A program made the position numbers and the translations under genes. From positions 125,366,001-125,430,000 of the forward strand of contig CM059431.1 of the NCBI GenBank assembly GCA_030390025.1: a DNA stretch of 64,000 bases. Direction: 5' to 3'. Shown piece after piece: positions 1-64,000 of this stretch. The notes under the pieces are model-generated. The model had not been told where the DNA came from. It saw only the letters and a program-made list of their open reading frames with translations, and searched no databases. Origin of the DNA: Squalus acanthias. Its lineage: Eukaryota. Position 1 is the stretch's first letter. Each line of letters opens with the position of its first letter.

Positions 1-263
1 TTAATTCAAACTGAAATCATGCAGAAATCACCACCTGTGCTATTTGATTTAAATTGCTTAATTTGAACTAATGAATAATTCAAAGTTTTTTGAGCAAAAA
101 ATGACTTCATACAGTTTTGAAAATCTTTCACAGATCTAAAAGTACAATGCCTACCCTTATGCTGCATTTACCATAACAAACAGCATGAATGCATGCAAGA
201 ATTGACTCCATTGTGTCACTACAAAGAACGTGATTCCATAAATTCATATTGAGCACATCACAT

Positions 264-888
264 CTACTCAGATAATTTAAAGTCAGCAGCAGAATCTATT
301 TTTGACCTTGGCACAATTTGTAGTTGTGGTAACGTGAAGTCACTGCTGGTCGAAAACAGGACTCCTGTCAGTCTAATTACCTCAAATCCTCCTGCTCCCA
401 CCTGTGTTATAGCTGAAGCATTTGAATGCTTTTTGTTTCGAATACTTACCAAAACTGTGGCTATCTATCTTTCAAAATAACACTAGCCTAGTTCAAAAAA
501 CATTGCATTAAAATCAATGTACAGCAGTTGTCGGATGTGAAATTTAGAAAACAAATGTTGCGTTCATTTCATTTTGTTAAATATAGGATTTTCAATTATG
601 GTAAGTACATCAAAAGTACTTCAGTTGTCATTCAGATAGAAGAGGGTGACCTGAAGCAGTTAGAAGGCAGCCAGACTGGCTGTGACCCATGTTTGTTGGC
701 CATCACTTCCATTCTTCTGCTGGTGAAACTGCTCCATCCTATAAAGGAGGCAGTTTTATCAGCAGGGAGTTGACACTGCAAATATTTCACAGCCAATTTT
801 AGATGTATTAAACCTTCACCAAGGTTGAGATCAAGTTTCTCACTGAAGCCTAATAAAGCTGCTTCAGACGAATATTTAGGTCAAAAGC
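264..888 (-). pseudogene. Dynein relic exon(s), C-terminal domain (~600-888 and 264-~462)
   Basis: EAALLGFSEKL...SFIGWSSFTSRRMEVM...QPVWLPSNCFRSPSSI* resembles KALKG...PLGSW..DLL.R..FL...P.VFW.SGFF.PQ.FL. Then VIRLTGVLF...FTLPQLQIVP resembles GVYI.GLFL...PMPVIW.KP. Confidence 0.55.
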
Positions 889-944
889 CTGATTAAGGAT
901 GATTCCACGTTTAGCAAATGTTGACAACATTTTTCTAAATTTTA

Positions 945-2161
945 AAGAAATAAAGACTTGCATTTATATAGTGTATTTCACGACCACGAGATGTCTCAAA
1001 GCGCTTTACAGCCAATGAAGTACTTTTGAAGCGGAGTCACTGTTGTAATGTGGGAAACGCGGCAGCCAATTTGCGCAGAGCAAGCTCCCACAAACAGCAA
1101 TATGATACTGACCAAATAATCTGTTTTTGTTATGTTGGTTGAGGGATAAATATTGGCTAGGATACCGGGGATAACTCCCCTGCTCTTCTTCGCCTGAGGA
1201 AGAGAGTGTTTGAAGACCAGGACCACAAACCCAGCACTAAGCTCATGGTCCACAGAGCAGCAGTGATACCTGCCCTCCTGTATTCCTCAGAGACATGGAC
1301 CATGTACAGCAGGCACCTCAAAGCACTGGAGAGGTACCACCAACGCTGCCTCCGCAAGATCCTGCAAATCCATTGGCAGGATAGGTGCACCAACGTCATT
1401 GTTCTTGCTCAGGCCAACATCCCCAGCATCGAAGCTTTGACCACGCTAGATCAGCTCCAATGGACAGGTCACATCGTCCGCATGCCCGATACGAGACTCC
1501 CAAAACAAGCGCTCTACTCGGAGCTCTGACACGGCAAGAGAGCCCCAGGTGGGCAGAGGAAACGCTTCAAGGACACCCTCAAAGCCTCCTTGAAAAAGTG
1601 CAACATCCCCACCGACACCTGGGAATCCCTGGCCCAAGACCGTACAAAGTGGAGGAGAAGCATCGGGAAGGCACCGAATACCTCGAGTCTCTTCGCCAGG
1701 AGCAAGCGGAAGCCAAGCGCAAACAGCGGAAGGAGCGCACGTCAACACAAGCACCCCACCCACCCGCCCCTTCAATCACCGTCTGCCCCACCTGTGACAG
1801 AGACTGTAGGTCCCGCATTTGACTCATCAGTCACCTGAGAACTCATTTTTAATGTGGAAGCAAGTCATCTTCGGTTCCGAGGGATTGCCTAAGAAGAAGA
1901 TTGGCTAGGATGCCGGGGATAACTCCCCTGCTCTTCTTCGAAATAGTGCCATGGGATCTTTTACGTCCACCTGAGAAAGCAGACCGGGCCTCGGTTTAAC
2001 GTCTCATCTAAAAGACGGCACCTCCGACAGTTCAACGTTCCCTCAGCACTGCACTGGAGTGTCAGCCTAGCTTTATGCTCAAGTCCCTGGAATGTGACTT
2101 GAACCCACAACCTTCTAACTCAGAGGCGAGAGTGCTACCAACTGAGCCACAGCTGACACTG
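945..2161 (-). mobile_element. tRNA-derived Deu-domain SINE (SacSINE1/AmnSINE1-like), split by an RTE insertion
   Basis: tRNA-like head TGGCTCAGTTGGTAGC...GGTTCAAGTC. Deu core GGTGCCGTC...GATGAGACGTTAAACCGAGG...AAAGATCCCATGGCAC. Ends in ATATAAATGCAAGTCTTT. Short 3' remnants also lie at ~14400-14500 and ~31050-31137. Confidence 0.8.
1193..1899 (+). mobile_element. RTE-clade LINE, 5'-truncated 3' end
   Basis: LLYSSETW...RCLRKILQIHWQD, C-terminal CPTC zinc finger, (AAG)n tail. Flanked by a 41-bp TSD (1152-1192 / 1900-1940). Confidence 0.92.
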
Positions 2162-2252
2162 TCAGGATAATAGTTCAAATTCAGACAGGTGTAGAATGAT
2201 CAAGATTAAACGGAAAATGGAATTTAAATATAGATGGTTGCTGCAAAATTCA

Positions 2253-2821
2253 TGGGGCAGGGAATTTTCATCCGGGGGGCCAAGAATTTGGGGCAGAATC
2301 TGGTTACAGCTCACTAAATTCTGGTGGCGGGGATATGCATGGGTGTTTTGCCAACCACCCTACACAAGTAGGCATATCTGGGGGCGTTCCCAGCCTTCCC
2401 CACCTTTTATGCCCTCCATGGGCCTCAGGGAAACTCATGCCTGCTGAAAGCTGGTGTGAGTCTTGCTGAGGCCCTGCAAAAAGGTCCCAAATCTTTACTA
2501 GAGGGCATCAATCACTTTCCCAAAAAGGTCTGTTTCTTACATTAGGTGCAGAAGGTATGAAGAAAGAAGCTTGTTCTGGGATGCCGCAGGTCTCTACAAT
2601 TAGAATGGTGGTGGTATGGTCCCACTCTGACATTCTCGTTGGTGTTGTAGGACAGACACTGCTGATGCACCCTTGCAGGTGCAATATGCCCACTTCAGCC
2701 ATGCAAATAGCCTATCCCCAACATTCAGGACAGGGGTCTCCAGCCTGGGGCTAGGGTGTGCCGGGGTTTTGCTCTTCCACATTTGAACTGGCGGAGTGGA
2801 ACCCCTCAGAATTCTGAGGCC
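2253..2821. mobile_element. Degenerate non-autonomous DNA element (MITE-like)
   Basis: Begins ggggcagggaattt and ends gaattctgaggcc, resembling the termini of the other MITEs here. No coding capacity. Confidence 0.4.
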
Positions 2822-2833
2822 ATTAACTTAATG

Positions 2834-3080
2834 ACCTCAATCTTATTTTTAATAAGTATTGATTAGTTAAAAGCATTAAATGGGACAGCTAATTTAACAA
2901 TTTTGTATTTAAAATAAGCTTTCTCCAAAGCACTAGGGCTAAGAGTTTTATTCAATTTGTTCAGAGCAATGTAGGTTAGATTTAAAATTAGTGGAGTCAT
3001 CTGGTTGTCAACTTGGGATCTGAATGAGTCTGCTGTTCTGTTATTAGTGTGTATTAAATAGATTTGAGGTCATCTGTGAT
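2834..3080 (-). pseudogene. Dynein relic exon, start of C-terminal domain
   Basis: Acceptor attatttccag|. LILNLTYIALNKLNKTLSPSALEKAY...VPFNAF resembles V.ELA.DILSKLP..FD.E....KY...SMNTVL. Contains a stop and a frameshift. Confidence 0.5.
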
Positions 3081-3334
3081 CTGGAAATAATCATAATTAG
3101 CCTTAATTGTTATTATCCACAGTGGGGTTTAAAAGGGATGAGATGATTGAAGTTGTTCATGTGATTTTAGAATCTTATTGAAATTTAGCAACACAATGTA
3201 CAGATTGCTCTTTCAATTGTACATTTTAATTTAAAAACTTTTAAGAAGATTATTGCATTTAATATAAAATGCATACAATTGATAATCCATGGCAAATATT
3301 TGCCAATTCAAGCAAACATGTACGATTTCACATT

Positions 3335-3530
3335 TCAACCTCTCTCTCCTCCTTTAAGATCCTCCTTAAAATCGACCTCTTTGACCAAGCTTTTGGTCAC
3401 CTGTCCTATTGTCTCCTTCTTTGGCTCAGTGTCAATTTTTGTCTGATTATGCTTCTGTGAAGCGCCTTGAGGCGTTTTACTATGTTAAAAGCACTATATA
3501 ATTATAATTGTAAGTTGCTGTCATTGTTGC
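3335..3530 (+). mobile_element. L2 LINE 3' end fragment
   Basis: Matches the 3' UTR of the L2 copy at ~41915-42100 (ctccttaaaa...tttgaccaag...gcactatata...gttgttg). Confidence 0.8.
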
Positions 3531-3865
3531 TCTTGAATTTGTGGCAAAGAATGATCAGTGGGTATGTAAGCAATGCAGTGAGGTACTGGGTCACATATAT
3601 CAGGAAGGTCGAAGGTACAATCACCAGCCAGTAATGAGTTAGCGGATCTCAACTGGCTCAGTGGCTGTGACTCTACAAGTTGTTTCAGCAACCCTGTGAG
3701 AGGTAGGGGAGTAATGAATCATTTTTCTGCTTCCTATCAGTGACACTTGCTGGAAAATGTGTATGTGATAAAACAACTTGAGGGAAGGCCCATCTCACAC
3801 CTGGAGTCTGGTCACTCGGGCAATGTACCAGAGGGCTGTCAGCTCCTGTGTGTATCCCATTCAGG

Positions 3866-4578
3866 TACATGGTACATGGTACATGGTACATACTCATGTG
3901 ACTCGGCCAACGTTGTCTACCTGATACGTTGCAGGAAAGGATGCCCCGGAGCATGGTACATCGGCGAGACCATGCAGACACTGAGACAACGTATGAACGG
4001 ACACCGCGCAACAATCGCCATGCAGGATTGTTACCTCCCAGTCGGGGAACACTTCAGCAGTCAAGGACATTCAGCCTCGGATCTGCGGGTTAGCGTTCTC
4101 CAAGGCGGCCTTCGAGACACACGACAACGCAAAATCATCGAGCAGAAACTGATAGCCAAGTTCCGCACCCATGAGGACGGCCTCAATAGGGATCTCGGGT
4201 TCATGTCACGCTACAGAACGTGACTCGACATCGTTGCCTGTCTTTCCAGTTTTTTAAAAAAAACACCAAAACCGCCCCCCAAAAAACCAACCCCCCCCCC
4301 AAAAAAAAGGTTAAAAACTCAACTGCAGACGGCAGGATTTGACACGTTGGACCCCCTGTGACCCATCTCATTGTCTTGGCTGTGCTCTGGTGTGTCTTTG
4401 ATGTAATGCCTCCCTGAAAGATTGTATCTCTGCAGAAAAATTGCTTTCTGTGTTTATATACTGTGTAATAGATTCCCTCATTGTACCTTTACCTGACGAA
4501 GGGGCAACAGCTTCGAAAGCTCGTAATTTTAAATAAAACTGTTGGACTATAACCTGGTGTTGTGCGACTTCTCATTTT
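3866..4578 (+). mobile_element. Penelope-like element 3' fragment (GIY-YIG endonuclease and terminal repeat)
   Basis: SCDSANVVYLIRC..C..WYIGET..TLRQRMNGH...VGEHF...GLN is a GIY-YIG domain. Flanked by a 13-bp TSD tatcccattcagg (3853-3865 / 4579-4591). Confidence 0.93.
4489..4526 (+). ncRNA. Minimal type I hammerhead ribozyme of the Penelope element
   Basis: UUAC-CUGACGA-A-GGGGC(AACA)GCUUC-GAAA-GC-UC-GUAA contains the core boxes, stem I, stem II and the palindromic AGCU stem III. Confidence 0.8.
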
Positions 4579-4749
4579 TATCCCATTCAGGACAAGGAGA
4601 AAAATATTTTTTGTACCAAGGGGTATTCCATGGCCAGACTTAACAGATTCTGTCAGAAACAGTTCGAATTCAGTGAGAAGAAAATTTGGGGAGTGAATTT
4701 CCTCGGGCCTTCTCCTGCTCCACTGTCATAACTTTGATGGAAACACTGG

Positions 4750-4935
4750 AGTAGATTTTCAGCTTCCTGCCCGGACATAAAACTGACACTGTGGATGGAT
4801 TGCTCATTATAAATAACTTCCCGATTTTAAACTCCATTGAAATCAGTGGAAATTAAAATCAGCCCTTCTCTATAATAGGTGAACAGTCAGCTTTGTCAGT
4901 TTTATGCCTGGGCAGCAAGCTGAAAATCTATCGCC
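4750..4935. mobile_element. Palindromic hairpin MITE
   Basis: Arms tagattttcagctt / aagctgaaaatcta around a centre ccattgaaatcagtgg. Same architecture as 33144-33326. Confidence 0.65.
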
Positions 4936-4959
4936 CTATTTTTGCATGTGAAAGGTGTT

Positions 4960-5681
4960 CTATAGAAACATGGGGTCAAAGTACAGAAATCACTAAAAGC
5001 TAGTGGACAGGTGCAAAAAATAATTTAAAAGGCTGATGGAATGTTGGTGTTTATCTTAAGGGGGCTGGAATACAAAGGGTGGAAGTTATGTTACAGTTAT
5101 ATAAAGCTCTGGTTAGACCCCATTTAGAGTACTGTGTTTAGTCCTGGGCACCACACCTCAGGAAGGATATATTGGCCTTGGAGTGGGTGCAGTGCAGATT
5201 CACCAGAATGGTACCGGGGCTAAAATGATAAATTATAAGGACAGGTTGCATAGACTAGGATTATATTCCCTTGTGTATAGAAGATTAAGGGATGATCTAA
5301 TTAAGGTAGTTAAAATGATTAAAGATGATTAAAGGATTTGATAGGGTACATCGAGAGAAACTATTTCCTCAGTGGGGGAGTTCAGAACAAGGGGACACAA
5401 CCTTAAAATTAGAGCTAGGCCATTTGGAGGTGATGTCAGGAAGCACTTCTTCACGCAAAGATTAGTGGAAATCTGGAATTATCTCTCCCCAAAAAGCTGT
5501 TGAGGCTAGGTCAATTGAAAATTTCAAAACTGCGATTGATAGATTTCTGTTAGGCAAGGGTATTAAGGGATATGGAACCAAGGCGGGTAGATAAAGTTAT
5601 GATACAGGTCAGTCATGTTCTAAATGAATGGCAGAACAGGCTCGAAGGGCTAAGTGGCCTACTCCTGTTCCTATGTTCCTA
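4960..5681 (+). mobile_element. CR1 LINE 3' fragment (degenerate)
   Basis: [17 protein letters not shown] sequence, CR1 3' hairpin ggcctactcctgttcc and (ttcctatg) tail. Confidence 0.85.
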
Positions 5682-5744
5682 GTTGGCATAGATAGTTGGC
5701 ACTAACCGTATGATGGTACCTGCAGAAACTGCTGATATATTATA

Positions 5745-8110
5745 GAGTTACATACGATATACAGCACAGAAACAGGCCATTCAGCCCAACCAATCCATGC
5801 CTGTGTTTATACTCCACTCGAGCCTCCTCCCATCCTTCCTCATCTAACACTATCAGCATAACCCTCTATTCCCTTCTCCCTCATATGCTTTCCCTTAAAT
5901 GCATCTAGACTATTCGCCTCAATTACTCCCTGTGGTAGTGAGTTCCATATTCTCACCACTCTCTGGATAAAGAAGTTTCTTCTGAATTCCCGATTTGATT
6001 TCTTGGTGACTATCTTATATTGATGGCCTCTAGTTTTGCTCTTCCACACAAGTGGAATCACACTCTCTGTGTCTTCTCTATCAAAACCTTTCATAATTTT
6101 AAAGACCTCTATTAGGTCACCCCCCCCTCAGCCTTCTCGTTTCAATAGAAAAGACACCCAGCCTGTTCATCCCTTTCCTGATAGGTATAACTTTGCAGCT
6201 TTGGTATCATTCTTGTAAATCATTTTGCACCCTCTCCAGTGCCTCTATAGCCTTTTTATACTATGGCGACCAAAACTGTACACAGTATTCCAAGTGTGGT
6301 CTAACCAAGGTTCGATACAAGTTTAGCATAACTTCTATACTTTTCAATTCTATCCCTCCTAGAAATAAACCTTGGTGCTTGGTTTGCTTTTCTTATGGCC
6401 TTATTAACCTGCATCACTACTTTTAATGATTTGTGTATTTCTACTCCCAGATTTGCTGACGATACAAGGATAGGTGGGAAAGCAAGTTGTGAGGAGTACA
6501 CAGAGAGTCTGCAAAGGGATATAGATAGGTTAAGTGAGTGGGCAAAAATTTGGCAGATGGAGTATAATGTGATAAAATGTGAGGTTATCCACTTTGGTAG
6601 GAAGATTAAAAAAGCAAATTATTATTTAAATGGAGAGAGACTACAGAATGCTACGGTACAGAGGGATCTGGGTGTCCTCGTACATGAAACACAAAAAGTT
6701 AGCATGCAGCTACAGCAAGTAATTAGGAAGGCAAATGGAATATTGGCCTTTATTGCAAGGAGGATGGAATATAAAAGTAGGGAAGTCCTGTTACAACTGT
6801 AAAGGGCGTTGGTGAGATCACACTTGGAATACTGCGTACAGTTTTGGTCTCCTTATTTAAGGAAGGATATACTTGCATTGGAGGCAGTTCAGAGAAGGTT
6901 CACTAGGTTGATTCCTGAGTTGAAGGGGTTGTCTTATGAGGAAAGGTTGAGCAGGTTGGGCCTATACACATTGGAGTTTAGAACAATGAGAGGTGATCTT
7001 ATTGAAACATATAAGATTCTGAGGGGGCTTGACAGGGTAGATGCAGGGAGGATGTTTCCCCTCGTTGGGGAATCTAGAACTGGGGGGCATAGTCTCAGAA
7101 TAAAGGGTCTCCCATTTAAAATGGAGATGAGAAGGAATTTCTTCTCTCGGAGGGTCATGAATCTTTGGAATTCCCTACCCCAGAAAGCTGTAGAGGCTGA
7201 GTCATTGAATATATTCAAGGCGGAGATAGACAGATTTTTGAAAAACAGGGGAATCAAGGGTTATGAGGAGTGGGCAGGAAAGTAGAGTTGAGGCCAAGAT
7301 CAGATCAGTCATGATCTTATTGAATGGCGGAGCAGGCTCTAGGGGCTGAATGGCCTACTCCTGCTCTTATATTCTTATGTTCTTATCACTTTGCTCCTCT
7401 ACCCCATTTAGATTCTTATTTTCCAAGTAATATGTGACCTCCTTATTTTTCTTACCAAAATGTAATACTTCAAACTTATCTATGTTGAATTTCATTTGCC
7501 AATTTTATGCCCATTCTGCAAGTTTCTTAATATCTTCTTGTAATTTGTTGCAGACTATTCCTCCCCCCTCCCCAATTTGCAAATTTAGAAATTGTGCTTT
7601 TGATTCCAAAGTCTAAATCATTAATATAAATTGTGACCAAAAATATAATAATGAATAGTCAGCATGGATTTCAAAAGTGTCTTGCTTGACCAACCTCAGT
7701 GAATTATTTGAAGATGTACCAGAGAGAGTAGACAAGGTTAATGTAGTCGATGTAATATATCTAGATTTGCAAAAGGCCTTCGATAAAGTACAACATAATG
7801 GACTAATGAATAAGGTCAGAGCATGTGGAGTCAGGGGACAAGTAACAGAATGGATAGTTAGCAGTACAGCAACTATCCCAGCACTGATCCTTGTGGGACC
7901 CCACTTCCCAACTTCTGCCACTCTGAATAGCTACCCTTTACCCCTAGTCTTGCAGCCAGCTAACTATCCATTCTGTTACTTGTCCCTTTACTTTGTAAAC
8001 TTGTCTATCTTCTCTGTTACATCTTCAAAGAATTCACTGAGGTTGGTCAAACAAGACCCTTTTGAAATCCATGCTGACTATTCATTATTATATTTTTGGT
8101 TTCTAGATGT
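5745..8110 (-). mobile_element. Rearranged CR1 LINE, split by a plus-strand CR1 and containing an inverted segment
   Basis: RRNFFIQRVVRIWNSLP at 5840-6094. Minus-strand CR1 resumes at ~7387. An RT segment (SCLTNL..VDVIYLDLQKAFDKV) lies on + at ~7636-7860. Confidence 0.75.
6450..7386 (+). mobile_element. CR1 LINE 3' part
   Basis: FADDT...[33 protein letters not shown] with one TAA stop, and (ttcttatg) tail. Confidence 0.93.
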
Positions 8111-8199
8111 TTATTTATATACACTATGTATATTAAAAATATTACCTGAAATAGGGTAAAGAAAACATTATTTATAATCCAGGAATAATCAAAAACACT

Positions 8200-9830
8200 T
8201 GCTGCAGTGTCTTTGAGGCCGTTGCTGGCCCATTAGCTCCAGCCGAGACCACTCAAATTCGACCCCACAGAGTACTTCAGGATGCCAATGGTATGATTGA
8301 TAATAATTCTGCTTCGAACTTGACCTTCGTTATAACTGTGCTTTGTTCCTGTGATGGGTGTCATGAGGCATGATTGTATAAGCCATTCTTGATATTCCTG
8401 TGGCCATCCTGCCACTCTTTATTTCTCTTCAAAAAATAGTGGCACAGATGATAGCCTTAAAATGAAGGTTTTGTGAGTTTCTGGGGAAGCAAGCATTGTT
8501 CTGCATGATTTTGTTCAACTGGCCACGTACCATATCCACACTGAGATTAAAAAATTACCGTTTGTGTTATATTGGGAATATGATTGTGTAGATAGGCCTG
8601 AATGGTAACAGACCCTCCAATGTTCCAGTTCTTGGTCAACGATGAAAGTAGTGAAGTCAATAGTGAAGTCAACTGTCCTGCATCTGTGACCTCCTTGACA
8701 CATCTAAGGTCAGCAAACTGGTTGATAGTGCAGATGTAACCAGTTCTGGTCCCAAAGGATCCTGATGCATAAATCTTGAAAGCCATGTTGATTTTGCTGC
8801 CACTGGCAGTACCTTAGATATATTGGCCGTGAATTTCTGATCGGAGGCTTCCTGCGGGCGGATGCCTCCGATCGGAAAAAAATCTACGAACTTACCTGCT
8901 GGTTCCGTAGATACCGAGGTTTGCAATCCTGGGCCTCTCATCTTCGAAATCCACAGAGGCCCACATATCCCAAGGGCACGTGTGGTTTGCAAGCGCCCCT
9001 GGGATCACGTGGGCCAGGCAAACCAATGGAAGAAGGGAATCTCCCTTCATACTTTTGACAGTTCCATACGCACAGAACTGACAAGAGTATGAATGGGAAT
9101 GACTGCAAAAATGCACCAACACACTGAAATAAATAAAGAAAAACCATTACATATATAAAATTAATTAAAATGCCATTTAATTAAATATTTTAAACAAAAA
9201 TTTAATTTTTTGCAAAATAAATTTAAATGTTTTAAAGGGGCTAAACATAACCTTACCTTATTGCACAAGTTTTTTAATGTTTAAATGATTGCAATGTAAT
9301 TTTTTTTAAATTTTAAACGCTTATGCTGGTAAAAGCAGGCCTTACGCCAGCTTTTACCAGGCGTAAGAATTTGACAGGCATTCAGCGGGTGGAAGTTGTG
9401 CAAAAACTCTCCACCCACAGAGGCCCATCTCCTGGGGTTGCGTGAGATCTGTCAAGAGATTCTTGACAGATTGCAAGTGCCAGGTTTTAGCACATGCGCT
9501 TTGCATGCCTAAACCCAGAACTTGTGGGGCCCCTACGGGACCGTACACACCTCGCACACACCCGTAGGGGTCGCAAAATTCGGCCCATTATGTTGTATGG
9601 AGGAGCTGACACAGCTCAGTCCATGCCTCCCTACTAAATGCCAGCTTCCTTGAGCAATCTCTTCAGTCATTACCAGGTAGCTGTGCCCGGCATGGAAGAC
9701 CCACTGTCCAGTGGAGTGGCACGACTTGTGGTACGCTTACTTGCCATCTGACAGAGCAGCTCTTTCCCGCCTTTGTTGATCCTCTTCTGCCAACTCCAGC
9801 ACTAATAGATCATGGAATGCAGTCCATGTA
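8200..9830 (-). mobile_element. Old PIF/Harbinger transposase relic, split by a MITE
   Basis: LPVAAK..., YASGSF...CVKEVTDA and LMTP...YN...IINHTIGILK are HARBI1-like motifs. Boundaries approximate. Confidence 0.7.
8825..9586. mobile_element. Harbinger-type MITE
   Basis: Imperfect TIRs ggccgtgaatttc / aaaattcggccc, TSD ATT on both sides, AT-rich centre. Confidence 0.8.
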
Positions 9831-10359
9831 GTAACCAAAAACTTAGAATACGGGAAAAAATTGAAACTACTCGTTTTTAAGTAAAAGCTTTATTGATGCG
9901 CTGGTGCACAATATGGGTGAACCCCCTTTAAATACTCAATATGACCCCTTAATTGCTTCATTGCATGATTTGAACACATTAACGTTCACATTTCATTTTT
10001 GCATTCTGACAATTTCCTTAGGAGGTGTGTGGCAAGCGAGCACTGTATTACACTTCTTGCACTGCTGGCCCCCATCATTCAATTGCCACTAATGTAAAGC
10101 TTTACGCAGACAGCACTTTCTAGGTCATAGAGTGATTTCAATGGCGCATTGCAGTATCGCTAACAACTTCCACCATTTGACTGTCAATCTTAGCTTAGCT
10201 GAAACCACTTTATAAAAACTTCTATCTCAGTTTCACCCAAGCTGAGGAACACACACAACAATAACAATAATAATAGTGCCATTTTGACACTTGCTAAATT
10301 AGATTCAGTGGAACCTTGTGAAATTTCCATGGTGGGCTAAGCTGTAGCCTTAATTACAA

Positions 10360-10740
10360 GGGATCAGATACACTGACCTTTCCCTTCACTAATACAGCTG
10401 ATACCTAACACACATTTAGACGCACAGGATGTTCGGATGTTAGATAAATCAGTTGCTGGAATTCGTGGCATAGAACTGGAGTGCAGCAGTAAGCTTGACA
10501 GCCATCAACAATGCATGTTTTCTGACTTTGACTGATTCCAGAGTGCTCCTCAACTCTTCACATTAATTAAGAGTTTTCAGTTAAGGCAATCTCTATGCAA
10601 AATCTATCTTGGACCCTGTCAGGCCTGCAGCATATAGGGCAAGCACCAGTCTCCACCATTCTGCTTCTTTTGTCTAGCTGCTGTATTTCTTCTCAGAGGA
10701 TGTCAAGTTCTGGGAGATCCTTCTCTACAGTGGTACCTGA
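10360..10740 (-). mobile_element. Very old Harbinger transposase N-terminal relic
   Basis: CEELRSTLE...HALLMAVKLTAALQFYA resembles ALPVAVKVTAALNFYASG. Confidence 0.6.
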
Positions 10741-11279
10741 TTTAAATTTAACAGTTGCCTCGCGGGTTTACCAGGGCTCGGGAAACCCAGCAGTTAAAGG
10801 AAGGCGGGAGCTGCCAACTCAAGAAGGTAAGTGCCTTTTCCAACACTCCTTGTGGACCAGGAGGAGCAGGAGTGCTGCCGCCGACCCCTCAAGGAAGCCT
10901 TTGGCCTCCGCTCTGCCGATCACGGCCTCTCTCTCCCCCCTGCTGTGATCACAGACCTCCTCCCATTCCTCCTCCCCCACCACCAGGCACCAATCTCCGG
11001 CTTTCCCCCCTCCTGAATGCCTTTCCATCCCCCCCCAAACCCCAATCTCTGGCCTTTCCTTCCTCCAGATTGCATTCCCCCTCGCCCCTGCCCCCCGATT
11101 GCCAGGGACCATCCTCAAGGAAGGTGAAGACCTCCTGCCACTGGTTTTCCCTACCGGCCACCGGCCAGCCTGTCAATTTGGCTGGCTGCTGGATGGGAAA
11201 CGGAACTAACTTCAGGAGAACCTCCGGCCTCAACGTGCTCTCTGGCTGTTTTCACCCTCCTCATAAATATCGGGGCCAT

Positions 11280-11575
11280 TTTTGCTGTGTTAAAATTTTT
11301 GTCACTGTAGCTATTGCCTTTAGCCAAGTTTCAGAGCCATGCAGTAGTTGAATAAGGAGCTCGATTGTATTGTTTTGAGGGTTGGTTTAGTATTTTACCG
11401 ATTTCTTATAGTTTGTTAAAATCTGCTTTACCAATTCTACCTAATAATTCTCTTCCTATATTAGCAATATATGGATTGTCTTCTGCGATTGGTGAAGTGG
11501 TGTTCTTTCTTGATGTTAACATTGTAGTCATTTGCTACAACTGTAATGATCTTTGTTTTCTTCTTAAAGATCGTT
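11280..11575 (-). mobile_element. Ancient RTE LINE relic
   Basis: RIGKA..FNKL and LLHGSETW. The related RT relic at ~14090-14390 is probably from the same family. Confidence 0.55.
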
Positions 11576-11579
11576 AGTA

Positions 11580-11931
11580 CAGCTTGTTGCCCAATGTGAT
11601 TTATCATGTGGTAAATTTTACAATTTAGCATTCCCAATGCAGAGTTTTGTGTCATGGGAGTGTTTATCAGTAAGTAGATTGCAGAGGTCAGCATTTTAAT
11701 GGACAGAAAATTATGTTGAGTGAACGGACCTCCAAACCAAACTATTGATATGTGTTCGCATCGCACAGAGCTCTGAGCTGGGACCACTAACTTGAAGACT
11801 TTAACCCACTATCTTTTTATTTTGTATCTCTTCAATTGTGCTGCATCATTTACAAAAATCTGGATGTCCTGTTGATTCCATCCAAGTCCAATGATCTCCT
11901 CTTTCCTCTCAAAGATTATCAGACATACTGT
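11580..11931 (-). pseudogene. Dynein relic exon, AAA6 lid
   Basis: Strong acceptor ttttttcttcactcctgctatttatacag|. LIIFERKEEIIGLGWNQ resembles A.VQERRKFGPLGWN. After a frameshift, VPAQSSVRCEHISIVWFGGPFT resembles VPW.ALRYL.GE.NYGGRVT. Lower boundary approximate. Confidence 0.65.
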
Positions 11932-12057
11932 CTGTATAAATAGCAGGAGTGAAGAAAAAACAAGGACCAATCTTAATTTTCAATTACTCCATTGTTCTAT
12001 CCTGGAACTGAACACACTAGACCATAGAACCAGCCCTAACTTTCCCTTCCAACACAT

Positions 12058-14004
12058 GGGCCGCAATTTTGCCAGCGCTCAGAGGGCGAGTTCGGAGGCA
12101 GGTCAGTTGTTAAATTCAAAATGATTGACGGCGGGTTATCAAGCCGCCGCGATCCCGCCTCAGTGTGAGTTTCAAGCGTGTTGGGTCTGTGATCTCAGAA
12201 CAGACCCGATAGCAAGCAGCGGGTGAGGGATTTAAAACTCCTTGTTAAGTGCTTGTTAATTGCTATTTGGTCAGCCTTTTCCTATTTTCCCGTATTTTAA
12301 ACAGGTTTCACGATGTTCAGAGATCACGTCAGGTAAGTATGTCGGGAGTGGCAGCGAGCTGCATAGTTCACAGCTGCAACGGTAGTATAAAAGCTAAACT
12401 CTCACATCTGTTCACTTTCAAATGTCAGAGGTGTCTAATTTCAGGATTTGAATGACACATTTGATCTGTTTGGAGGCTGTAAGTGTGTGTTGTGAACTCT
12501 ATATGCACTGTCACCTCCTTGGAGCAAGCTCTCTCACCATTGACAGATCGCTTCTGCCATCTCAACTTCAGCTGCCATCTATTCCAGCAACATCGGTGCC
12601 CTTGAAAAAATCTCACCTTGGTCCTCAGAATCCCTCCACGATCAGCCCCAACACCAACATCATCAGGCACACCAACATCACTAACAACAACACCAACCTT
12701 CTGCGCAATCACCTGATGCTGCACAGGACAGAGGGCATCAGCACCCAACCACATTGTTGCCCAGGAGGCCAGCGATGGCATCACCATGGTCAGATTTACT
12801 TCACTTGACGCTGTACACCCTGGCTGCCACATGATGCACCAGGTTAACACTACCCCACACCAGCACCATAACACATTCCTACAATGACCAAGCTGTTCTT
12901 TTCACACTCATCACCATTGCGGGGGATACCATTATGTCTAACCATTCACTGCAACTCACAAAGACACTTCCAAAGGTGAACACAGATCTGTACAATAAAG
13001 CAAAGTGTTGAAAATAAAGATTTCAATGTTTGACAACACATTAACAGAAAATTTATATGAACATTGCATCACACACCCAAGTGTCTATCCTTGTGTGTTG
13101 TTAGTTGGTATGATGGGACTAGGATGAGGGTGAGTGTAAGGGGTGGCTAGTGAGATGGGGAAGTGTTAATGTAGATAGAGAGGGATGGGTGGAGGTGCAA
13201 GGTAAGTTGGTATGAATAAGGATGTGCAGGAGTAGGGTAGGGAAGGCAGAGTGATGGGGATGTGATGAGTGGCACAGCAGGATGAGGTTGAGTGTGGCTT
13301 TGCAGTAACGTTTCATGATCTACTGAGATCATTGAAAGGTTTGCGCCACTGCAGCCAGGGACTCTTGACGACATCACTGCTTGTGCCCTCCTGTGCAATG
13401 TGCAACCAGGCTGTGTTGGTGTCCTGGGGAGGTCTCTTCCACCCATTAGAAGGGAAGAGAACCTCCCTGCGTGCTGTGACTTCCTCCATAAGCATATGGA
13501 GGGAGTCATGCGTGAGCCTGGGTGCTGCCTATGCTTATACATGAAGAATGGTCATTTCTGTTAGGTACTGGAGGCTGTCCAGTCGAAGTTGGTGCTTTCA
13601 GGGGGAAAGGGAGAAATCTGAAGGGAGAAAAGAAAACAGAAAATACCAGAAATGCACAGCATATTCTTCAGCATCTGATAGAAGGTTAAAAAGATTTTGG
13701 ATGTGACCTTTCATCAGACCTGGCAAGGCCATGCTGGAAAAGTCCAATGCTGCAGAATACTGACAGCACAACTGTCAAAATTAATGTGGCATGGTCCCTT
13801 TAAGGAAATCGGCTGATGACACGTCATCAAATGACGTCATCAGTCCCGCTTCCTATTATTTGGCCGGGAACCCCGCAGGGCGGGCTTAACAAGGCCAATC
13901 TATGGAAAATCATTTTCAGAGAGCGGCTGCAGACGGAAGTGGGACCGGAACCCGCCAACCAGCTCTCCCGCCGCCTTCCCGTATCTGCAGGTAAAATCCT
14001 GCCC
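12058..14004 (-). mobile_element. Internally deleted Harbinger element with a Myb/SANT-like ORF relic
   Basis: Termini gggccgcaatttt / aaaatcctgccc. ORF 13313-13495 LMEEVTARREVLFP...AWLHIAQE...WLQWRKPFNDL. Confidence 0.8.
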
Positions 14005-14089
14005 ATAGGTCTTTAATTGTGTTTGTGTATTTCTAAGAATATCTCTAATAGTGTTAAATTTTCCAGTGTAATTTGTTTAGAATTTTAAG

Positions 14090-14390
14090 GACCTTTTCAA
14101 AATCAATGAAGTTAGTGATGATGCTGACAGCTTGTTTATTCATCATGCTCTCTACAATATTGTGGAGGACAAAGATTTAATTGTTACAAGAACATCCATT
14201 ACGAAACCCAACTTCCAGCCTGTTCTTCATGCATTCTCTTGTCAACAGCATTACTAATCCTATTCAGCAGCATGATGCTGAATTTGATTCCAGAGTCTCC
14301 TAGTAAAGCCATCCCATGCCAGTTGTTATATTCTGATAGTTTTCTCATTTATTGGTAGCTCTTGTGAGATCTTTGTCCCAGTACACAAGA
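14090..14390 (-). mobile_element. Ancient RTE LINE reverse-transcriptase relic
   Basis: NWHGMALL...LLNRISNAVDKRMHEEQAG/FRNGCSC..IFVLHNIVE...NFIDFEK. Confidence 0.75.
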
Positions 14391-14511
14391 TTCTTGTACA
14401 CATTACAACAGTGACTACATTTTGAAAGCATTGGCTGTAAAGTACTTTGGGACATCCTGAGGTCATGAAAGGCGATATATAAATGCAAGTCTTTCTTTTT
14501 TTTACACTTAC

Positions 14512-15477
14512 CATATAGATGTGTTGTCTATTTTGCCAATGTAAGGCAGATTTTCCAATTCTGTCTTCTTTGAAGACATATAGGGCCAGAAATTCGGCTC
14601 TCCGGCTTCCTGCGGGTACAAGCATCACGCGTGTACTTGCCTACCGCGCCTGCCGTTGTGCTTCGGGCCCACGAGGACTTCGGCTCTTGGGCCTCCTGCA
14701 GCTGCCGGCGTGCAGTGCTTGCGTATCCCAGGGGCGCAGTTAGTTCGAAGTGTCCCCTGGGATCACGTGGGCCATGGAGAGCCAATGGAGAGCATTTTCA
14801 TTCATAGATTTGACAGGAAGATCTGTCAAATCTATGAATAGAGATCAGCCCCAAAACCACACTTAAACTTCAAATACATTTTTTAAAAAACATCACATTT
14901 TTAAAATAACTATAAGTTACATAAATTAACTACTTTAAACAAAAATTTAAATTTTTGAAAAAATTAATTATACTTTTTAACGGTGCTAAAAATAAACTTA
15001 CCTTTCTTTAAAGTATGTAAAAAAGATAAACCTGTTGAAAAAATGATTAAATTATAATTAATTAACCACTTACCTTGTTAAAAACAGGCCTTGCGCCTCC
15101 TTTTTAAAAGTGCAGCTTTTCCATACTTACCCTCACGGAGAAACCTGAAAAAAAACGAAGTTCGCTGCGTGCGCGCTGCCTCTACCGCGCACACGTTCGA
15201 CTTCTGAACCCCTTCCTTCAGGGGAACGGAAGTTCCGGTTTCCCGCGCATGCGCAGTGCATGCGTGAAACCGGCACTTCAGGTGGCCTTACGGGTGAGTA
15301 CACAACGCGTACTCACCTGACAAGAGCCGAATTTTTGGCCCATAATCTTGCAGTGAGCTTTGTGCTGATGCATCCTGTGCACATCCAATCCCATCGGCTC
15401 TTGCAGTGTCCGCTCTATTTTACACTTGCATATTTGTGTTCTTGGGTTCTGTCACTTGCTCCACAACATTTTCATTT
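14512..15477 (-). pseudogene. Dynein relic exon, AAA6, interrupted by MITE 14583-15341
   Basis: Acceptor ctgacactag| and donor ATG|GTAAGT. Removing the MITE plus one ATA copy restores the frame: GIGCAQDASAQSSLQDYMSSKKTELENLPY, resembling SLGQGQGPIAEKMIEEAM.EG.WVLLQNCHL. Confidence 0.55.
14583..15341. mobile_element. Harbinger-type MITE inserted in a dynein relic exon
   Basis: TIRs gggccagaaattcggctc / gagccgaatttttggccc, TSD ATA. A close inverted homologue lies at 46938-47703. Confidence 0.9.
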
Positions 15478-16080
15478 CTAGTGTCAGTAAATTGTTAATA
15501 ACCATGTATTTCACTTGTGACATACTCTTGATATCTTAAAAAAATCGGGAATATCTCCACATCAAAGTAGTGGGCCAATGCAATGATAAGGAAAGCAATT
15601 TCTAATCGCAAGTCACTCCATAATCTGAGCGTGAAATAATTGGACTGGAAAAAAAGTGATCTTTTCACGATAAAAAATTAAACCACAAGCAACTTTGCTG
15701 ATTTCTTTGACTACAATTATGTAATGTCATCTTTTGGGAGCGTCACCTCACAAAATTTACCCTATAATAAGACAAATGGCAACACAGAGGACTAACTGGA
15801 TGACCCATGAGCGATGAAATCTTGAGTTGGTTATAGTCAACCTTGATTTATAGAGATGTTTCTCATAACATATTCATAACTTCTTCACTTGTGAGTTATC
15901 TAGTAAGCCTCACGTAGTGGTAGTTATATTATCACTTTACTGACCATGATAGATTTTCCACGCAATGACTATAAATAGGCAGAAATCCTTACTATCTCCA
16001 GGAAAAGTAATTCTTTGAAATTGCGTGGAACTGGCGAGAGTGCAATTTCATAAAATCGTTTCTATGTTATTAATACTAAC

Positions 16081-16329
16081 AGATATTTGAAAGTGAATTT
16101 AGAATTGTAATTCCATCCCAGAGTTTGGATGACCAAAATAAGAGCCAATTTTCCTCTGCTTGGTGCCCAGGGAATGTTTATTTCCCAGCAGTGGACAAAG
16201 GAGCGAAGATTCCTGACAATGGGCCTCAATCCCCTTTGTGTTGCCAACAGCATTGTAATTATACGTTGATGAGGCAGGAGAGCTTCATCATGCCTCTGAC
16301 TTATTTTACGGGTCTACACTTGTTGGAAC
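16081..16329 (-). pseudogene. Dynein relic exon, pre-AAA6
   Basis: Acceptor catgtttag| and donor |gttagt. DEALLPHQRIITMLL...IVRNLRSFV resembles ..KLSPFQKLLILR.LRPD.V.PAVQNFV. Confidence 0.5.
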
Positions 16330-16531
16330 CTAAACATGAGAATTCCACATATACTTGCCGCTTGTGCCCAGCACTCACAGATTAGGAGATCTGAGTGGGG
16401 CTAGGAACAAAGTTCTGGAAGCTGAAAGAAAGGTAGGTGCATTTTCTTTCACAGGGCCAGCACGACAGGCATATGAGGCAGCACTATACCAAAGACATGG
16501 GCGCAATGGCAAATGAAATTTAATACCTCAC

Positions 16532-16866
16532 CAGAATGGAAAAGTAAGTGTGAACATTTCAACAGATTTAAAATATACTTGTGGGCATTATGGCAACCAG
16601 CTCAGGCTTTAAATTCCTGAAGGTCCACTCAGCTGCACTTTTACCAGCAGAGACCCCATCCCAACTCCTGGAAATGGGATTATCTGCACAGCTGGAACAG
16701 ACCATGCATGCCTGCAAGGGTACATCAGTGGTACCTGCTCCAAACCTTTGGCTGATAGTTGGAGAAGCATCATGCTGCTCTGATGCCACGGTAAGTGCTT
16801 GACCAAATATTACGTTCTGGATCTTCGGGATGCCTTACCTTTCTCTAGTAAAGGTTCTGCTAAGGC
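16532..16866 (-). pseudogene. Dynein relic exon, AAA5-AAA6 linker region
   Basis: Acceptor cttttacgcctttcatag| and donor CTG|GTGAGG. YLVKHLPWHQSSMMLLQL resembles NVCRSLFEKHKLLFSFLL. After a frameshift, SRSWDGV...TFRNL resembles DKSW..I...AFKGL. Confidence 0.5.
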
Positions 16867-17299
16867 CTATGAAAGGCGTAAAAGGGAAGAACTCACAGTG
16901 TGCATGGGAACTCTTCCATACCCCTTGATAAGGGTGCAAGGCAAAGGTTCTGCCCATTCCCTCTCCCCTTGCCCCACCAGCAATAGGAAAATGATGAAAT
17001 GACAACTATGAGGAGGATTTTCCCCATTTTCATATCGCCCATTGGGTGATCTGCCCCAGTTCTGTTCAGGGCTCGATTGGAATTTCGGGCACCTCGTGAT
17101 TCCTACCACTCAGTATGATAAGCTATTTGAAATAGCATCAATTAGGGAATGCACATTCTCACAAAACAAGAATTGACCCACTCGTCACACTCACGCGACA
17201 TAAGTAACTCAAAGGACTGAACGTATGGAAGGTGAATAAAGTTCACACCTTCACAGTCACTGCACCTACTTTTGAATGCAAAGGAAAAATAGAATGCTA

Positions 17300-19620
17300 A
17301 TACTGTAGAGTCATGATTCTGTAGTAAGTCATGTAAATCTATATAGCACTGCAGGAGAAGGTGGATTTAACAGAAGGCAGGCCAAAGCTCCTGGAAGAGG
17401 ACCTGGTATAGTAATGGTAGTCAACCTATTTGAGGAAAAGGCAATATAGTTCCAGCCATGCAATGAGAGAGGAGATAGTGCAGTGGGTGAACTTGTCCCC
17501 AGTGAGATTTGTTGCTCTCATTCCTTCTTTCCGTCTCAGTCATGGTTATGTGTCTTAAAATGACAACTTTCAGGTACTTTTCATCTAGATAAGTGTTATG
17601 ATGAGGCTCATGAATAAACATTCACCTAACCTATATGAATGTTCCCTCTTTATATCTTTGCAGCAATGGCAGCACAATCATAGACCAGACACTCCGTAAA
17701 ACATGCAAGAAGCACCTCATCAGGCAGCTTACCACAATTTCCATACAGCAGTCCAGTTTCATCCACTCAGGGGGGAAGTATGACTATGAGGGGAGCACTG
17801 AGGTGGAATCACTGAGGACTAGAGAACAAGAACCAGAAGAGCAGGGGAGCAAGAAAAAGAGACCCCTCAGCAGGGCATAAGTGATCCTTCTCCAGCAGCT
17901 GCACAGGCAGTGGACTAAGAGCTTTTTGGTCATGCATTCAGTAGAAGAATGCTTTCAGAGCATAATATACTGTTGTAGTCAGCTTCCACATAAAGAGTTC
18001 GAGTGTGGAAGAGTCCACATCCCACAAGTGTGCAATATTAATGCAGGGCATTGAAAGCAGGCAGAAATCCTTGATGTGAGTGGCAGCTCCAGAGCCATCA
18101 GTCAAACAGACCCTCACATTTGAGGCACTCTCACAAATGCTCAAACTGCTCCATAAACAACCCTTTATCTGCACTGTGACAGGCTCACAAAAGAGGTAGC
18201 TCAAACCAGGAGAGAAATAGTTTCTGCCATCGTATCATGGGGAATGATGACCCTCAGAATTTGGGGCAGAGAGGCACAGAGGCTTGGAGAAGGGTTAGAT
18301 TGGAACAGGAAAATTTTGCACAGGAGCCTGAAAACAGCCACGATCAGATTGTCCCTACAGCAGCAGATGAGTCACAGCCTGAAGCTGAACCATCTGGTGT
18401 GCAAACTCGCAGAGACTGAAAGTCACCTTGTGTCCTGGAACCTGACAATGACACACAGCTGCATCCTCCTGTCCTGTTCCTGCCTCAGGGAAAGCATTTA
18501 GACAAAGCACCAGACCAATTAACAATGCACAAAACAGCCGCTGTTAGAAAGGGGAAGCACCATGGTGGAAAGAATTGGGTGACAGTTACAATTAGATATC
18601 TGTGCAATAAATGTGTTGGCTGCAATTCATGTAAAGACCCTTTGATGTTATTGCAAGTTCAAATTTTTGCAGTAGGTTGAATGAATGGTACTGTGGATTG
18701 ATTCAGCGTTCTTTTTTCTGGAATGTCTCTTTTGTAACATAAAGATCAAGAGGCAGGGGTGAAATGTAACAGTTTTATTGGAAGAAGGTTTCCAGGATGA
18801 GATTTCTCCGGATGCTTTGGCTAGCAGCAACCTGATGCCCTGTGCTCTGTCTGGAGCCATGGTTTGCGGAAGCCTTCTGCTCTTTCTCAACCCACTCCAC
18901 CTCTTACTCCTCCCGGTGGATGCTCCTTTCAATGGCTAGGTTGAGAAGAATACAGAAAACCACTACGATCCAGGATAGCTTCCCTGGACTATATTGCAGG
19001 ACGCCTCCAGAATGATTCCGGCATCAAAATCTCTGCTTCAGAATGCGAAGAGTATTTTCAATGGTCACTCTGGAGGAACCACGCGCTTCATTATATTTCT
19101 GCTGTGCTTCATTAGATGGGGCCTGCAGGTACCTGAGATTTCAGTCAGCCATTGTCGGTCATCAGACAACGATGGAATGAGAAATTGTCGGAGGATGAAG
19201 GCATTGTGCAGTCTGCCAGAGAACATGGAATCCACCTGCACAATTTTGTGCTGCTGATCGCACACTAGCTGGACACTAATGAAGTAGCATTCCTCTTTGT
19301 GGGAGCCCAGAAACAACATCAATCATGGGTCCTATCAATCATACCACGCACCTTGGACAAGCCAGCAAGTCGGTAAATACCAAGGAGATGTGCTTTCTGC
19401 TCCCCGGCATCCATGGAGAACACACTTTATTAGCAATCAAGGCAGCAGTGACCTGGTGGATGCTCTTATGTACTGCCAACTGCTTTATGCAAGCTATGTC
19501 CCAAGTGACGCACTGAAACTATCCAGTACCGTAAAATGCCATGGTTATTTTCACTGGCACAGATAGTGTAATGAAGGACCATGGTTTCAAGCCTTCCACC
19601 AGCAGATGACACAAATCTTT
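17300..19620. mobile_element. Old Harbinger relic (transposase on -, probable accessory ORF debris on +)
   Basis: ISVQLVCDQQHKIVQVDSMFSGRLHNAFILRQ at 19065-19322 resembles NVQLVCD...PGS.HDAFILRQ. Boundaries approximate. Confidence 0.65.
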
Positions 19621-19624
19621 GACA

Positions 19625-20935
19625 ACCTCCCTGCTAAACAGAAGCATCCCTTCTACTGATAAACAAAACCAACCATTAACCCCTCCATCCTTGCAAACTA
19701 CCGCCCCATCTCCAGCCTCCCTTTCCTCTCAAGTCCTTGAACGTGCTGCCACCTCCCAAATCCGTGCTGATCTTTTCCGGAACTCCATGTTTGAATCCCT
19801 CCAGTCAGGTTTCCGCCCTTGCCACAGTACCGGAATGGCTCTTATCAAAGTCACAAATGACATCCTATATGTGACAAAGCTAAACTATCCCTTCTCGTCT
19901 ATCTTGACCTGTCTGCAGCCTTTGATCCTGTTGATCACATTATCCTGCTCCAACGCTTCTCCACCGTCATCCAGCTGGGTGGGACTGCACTCGCCTGGTT
20001 CCATTCTTATCTATCCAGTCGTAGCCAGAGAATCACCTTAAATGGGTTCTCTTCCACCTCCTGCATTATTACCTCTGGTGTCCCCCAAGGATCTATCCTT
20101 GGCCCCCTGTTATTTCTCATCTACATGCTGTCCCTTGGCGACATCATCTGAAAACACAGCGTCAGTTTCCACACGTACGCCGACGACACTCAGCTCTACC
20201 TCACCACCACTTCTCTCGACCCTTCCATTGTCTCTAAATTGTCAGACTGCTGGTCCGACATCCAGTACTGGATAAGCAGAAATTTCCTCCAACTAAATAT
20301 CGGGAAGTCCGAAGTCATTGTCTTAGGTCTCTGCCACAAACTCTGGTCCCTAGCCATCGACTCCATCCCTCTCCCCGACAACTGTCTGAGGCTGAACAAG
20401 ACAGTTTGCAACCTAGGTGTCATATTTCACCCTGAAATGAGCTTCCGACCACATATCCAAGCCATCACTAAGACCGCCTATTTCCACCTCAAGAACTTTG
20501 CCCAACTCCACCCCTGCCTCAGCTCATCTGTTGCTGAAATCTTCATCCATGCCTTTCTTACCTCTAGACTTGACTATTCTAATGCACCCCTGGCCAGCCT
20601 CCCACGTTCTACCCTCCGTAAACTTGTGGTCATCCAAAACTCGGCCGCCCATGTCCTAATTTGCAGCAAGTCCCATTCACCCATCAACCCTGTGTTTGCT
20701 GACCTACATTGGCTCCCGGTTAAGCAATGCCTCGAATTTAAAATTCCATTCCTTGTTTTCAAATCCCTCCATAATCTAGCCCCTCCCTGTCTCTATAATC
20801 TCCTCCAGCCCTACAAATCTCCGAGATATCTGTGCTTCTCCAATTCTGGCCTCTTGAGCATCCCTGATTTTAATCACCCCAACTTTGGCAGCCGTGTCTT
20901 CAGCTGCCAAGGCCCTAAGCTCTGGAATTCCCTCT
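19625..20935 (+). mobile_element. L2 LINE 3' half
   Basis: QSGFRPCHST, GVPQGSILGP, YADDTQLY, NFLQLNIGKSE, SRLDYSNA and LHWLPVKQ, with frameshifts. Confidence 0.92.
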
Positions 20936-21114
20936 TGTATTTATATACTTGTATACGGCTTTTAACATAGTAAAACAAAATTTGACAACGAGCCTCATAA
21001 GGATAAATTAAGGCAGATGACCAAAAGCTTGATCAAAGAGGTAGTTTTTAAGGAATGTCTTAATGGAGGAAAGAGAGGTAGAGAGGCGGAGAGGTTGAGG
21101 GAGGGAATTCCCTT

Positions 21115-23830
21115 GGTCAAATGCTGCCTTGATGTCAAGGACAGTCACTTACACCTCACCTCTGGAATTCAGCTCATCTGTTCATTTAAAAAAAAATTAT
21201 TCCTGGGATGTGGGTGTCACTGGCAAGGCCAGCATTTATTGGCCATCCCTATTTGCCCTTGAGAAGGTGGTGGTGAGCTGCCTTTTTGAACCGCTGCAGT
21301 TCTTGTCGTGAAGGTACTCCCACAGTGCTGTTAGGGTGGGAGTTACAGGATTTTGACCCAGCGACAATGAAGTAGCGGTCATATATTTCCAAGTCAGGAT
21401 GGTGTGTGACTTGGAAGGGAACTTGAAGATGATGGTGTTCCCACGTTCCTGTTGCCCTTGTCCTTCTTGGTGGTAGAGTTCGCGGGTTTGGGCTGTGATG
21501 CCGAAGAAGCCTTGGGGCGATGCTGCAGTGCATCTTTTAGATGGTATACACTGCAGCCATATTGCGCCTGTGGTGGAGGGGGTGAATGGTTAAGGTGCTG
21601 GATGGGGTGCCAATCAAGGGAGCTGCTTTGTCCTGGATGGTGTCAAGCTTCTTTGTGTTGTTGGAGGTGCACTCATCCAGGCAAGTGGAGAGTATTCCAT
21701 CACACTCCTGACTTGTGCCTGGTGGAAAGGCTTTGGGGAGTCAGGAGGTGAGACACTCACCGCAGAATATCCAGCCTCTGACCTGCTCTTATAGCTACAA
21801 TATTTATGTGGCTGGTCCAGTTAAGTTTCTGGTCAATGATAACCCCCAGGATGTTGATGGTGGGAGATTCGGCGATGGTAATGCTGTTGACAGTCATGGG
21901 GCAGTGGTTAGAGTCTCTCTTGTTGGGGATAGCCATTGCCTGGCACTTGTGTGGCACAAATGTTACTTGCCACTTATCAGCAGGTCTTGCTAAATGCGAG
22001 CATGGACTGCTTCATTATCTGAAGAATTGTGAATGGAACGGAACACTGCAATCATCAGCGAACATCCCCACTTCTGACCTTATGATGGAGGGAAGGTCAT
22101 TGATGAAGTTGCTGAAGATGGTTGGGACGAGGACACCGCCTTGAGGAACTCCTGCAGTGATGTCCTGGGGCTGAGATGATTGACCTCCAACAACCACAAC
22201 CATCTTCCTTTGTGCTAGGTATGACTCCAGCCAATGGAAAGTTTTCCACCTGATTCCCATTGACTTCAATTTTACTTGGGCTCCTTGATGCCACACTCAG
22301 TCAAATGCTGCCTTGATGTCAAGGGCATTCATTCTCACTTCACCTCTGGGATTCAGCTCTTTTATCCATGTTTGGTCCAAGGCTGTAATGAGGTCTGGAG
22401 ACGAGTGGTCCTGGCGGAACCCAAACTGACCACCGTGAGCAGGTTATCGGTGAGTAAGTGCAGCTTGATAGCATTTTCGATGACACCTTCTGTCACTTTG
22501 CTGTTGATTAAGAGTAGACTGATGGGGCAGTATTGGTTGGATTGGATTTCTTCTTGCTTTTTATAGACAGGACATACCTGGGCAGTTTTCCACATTGTCA
22601 GCTAGATGCCAGTGTTGTAGCTGTACTGGAACAGCTTGGCTAGAGTCCTGGCTAGTTCTGAAGCACAAGTCTTCAGCACAACAGCCGGGATTGTTGTCAG
22701 GGCCCATAGCCTTTGCTGTATCCAGTGTGCTCAGCCGTTTCTTGATATCACGTGGAGTGAATCGAATTGGTTGAAGACTGGCTGAGGAGGCCGAGATGGA
22801 TCATCCATTTGGCACTTCTGGCTGAAGATGGTTGCAAAACGCTTCAGCCTTGTCTTTTGTACTAACATGCTGGGCTCCGCCATCATTGCGGATGGGGATA
22901 TTCATGGAGCCTCCTCCTCCTGTTAGTTGTTTAATTGTCCACCACCATTCATGACTGGATATGGCAGGACTGCAGAGCTTTTATGTGATCCATTGATTGT
23001 GGGATCACTTAACTCTGTCTGAAGCATGCTGCTTCTGCTGTTTAGCATGCATGTAGTCCTGTGTTGCAGCTTCCTCAGGTTGGTACCCCATTTACAGGTA
23101 CGCCTGGTGCTGCTCCTGGCATGCTCTTCTGCACTCCTCATTGAACCAGCGTTGGTCCCTGGCGTGATGGCAATGGTAGAGTGAGGGATATGCCAGGTCA
23201 TGAGGTTACAGATTGTGGTGGAATACAGTTCTGCTGCTGCTGATGGCCCACAGCGCCTCATGGATGCCCAATTTTGAGCTGCTAGATCTCTTCTGAACCT
23301 ATCCCATTTAGCACAATGGTAGTGCCACACAACACAATCGCGGGTGTCCTCAATTTGAAGACGGGACTTCGACTCCACAATGACTGTGCGGTGGTCGCTG
23401 CTACCAATGTTGTCATGGACAGATGCATCTGTGACAGCTAGATTGGTGAGGATGAGGTCAAGTAGGTTTTTTCCTTGTGTTGGTTCTCTCACCACCTGCC
23501 GCAGGCTCAGTCTGTCAGTTATGTCCTTCAGGACTCGGCCAGCTCGGTCAGTATTGGTGCTACTGAGCTACTCTTGGTGATGGACATTGAAGTCCCCCAC
23601 CCAGAGTACATTCTGTGCCCTTGCTACCCTCAGTGCTTCTTCCAAGTGGTGTTCAACATGGAGGTGTATTAATTCATCAGCTGAGGGAGGTAATAATCAG
23701 CAGGAGCTTTCCTTGCTATGCTTGACCTGAAGCTGTGAAACTTCATGGGGTCTGGAGTCAATGTTGAGCACTCCCAGGGCCACTCCCTCCCGACTGTATA
23801 CCACTGTGCCGCCACCCCTGGTGGTTCTGT
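21115..23830 (-). mobile_element. CR1-group LINE of a second family (endonuclease end plus RT), degenerate
   Basis: PTQGKNLLDLILTN...SDH, WKTAQVCPVYKK and GVPQGGVLVPTIFSNFINDL...MFADDC. 3' end with poly(A) at ~21190. Confidence 0.88.
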
Positions 23831-23964
23831 CCCCGGACGTTAGTGAGGAGGTCTTTGCAGTGTCAACTGGGCTGGGTGTGCCGTTGTCGTGTCCGAAGCT
23901 GGTGCCTAGGTCGATGCTGGATGGTCCGACCGGTTTTATTCTTATTATTTCCCGTAGCGGTTTT

Positions 23965-24265
23965 GTATAACTGAGTGGCTTGCTCGGTCATTTCAGAGGG
24001 CAGTTAAGAGTCAACCACATTGCTATGGGTCTGGAGTCACATATAAGCCAGACCCCGTAAGGACGGCATATTTCCTTCCCTAAAGGATATTAGTGAACCA
24101 GATGGGTTTTTACAATAATCTGATAGTTTCATGGTTAACATTACTGATACTCGCTTTTCATTCCAGATTTATTTAATTAACTGAATTTAAATTCCCCAGT
24201 TGCCATTGTTGGGATTTGAACTCACGTCTCTGGATCATTAGTCCAGGCCTCTGGATTACTAGTCC
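23965..24265 (-). mobile_element. tRNA-derived SINE fragment, same family as 54515-55870
   Basis: GGACTAGTAATCCAGAGGCCTGGACTAATGATCC...GAGTTCAAATCCC head and a body shared with the 54515 copy. Confidence 0.8.
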
Positions 24266-27225
24266 ATGTTTGGACCAAGGCTGTTTCGAGGCCTGGAGCC
24301 GAGTGTCCTGAGAGAACCCTAACTGAACATCGGTGAGCAGGTTATTGGTGAGTAAGTGCCACTTTATAGCACTGTCGACGACACCATGATTGAGAGTGGA
24401 CTGATGGGGCCGTAATTGGCCGGATTGGATTTCTCCATGCTTTGTGTGGAAAGGACATACCTGGGCAGTTTTCCACATTGTCGTGTAGATGCCAGTGTTG
24501 TAGCTGTATTAGAACAGCTTGGCTAGAGGCGCGGCTAGTTCTGGAGCACAAGTCTTCAGCATGACAGCCGGATGTTGTCAGGGTCCATAGCCTTTGTTGT
24601 ATCCAGTGCACTGTATCCGTTTCTTGATTTCATGGGTAGTGAATCAAATTGGCATAAGACTGAATTCTGTGATGGTGTGGACCTTAGGAGGAGGCCGACA
24701 TGAATCATCCACTCGGCACTTCTGGCTGAAGATAGTTGCGAATGTTTCAGTCTTGTCTTTTGCACTCACGTGCTGGGCTCTGCCATCATTGAGAATGGAG
24801 TTGTCCATGGAGCCTCCTCCACCCGTTAGTTGTTTAATTGTCCACCACCATTCACGACTGGATGTGGCAGGACTGCAGAACTTTGATCTGATCCATTGAT
24901 TGTGGGATTGCTTAGCTCTGTTTATAGCATGCTGTTACCACTGTTTAGCATGCATGCAGTCCTGTGCTGTATCTTCACCAGGTTGGCACTTCATTTTTAG
25001 GCACATCTGGTGCTGCTCCTGGCATGTTCTTCCACACTCCTCATTGAACTAGGGTTGGTCCCCTGGCTTTCTGGTAATGGTAGAGTGAGGGATATGCAGT
25101 GCTATGAGGTTACAGATTGTGATGGAATACAATTCTGCTACTGCTGATGGCCCACAGCTGCTCATGGATGCCCAGAATAGAGCTGCTAGATCTGTTCTGA
25201 ATCTATCCCATTTAGCACGGTGGTAGTGCCACACAACACGATGGAGGGTGTCCTCAGAGTGAAGATGGGACTTCGTCTCCACAAAGACTGTGTGGTGGTC
25301 ACTCCTACCAATACTGTCATGGACAGATGCATCTGTGACAGGTAAATTGGTGAGGACGAGGTTAAGTCGGTTTTTCCCCCGTGTTGGTTTTCCCACCGCA
25401 GGCCCAGTCTGGCAGTTATGTCCTTCAGGACTCAGCCAGCTCAGTCTGTAGTGGTGCTGTAAGGGTTTTGCGTGTCTCAGAGACGGTGCTGGTGCGAGGT
25501 TAGGCCTTCGTTGCCTAATACTATTGCTTGCTCTGGTCTCCGGCCAGCCTTTTTGCAATAAGCACCTGTGAGTGGTTCGACCCACTCGCCCTTATGGTTC
25601 TAACACTGGACTTAGGTGCAGGGCGCAGTAATGCAGAGAAAACTCACATAGATCCGGTTGAATAGTACGAAATGGAAATCTTTATTGCATAGCGTCCAAA
25701 ATCATGAAGTACATGTCATAGGCACAAATTAACGAGAGTACAAGTATACATACATTCATAAAGCTTGGTCTATGGAAATGAAGAACGCACGGCACATCGT
25801 AAAAGGGGGAACACATTATATCTTAACCTTAAAAACCACCCTCCCTTAACAATACCTACACTACGTCTAGATTTGTAGGATCGGGAAACATGCTCACCAC
25901 TCGTGTTACTTCGGAGAATTTTAAAGTGAGGCACTCAGATCGTTTCGCTGCAGCGCCTGACTGTCACGTGTTTGGAAGGGTTTTCTGCACCCCACTTGTT
26001 TACTTTCGCTGCTGCGAAAAGCAGGCCAGACTCCCTGTTGTCATGAAGAACTCGACGGACCTCGGACACAGTTCAAAGAAGAGTCTTCCTGTGCTCGACA
26101 CCGGTTGTCGGTAGACTTCAATGAAAAGTTCTTTATTTATATTTTTGGGCACGGTCGGGGTTTACTGACCGTGGCGGCACGTGGATTCTTCTCCTTTTCT
26201 TCTCGTTTCGTCTCGTCTCTTCGGGCCTCCGGGTCCAGACACCGTTTACCGACACTCGGGATGGTGCACCCTGTTACTTGCCCTTGTCGGGGCAACTCGT
26301 TCCGATTGAGCTCCACCCAACATTCGAATAACCGACCAGTACGGCTAAGAGTCGAGAGTCAACAAAGTCCAGCCCTAAAGAAGATCTTCAGCCAGCGGTC
26401 GAGCGAGTCAAGAGAATAAGAGATAAGAGCCAGCCGGGAGAATAAGAGACCGATGGACATTTGTTCTCTATAGTTATAGTGCTGTGTTCCCTTATCTCCC
26501 GCTCAAATCTTAATGTTTTTCCTTTGTGTAATATTGGCGCTCAAAACTCCCAGCATGGGACGATTCTTCTCTTTAACGGGTTTCGGTAGCACCTGAAACT
26601 GGCCAACTATCCGTTAATGTTTTCCCTATTGTTGACCCAGCCAGGATGTGTACGAATCGTCTCCCTGACTGGTTTTGGGGGCCCCCGAATACTTGCTTAA
26701 TCACCCGTCGATGTCTCTCTCATTGTAGAGCCGGGGGGGGTATTTGTGTATTGATGTGTCTGGATGGGCCTTCGATTGCCCAGTACAATGGTCCTTACTT
26801 GTGCATGGAAAATGATTCCAGCACTTATATCTTTGCTATTGTTTCAAATGCAAACGGGTTGCATCCTGTCTTTATCAATGTTTACCGAGTATGATCCAAT
26901 CTTATATTGAATGTTTATTCAACGCCATCTTGTCTGCCCACTGTATTTCTGGAAGCTTCTGCCACGATGCTCGGCGGCCATTTTACAGGCTTCTGTGTCC
27001 TTTATTATCAGGACAGCATTTCGTTTAATAAAACTGATCAAACGAATCTGCTTCTCTTATGTTATTTCGAATCGTGATAATTGCGAAACTTTACAGTGCT
27101 GCCGAGCCAGTCTTGGTGATGGACCTTGATATCCCCCTGTGGTGCTGCATTGCTGCTCTTACAACTAAAGGAGCTTCCTGCTCATCCTTCTCCTTCACCT
27201 GCCACATCTTTGAAAGTAGTTCTTC
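24266..27225 (-). mobile_element. Second copy of the CR1-group LINE, interrupted by a solo LTR
   Basis: Homologous to ~22365-23660. The sequence resumes at 27096 after the LTR. Confidence 0.85.
25458..27095 (-). mobile_element. Solo LTR, 1638 bp
   Basis: TGTAA...TTACA termini, 4-bp TSD GTGC. On the minus strand, a TATA-like box at 26469-26478 and AATAAA at 25681-25686. Confidence 0.88.
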
Positions 27226-27424
27226 GAATCATGGAATGATACAGCACCGAAGGCGGTCATTTGGCCCATTGTGCTGGTGCCGGCTCTTTGAAAGAACAAT
27301 TTAATTAGTCCTGCTCCCCTGCCCTTTCCCCGTGCCCTGAAAATTTTTCCTCTTCATTCAATAGTGACCGTGGGATATTTTACATCCACCTGAGAGGGCA
27401 GATTGGGCCTCCGTTTAATGTTTC

Positions 27425-27890
27425 CTATTCAAGTACTTCAGTTATGAGGAGAGGTTGGACAAGTTAGGACGGTTTTACTTGGAACAGAGAAGGTTAAGAG
27501 GTGACCTAATAGAGCTTTTCAAGATGATGAAAGGTTTTGAGAGAGTTCGAGAAAAACTATTCCCTCCAGCAAGTGGGTCAATAACCAGAGGTCATAGATT
27601 TAAAATCATTGGCAAAAGATCTAGCGCGCAGAGGAGGGGAAGTTTTTTTCACTCAGAGTTGTCGGGATCTGGAATGTCCTAACTGAATAGGTGGTGGAAG
27701 CTGATTCCATAATTATGCATAATTAATTTTAAAATGGAGTTGGACAAGTACTTGAGGATGAGGAGCTAACAGAGTTATGGACAAAAAGCAGTGATGTGGG
27801 ATTAAGCATGACTGCTTTTTCAAAGAGCCAGCACAGGCACGATGGGCCGAATGGCCCCCTTCTGTATTGCAAGTTTCTAAGATTCTATGA
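27425..27890 (+). mobile_element. CR1 LINE 3' fragment
   Basis: LEQRRLRGDLIELFKMMKG...TRGHRFKI and a CR1-type 3' end. Confidence 0.85.
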
Positions 27891-27998
27891 AGTATTTATT
27901 CAATTGCATTTTGCATCCATAACTTTTGAGAGACACTATCCCTTTAAGACCTAGAACAGCAACAAAGCAGTAAAGTTTTTGCAGCAGCTAAAGTTCTT

Positions 27999-29757
27999 GG
28001 GGCAGATTTTGCAGTCGGAGGCGTACCTACAGAGTACGTCGCCGGCATCCGAATAGAATACGAACTTACCTGATGGTTGTAAGGACGTGTTGAATTACCC
28101 CTCACCCCGTCCAACAGGTTATAGAGTTCGGACTTGAGACTTATGAGAAATTACACCAGACACACGGGTTCTGCCTTTAACCTTTTATTGTTCCTAAGAC
28201 AGATTCAAAACCCCAACCACTATTCAAGCAGTTCACCAATAATATTACAGGAAATCATACATACAACCACCCGCCGATGATCAGTCCAGCGTTGATTGTA
28301 GGTCCTCGTCAGCGAGATGACTGGCCAAACCACCTTCTTCCGGCTGCAATGCCGATATTCTTTAGCCACTGTGTTTTATACAGTTTTCCTTGCCTTTTGC
28401 AGTAAATCAATCAGTCAGAGACAGTGAAATGTTCCTTTAATGTTTGACATGAGTTGTTTGAGCTGTTAAACATTCACACTCACACAACTTGTGTTGCTAT
28501 CCATTAGTTGCCTTTATCAAAGCCCAAAATTGTTCATTCACTCCTAAAGTTTACAAAAGTGGCAGAAAACCACTTGGTTACAGTTCATGAGTTATGTCGT
28601 ATTCTGCATTTTAAACTTCAAAGGTTTGACTCCTCTACTTTAGCCACCAAAACAATCATTAGAGACACGATATCTGCAAATCTAAGGGGGTTTGTTTATC
28701 TCTGTTGTCTATGACTACCCCTGCAGTCACAACCATGTTTGCTGCCTTTTAATAAAGCACATCAAAGCACATTCCATGTCCACTTATCAGTGAAAGACCA
28801 TCTATTACAACTTTATTTCACTTGGAAAAACCTTTTGGCCTGGCAAAGCATTTTAATATATATGAGAATTAAAATTAAGAATTAAGGATCTGTGTATGCC
28901 AACATGGGGACCCTCCTTCACAAACTTGCTGTTTGACACTGCGTACTCGAGGGCAGTGTAATGGCCCACGGATCGCAGGGGCGCAGCGTGTGCGGAAGCA
29001 TTCCAGGGATCATGTGAGCCTGGCGCTCCAATCGCCAAGTTCCTCTTGACAGGTATGTGGAAATCAACATCAGGCTCATAGGAGAAAGGGGTGGTGTAGA
29101 CTGACACCAGTCCCGCTGAATCCACTGACAGAACGGGCACGGTCAATGACAACAGCACCGTACAGTGACTTTAAAAGCTTTAATGTCAGGAAATAAGATA
29201 TAAATATATAGTTAGGCTTAACATTTCGTTTTTTATTTGGGATTTAGTATCAGTTGAATTCAGATTGCCTCACAAAAAGAAACTGGTGAAATGACAGCAC
29301 CAAGCTTCAACATCAGGATTTCAATAAAATGTGTAGACAAAGCAAATGAACAAAAAAAGCTCTTCGGAATTGTACGAAGCTCACAACTAAATTATTCAAA
29401 TGGGGCTTAGGTGCTTCCATCTGTTGTAATGTTCCAATTTCACTTTTATGTGAGCTAAATAAGCTAAACACATGTCGAACGATGCTTTGGATCCTGCGCC
29501 TGTTTGCATCAGCCGTAAAATGTTTGTACGTAATTGCTGGGCAGTTGGTGGGCAATTAGCTCAACTCTGCACCAGCAATTGGGTATTTCCAAGGCGGAGC
29601 AAATGATCTGTCAAGTCATAACTTGGCAGAACGCAAGTTCAGGATGTAGTGCATGCTCAAGCACATGTGGAAATCCCAAACTTGCGGTCCATTTCAAAGG
29701 CAGTATGATGGCGTACTCTGAGAGTACGCCATCATACCCACCGCAAATTCTGGCCCC
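27999..29757. mobile_element. Harbinger-type MITE containing an LTR-like insertion
   Basis: Termini ggggcagattttgc / gcaaattctggcccc. Related to ~33905-34858. Confidence 0.65.
28088..28922 (-). mobile_element. Probable solo LTR of a second family (~0.82 kb)
   Basis: Interrupts a MITE and has TG...CA ends. Minus-strand TATAAAA at ~28374-28380 and AATAAA at ~28184-28189. No clean TSD, and the right end could be 28904. Confidence 0.45.
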
Positions 29758-29787
29758 TTGTGCCTCAGAATTCTTGCTGACTCAGAC

Positions 29788-29956
29788 CTTGCTGTGCTCA
29801 AGAAGCTCTTTTATGTGGGAAATTAGCACACGACCTGTAACCAGTGCTGGGACAGGAATTCATGTCACAGGTCATTCTGACATCATAATTGCCACAAAAC
29901 TGATTACTATCAGTGCTGGCACCTCCTTCATGACAGCTCTGCCAGGGCCTTCTCAG
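29788..29956 (-). pseudogene. Dynein relic exon, AAA5 small domain/lid
   Basis: Strong acceptor ttttaactttctgtccttag|. AVMKEVPALIVISFVAI...LISHIKELLEHSK resembles E.YRPVA.R.SILFFVI...FINLF..SIENS.K. Its phase-0 end matches the phase-0 start of the exon at 16866. Confidence 0.45.
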
Positions 29957-30225
29957 CTAAGGACAGAAAGTTAAAAGATAGTTCAGTGTGGGCAGAGTCC
30001 TGGCATTACAGGTCTCTGCCCATATTTCTGATTAGCAGTGCTTCCCATTCAGGCATTCTTGGGTGCTGTACCCAGGAAAATTAGCCCTAATAACTGAATA
30101 TGTTGACAATTAACCCTTGTGCAACACACATGTTTTGTCTCATTTTTCACTTTCTTCTTCTCTTCTTTTCTTCTATGCAATTTCTATCAAGGTAGATCCA
30201 GTCTCTGTTATGATTTCTCACTCAC

Positions 30226-30526
30226 TTTATAAAACCATTGCAGTATTTCTCCTCAGAACCCCTCTAAGTTGCCTGCCAAGTTCAAACTTAGATTAAGTAA
30301 TTCACAGCATCCATAAAATCAGACAAATTCAATATGCTTCATTTTGGAAATGTTTTAAAATGTCTTTCCTCATAGCAAAATACATTTTGCTTTAATCCGC
30401 CAGCCTTTGAACTTAATTCATCTTCTGTAATACATTCCAGCTTTTTCAATGTATCCACAGGACATCTTGTTATAAAAGGCTCAAGACATATCATCAAACA
30501 TTAGAGTTTTTGTTCTGAACCAGAGA
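30226..30526 (-). pseudogene. Dynein relic exon, AAA5/buttress
   Basis: Acceptor tactttcag| and donor AAA|GTGAGT. No frame stays open. MRKDILKHFQNEA..ILN resembles EDKILELL..SEGNIL. Confidence 0.45.
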
Positions 30527-30739
30527 CTGAAAGTACATAAGAATTCAACCATATGTTAACGACCTCTCCACACTTGTGTCAGTTCACGTGAAAGAACAAT
30601 TGAACATTCTAGCATGGGTGGGGGGAAGGAGTTATAGATTTTTCCCCCTCTTGAACACTAAAGGGGATGGTATCAATCATTTCTGACTTTTTATTTTTTG
30701 TCTCAGAAGATCAAATAGAACACAATGTGGCACTTTTAG

Positions 30740-30929
30740 AACCTTATCAGAATTTTGATAAAGTCTGTCTCAGTACAAAGCCAAGCAAGCACAAGAATGG
30801 GATCATTTTTTTTACAAAGCTTGACAGTAGTACATAGCGAGAATTCGGGCACACACCTTAATTCTAATGAATAGAAAATCTGTGAATTCTCTGAGTGTTC
30901 CCAGCACATAAAGCCCTGTGGTGGATGCA
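30740..30929 (-). pseudogene. Dynein relic exon, AAA5
   Basis: Acceptor ttttcatcttcag|. QIFYSLELRCVPEFSLCTTVKL resembles IKLGD.EIEYNPNFRLYITTKL. Donor position uncertain. Confidence 0.55.
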
Positions 30930-31144
30930 CTGAAGATGAAAATTTACCCTTATATGTCTTTTAGCTTTCTTCTCACGAACAACATCATTACTGAAGTCTC
31001 ATCACATTGCTCCCCACTCATGCCAAAATCTAGTGGAATGACAGAACTTTTATTAATATAGCACCTTACCACATCCTTAAGACATCCTAAAGGGCTTCAT
31101 AACCAACCAATTATCTTTTGAAGTGTAGTCACTGTTGTTATAGT

Positions 31145-31937
31145 GTGGCCGTAGGAGTGTGTCTGTGTGTGTGTGTGCTAAGCCGATGTAGCAGAGCCTG
31201 GTCTCCAATCGTCTTGGATTCCCTTGCCATTGGACCAAGACCTTGCTCTGTCAAGCCCGTGTGGTAGCTGGTGTGCAACAGCCACCCCACGTTAAAAGAA
31301 TTCACGCACAGGCATCTTCCACCCTTTAAAATGAAGTTCGGGACCTGGAACGTCAGGACCCTCATGGACAACCCCAAAAGCGACAGACCGGAACGCTGTA
31401 CTGCTATCGTTGCCCGGGAGCTCAGACGTTTCAACATAGACATCGCCTGCCCTAAGCGAAACCCGGTGGGCAGGGGAAGGCCAGCTCAAGGAGCAAGGTG
31501 GTGGTTACACCTTCTTCTGGAGAGGCAAACCTGAAGAAGAACGCCACCTCCATGGGGTAGGCTTCGCCGTAAAAAATGAGCTAGTTGAACGTCTCAGAGA
31601 CTCCCCTTGTGGAATAAACAAACGCCTCATGACTCTACGGCTCAGCCTAGCCCAGAACCAGTGCGCTACGGTCATCAGTGCGTACGCCCCAACACTGGAA
31701 GCCACAGACGAGACCAAAGAGGAATTGTACTCCAACCTCGAACAATCCCTGTCCCGAGTCCCAACGGGAGACAAGCTGATCCTCCTTGGCGACTTTAACG
31801 GCAGAGTTGGAAAGGACACAGACCTCTGGGGAGTTGTGATCAGCAGAGAGACAAGTACAAGGCTTCATGGCAACACCCTCGCTCCAAGCACTGGCATCTG
31901 CTGGACTACGTCATCGTCTGAGCGAGAGACCGCAAGC
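31145..31937 (+). mobile_element. RTE LINE 5' portion (APE endonuclease), internally deleted
   Basis: MKFGTWNVRTL, ISAYAPT, LILLGDFN and WHLLDYV, with a frameshift. Near-identical to 63512-64000. Confidence 0.9.
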
Positions 31938-33098
31938 AGTTAACAAGCAGTTAAGTGGCTATAATCCTCTTCCCGCCGCTAGGAGTCAGATCCCTGCGCA
32001 AATTGGGGACCTGACTCCCGGGAAGATTGATTGGAGGTGGGTTGGAAGCGGGTTCGGGACCCGCCGCCAATCTTTTTGATTTTGCCAACAGTCCCGCCTC
32101 CAAACCCAACCCCTCAGCGCCGGCAAAATCGCCCCCAAAGGGTGCAATTTTCATCTCCCTACAGCCAAAACCGGATCAAGAATTCTTGGAACCCTGGGTG
32201 ATAAAACATTTCAGGCCCTTCCACACGCCTCCAAGAATCCCCCCACCCCGATCTATTAAAACACAAATATGTAGTAAAATGCATGAATAAATAGGCCTGT
32301 AGAATGTTTACATGCTGCATTAATAATAATGGCAATCATATCAGAATTTACTGCCCTTCAAGTAAACTGCCCCCTGGCAGCGGCCCCATATTTGGCTATG
32401 GCCCCGGACATGGGGCTTGTAGGTTCATGTGTTAATCCACCCTTGCCTATTGCTTCGGTTGCTGTAGCAGAACCAAAATAACATGTTTCGTTCTGATTTT
32501 CGTGAGAACTTCGATACTGGTAGCCGGAGTTCCTGCCGGAAACAAATGTAAGCCTCATGAATAAATGTTAATCAGGGTCAGCTGACATAGTTACAACCAC
32601 CGACGCCATTTTCTGCCCGCCAGTTCCTGCTCCCATCCACCAAACGTGGGTGGTTTACGTCGAGAGCCAGCCATTTTGACCGTATATTAAAGAGATCATT
32701 AGCTGCCATCAAGGAAAGCTGGAAGCAGGTTTGCACTCATTTTTATTGCAGTCGCTTATGGATTTTCAATCTTGAAGGCTTCCATATTTAATCCGCTTCC
32801 TGCTGTATGTGGCGCAAACATGTTGCCTACTGCTATAAACTGGTGCTTCATTTCACTTCCAATCATTTCAAATCCTCCCCTGCAAGATGTTACTGCAGGC
32901 CCTTTAAACTCGGCAGTCCTGCTGGATTTCCCGTTCCCAGATCAGCGAGCTATGTACAAAGGACATGATTTACATTGGCAGCTCACTGAACTAATATAAA
33001 TAAGGCCTAACCGTGAAAATGGCTCAGGGCCCATGCCGACTCCTTTGGGCAAGCACTGTGCATCCCCCGAATACACTGGAATTGGAAAGCACCCTCAC

Positions 33099-33617
33099 GT
33101 TTGTTCTTTTATTTGAACCCTAAAGATCACTGTCACCAATACAGGGGTAATTTTGACTTTGGGCGAAAGTGTAAAATGGGCGATATCGATTCAGCCGCTT
33201 GTTATACATGTCTCCCGATTTTCGTTTCCATTGACTTCAATAGAAATTAAATTGGGAGAGATGCATAACGAGCGGCTAAATCAATAGTGCCCGGTTTACA
33301 CTGTCGCCCAAAGTCAAAATTACCCCCAATTTATGAAGGGTTGCTTAATGTGTTCAAAAGACATTTATTTATATGCTATTTTAATAGAAGCTTTTCAACT
33401 ATTTGGAGCTTGTCATATGAATATGTAAAGCATTGATGCATTAATATTGCTGACAGTGATTTCAAGCCTTGTGTTTTTTCTTCCAATATGCAGTTTTATG
33501 ATGTGATTGACAGATTGGGAGGTGGGCAAAAAACTAATAAAAATAAGTTAATTTCAACAATATTTCATCTTGATAATTTTGAACACAAATTGTATTTAGA
33601 TCAAAATTTAGAAGGAC
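33099..33617 (-). pseudogene. Dynein relic exon, start of AAA5, interrupted by a hairpin MITE
   Basis: Acceptor aatttgcag| and donor |gtgagg. NTICVQN...PTSQSVNHII resembles DSFSIEN...DPQGQANKWI. Contains stops. Confidence 0.45.
33144..33326. mobile_element. Palindromic hairpin MITE inside a dynein relic exon
   Basis: Perfect arms ggggtaattttgactttgggcga / tcgcccaaagtcaaaattacccc around a centre ccattgacttcaatag. Confidence 0.85.
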
Positions 33618-33904
33618 CTGCAAATTTTAGTGAGCAATATTGATTTTAACAAACAGGTTACATTTTCTGATTGAGTGTTAGTGAGATGGTGTATAATAAT
33701 CACCCACCAACTATTAGTGTGCTGACCCTGCCTGATTTTGTAGAGTCAGATAAATTTACATAGTTTGGGTCTGGAACTGGGAGCTCCCCAGGAGTAGAAA
33801 ATCATGTGTAAGCAGCTCTTAAAGGGAAATTTAAAGGAATGTGACAAATTAAAGGTAAATGGGGATTATTACCTGGGGATACAAAAGTTGGTAGAAATTA
33901 CAGT

Positions 33905-34858
33905 GGTTGCTATTGGTCGGATTTTGCGGTGGGTATGATGGCGTGCTCTGAGAGTACACTCTTATACCGCTTTTGAAATATATCCCGAACATGCGATCTG
34001 TCAAGGTACGCCTTGACGGATGATCCGCACCGCCTTGGAAATCCCAATTGCTGGTGCAGAGTTGGGCTATTTGCCCACCAACTGCCCAGCAATTATATCA
34101 GAAAATGTTACAGTTAGTGAAAGCAGGCGCTGGAGGCTGTTTCACATCTTGAAAAGATCTATATCTGTATATTGTGTACGTTTTAGTGGAGGAAACTTTT
34201 TTGTCGGTCGAGTTTTATTTTAATTACTTGGTAAGTTAAATAAGAAAGTTAAATAAAGTGAATATCTATCAGATTTCTATCCTTTCAACTCAAAAATGAA
34301 CATAACAAACAATATAATGCATCTATAACAAGGAAAATAGTCTAAATAAGGTCTGAATAATATATTTTAATCCTGAAAATTAACATTAAATATATGGCTG
34401 GGAATCTCTTTCTAAAGTTCAACAACATTACTTGTAGGAGATATAAAACATTGTTAGACCTTTACTGAGTATCAAAACATGACAGTGTATATATAGGGAC
34501 CAATACATTGTGAGTTTGGATGAAAAAAATAAAACAGAATGCTGCTTTATAGAATAAGTCCAAGTACCAGTTTAATTAAAAGTTTTTTTAAATGTTTTTA
34601 AAATGTAACTTCAATAGAAGAGACTGAAAGAAGTTTCTGTGGGCGTGGCTTAGTTTTGACAGCTTTTGTGGGCGTGTCTTCCCTTACACATAGGCTGTAC
34701 GCTGCTCTCCTGGCCTTCCTGATGTCATACGCTGTGTACAACTCTGCAGTGCCGAAGAGCAAGTCTCCGTTCTGGGTTTCGCACAAGGTAAGTTCCTATT
34801 CTTTTCATAGGTCGACGGCATACTCTGCAGCTACACTGCCGACCGCAATTTTTGGGCC
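33905..34858. mobile_element. Harbinger-type MITE
   Basis: Ends are homologous (inverted) to those of 27999-29757. AT-rich interior. Confidence 0.65.
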
Positions 34859-35271
34859 AATATTTTTAATGTAAATTTCAGTCTTTGCAAAGGTTTTGTT
34901 TGGCTAACAAAATTGCCTGATAAAACCCAGTGATTGGCACTGACATATAGGGCTCGATTTTGCCATTGGTGGCAGGTTGGGTGCAGGTCAGGTGGTCGGC
35001 GGGTCCCACTCCTGCCTCCGCTGTCAGGTGGGATAAATTTGTGATTTTGCCCTAATTGGGCAATTGATTCCCTGCGTGTGCGCTCCCCTGATCCAATTAG
35101 TCTTTTGGGTCCGAAACTCACCTCTGCTGACATCATTTATCCAGCTGCATTTAAGGGCTCCAAGCAGCCTTGGTTCATTTTCTCCCTCTGTACTTCCAGA
35201 GTGACTACTGTCCTAAGTGTTTGCTTCTCCTGAAATGTCTAGCTCAAGGCCCAAGGCCTCACCTCGCTTCG

Positions 35272-37207
35272 ATGATGACTCTGGTGGAGGGAGCCAGACT
35301 TCAAAAGGAGGTGCTCTTTCCTTCCTCTGAGAGGAAAAAACCTCCCCAGCAGACCAAAGCTGTGTGGCTGCAACTGGCACAGGAGGTAAGCTCCAGATTG
35401 ATGTGCAGCAGAACCTGGCTGCAGTGCCGAAAGAGGTTCAATGACCTTGTCCACACAGGAAAAGTGAGTATACCATCACCTTTACTCTCATTCTGCTCCC
35501 CATCTCCTCACAGCACCAGCACTCTGCATTGTCAACCTACTCCTACACATCCCACTTTACCCTTACATCCCTTGCACCTTTAACCATCCCTCTCTCTCGC
35601 TGTACACAATCACTTCACTAATCGAATATGCTGCCCTCATACTCCCTATCACTGTTATGCAATGAAAACTAACAACACACAGGGAGGGTCCTTGATATTG
35701 GGAACTGACTCCATCTTTGTCTCCTTCTAAGCATCTATGCTATGGATTCTCTATACTCACTCCATCATTCTCACTCAAACTTCACTTGTGTCCCTCATTG
35801 CAGGAAAAGATAGCCCACAATAAGAGGGAAAGGGCGTAGACAGGAGGAGGGCCACCCTCAATAGCCCATCTCACCAGCGCTGAGAAGGCAGCTCTAAAGA
35901 TCGTTGGAGTCAAGGAGGATCTGGAAGTGGGGGACGGACAGACGGGTGCATCAGAGCAAGCTGGTGACAGAATAGTTTTGCATCTCTCTCATTTACATTG
36001 CATGAGTGACTGGTATGGCTTCTGATGCTCATACAGATTGAGTTATGATCATCTGCACAAGTCCATGTGCATGCTACGTTAATATCACATGTCTAACTCA
36101 TGCCTTTACTCCCCCACAGGACCATCGAGAGCCCCCCTCCCCACTGTCCAGGAGGAAGAAGCGGAGCCAGAAGACTCCTCAGAGGAAGCTGCAATCTCTG
36201 AGGGCGCAGCTTCAGCAGAATTCAGTGCACCCAGCACCAGCGCAGACACTCACACCTCGGTGGGACCTTCGGGAGATAGAGTAGTGTTGTCACCTGGTGT
36301 ATCACAGCTCACAAGTGAGCATCAGCAGATGGTGGAGACAGGGACAGCAGTGGAGAGTCATCATCGGAGGCCGCAGGGCGCTCCCAGCTCTGCTCAGCTG
36401 CACGTGGACCCTGTGCCTCTGGGGCCATTCAGAAAGAGAGCAGTGCTGGAACTCCAGGAACAAGTGCAGGAGTCTCTGGCAGGTTTTGTCGCCAGGGTTA
36501 CTGCGAGTGTGGAAAGGATGGAGGAGTCCAACTCTAACATGAGCAGTGCCTTTGTGGAGGCAATGGCACATGAACGCACCACCACGGAAAGGATGGCTAC
36601 CTCCGTGGTAAGGATGGCTACCTCTCTGGAAAAGTTGGCTACAGTAGAGGAGAGGTTGGCTACGGCCATGGAGGAAATAAGTCGCCAGAGTCAGGAAAAC
36701 ATGGTGAATGTTCAGAATAGACTGACATCTCTGGAAGAGCGATGGGCAGCTATTGAGCAGAGAAACCAAAGCTTCATGGAAGTCCTTTTGAATAGGACTG
36801 CCAGTGCAGATATGGGTCCTCATGGCCTCCCTGATGTGCAGCAAGGTGCTGTCAAACCACATGCTAGCACTGAAGTGGGTCTGACCCATGAGAGGGATGT
36901 TGGTGGCAGGCAACAAGGGAGTGGGGGCTCCTCTCCAAGCGCTCACACCCCCATGCCACTGAGTAGCCCTCGGTCAGAGCCCCACCAAAGTCCTCACCCA
37001 ACTGAGATGGACGTCTCAGCCCCTGCACAGACGCAGGAGGAGCAGACTGATGCTGAGCCCTCCCAGGCTCGCAAACCCAGAGGATGCCCGGCAATGGTGT
37101 CAAAGCAGGAGCAGCATGAAAGTGAGCAAGGTGCCTCCACATCTGCTGAAGCCACAGGGGAGGCACCATGTAGAAGCACGTGTAAGAGGAAGATAAAGCA
37201 CAATTAG
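35272..37207 (+). pseudogene. Harbinger Myb/SANT-like DNA-binding gene, 3 exons (..35463; 35804-35963; 36120-37207)
   Basis: VLFP...W..LAQEV...RTWLQCRKRFNDL|gtgagt, then cag|EKIAHNKRERA*TGGGPP with one TAG, then ccccacag|. Long acidic/coiled-coil last exon ending in a basic tail. Start uncertain. Confidence 0.85.
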
Positions 37208-37470
37208 TCTCAAGGGTAGTCACTTGGGTGTTCTGTTCTGTTGTGTATAATTTTTGACTGTCATCTTTTTGTGAATGGATTAAACAGAAGTGATGGCAAA
37301 CAGTTGAAGTTCTGGCCTATGTGATCTTGGAATTAGAAGTTCCACATTGAGGGCTCAGGGCGACTTGCATTTGTAGTGATGGTGGTCAGAGTGATAGGAA
37401 CCCACAGGTTCTTGTACATTGCGTATGGTGTGTTAAGAAGGTGCCAGCCACATTTGTTTCATTCATCTAC

Positions 37471-38568
37471 TTAAGCAAATCTGGCAATGATTAGTGCATC
37501 CCTTGCATCTCGGGCAGCAATGTGCTCGCGTGCTGCTGGAACTGGTGCATCCGCCTCTGCAAGGTCTTCCTCCTCCTCCTCTTCCTCCTCATCTGAGGAG
37601 GCTATGCGCTGAGCCACTTGTTCCTCAGGCAGCTGCAAGCAACGATGCTGTGTGGTGCTGAGCAGTGCACAGCAGACCACGACAATTCTGGAGACCCTGG
37701 CTGCTGAATACTGTAGGGCTCCACCTGATCTGTCAAGGCATCTGAATCGCATCTTCAGCAAGCTGATGGTTTGCTCGATGATGGATCTGGTCGAAATGTG
37801 GCTGGCATTGTAGCGCTCCTCAGCTTCGTTCAATGGCCTCCTCAACGGCGTCATCAGCCACGTCTTCAGGGGATAGCTCTTGTCTCCAAGTAGCTAACCG
37901 GAAAGTTGCTTTGGTGGATTGAAGAGCGGAGGCACACTAGACTGCCGCAGGATGAACGAGTCATGGCAACTGCCAGGGTACTTCTGGCAAACATGCAAAA
38001 TGTCCTTCCTGTGGTTACACACCAGCTGCATGTTGAGGGAGTGGAAGCCCTTGCGGTTGACAAAAACAGCTGAGTTGTGATGTGGTGCCTTAAGGGCCAC
38101 ATGTGTGCAGTCTATGACACCCTGCACCCTTGGCAAGCCTGCCATATCTGCAAAGCCAACCACATGCGCGGTTACACTTGCTTGATCCATTGAGAAGTGT
38201 ATGTAGTTGTGCGCCTTGGCAAAGAGGGCATCGGTTACCTGCGTGATGCAAGTGTGTGCGGCCGACTGGGAGATGCCGCTGATGTCTGCTGATGGTCCCT
38301 GGAAGGACCCTGAAGCAAAAAAATTGAGTGTGGTGGTGACTTTGACAGCCAATTGTAAGGGATCTTCACCCGTTCCTCTGGGCTCCAGGCGTTGGTGCAG
38401 CATTACGCAGATGTCAGCGACTACCTCTCGCGAAAGTCTCAGCCTCCTTTGGTACTGCTGTTTTCGTTCCTGTTGTTGCTGCTGCTGTTGTTCCTGGTTC
38501 TGCTGCTGCCGCGGCTGCTCTTCCTCCGAATCTGAGGACCAGGATGAAAGGAAATAAATGGTTCCCAT
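37471..38568 (-). pseudogene. Harbinger DDE transposase (HARBI1-like), disrupted near 37895
   Basis: [42 protein letters not shown] and [16 protein letters not shown]. Confidence 0.93.
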
Positions 38569-40504
38569 GCTGCTGGTAGATATCTCAGTTGAGGAAGTGC
38601 TCAGTCAATGTGGGGAGAGGGTTTTCCCAGGAGGCCACAATGGAGATGGATTTCAGCTTCACCACTTCCAAGATCAGTAGACCTGCAAAAAGGTTTCCAA
38701 GACCTGAAAAAACAAAGTTCTGCCACCTGCAACTGATCCTTGTTGGAAGCTCCATTCTTATGGTGGAGCTGCAGCTGTGAAGAAGGAAGCCACTTGTGAA
38801 CCCGGCACAATTAGTTGGCGTGGTTTGGGAACGACGTGGAACACGCTGAAAATGTGGTAAAATTTAAAAGGGCAGGCAAAATAGGATTACACAGGCAGTT
38901 AACAACCAATTAACTGCCTTAAGGGCCTATCCCGCCGCTTGGTGGCGGGACCAAACGGGAGTCTGCAAGCCCGCCTTTGGCAAAGTTGCACGGAGATGGG
39001 TTGACGGCAGGATCGGAAGCCTCGGCATTTTTAGCCATTTTACCACCTGACCCGCCTCCAAACCCGCCCCTGAGCGCCGGCAAAATCGAGCCCATAGAGT
39101 ATTCCATGTCTGAACAACTTTCCATCCAAAAATAATTTAAAACAACATCTCCCTTCAAAATATCTGTCATGTGTTATGCCCTTTAGTCACTGATTCACTG
39201 AACAGTAGAAAAGCTTCTTTCCTATGTAACTTATCAAAACCCCTCATAATTTCTAATACCAATATCTGATGTCCTCTAAACCTTTTCTGTTCTAGTGAAA
39301 ATAACTTCAGTTTCCTCTTGTATCTAATCATAGCTAAAGCCAGTCACCTCTGGTATCATTTTATTAAATCTCCCAAGGTAGAGTGCTCAAAGCTGGACAT
39401 AATATTCTAACTGTGGCCAAACCAATGATTTGTATAGGTTTAATATGACCTCTTTATTGTAAATGATAATAAGGATGTGGACATGTTGAATAATTAATTT
39501 GCGTCAGTATTTACAGTACAGGAAGAGGATAGCATGCTGGACATTCCAAGGAAACTAATATTGAATCAGGGGCGGGGACTCACTAAATTAACGTAAGCAA
39601 AATAACAGCAATGAAGAAAATAATGACACTAAAGAGTGACAAATCCCCAGGGTTTTAAAGGACGTAGGCGAGAACATTGCAGATGCCCTAACTATAATCT
39701 TCCAAATTTCTCTTGATTTGGGAACTGTTCCTTTACATTGGAAAATTACGCATGTCACTCCACTATTTAAGAAAGGTGGGAGAGAGAAACCATGGAATTA
39801 TAGATCAGTTTGCCTAACATCTGTTGTCGGGAAATTACTAGAGTCTATAATTAAGGCCAGAGTAACTGAACAACTTAAACATTTTCTGCTGATCAGAGAG
39901 AGCCAGCATGGATTTGTAAAAGGTAGGTCATGCCTAACGAACCTGATTGAATTTTTTGAAGAGGTGACTAAAGTAGTGGACAGAGGAATGTCTATGGATG
40001 TTATGTATATGGATTTCCAGAAGGCATCTGATAAAGTCTCTTATAAAGTTGAAGCTCATGGAATTGAAGGCAAATTATTGATGGTTAGGAAATTGGCTGC
40101 GCGGCAGGAGACAGAGAGTAGGAATAATGGGCAGGTACTCTAATTGGCAGGATGTGACCAGTGATGTCCCGCAAGGATCTGTGTTGGGGCCTCAACTATT
40201 CACCGTATTTATTAACGACTTAGATGATGGGATAGAAATCCACATATCCAAGTTTGCCGATGACACAAATATAGGTGGCATTGTAAGCAGTGTAGATGGA
40301 AGCATAAAATTACAAAGAGATATCAATAGATTGAACAAATGAGCAAAACTGTGGCAAATAAATTCAATGTAGGCAAATGTGAGGTCATCGACTTTGGAGC
40401 TATAAAGGATAGAACTGAGTACTTTCTAAATGGTGGAAAGCTAGAAACAGTGGCGGTCCAAAAAGACTTGGGGTCCACATACATAAGATTATTAAAATGT
40501 CATG

Positions 40505-42100
40505 CACCTAACTTCCTTTTCTGGCTCCCATATCAGCTGACATTGTTAACGATTCTCTCTCCTCAGGTATTGTCCCCCTCTCCTTCAAATCTGCCATCAT
40601 CACCCCTCTCCTCAAAAAAAACAACCCTTGACCCCTCCGTCCTTGCAAAGTACTGCTCCATCTCCAATCTCCCTTTCCTCTCCAAAGTCCTTGAATGTGT
40701 TGTTGCCTCCCAAATCCGTGCCCATCTTTCCTGGAACTCCATGCTTGAATCCCTCCAATCAGGTTTCATCCCCTGCCACAGTACCAAAATGGCTCCCATC
40801 AAAGTCAGAAATAACATCCTTTGTGACTATGACAAAGGTAAACTATCCCTCCTCGTCCTTCTCAACTTGTCTGCAGCCTTTGACACGGTTGACCACTCCA
40901 TCCTCCTCCAACGCCTCTCCACCATCGTCCAGCTGGGTGCGACTGCACTCGCCTGGTTCCATTCTTATCTATCTAATCATAGCCAGAGAATCACCTACAA
41001 TGGTTTCTCTTCCCACTCCCACATCATTACCTCTGGTGTCCCCCAAGGATCTATTCTTGGCCCCCTCCTATTTCTCATCGACATGCTGCCCCTTGGCAAC
41101 ATTTTCCAAAAGCACAGCGTCAGGTTCCACATGTATGCTGACGACACCTAGGTCCTACTCACCACCACTTCTCTCGACCCCTCCACAGTCTTTAAATTGT
41201 CAGACTGCTTGTCCGACATCCAATACTGGATGAGCAGAAATCTTCTCCAATTAAATATTGGGAAGACCGAAGCCATTGTCTTCGGTCCCCGCCACAAACT
41301 CCATTCCCTAGCCACCAACTCCATCCCTCTCCCAAGCAACTGTCTGAGGTTGAAACAAACTGTTCGCAACCTTGGTGTCATATTTGATCCTGAAATGAGC
41401 TTCCGCCCACATATCTGCGGCATAACTAAGACCGCCTATTTCCACCTCCATAACATCGCCTGTCTCTGCCCCTGCCTCAGCTCATCTGCGGCTGAAACTC
41501 TCATCCACGCCTTTGTCACCTCTAGATTTGACAATTCCGACACACTCCTGGCTGGCCTCCCATGTTCTATCCTACGTAAATTTGAGGTTATCCAAAACTC
41601 GGCTGCCCATGTCCTAACTCACATTAAGTCCTGTTCACCCATTACCCCTGTGCTCGTTGATCTACATTGGCTCTCGGTTAAGCAATGCCTCAATTTTAAA
41701 ATTCTCATCCTTGTTTTCAAATCCCTCCATGGCCTCGTCCCCTCCCTATCTCTGTAATCTTCTCCAGCCCCACAACCCTCCCTGAGATATCTGCGCTCCT
41801 CTAATTCTGTCCTCTTGAGCATCCCTGATTATAATCGCTCAACCTTTGGTGGCCGTGCCTTCAGCTGCCTAGACCCTAATCTCTGGAATTCCCTCCTTAA
41901 ACCTCTCCGCCTCTCTACCTCTCTTTCCTCCTTTAAGATGCTCCTTAAAACCTACCCGTTTGACCAAGTTTTTGGTCATCTGCCCTAATTTCTCCTTATG
42001 TGGCTCGGTGTCAATTTTTTTGTCTTATAATACTCCTTTAAAGCGCCTTGGAATGTTTTACTATGTTAAAGGCACTATATAAATACAAGTTGTTGTTGTT
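40505..42100 (+). mobile_element. L2 LINE 3' half with complete 3' end
   Basis: LSAAFDTVDH, GVPQGSILGPLLF, YADDT* and LHWLSVKQ, ending in a (gtt)n tail. Confidence 0.93.
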
Positions 42101-42425
42101 GACAGGTACAGAAAATAATCAAATAGGCTACTGGAATGCTGGCCTTTATATCTAGAGGACTAGAATACAAGGGGGTAGAAGTTATGCTGCAGCTATACAA
42201 AACCCTGGTTAGACCACACCTGGAGTACTGTGAGCAGTTCTGGGCACCACACCTCAGAAAGGATATATTGGCCTTGGAGGGAGTGCAGTGTAGATTTACC
42301 AGAATGTTACCTGGACTCCAAGGGTTAAATTACGAGGATAGATTACACAAACTAGGGTTGTATTCCCTGGAATATAGAAGTGTAAGGGGTTATTTGATCA
42401 AAGTTTTCAAGATATTGAGGGGAAC

Positions 42426-44060
42426 TGTAAGGGGTTCGGTTTGGGGTGCTTGTGCGGGGTTAGGCCTTCGTTGCCTAATACTATTGCTTGCTCTGGTCTC
42501 CGGCCAGCCTTGTTGCAATAAGCACCTGTGAGTGGTTCGACCCACTCGCCCTTACGGTTCTAACACTGGACTTAGGTGCGAGAGCAGTAATGCAGAGAAA
42601 AACTCAAATAGACCCGGGTGAATAGTACGAAATGGAAATCTTTATTGCATAACGTCCAAATTCATGAAGTACATGTCATAGGCACAAATTAATGACAGTA
42701 CAAGTATACATACATTCATAAAACTTTGTCTAGGGTAATGAGGAACGCACGGCATATCGTAAAAAGGGGGACACATTATATTTATCCTTAATAAGAACCA
42801 CCCACCCCTATCAATACCTACACTAATCTAGATTTGTAGGATCGAGGAAACATGCTCACCACTCGTGATACTGCGGAGAATTTTAAACGAGGCACTCGGC
42901 TTATTTTGCTGCAACACCTGACTGTCACGTGTTGGAAGGGGTCTCTGTACCCCACTTGTTTATCTTCTCTGCTCCGGCTAGCAGGCTAGGCTCCCCGTTG
43001 TCATGAAGAACTCGACAGTGCTCGGGGCCCGGTTCGAAGAAGAGTCTTCCTGTGTCCGACACCGGTTGCCGGTAGAATTCAAAGAAGAGTCTTTGACCAG
43101 TTCGTGCAGTAACCTATAGAGTTAAAAAATGGTCTATATATTTTCGGGCGCGGTCGGGGTTTACTGACCGCGGCGGCACGTGGATTCTTCTTCTTCTCTT
43201 CTCGTCTCGTCTCATCTCTTCGGGCCTTCGGGTCCAGAACACCGTTTACCGACCCTCGGGATGGTGCACTGGCCTCCGTTGAGGCGGCTCGTTCCAAATT
43301 GAGCTCCACCCAACATAGGAGAATAAAAGTTCAGCCCGCGTCCAGAGTCAGTTCAAACGAACCAGCCCCGGGAGGATCAGAGGAATAAGAGAGTTCAGCA
43401 GCCAGCAGCGAGATAAGAGAGTCAAGAGACCAATGGACATTTGTTCACTATAGTTATAGTGCTGTGTTCCCTTATCTCCCGCTCAAATCTTGATGTTTGT
43501 CCTTTGTGTAATACTGGTGCACAAAACTCCCAGCATGGGGCGATTCTTTCCTTTAATGGGTTTCGGTAGCACCTTAAACTGGCCAACTATCCGTTAATGT
43601 TTTCCCCATTGTCGAACCGGCTAGGAGTCTCCCTGACTGGTTTTGGGGCCTCCTCGAATACTGACTTAATCACCCGAGAATGGCTCTCTCATTGTAGAGC
43701 CGTGGGGAATTTGCGTATTGATGTATCTGGATGGGCCTTCGATTGCCCATTACAATGGTCCTTACTTGTGCATGGAAAATGATTCCAGCACTTATCTCTT
43801 TGCTATTGTGTCGAATGCAGACAGGTTGCATCCTGTCTTTATCAGTGTTTGCTGCGTATTAACCAATCTTATACTGAAATGTTTATTCGAACGCCATTTT
43901 GTCTGCCCACTGAAAATTCTGGAAGCTTCTGCCACGAGGGTGGCCATTTTACAGGCTTCTGTGTCCTGTTTAATCATGACAGCATTTCGTTGAAATAAAA
44001 CTGATGAAACGAATCTGCTTTATCTCGTTATTTCGAATCGCGATAATTGCAAATTTTACA
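42426..44060 (-). mobile_element. Solo LTR, 1635 bp, same family as 25458-27095
   Basis: TGTAA...TTACA termini, 4-bp TSD GAAC. TATA-like box at 43449-43458 and AATAAA at 42641-42646 on the minus strand. Confidence 0.88.
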
Positions 44061-44849
44061 GAACTGATAGGGTAGCTAGAGAGAAACTATTTCCACTGGT
44101 TGGGCAGTCTAGGACTAAGGGGCATAGTCTAAAAATTTGAACCAGGCCTTTCAGGAGTGAAGTTAGGAAACACTTCTACACACAAAGATTGGTAGAAGTT
44201 TGGAACTCTATCCCACAAACAGCAATTGATGCTAGGTCAATTGTTAATTTTAAATCTGAGATTGATAGATTTTTGTTAACCAAAGGTATTAAACGATATG
44301 GGGCAAAGGCAGGTATATGGAGTTAGGTCACAAATCAGCCATGATCTCATTGAATGGCAGAACAGGCTTGAGGGGCTAAATGGTCTACTCCTGTTCCTAT
44401 GTTCCTATGTTCTTATGTTCCTATGTTCCTCTTTGATTTTGTATTCTTATGCCCCTATTTATAAAACTTAGGAATCCATGCACATTTTTTTACAGCTTTT
44501 AAAGATTTGTGTATCTGAACTCCAATATCTCTTTGCTCCTCTACTCCTTTAAAAGTTTAACCATTTAGTGTTATATTTCCTGTCATTCGTTTTTCTAAAA
44601 TGAATCACCTCACAGACACTGCATTAAATTTTATCAGATATCTAACCATGTAGTACTAATCTGTCTATAGCTTCCTGGAGTCACTAATAGTCCTCTTCAC
44701 AGTTAACCACACTCTCTATTTGTGTCATCTGCAAATTTTTAAGTCGTGCCCAATACCCAAATCCAGCTATATATGTGTGTGAGAACCAGCAGGAACAAAA
44801 AGATGTCCACAAAAGAAAATGAGTTAACAAATGACTGAAACACACTTAC

Positions 44850-45025
44850 CTTAAGATTACTGGATCCTATCCATGGTCTTTTTCTTATAGTTATCATTGC
44901 CTAGCAAACCTGAATAGCCATTTTAGGTGATGTGATTTGTGTCTGACATCCTGCATGCCAGAACATTGGAGAATAGTGTGTAAAATGTTCCTGCCTCCAG
45001 ATTAATATTTAAATCAAGCACTTGC
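44850..45025 (-). pseudogene. Dynein relic exon, end of stalk
   Basis: Strong donor AAG|GTAAGT. TLFSNVLA...*NGYSGLLGNDNYKKKTMDRIQ* resembles NLVGDVLLSAAF..YLGPFT..YRQ.L..W. Confidence 0.55.
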
Positions 45026-46090
45026 CTGTTTGCAGTAGGTGTTTCTAACGCTATTGGCCCCCATCGCCCAGAAAGTAGACTGTGACACAAAGTGGATGGA
45101 GTTCCAGTGGAAAAGGATTACCACCCCTTTTCCATTACCAGCTGCCTAATTTACACCAATAGACTGGGTGGCCGGGAGTGAAAAATTCAGGCTTGCATAT
45201 TGATGCTGCATGTGGAAGCTGCACATGCATGCTGTTGTACATGCACATTTCGGGGCAGGAATTCAATTTTGGGCAGTAGCACAGAATGAATTAGCCGCCT
45301 GTTCCTCGAATATCAGGCGGGGCGTATAACCGCCAGCCGATGTGATACCTCTTGTTTTGCGCGATCGCCCAAGGTGAATTTCTAGCCCAGTAAGTTGATA
45401 CTAGCACATTTTTTTAACCCACTTTAAAAATCACTGGATGAGAAAGGAGATTCCAGGGGGAAATAGTGAAACCTACTGAGCTGCTTCCAGGTGCCCACCT
45501 CCTCCTTTTTTGTAACAGGATGTAGCAAAAAAGCAGGAAGTGGGGAGCTGGAAGCAGCCATGCTTTTATACCATTATGAAATTTGCATCTGAACACTACT
45601 AATTTAAAACTCTGTCTTTACTTTTGATTCATGATGGAGATTTTCTTTATTCTGAATGTTCGAAGTTCACTATCTAATGGAAGACAGGAGCTGATATGTT
45701 TCAGTGACTCATCTCCAGTTTCCCTCTATTAACATACTGCCAGATTCAGATTAAGGAATGACATTCTGAATACGATAGATATTCAATACAAATCTAAGGT
45801 TTTAAGTTATCTAAGGATTCATTTCTCCGAGTAGTAGTTAGGACTATCAGCTTCTCAAAACAAATCCCCAAGTCAGTGATTTGGATTAATACTTAAACTA
45901 GAAAACAATTTTCTCTTAGAAGCCTTAGGATGCTTTGAATGAACTCTGTACTGTTCCAAAGGCATCCTGGTGATTGGAAACAGTTCAATGAAAGGATAGG
46001 AGAAAGGGCAACGGGGCTCTTTCTTCTACAACTACTTCTGGAGAAAGTGATGCCTGAGGCCACTGGCACCTGACCAAGAACACAACTCAC

Positions 46091-46428
46091 TGCTATTAGT
46101 ACTGGCAATACCAGTGCCAGCAGCGATGTTCACTCAGCGCTGTCTCCACATGATTTCAGGTCATTATTTGTCATCATCACTGCAATGCAGACCACAGAAT
46201 GAACCAGCTGCAGGTGGTGTTACTTTGATGTTTTTATTTTGCCAAATGACCTTTTCAATATGCTGCAAATACCTTCTATTGAAGTGGGAGAAAGTGCATT
46301 CAGTTCATTACAAGATTTGTGATAAGCCAGTACCAAAGAAGGTAACAGGACTTACATTGCTACTAAAGGCCCAGGTAACAGCTATAGTGGTCTTTGGTAA
46401 GTTTGTGATTGGTAAAAAGGTGTTTCCC
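46091..46428 (-). pseudogene. Dynein relic exon, microtubule-binding domain
   Basis: Acceptor tttctggcag| and donor |gtgagt. ITNLPKTTIAVTWA resembles MKNPP..VKLVMEAV, and NRRYLQHIEKVIWQNKNIKVTPPAAGSFC resembles P..TIKKIRKYI.NP.F....VS.AA.SLC. Tandem TAA TGA stops lie in frame. Confidence 0.55.
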
Positions 46429-46769
46429 CTGCCAGAAAGTTATTTATAATGTGCCAATGCATTTGCCCTTACTTCAATGTACTTTTGCGGCAAGAAATGA
46501 AGGGAGTCTGAGAAGTAGAACTGGAACTAAAATTTGGGGCTTAAATATTTCTGCCAAAACTCACTACTTCCCTGTGAGTTTCATCTCTCAAATGAATATA
46601 TAGCAAAATTTGAATGCTAAAATGGATGTCACACAATGGAGATAATTCATTCCCTAGGCTTATCAGTAACCCTACTTGTGAAACACATAAAGGCTAATAA
46701 CAGCTGTACATCTTGAAAACTTAGCTGAGCAATTTTGCAAATTTTCCCATAGTTGACCTGCAGCTACCT

Positions 46770-46934
46770 CACATTATGCCAGGGCGATGACTGTATACAT
46801 AGTTTAGTGCAGTGTCCCAGGGCTGAAGGAGTGACTGTGGCTCAATAATTGTCAACATATCCTCAGGCAGCAAGAATGCAGAGGGCACTTTTTTTCTTTC
46901 TATCCAGATTGCAAAGTAGTGCTGCTTCAGGGAC
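46770..46934 (-). pseudogene. Dynein relic exon, stalk coiled-coil 1
   Basis: EDMLTIIEPQSLLQPWDTALNYV resembles EEDLAEAEPALEAA.AALNTL. It lies between the AAA4-like and MTBD-like segments. Confidence 0.4.
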
Positions 46935-46937
46935 ATT

Positions 46938-47703
46938 GGCCCAAAAATTCGGCCCTTCCCGCGTGAGTACACAATGTGTACTTACCCGTATTGCTTCCCG
47001 AAGTGCCGGTTTCCTGCATGCACTACGCATGCGCGGGAATCCGGAACTTCCGGTATGGTGAAGGGGGCGGTTCCTAGGTGAACCGCGTGCGCGCTAGAGG
47101 CTGCGCGCACGCAGCACACTTAGTTTTTTTTTTCAGGTTTCTACGCGAGGGTAAGTATTGAAGATACTACGCTAATAAAAAGGAGGCGTAAGACCCCTTT
47201 TGAACAAGGTAAGTGGTTAATTAAGTATAATTTTAAAAAATTTTCAACAGGTTTATCTTTTTTAGACACTTTAAAGAAAGGTAAGTTTATTTTTATAACT
47301 TTTAAAAAGTATTTTAATTTTTTCAAAAATTTAAATTTTTGTTTAAAGTGGTTAATTTATTTAACTATAGTTATTTTATAAATGTGATGGTTTTTAAAAA
47401 AATATTATTTTAAGTTTAGCTGTTCTTTTGAGGCCGATTTCAATTCACAGATTTGACAGGTCTCCTGTCAAATCTATGAATGAAAGATGGTCTGCTGCCA
47501 TTGGCTCTCCATGGCCCACGTGATCCCAGGGGTCGCATCGCACTAACTGCGCCCCTGGAACACGCCAGCACTGCGCACCGGCAGTTGGGAGAGGCCCAGG
47601 ACCCGAAGTTCCCGTGGGCCCAAAACACAACGGCAGACGCGGTAGGTAAGAGCGCGTGCGATCCTTACCCCCGCAGCAAGCCGGACACGTGAATTTCTGG
47701 GCC
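46938..47703. mobile_element. Harbinger-type MITE, inverted homologue of 14583-15341
   Basis: TIRs ggcccaaaaattc / gaatttctgggcc, TSD ATT. Confidence 0.9.
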
Positions 47704-48641
47704 ATTATGAACAACAATAACAATTACTATAGCAGGGTAGCAGCTAACTCAGCAGCTCACCCTGCAATCCTGAGGCTGGAGAAGTAGGAAGGCTGGTTTT
47801 AACATATCTTGCCCATGAAGAGCAGTTCATTAGACCATATCAGCAGCCAACTCTAGACCACTCTTGCTCTCTATAAACATCGATGGAGACACTTCCCGTT
47901 ACCATAGGAGACCAGTTAGATGTTATTGGCTAGATCAAGTAACGATATTAACAATCCTCTTTTCCAGAAGGTAATGCCCTTTGGGGCAAAGAAACGGAAA
48001 TCTTTCTGTTCAAATGAAGTATTGGAATAAATATTGAGGTCTATTTGAATTTTGGGGGACCGACCGGCAGGGCGCACTGATTGGACACCTATTCCAGTGG
48101 TGAAGAGGCCCCCGTCATTTTGAGGCTACAGCCTCCTTTAAATTTGTCAGGTGAGCTGCAGGGTACCAAATAGGCACCCCAATGCAGTTCGCCATATTCA
48201 ACAATGGAAATCGGTCAGAGCTACCCACAGCAAGGTAAGCTGCTTTCGGGGTCAGGGCCACGATTGCGGCGAGTAGGAGTCCCCGGTGGCAGCCGCCCAG
48301 ATAATTTTTTTCACTCTGTGGAGCCCACAAACGTAATTGAACATTTAACTTTATAGGGCCTCTTCTCTTCCATCGAATTCATTGGAGCCTGCACTATACG
48401 GGGGCCAAACAATTCCTACCTAAAATGACTATCGAATCCTACTTATGTCATAGGACCCCTATTTTCATGTTAAAATGTTCCTTGAATTAGGCAGGCACTT
48501 TGGACACCCAGCAGTAGGCCCCTTTTAAAATGGAGTCAGCCGCATCGCCGATGTTAACGGGGTGGTAAGGCTACCGACCCCATTTTGAGGTTGTTACCGC
48601 CCCATTAGTGCCAGGCGAGGGCACTCAAAATCAAACCCATT

Positions 48642-49414
48642 GGGGGAAAAATTCACCTGCTTGCGCCTCCCATTAGCGCCTTAAGAGGGCGCTAATGGGG
48701 CGTAAAGCAGCTAACGCCCGGGCGCAGCGCCGCCCACGCCTCCCGAAAAATTTAGTGGGAGGTTAGCGGCGGCGGCAGCCGGTAGCGCCCTGTGGCGCTG
48801 CGCCGCCGGCGATGACGTCATCGCCGTGCGCAGCGCCCCGCTCACGCCCCGGCCGTGATCTTCAGTCGCGCCCCCTGATTTACCGCCAGACGCTATGTCC
48901 GACGGGTTCAGGGGGGCGTACGTGCGGCCGGGGCGGCGATATTTAAAGGGGAGGTGGCAGGCGGCCATTTTTGTTGCTGGCCGCCTGCCAGCACCTGCCC
49001 CCGTTGCTGTCCCCGGCCCCCGTGAAGCCCCCCCACCGTGAAGTGCCGGCTGCGCCCCAAGAGCCCGGCACTTCTCTTGAGTGCCGGGCTCTTTTGCCGG
49101 CACTCCCGATCCCCGGGGGCCCAGCTGGGCCCCGGTTCGCGCTGCGCAAGGCCCCTCCCCTTTAAGAAGGGGAGGAAGGCCTGCAATACCGCGGCGCGAC
49201 GTGCCGCAGCACGTGGCGCTGCGGCACGTAGCGCCAGGATATTCACTTGCAGCGCCCCAAGAGGGATGCGGGGTGCTTCCAGTTGCGCCCCGCTTCCCTC
49301 TTGGGGCGCAACCACTGAAGTTCCGGCGCGGGGCCGCTAATTTTTTCGGGGCGCTAAAAGTCACGCCCCGGCGAGGTTAGCGCCCCAAATGGGGCGCGAC
49401 TCAATTTTTACCCC
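48642..49414. mobile_element. Young CpG-rich MITE, adjacent to an older MITE at ~48050-48638
   Basis: TIRs gggggaaaaatt / aatttttacccc, TSD ATT, many AGCGCC/GGCGCT motifs. Termini shared with 54585-55480. Confidence 0.88.
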
Positions 49415-49512
49415 ATTGTGTCTGCTGCAGCAAAGAAGTGACGTTCTGTTTAGTAGCACAACATGGTTAAAAATGATGGCACTTGCATGTGTAAACTTGA
49501 ATTTACATCTAC

Positions 49513-49771
49513 TCTTCTTCTGAGGCAGTCCCTCGGAACCAAAGATGACTTGCTTCCACATTAAAAATGAGTTCTCAGGTGATTGATGAGTCCAATGCGG
49601 GACCTACAGTCTCTGTCACAGGCGGGGTGCTTTGGTTGACGTGCGCTCCTTCCGCTGTTTGCGCTTGGCTTCCGCTTGCTCCCGGCTAAGAGACTCGAGG
49701 TATTCGGCGCCTTCCTGGATGCTTCTCCTCCACTTTGTGCGGTCTTGGGCCAGGGATTCCCAGGTGTCGGT
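49513..49771 (-). mobile_element. RTE LINE 3' fragment inserted in a dynein relic exon
   Basis: Homologous to ~1610-1899 with a small internal deletion. (AAG) tail. Confidence 0.9.
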
Positions 49772-50465
49772 TGAATTGGTTGTATGTCATTGCCAATTTC
49801 ATTCTAGAGCAGTAAGAGAGGTGACTACACAATGAAGCAATAAGTGAAGGTCATGCTCCCGGTTATGCATAATTAAAGAAATGCTATATGTAAATACAAA
49901 TGTGATTTTCAGGACTCTTGTCTCCTCAAGGACAAAAGTTATTTCATGGCCTCTTAGAGCAAATACTTCAAATCATTCTTCACCAACGATATAGAAAAAT
50001 ATGGAAAATGTATTTTCTTTGCAAGGCAAATTGAGCCTCATTGCAACCTGGTCTGCCATCTGGAAAATTAATACTCCAATGATATTTGGCAGCATTCTCT
50101 CCACCCAGTTAAGTAGGCCTTAAAATCCCCAAGCTTTTGAGCTGCTTTTAAGCTTTGGATAGACGTTATATTTTGATTTGGGCAATTGACAATAGGGCTG
50201 AAAATCTGAGGCCCTTCCAATACACTCTCACTGTAAATCTGGTGGGAGTACACCCACAGGGACAGAAATGAGTCCAGCAGCCTCCAGCTGTGCATATCAG
50301 GAAAGTGCAGCATGCTGCCCAGGATTTTAATGGATGGAAAATCAAGGGCAGCACCGTTGCGATTTCCTGATATGTGTCACCAGTAGACGAGCTCCCAATC
50401 GGAAGTGCAACTCAGTAAACCATCCCTCATATGCCACCATAGCCATGTTCTATCTCAGTTGGAAT

Positions 50466-51840
50466 AAGAACATAAGAACATAAGAAATAGGAGCAGGAGT
50501 AGGCCATTTGGCCCTTGAGCCTGCTCCGCCATTCAAGAAGATCATGGCTGATCTTCTACCACATTTCACTTTCCTGCACTATCCCCATATTCCTTGATTC
50601 CATTAATATCCAAAAATCTATCGATCTCTGTCTTGAATATACTCAATGACTGAGCCTCCACAGCCCTCTGGGGTAGAGAATTTCAAAGATTTACCACCCT
50701 CTGAGTGAAGATATTTCTCCTCATCTCAGTCCTAAATGGCCGACCCCTTATTCTGAGACTGTGACCCCTGGTTCTAGACTCCCCAGCCAGGGGAAACATC
50801 CTCCCTGCATCTATCCTGTCAAGCCCTGTAAGAATTTTGTATGTTTCAATTAGATCATTTCTCATTCTTATAAACTCTAGAGAATATAGGCCTAGTCTAC
50901 TCAATCTCTCCTCATAGGACAATCCCCCCATCCCAGGAATCAGTCTGGTGAACCTTCGTTGCACTCCCTCTAGTATATCCTTCCTTAGGTAAGGAGACCA
51001 ACACTGTACACAATATTCCAGGTGTGGTCTCACCAGGGCCCTATATAATTGCAGTAAGACGTCTTTACTCTTATACTCAAATCCTCTTGTAATAAAGGCC
51101 AACATACCATTTGCTTTCCTAATTGCTAGCTGTACCTGCATGTTAACTTTCAGAGATTTATGTATAAGAACACCCAGGTTCCTCTGAACACCAACATTTC
51201 CCAATATCTCACCATTTAAAAAATACTCTGCTTTTCTATTTTTCCTACCAAAGTAGATAACTTCACATTTATCCACATTATATTCCATTTGCCATGATGT
51301 TGCCCACTCACTTAGTTTGTCTATATCCCCTTGAAGCCTCTTTGCATCCTCCTCACAACTTACATTCCCACCTAGCTTTGTATCATCAGCAAACTTGGAT
51401 ATATTACATTTGTTCCCCTCATCCAAATCATTGATGTAGATTGTGAATAGCTGAGGCCCAAGCACTGATCCTTGAGGTACCCCACTAGTTACAGCCTGCC
51501 AACCCAAAAATGACCCGTTTATTCCTACTCTCTGTTCTCTGTCCATTAACCAATCCTCAATCCATGCTAGTATATTACCCCTTGAGCCCTAATTTTGTTT
51601 AATAATCTCTTGTGTGGCACCTTATCGAATGCCTTCTGAAAATCCAAATACACCACATCCACTGGTTCCCCTTATCTATTCTGTTAGTTACAACCTCAAA
51701 AACTCTAACAGATTCGTCAAACATGATTTCCCTTACATAAATTCGTGTTGACTCTGCCCAATCCTATTATTATTTTCTAAGTGCCCTGTTACCACGTCCT
51801 TAATAATAGATTCTAGCATTTTCCCTAATATTGATGTCAG
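50466..51840 (-). mobile_element. CR1 LINE 3' part, relatively young
   Basis: 287-aa open RT segment ([37 protein letters not shown]) and a (ttcttatg) tail. Confidence 0.95.
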
Positions 51841-52530
51841 AAATGGAGTGTTTGTTCCCCTATTTCAGGATTTTATAGCAATGTTTTTTTGATGTCTCTG
51901 CCTAACCTCTGCTAGGGTTAATTTTGAGTGTCATTGAGTGGATGATTGTGCAACTGCAGTGTTTTGACTGAATATCAGTGGCGGCAGTAAATATGCCATA
52001 TGTGTATATGCCTTTTCCTCACATAGTGAATAATGAAATACAGTCCTTCTAACGATGAAGGAGGGCATAATAACTCGTACTTGTGATGCTATTTAAAAAA
52101 TACCCACACAGATAATAGATGTAGCACCGTTCCAAAAAAATACTGCACACATCGATATTAAATATTTCAAGTACTGTGTAGGCAGATGCCCCCAACAAGT
52201 GAGCTATGGATGGCTGTGTAATTCCCAGTTTCACACAATTAATCAGATGGGAGTCAGGCTATATAAAATACACTTTTGATTTCATTAAACTAAATTGTAC
52301 AAGCTTCCCTTACACTTCAATCCATCAAGCTAATGCACTCAATAGCTAAAAGTACAATACAAGTGCAGCCTATATATTATCAGAGTCAAGAAGGCGCAGA
52401 CCATTTTTGTAAAGTAAATCAAATTACCACCTCCTTATCCCAGTTGGGAACAAGAGAGTCAGCAGTTCCCCATAAAAAGCCACTCGAGTAAACACATTCA
52501 GGATTTTTAGCCGCACATTTTTATAATTTT

Positions 52531-53537
52531 TGGGGATTAATTTGGTGAAAGGGTGAAAACAGGCACTAAATGGGTGCTGTGCTAATAAGACATGCCTGTC
52601 TGAAAGTTTGGATTCAGCATGCAATTTTGGTCCCAATTACTGATTACCATCATTTGAATTTGCCTGGAGGTGCTAAACAGACACCTGCAGGTTTTGCACT
52701 CAAGCGCTGATTAGACGCAATTTTCATGGAGGCTCCATATGTGGGCTCCACTCTCCCACTTCCACTGAAGGTGTGGAGTGTGCTGGCTGACACATAGCGG
52801 CACACTTCAGGCTGGCTCAGGGATTCAGAGAGAGGGCGCACAGGTTCTCAGATGCAGTGCTGGAGGTCCTGTTGGAGGAGGTCCAGAGCAGGAGAGATGT
52901 CTTGTAAGCACAGCGGGGAGGAATTCCATCTCGCCCTCCTGTCCCTCTCCTGCAGCAGCTGGTGCTGCTCTGCCTGGCCTCATGTCCTCCTCCATTCCTC
53001 CTGCAGACCAAGGGGGACCCCTAGCAAGATGCCGGTGACCAAGCACTCCATTTCTCCTGGTGACTCCACTTCTAGGTGAAGTCCTCAGAGAATTTCTGGA
53101 ATAAATGTTGATAAAGTGTTCGTGAATCTTGGCAAATTGTCCCAGAATATCTCCCGATGTGTTTCAAAAGTTCTCTTCAAACCTCCAGCAGCACATGAAC
53201 AGTAAAAGGTGAGTATGCCTTCAGGTAGCGCTAGAAATCCTCAATAACAACTTGTTTACTCCTATTCAGTTGGGCGCTGTTAGGAGAGGACGTTAGGTCA
53301 AGTGCTATCCACCAAGATGCTGTGCAGTCTTGTTAATGAGTGCTAGCAGGCAATTTAAGTAACAATCAGCCCCTTAACGATCCTCCGAGCGGCCATTCCT
53401 AGCACGCCCTTCAACTCCTTTACCAAGATGGTGTCTTGCGCTAAACGCGGGCTAAACCGGCGTTTCAGCTCAAGACCCTACCTTGGCCACCTCGGAGGCT
53501 CTTTCGCGCCTAAAGGAGCTGATGAAAATCGCCCCCT
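52531..53537. mobile_element. Internally deleted Harbinger retaining the 5' ends of both genes
   Basis: On +, AHRFSDAVLEVLLEEVQSRRDVL (Myb start) fuses at ~52920 to a Q/E-rich transposase-like N-terminus on -. Termini gggg...cccc. Confidence 0.7.
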
Positions 53538-54514
53538 TTATCTTTACCTCACTTGTTGGCAGCATTTGCTAACACAGTAGGCCCAGGCCTAGAAATTTGG
53601 GGGTTTAGCGCCAGCTGTTAAGGTCCGTTTTGCTGAAAAAATGGCAGCGACTTGCTTCTGCACGCTTCCGGTGGGTCCCGCAGCAGCCGCCGTTTTCCAG
53701 AGGTCGGTAGCGCTGCCGCTGCCAGCACTCGCTCCAGATATTAAGATAAGGAAGACAGTGTGCAACGCTAATTTAATGCACAATCTGCCATTTTGGACGT
53801 CGCCGCTCCTTTTAACGCCAAGCGTTCAGCAGCAGGAAGGAGCCCCCAGCAGCGCTATTTAAAGGGATCATCAACAACTTGGAGCTGACAAACTTTTTCA
53901 GTTCTGCTGGCTCTGTCTAAGTTTCTGCAACTGTTTGGAGCTTTCTAAACTTGTTTAAAGTTGCTGAGGTCACAGGGAGTGTTGCTGCAAGTGGAGAACG
54001 CCTTGCTTCTCATTTAACGGCTTCTGCTCACATCACTTGCTCACAGTCATGGGGGCTCTACTTGCAATGCCCCTCGTGTTCGAGTATCATAGGGAACTGG
54101 AGCAGAGGCAGCGAAGAAGAGGGTAAGATGCTTGCAGAGGGAGGAGGAGGAGGGCCAAGATGGCTCTCAGCAGGAAGCCTTACCCACCTAGAGTCTTCCG
54201 AGAGCATTTCTCCGATCTGCACTTAAGCCAGGAGAAGTGTATTAGGAGGCTTCACTTCACCAAGGAAGTTGTCACAGAACTCTGCCAGCTCCTGCAACCA
54301 GACCTGTAGCCTCAGAGCAGGGCGATGACGGCTCTCCCAGTGGCCCTCAAGGTCACCGTGGCCCTCAATTTTTTCACCTGCAGATCCTTCCAGTCTGTAG
54401 CAGGAGACATAGTTAACGTATCCCAGTGCGCCGCCCATCGTTGCATCCGAGAGGTCACAGAGGGTCTCTACTCCAGGAGAAGGGACTTCATTGTCTTCTC
54501 TCTAAACATCACCG

Positions 54515-55870
54515 GGAACATTAGCATAGTGGTTATGCTACTGGACTAGTATCCAGATGCCTGGACTAATGATCTGGAGACTGTGGGGTAGAAATTAGGT
54601 CGCGCCCCATTTGGGGCGCAAATATCGTCCGGACGCAAATATTAGCGCCTGGCGCTAATTATCGGCACTGACGGGAAACTTCACTTTTACCGCCCCGGGA
54701 GGTGAGTGGAGCGCTAAAGCAGGCGCTGCACACCTCTCTTAAGGCGCAAAGGCCGAGCAGTGAGGCGCTAACTCGGAGCGCTGGCGAAGCTCATGTAATG
54801 TCAGTCAGCAATGGAACACACACACAATGGCACGGGCCAGTTCTTAAAGGGGATGGTTAATCTTGCTTTCCATCCACATCCTGTTCATTGCTGCCTTGAA
54901 TCTCGGCCTGGAGAGACCTGTACATCAAATGTGCTGGAAAGAACAATGGAGAGCACCAGGCAAAGAGCTCAGAGTGCAGCTCCCACGGTCTCTGCTAAAT
55001 CGATACAAGGAATGGCAAATCAAAATGAACCTGCAAAGTGCTGCTCAGTACCCAAAACTCCTTCACACAACGTTGAATCTCTCCAGAAGTCTCTCCCTCT
55101 CTCTCTCAGAATGCGTAGTTCAAAAATGTCACCAACAATAAAAGACAGGAAGAGGCCCCCTTTAAATAGCGCCCCCCCCCCCAGCCCCACAGCGATTGAT
55201 AGCGTTCCAGTCTTCTGGTCGTTGGAAGCGCCAGGCGGTAAGGCAGGGGGCGCCACTCAATTTCCGCTACGGGGCGCCCCAAGGGCGTTGCACCATGGAA
55301 TGACGTCACAATCTGCGCGCGCAGGTGGTCGCAGCGGTAAGTTTTAGCGCCGCCGCACAATCTCAAGTTAAGTTCTCGAGCGGCGCAAACATCGCTGCGC
55401 CCGGGCGTTAGCGGCTTTGTGCCCCATTAGCGCCCTCTTAAGGCGCTAACGGGTGGCGCAACCAAGTGAATTTTTACCCCTGTGAGTTCAAATCCCTTCC
55501 TCATGGTAGCTATGGAATTTAAATTCAGTTAATTAAATAAATCTGGAATTAAAAGCTAATGATGACCATGAAATTACTGGATTGCTGTAAAAACCCATCT
55601 GGTTCACTAATGTCCTTCAGGGAAGAAATCTGCCGTCCTTACCTGGTCTGGCTTATATGTGACTCCAGACCCATAGCAATGTGGCTGACTCATAACTGCC
55701 CTTTGAACTGGCCTAACAAGCTACTCATTTGTATCAAACCGCTAGGAAAACACATCACTGACTTCAATGGTTCAAGAAGGTGGCTCACCACCACCACCAA
55801 GGGCAATTAGGGTTGGCTGGCTTTGCCAGCGACACCCACACCCACATCTTACATGAATGAATAAAAAAAA
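54515..55870 (+). mobile_element. tRNA-derived SINE with a LINE-derived 3' tail, split by a MITE
   Basis: A-box-like TAGCATAGTGG and B-box GAGTTCAAATCC. Its 3' end ttcaagaagg.ggctcaccaccacc...gggcaattaggg...gccagcgac..ccacatc and A-tail match the LINE ends at ~21190-21290 and ~61115-61210. Confidence 0.85.
54585..55480. mobile_element. CpG-rich MITE
   Basis: TIRs ggggtagaaatt / aatttttacccc, TSD TGT. Confidence 0.88.
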
Positions 55871-58094
55871 GAGAGCAGCAGGATGAGTGTGCATGTGGCT
55901 TTGCCAGGATAGTGAGCTTTCTTGTGGTGCAGGGCACCAGCGACTGCACACACATGGCTTTGCGGGCACCATATAACAATCCTGAGATGTTCCATAACCG
56001 CAAAGCCTACCAATCACTTAATGTGCAGTTGTTGTGCGTTCACGCCCAGCGCATCATTGTAAACATCTTTCATTAAACAAAGGCTTGATGTGTCTGCTGT
56101 GGCAGGAAACCACTGGCTATAGGTAGGAAGAAAGAGTTCTTTCTGCTCACTGGGGTTGGTAGCCTGGCAGCTGTCATGATGCCCTCATCCTGTGCCAGCA
56201 ATCTTCCAACCACCAAGTCGAACCGAAGGTGGCTGCTTGGAAACAAGGGCTATCCACTCCACACCTGGCTGATGACTCCCCTCAGCACTCATATAATAGC
56301 TGCCATGAGGAATATCATCGAACAGACCATCGGGGTACTCAAAGAACGGTTCCGCTGTCTTGACCACTCAGGAGGAGCCCTCCAGTACTCGGCGGAGCGG
56401 GTGTCCCATTTCTTGGTGGTCTGCTGCATGCTCCACAACTTGACCATCATGAAGGCGCAGCCCTTGCCACCGGGATCACCTCTGGAGGAGGAGGAGGAAG
56501 AAGAGGATAGATGCAGGCAGCACATCCCCATTCCGGATGGGCTGTCCGTGAGCACCTCATCAGACTCTGATTCCAGTGAATGAAACCCCAGATCCCCGTT
56601 GCTCACCACTTCCCCATCATACCATCCCTCTGTCACAGATCATCACAGCGTCCTCCTGGGCACAAAGTTGAAATGAGAGCCATCACAAAACAGACATTCC
56701 AAACAAAATACATAAATTTATCAAATTCAAATCGAAATGACAGTATCAACTAATCACCCTTGTGCATTCCCTCAGAGCCTTTTCCTAATCTAGTGCTCCT
56801 ACAAAGTGCTCCCCCAGTGGCTGCGGCATGGTTGGTGGAAGGCTGCTGACTTTCAGTGTGGGAGACTACAGATGGCCTTGCAGGATAACCTCGAGCAGCT
56901 CTGGAAGGCCCGGCTGCGGACTGCACCACCTCAGCATGGGCAACATCAGTCTGGGCTGGCTGGCTGACAGGCAGCAGCAAGGGCAATGCCCACGGACTCT
57001 GTCATAGCCCCTCCAATAATTTGGAACACTGATTCTTCCAGGTCCATTAGGGTGTGAATCCTCTCTTGGCCGCCTCCTGTCTGCTGTAGCTCATGGCGGT
57101 TGTCTGCCACCTTGGCTTGCAAGAGAGAGGGAAGTGTGTCAGTGAGTGTAGTGCAATGTGTTTGGGTGATGTGCCTGCCATAGTTGAATAGCTATTAGTG
57201 TGTGCAAGGTGTGAGATCTGGGTATGAGTGTTGCAGCAGTGCTAAGTGTGTGAGGGTGCAGTGAAGCTATGATTGTGAGGTATGAGTGGTGATTGGTAGA
57301 GATTGTTGGTCGGTGAGTGATGGGGGTGTGGTGCATTGAGCAGTGTGAGAGGCTTGTGGTACAGATGGTGGGATATGGCATTTGCTGAAGCCTTAAGTCT
57401 CCTTGACCAGCCATGTGAGGTCATTAAACATTTTGCGGCACCGGCTCCAGGTCCTGAGGACAACAGTCATTGCCGTAACAGATTGTACAATCTCTTCCCA
57501 GATCCTTCTGCTGATGACCTTTGAAGGCCTCTTGCCTCCATGCAGGTAGAGGACATTCCGTCGATGTTCTACCCCCAGGACCAAGGCCTCCAGTACAGCA
57601 TCCGAGAACCGTCTCGCCCTTTCGCTAGGCTGTTGCACCTTTCCTTCTCCTCAGCTGACAATGAGGCACTTCGGCAACAAAGCAGCTCCCCTTTAAGTAG
57701 TGGAGAGAGCCTAGGCCAAACTTTATTGGCCAGTAGACTGCACCCGATATTGCCCCCCCCCACCCCGTTGAATGTTAAGCCAATCAGCAGCGTGTTTAGT
57801 GCTGAGATCAGCCCTGCAATCATGTAAATGAGCAGGCAGCACGAATTTTGCGTGCTGCTTGCACCACTTAGAAGAGGCACAGGCCAATTGCGCTGGCGGT
57901 GCCCCGGCCCGTTTTCGGGCCTTATCCAATTTCTAGGCCACAATATTCAATGTAGTCACATCACACTGTGCAGTATTTTTTGAAACAGTACTACATATAT
58001 TACCTGCATAATGAGTGTGGATTTCTTTTACATGTCATCACAATTACAAATTATTACCCCATCCTTCATTATTAGAAGGACTGTGTTAATGCGA

Positions 58095-59570
58095 ATGTCA
58101 ACCATGTGTATATCATGCAGGGTTCCAAACTAAGATCTCTTGAGCAGGAAAGGGACCTGGGTGTTAAAGTACACAAATCTCTAAGGTTCCTGGACCAGTG
58201 CCGTGATGATATAGCAAAAGCAAACAGAATATTAGGAAGTATTGCGTGGACGATTCAATATAAAACAAAAAGTACTATATGGTCCTTGTATAAGAGCTCG
58301 GTTAGGCTTCATCTCGAATACTGTGTCCAGTTTTGATCCCCCTACATAATGGGTGATATAGAGGCCCTGGAATAGATTAATACCTAGCTTAAAAGTCCTT
58401 AGTTACCACAACAGACTTAGAGAGCTGGGTTTTTTACTCTAGAAAAGTGTAGTCTTTGGGGCGATTTAATTGAGTTCTTTAAGATAACAAAAGGACTTAA
58501 GACAGGTTAGGCAGAAATGGTGATGTGTGTATCAGTTATATGAATATAGAATTAGATTAGATGTTAGATGTTTGCCTTTTCGCAGCAGGTCAGCGACCTT
58601 TGGAACAAGTTACCGTCTCATACAGAGTGCTCAAAATGTAGCTGGAGGCGTTCCTGGTTGTGGCTGATATTGCAGCACATAAAAATGGTGGGGTATTGGG
58701 TGATGTGTCCCATGGTCACTGTGGACTTCCGGAACTCGTTTTGATGTCCTTTGGAGTCGGAAAGGAATTTCCCAGGTTTCATTCCCCTGAATTGGCCGAG
58801 GGTTTTTTTTTCCATCTGTTTTTGCCCCTCCCAGGTGATTACATGGCTGCTGACGGGTGGGTCACCGTTGTCCAATTAAAACGGCTAACATTGATTATCA
58901 CTCTTTATGTCCAGTTTGCCATCAAATTCATAAAATCACCTTTCACCCAAGATTTTTCACTTTAGTGACAAGGCGACTGTTAAGCACCTTATCATTAGAC
59001 AAGATACCAAATGCCACCACGTTACAATCATCTACTAAATTTGTTTCTTATTTAAAGAATTCCAAGAGACTTGATAGGCATGACATGAATATTATAAACC
59101 GAGGATGGCTTGGTATTAATGCCTTTAATCTCATTAAGTGTACTTGAACTGTTTCCTTTATGATAGATTGCAATGTTTCTCTTACTATTTGTACCAAAGC
59201 TCACAATCCTATAATTCCTATAATTCACAGGATCATGCTTCTGACCTTTATGAAACATGGAACACATTTGCTGTTTTCCAATTTTTTTGGTATTATGCCT
59301 GTATTTAATGAGCTGTGAACATTTTCAGGCACAGCTCCCTCTACTTCTACCCTCATTTACTTAAGTACTCTTGGATTCCATCTGGTCCTGCTGATTTATG
59401 AATATTCAGAACAACAAGTTTTTTCTTTAATGACAATTTCATTACAAATCTGTACTCCGTGAACTTGGATGCATCTCTGACCCTTTTACAACTAGAAAGG
59501 ATATACCTTGTACTTCTATTGTGGAAACAGATGAGAAAATCTTGTAATATTGCCACCATTTCTTAATTTT
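58095..59570. mobile_element. Old CR1 fragments (+ at ~58095-58890; - at ~58900-59570)
   Basis: ERDLGV...[16 protein letters not shown] on +. KSAGPDGI and DPVNYR on -. Confidence 0.7.
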
Positions 59571-59664
59571 AACATTCCCCATTGTTCTTTAATGTTTTAA
59601 CAGTTGCAAACATATATATAAAATACATCTTTGTTTTGCCCTTTGATTTTCAAATTTCTCGTCT

Positions 59665-61110
59665 TTCATTTGCTCCTGTAGCCCTAGTACGGCTCTCATC
59701 TCCACTCCCTAAGTCCAAGGGACGCAGACTTGAACGGATATGGAGGACAACTGGTTTAGCCCTTCACCACCAGATCTGGCTGGACCACATAAAGCACTAG
59801 TGGGTTCTGCTCTCATCTGCCAAAACTGCTCAATATTCCAGGATCATTCTTGAATGCAAACATAACCCCCGGCTTCTTTTCTCTACTACAACAACAACAA
59901 CTTGTATTTATATAGCACTTTTAGCGTAGTAAAACGTCACAAGGCGTTGCCATGAGTATTTTAAGACAAAAAATTTGACACCGATCCACATAAGTATAAA
60001 TTAGGGCAGGTGACCAAAAGCTTGGTCAAAGAGGTAGGTTTTAAGGAGCGTCTCAAAGGAGGAAAGAGAGGTAGCAAGGCGGACAGATTTAGGCAGGGAA
60101 TTCCAAATGCTACTGCAAACTATCTTCTTAAACCCCTCTCCCCTGTCTCCTCCACCCTCACCTTCAACAGGTGCAAGGAGCTCATGGGCTTCTTTGTCAC
60201 TAAGCCTGAGACCATCCACTCAGCTGCCTCTGTCGCTTCCCTCCCTTCCCCTAGCCCACCGGGCCAAACTTCCTCTAAGAGTTCCCCCTTCCCTTGCCCT
60301 GAACTCACATCTTTCTCTAGTTTCTCTCCTAGCACACCCTCATGCCCTCTCCGAGCTCATCTTGTCCATAAGAACTACCTCCTGCTCCCTCGACCCTATT
60401 CCCAATAAACTGCTGAACACCCAAATTCCCTTCCTTGCTCCCATGATATTGTTAATGGTTCTCTCTCCTCAGGTACTGTCCCCACTCCTTCAAATCTGCC
60501 GTCATCACTGCTCTCCACAAAAAAACAACCCTTGACCTGACCGTCCTTGCAAACTACCGCCCCAAATCCAACCTCCCTTTCATCTCCAAAATCCTTGAAC
60601 ATGCTGTCAATTCCCAAATCCGTGCCCATCTTTCCCAGAACTCCATGTTTGAATCCCTCCAATCAGGTTTCCACCTCGCTACAGTACCGAAAAGGCTATT
60701 ATCAAAATCACAAATGATGTCCTATGTGACGGTGACAAAGGTAAACTATGCCTTCTCATCCTTCTCGACCTGTCTGCAGCCTTTGACACGGCTGACCACT
60801 CCATCCTCCTCCAATTCCTCTCCACCATCGTCCAGCTGGGTGGAACTGCACTGGACTGGTTTTTATTCTTATCTATCTAGTTGTAGCCAGAGAATCACCT
60901 TCAATGGCTTCTCTTCCCACTCCCGGATCATTACATCTGGTCTCCCCCAAGGAATTATACTTGGCCCCTCCTATTTCTCATCTACATGCTGGCCCTCGGC
61001 GACATCATCTGAAAACACAGTGTCAGTCTCCACATGTACGCTGACAACACCCAGCTCTACCTCAGCTCCACCTCTCTTGACCCCTCCACTGTCTCTAAAA
61101 TGTCAGACTT
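59665..61110 (+). mobile_element. L2 LINE internal part, interrupted by a minus-strand L2 3' end (~59888-60106)
   Basis: TTSCSLDPIP..LL and FESLQSGF, homologous to 40505-41200. The insert matches the L2 3' UTR. Confidence 0.85.
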
Positions 61111-61111
61111 T

Positions 61112-61848
61112 TTATTAATTCATTCATGGGATGTGGGCAATGCTGGCAAAGCAGCATTTATTGCCAATCCCTAGTTGCCCTTGAGAAGGTGGTGGTGAGC
61201 CGCATTCTTGACCCACTGCAGTCCGTGTGGTGAAGGTACTCCCACAGTGCTGTTCGGGAGGGTGCTCCAGGATCTTGACCCAGTGACGATGAAGGAACGG
61301 CGATATATTTCCAAGTCAGAATTATGTGTGACTTGGAGGGAAACTTGGAGGTGGTGGTGTTCCCAGGCACCAGCTGCCATTGCCCTGCTAGGTGGTAGAG
61401 GTCGTGGGTTTGGGAGGTGCTGCTGAAGAAGCCTTGGCGAGTTGCTGCAGTGCAACTTGTAGATGGTACACACTGCAGCCATGGTACGCCAGTGGTGGAG
61501 GGAGTGAATGTTTAAGGTGGTGGATGGGGTGCCAATCAAGCAGGCTGCTTTGTCCTGGATGGTGTTGAGCTTCTTGAGTGTTGTTGGAGCTGCACTCCTC
61601 CAGGCAAGTGGGGAGTATTCCATCACACTCCTTACTTGTGCTTTATAGATGGTGGAAAGGCTTTGTGAAGTCAGGAGGTAAATCACTCGCCGCAGAATAC
61701 CCAGTCTCTGTCTTGTTCTTGTTGCACTGTATTTATGTGGCTGGTGCAGTTAAGTTTCTGGTCAATGGTGACCCACCAAGGATGTTGATGGTTTGGAATT
61801 CGGCAATGATAATGCCGTTGAATGTCAAGGGTCGATGGTTAGAATCTC
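61112..61848 (-). mobile_element. CR1-group LINE 3' end, family of 21115-23830
   Basis: TIYKAQVRSVMEYSPLAW...IQDKAACLI and the same 3' UTR. Confidence 0.88.
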
Positions 61849-61849
61849 T

Positions 61850-63511
61850 GGGGGAAAAATTGGTGATCACCAATAAAGCAGTCAGTGTCACTGCCAACTG
61901 CGATGAATGGCCGCCCGAAATTGCCGCAGCGCTAACTGACCTATATTGGTGTGGGGGGCATGGAGGTCGGTGGTGCAGCACTAACTTTAGGTGGAACGCC
62001 GTCCTGGTGGCGTTGCACGAGGGATCTGGGACCAATTTGTAATCCTGGTGCGGCGGTGCTGCTTCCCCGAGCATCTGTGTGTGAGGCTGTGAAGCTCGCA
62101 ATGCATTGTCGACAGTGAGGCACACTGAAATTTAAAGGGACCATGCACATTGAAGCAAGACAAAATAAAATGCACTGATTCAATACATTTTTCAGCCCTT
62201 TCTGTCTTTTTACAAATATTCAATATTTAAAAGAAGTTCCAAATGTGATTATTCATCTCTTAAAGCTGAATTACCTTCCTAAACTAAACAAATTGGAAGA
62301 CTGCCTCAGCACTAACAAGAATGGCTCAGCAAGCCAGGGAAGAGGCACCCAGGGTCTCGCACGCAGCACTCCAGCTTTGTGCAGGGTGTCAACACTGCAA
62401 GACTGGCCCTCTACCCACAGGGGCTGGGAGGCCCTCCAGAAAAAACAATGTGGGAGTACATCACCGAGGCCATCACTGCCAGCAGTGTCACCCCCACCAC
62501 CTGGCTCCAATCCCCATAGAAGCTTCATGACCTCAGACCACTGGTCAAGGTTAGTGAATGCATCTTCAAAAGCTGTCACCTACCAACTACACCACGAGCC
62601 TCACACACTGCTCAATGCAGGACGCCCAATCACTCACCTACCAACAATCTGCACCAATGACGAGACACATCTACCATTCATAGCATCACCTCACCCCCTT
62701 GGAGGAAACGGTGCAGGCCATTCTTGGCAGGTGCATGGCTGAGCCCTTGGCCAACGGCAGGGCTGAAAGGATACAAGATGCGGGTATCCTTGTCGTTATC
62801 TGGCATGTACCATAGTTTTCCTGCCTTCCCATCAGCACAACTCTACCCTTGTGCCTTCCTCATTTCACATACCCAAGAAATGCAGCCTGCCCAGCCAGTG
62901 GGTCAACAAGAAGAGGTCACCTGCCCAGCCAGTGAGGCCGCAGGCGGATGATTCATTCCCGGATATCCCGGCCACGAAGGGGCTGTCTAGGATGCATCCT
63001 TCTGTTTGATTCCTCCTCTTCTGCGTCTTGCTCTTCTGCGTCTTCCTCTTCCCTCTGCAAGCAGATTCTGTAAATGTGAAATGACAGCATAAGATGCTGC
63101 AAATACTCAGTTGGTCAGGCAGCAAGTCAACCTGACACGTGAACTCCATGGAGGTAGCGTGACCTGCTGAGTATTCACAGCATGTTCTGTCTTCTCAAAG
63201 GCATTCACTTACCACCCAAGCCCTTGCAAGCATCCAGCAGCACTCCCAAAACACTTAGAAAAACTTTTCACAAATATTGCAGCAAGCCACCACTTCAATA
63301 AAATCCAAAAAACCAAGTCCAAACCCTTCCACTCAAACTTACCTGATTGACGTGTGTGTCCCTTTAACAGCTGCAGCTATCATCTCTCAGCGTCTGTCAA
63401 CCTGCTTAGGACCCAGCGCTGAATTGAGCGCTAGGATCGAAGTTCGTGTAGGTGACGTTAAGTTGGCGTTGCACGCCGACTGTCGTTAACAAGCTGCCAT
63501 TTTTTTTTACA
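61850..63511. mobile_element. Degenerate, deleted Harbinger element
   Basis: Terminus gggggaaaaattgg and a Myb-like start MAQQAREEAPRVSHAALQ at 62321. Cut by the RTE at the right. Confidence 0.65.
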
Positions 63512-64000
63512 GCGCACTGCCGGTTACCACCCTTCAAAATAAAGTTCGGGACTTGGAACGTCAGGACCCTCATGGACAACCCCAACAGGGACAGACCGGA
63601 ACGCCATACTGCTATTGTTGCCCTGGATCTCAGACGTTTTGACATAGACATCGCCGCCCTAAGTGAGACCCGGCGGGCAGGGAAGTCCAGCTCAAGGTGC
63701 AAGGCAATGGTTACACCTTCTTCTGGAAAGGCAAGCCTGAAAAAGAACGCCTCCTCCATGGGGTAGGCTTCGCCTTAAAAAATGAGCTAGTTGGACATTG
63801 CAGAGATTCCCCGTGCGGAATAAACAAACGCCTCATGACTCTTCAGCTCACCCTAGCCCGGAACCAGTGCGCTACGGTCATCAGTGCGTACGCCCCAACA
63901 CTGGAAGCTACAGACGAGACCAAAGAGGGATTCTACTCCAACCTCGAACAATCCCTGTCCCGAGTCCCAACGGGCGATAAGCTGATCCTCCTTGGCGACT
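63512..64000 (+). mobile_element. RTE LINE 5' portion (APE endonuclease), running off the window
   Basis: KFGTWNVRTL...DIDIAALSETR, ISAYAPT and LILLGD. Confidence 0.92.

Follow-up and report, generated by a model that had tools for sequence, protein, structure and literature searches.

Splice-like sites and dynein motif look-alikes are at chance level in a neutrally evolving stretch of the Squalus acanthias genome

The splice signals ascribed to a decayed dynein gene in a 64,000-nucleotide stretch of Squalus acanthias DNA (hereafter, the window) are no rarer than chance and are equally common on the opposite strand, and the likeness of the peptide IGCAQ to the dynein motif LGQGQ is likewise at chance level. 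The stretch 44850-46900 evolves neutrally, and no signal of a canonical dynein or of DNAH14 was found. We put at about even the chance that no dynein gene was ever here and that the region consists of DNA drifting neutrally and without function between and among LINE, Harbinger, and small repeats. Strong-looking GT and AG sites turn up at intervals of one to two kilobases on both strands, and look-alikes of dynein motifs, five or six residues long, by the dozen. Because both are abundant, anyone expecting a dynein will always find some good site to set beside a poor motif, and the apparent contrast between kept splice sites and wrecked motifs may be a product of the reading method.

The six splice-like sites named in the initial annotation were confirmed letter by letter on the minus strand and are near consensus (Table 1). 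Both strands of 11580-50194 were scored with an approximate splice matrix. Donors equal to or better than 44850 numbered 5 on the minus strand and 5 on the plus strand; the corresponding counts were 28 and 31 for donor 30226, 14 and 11 for donor 14512, and 105 and 114, 39 and 47, and 94 and 106 for acceptors 29956, 16866, and 11931, respectively. GTRAGT occurred 28 times on the minus strand and 27 times on the plus strand. The altered motifs were also as described in their letters (IGCAQ, FGGPFT, and a missing Walker A), but their identity as dynein motifs was not upheld. In unique sequence, IGCAQ-grade BLOSUM matches to LGQGQ numbered 73 on the minus strand and 62 on the plus strand, FGGPFT-grade matches to YGGRVT numbered 2 and 4, and no Walker-A-like peptide (G.[GD]G[ST]G) was present on the minus strand. 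Measured against conservation across 146 dyneins, the canonical axonemal DNAH motifs (AAA4 Walker A, LGQGQ, and YGGRVT) were not found here. With hhalign, FGGPFT aligned instead to WLSGFFFPQGFL, a C-terminal motif (probability 0.05%), and the 16866 piece, which lies upstream of IGCAQ, already has its best DNAH14-like placement beyond LGQGQ. Since the sites were chosen post hoc when dozens of others were as good, and since neither peptide can be assigned to its motif unambiguously, the argument that splice sites outlasted motifs fails; splice-site consensus chosen in this way is uninformative on when a gene diverged.

Table 1. Features proposed or found in the window (coordinates are those of the window).
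Feature	Position	Strand	Remarks
Proposed first exon	49850-50194	-	By-eye likeness to AAA2/3 lid only; placement p 0.13-0.50
Proposed large AAA3-AAA4 exon	44850-46600	-	Single-copy block; dynein signal absent in all searches
Old interspersed-repeat fragment	about 45270-45437		Depth pile-up; inside proposed large exon
Donor-like site 44850	44844-44852	-	AAG/GTAAGT
PIF/Harbinger transposon	35155-38604	Myb/SANT piece +; DDE_Tnp_4 transposase -	Between proposed exons
Proposed exon ending at donor 30226	30220-30527	-	Acceptor-like TTTCAG near 30527; p 0.49 and 0.71 for chains built post hoc
Donor-like site 30226	after 30226	-	AAA/GTGAGT
Acceptor-like 29956 and following 200 bases	29756-29972	-	Site inspection, profile order test
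Repeat element	29492-29755		Within proposed 29956 exon; inverted copy 33915-34134
Acceptor-like 16866 and following piece	16560-16882	-	Weak likeness to post-LGQGQ region; p 0.07 and 0.53 with two profiles
Acceptor-like sites	29956, 16866, 11931	-	Pyrimidine tract and AG
IGCAQ peptide	15375-15389	-	First residue at 15389
Repeat element	14577-15342		Between IGCAQ and donor 14512; second copy 46937-47709
Donor-like site 14512	14506-14514	-	ATG/GTAAGT
Low-stop frame over acceptor 11931	11464-11979	-	172 codons, one stop; carries ERK..GLGWN and FGGPFT
FGGPFT peptide	11719-11736	-	Begins at 11736

The proposed large exon contains stops in all frames (27, 43, and 25 per ~583 codons). Its divergence among four relatives was 4.4-4.5%, vs. 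4.5% in a flanking LINE relic; non-triplet, frame-breaking indels were present in the same comparison, and substitutions by position modulo 3 were 12/11/14 (37 rows used). Because it diverges at the rate of the LINE relic and carries frame-breaking indels, the proposed exon is dead in all of the relatives, with the neutral divergence and broken frames of a pseudogene or of non-coding DNA. The most distant relative compared was 12-15% different, and it too has a sequence of similar length to the repeat fragment inside the proposed exon. The Harbinger transposon was recognized from its Myb/SANT piece (E 1e-5) and DDE_Tnp_4 domain (E 3.9e-15). A Pfam domain search found no neighbouring genes within the window, and an Rfam search gave 0 matches. 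No RNA records are listed for 44800-46600, which has no bearing on expression.

The premise of a dynein pseudogene was confirmed by no search. Pfam dynein families gave 0 matches in 45 frames (stops read as X), solved dynein chains in the PDB gave no significant match, and one frame of the large block had 0 matches among 1.84e9 representatives. When one frame of 44800-46599 was used in a word search of proteins of 1051-3000 residues, none of 1939 candidates matched at E up to 10. Frameshift-aware profiles built from up to 146 dyneins, DNAH14 included, reached 23-26 bits at best on the minus strand vs. 21-36 bits in controls, i.e., noise, and colinearity of the matches to AAA1-AAA6, the stalk, and the C-terminus gave p 0.61 and 0.51 with two profiles. 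A DNAH14 profile (8 vertebrate and 10 invertebrate proteins; five entropy settings) gave no score above controls, and canonical axonemal dyneins were undetected by tblastn or profiles. The strong tblastn matches of shark P0182 (E 6e-15, residues 1083-1172) lie on copies of Harbinger transposase rather than on dynein sequence. Atlas recognition was 1114 and 1787 (11464-11808 and 45896-46129 queries), below the threshold of 2300, and the chemokine-like Atlas matches for 45896-46129 (0.77-0.80) were at chance level. In length-restricted searches aimed at DNHD1/DNAHX, DNHD1 was not named among the best 120 of 600 and best 120 of 209 matches, and only canonical classes and DNAH14 were among the matches listed; the protein collection ends at 5000 residues, and sea urchin DNAHX has 5272.

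Coding-likeness z values were 0.5-3.8 vs. a background mean of 1.8 (sd 1.4), and hand-picked chains of pieces, assembled post hoc, gave p 0.49 and 0.71. By-eye re-mappings of 15640 as FHAvileR, of 44983 and 30360 as the DNAH14 lid and AAA3, and of 30527-29925 as the AAA4 end and stalk all failed controls.

The best single hint of former coding, a weak one, is the frame over acceptor 11931. No other frame in unique sequence runs so far with one stop or none, and 2 of 2000 shuffles equalled it, a figure uncorrected for the ~180 windows. Within it, ERK..GLGWN lies ~50 codons ahead of FGGPFT, the dynein-profile placement has p 0.019-0.063, and the AAA6 lid is the best or second-best placement on two of three profiles and third on the other. 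Neither Pfam, PDB, nor Atlas (query 11464-11808) returned a match. This one-stop frame and its AAA6-lid placement run counter to the view that no dynein was here. So does the order of the named sites on a DNAH14-like profile, where five of the six fall in gene order (26 of 720 orderings); on a broader profile, only three of the six do so.

The comparison motifs of the initial annotation came from canonical axonemal dyneins (DNAH1, 2, 8, 9/11/17, 10, and protist relatives), which are undetected in the window whereas their simulated relics are detected. It is very unlikely that a pseudogene of DNAH14 or of a canonical axonemal dynein lies here with its motifs erased by neutral decay alone. DNAH14 (DHC9B) does differ from the comparison motifs even as a living protein (AAA4 GLDGTGK and SLGRGQ in amphibian and echidna proteins) while retaining YGGRVT, and the faint ordered matches came from a DNAH14-like profile: 44983 and 30360, profile neighbours in the proper order, were among the best minus-strand matches (22-24 bits), but never exceeded control maxima. 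Simulated canonical DNAH relics stayed mostly detectable up to ~0.25 substitutions per site, where they scored 30-187 and 55-92 bits vs. 16 and 50 observed; the residual similarity expected of such a relic up to that level was not seen. At 0.35 substitutions per site, a relic of only eight 150-base exons would fade, but a simulated large exon kept 25-135 bits vs. 16 observed, and the small difference from the most distant relative also argues against so much decay. Over 420 million years, which we took as the time span, a rate of 7e-10 per generation and generations of at least 2 years give at most ~0.15 substitutions per site by our own arithmetic. That rate is a pedigree mutation rate (PMC10587355). 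Since a canonical DNAH relic would show through more decay than these slowly mutating genomes have probably undergone, any dynein here would already have been very divergent in life, like DNHD1 or classes 12/13 (DNAHX). To that extent, and only if a dynein is present, the simulations favour the proposed divergent, non-canonical ancestor; the argument originally made for it does not. Nor would that ancestor be undescribed, a degenerate DNHD1-like dynein being of a known kind.

For an ancestor of that kind, the searches read differently. By the simulations, a DNHD1-like gene that had decayed by 0.15-0.35 substitutions per site would give the same null results, so these are compatible with such a relic. 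The region may hold an old unitary pseudogene whose parent, an orphan dynein of class 11 (DNHD1), class 12 (DNAHX), or class 13, was already degenerate; this is a real possibility, if one we hold somewhat doubtful. Its motor motifs would have been lost in life and its death would precede the split of the five lineages compared, with repeat insertions, stops, and frameshifts later; some of the named splice sites may be real, though they count for nothing as evidence. Besides the disfavoured canonical ancestor, the low-stop frame with its ERK..GLGWN and FGGPFT spacing and the by-eye colinear look-alikes adjoining splice-like sites point this way. By description, DNHD1 (Kollmar class 11) resembles the degenerate motifs and large exons of the initial annotation: passages of PMC9916431 describe large motor-region exons in the human gene (c.5989 in exon 21, c.8782 in exon 25), and passages of PMC11785096 a degenerate AAA1 and motor motifs in life. 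Unlike the window, with its neutral evolution and its stops in every frame, DNHD1 is intact, and sperm flagella depend on it. Sections of PMC5100056 give classes 11-13 very low TBLASTN similarity to known DHCs; by description in parts of PMC5100056 and PMC11785096, DNAHX/class 12 and class 13 are recognized dyneins of aquatic animals, non-motile or aberrant, that canonical queries pick up with difficulty. DNAHX is probably class 12. Against an orphan relic, statistical support was nil from every reference tested, one frame of the large block matched nothing in a library covering every representative, while shark gene models exist in a related collection (P0182), both Atlas values were below threshold, and two incompatible by-eye maps, with 44850 as the AAA4 end or as the AAA2/3 lid, fit equally.

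A search of titles found nothing on a dynein pseudogene or on loss of DNHD1, DNAH14, or DNAHX in sharks; Kollmar supplementary file 1 may list a fish pseudogene. The word "shark" is absent from the main text of the DNAHX paper (PMC11785096). DNAHX and other orphan dyneins are reported mainly from animals shedding sperm into water. A fossil DNAHX or other orphan dynein (class 12 or 13), lost early in cartilaginous fishes at the shift to internal fertilisation and still legible only because shark DNA mutates slowly, seems unlikely. Dynein degenerating while alive is already in print (DNHD1, DNAHX). A relic of classes 11-13, if confirmed, would put a date on the disappearance of an orphan dynein within cartilaginous fishes and would bear on what non-motile dyneins do in sperm flagella and on whether they are lost once fertilisation becomes internal. 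Were it DNAHX or a class 12 or 13 dynein, it would, besides dating the loss, put the suggested tie of DNAHX to external fertilisation to the test.

The initial annotation described a dynein pseudogene at 11580-50194 whose splice sites were better kept than its protein motifs, as if the motor had diverged before it died. Six splice-like sites (donors at 44850, 30226 and 14512; acceptors at 29956, 16866 and 11931) were indeed located on the minus strand, as were the peptides IGCAQ (from 15389; read as an altered LGQGQ) and FGGPFT (from 11736; as an altered YGGRVT). Sites on both strands of 11580-50194 were counted with a splice matrix that approximates vertebrate frequencies. Donors scoring at least as high as each named one numbered 5, 28 and 14 on the minus and 5, 31 and 11 on the plus strand; for acceptors, the counts were 105, 39 and 94 versus 114, 47 and 106. 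Matches to LGQGQ of IGCAQ grade occurred 73 times on the minus and 62 times on the plus strand of unique sequence, and those to YGGRVT of FGGPFT grade 2 and 4 times. The named sites and motif look-alikes are nothing unusual and, since equally good ones occur on both strands, the contrast is a selection artefact and no sign of divergence before death. Under a rough model of neutral decay at 0.25 per site, survival of a lone GT is ~0.63 and a five-residue motif retains at most two residues with probability ~0.34; therefore, good sites beside bad motifs, when chosen, show no in-life divergence even in a true pseudogene. The yardstick motifs are not invariant, since amphibian and echidna DNAH14 in life read GLDGTGK in AAA4 and, in place of LGQGQ, SLGRGQ.

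The 64-kb window abounds in relics of LINE reverse transcriptase, in Harbinger transposons and in small repeats (see table), and 23,696 of its 64,000 bases are repeated elsewhere in it. Both hairpins are probably old non-autonomous elements, and the frame at 3744-4223 presumably ends as in Penelope-like retroelements. Residues 1083-1172 of a Mustelus "DNAH8-like" gene model (P0182) match the window's Harbinger transposase copies at 48-50% identity; this stretch of the model is probably a mis-predicted exon. The likeness suggests a cartilaginous fish as the source of the window.

Repeat-related and other features of the window
Feature	Position	Strand	Detail
PIF/Harbinger element	35155-38604	transposase on -	second gene fairly intact
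Myb/SANT piece of PIF/Harbinger element	35155-35580	+	
Open frame of PIF/Harbinger element	36083-37207	+	374 codons
Additional Harbinger transposase relics	near 19411-19644, 54223-54474, 8679-8795		
Hairpin, isolated	33144-33326		78-base arms, 86%; 27-base loop
Hairpin, isolated	45480-45558		38-base arms, 84%
1.6-kb repeat, two copies	25485-27096, 42445-44061		83% identity
C-terminal frame, presumably GIY-YIG-like	3744-4223		

Contigs of four relatives were aligned over 44430-46930, which includes the proposed large exon (44850-46600), with 40 of 354 substitutions and 12 of 31 indels listed. Divergence of the exon was 4.5% and 4.4% in two relatives, in both of which the LINE-derived flank differed by 4.5%; for the exon it was 5.7% in the third and 12-15% in the fourth. 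Substitutions fell 12/11/14 by position modulo 3 (37 positions, from the 40 of 354 listed), and indels, among those listed, measured 1, 1, 2, 12, 1, 1, 1, 2, 5 and 25 bases. Since a repeat at ~45270-45437 inside the exon has a counterpart of similar length in the most distant relative, any exon was broken before that split. The stretch is dead, neutral DNA; the alignment covers this exon, and we infer the same of the other pieces.

With stops read as X, searches of Pfam (18 frames, then 27 further frames) found no dynein family, and the frames searched against PDB gave no dynein match; one frame of 44801-46600 had no match at E <= 0.001 among 1.84 billion representatives. As references served 26 long metagenomic ORFs coding for axonemal dyneins, together with 205 long proteins taken from the matches listed, including eight vertebrate DNAH14 as well as mammalian DNAH1, salamander DNAH11-like, fish DNAH9/17 and shark DNAH8-like proteins; the orphan classes 11 (DNHD1), 12 and 13 were absent among the matches listed. 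Using these references, tblastn gave a best E of 0.11 and, in a second run, no E < 0.1 inside the proposed exons among the 50 matches listed. Profiles were built from the 26 metagenome ORFs plus the first 120 proteins, or from 8 to 18 DNAH14-type proteins. A frameshift-aware profile scan reached 24.3 bits on the minus strand versus 25.7 for the reversed profile, and exon chaining was no better than with block-permuted profiles (p 0.61 of 65, 0.51 of 79). Segment tests gave a best p of 0.019 in a first set of 14 (rest 0.16-0.96) and 0.048, 0.063 and 0.074 in a second of 24. A chain of pieces picked by eye gave p 0.49 and 0.71, and hhalign placed the piece at 11931 in two differing positions, with a probability of 0.05% in one run and 0.08% in another. 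Eight of the proposed exons had coding-likeness values (z 0.5-3.8) inside background (mean 1.8, sd 1.4). At 45440-46600, coding-likeness was z 4.7 on the plus versus 1.6 on the minus strand, values also spanned by other unique stretches, and despite the higher value the plus strand matched no Pfam family.

Some observations would suit a relic. The longest frame with at most one stop in unique sequence, 11979-11464 (172 codons, 37% GC), was equalled in 2 of 2000 shuffles, with ~180 overlapping windows examined; it contains acceptor 11931, and CLIIFERK..GLGWN lies ~50 codons ahead of FGGPFT, as in canonical dyneins. When fixed to the named sites, a DNAH14-like profile placed five of six as ordered in the gene, a result that 26 of 720 orderings would give; acceptors ranked 6, 7 and 14 of 77 and donors 8, 11 and 26 of 41; a broader profile placed three of six (acceptors 7, 17 and 66; donors 17, 33 and 36). 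The top two DNAH14-like matches, at 44983 and 30360, are order neighbours, yet fall below control maxima at five settings and imply a map other than the AAA4 reading.

To such a relic, decay simulations set limits. Held-out canonical and DNAH14 proteins were back-translated and decayed with 0.09 indels per substitution, a value of our choosing. At 0.25 substitutions per site, a simulated large exon kept a score of 30-187 bits, and at 0.35 one of 25-135, compared with 16 for the actual sequence (control mean 17, maximum 26); eight simulated 150-base exons scored 55-92 and 51-66 bits at these two levels, compared with 50 for the actual sequence (controls 50-52). With an ancestor ~20% identical to the consensus, the signal faded between 0.15 and 0.35. 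We allowed 420 million years, over which long-term rates may exceed pedigree rates. At a pedigree rate of 7e-10 per generation (PMC10587355) and generations of at least two years, at most ~0.15 substitutions per site would accumulate in that time. Since simulated relics mostly stay visible up to ~0.25 and so little decay is allowed, a canonical ancestor altered by neutral decay alone would be unlikely, and we regard a canonical relic as very improbable. The proposed non-canonical ancestor thus holds conditionally, if a dynein is present; the searches lend the dynein itself no support, and we put the chance that the stretch contains none at even.

A relic of a known divergent class is somewhat doubtful but a serious candidate. 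Kollmar 2016 defines metazoan classes 11 to 13, describes their TBLASTN similarity to known heavy chains as very low, and mentions that the genomes of fishes and birds carry disturbed dynein pseudogenes (PMC5100056). DNHD1 is described as lacking Walker B residues, and DNAHX as a heavy chain that is non-motile, has a degenerate AAA1 and belongs to animals whose fertilisation is mostly external (PMC11785096). Human DNHD1 has large motor exons, since c.5989 falls within exon 21 and c.8782 only within exon 25 (PMC9916431). It is rather unlikely, though conceivable, that the stretch is a relic of DNAHX (by inference class 12) or class 13, lost early in the internally fertilising cartilaginous fishes.
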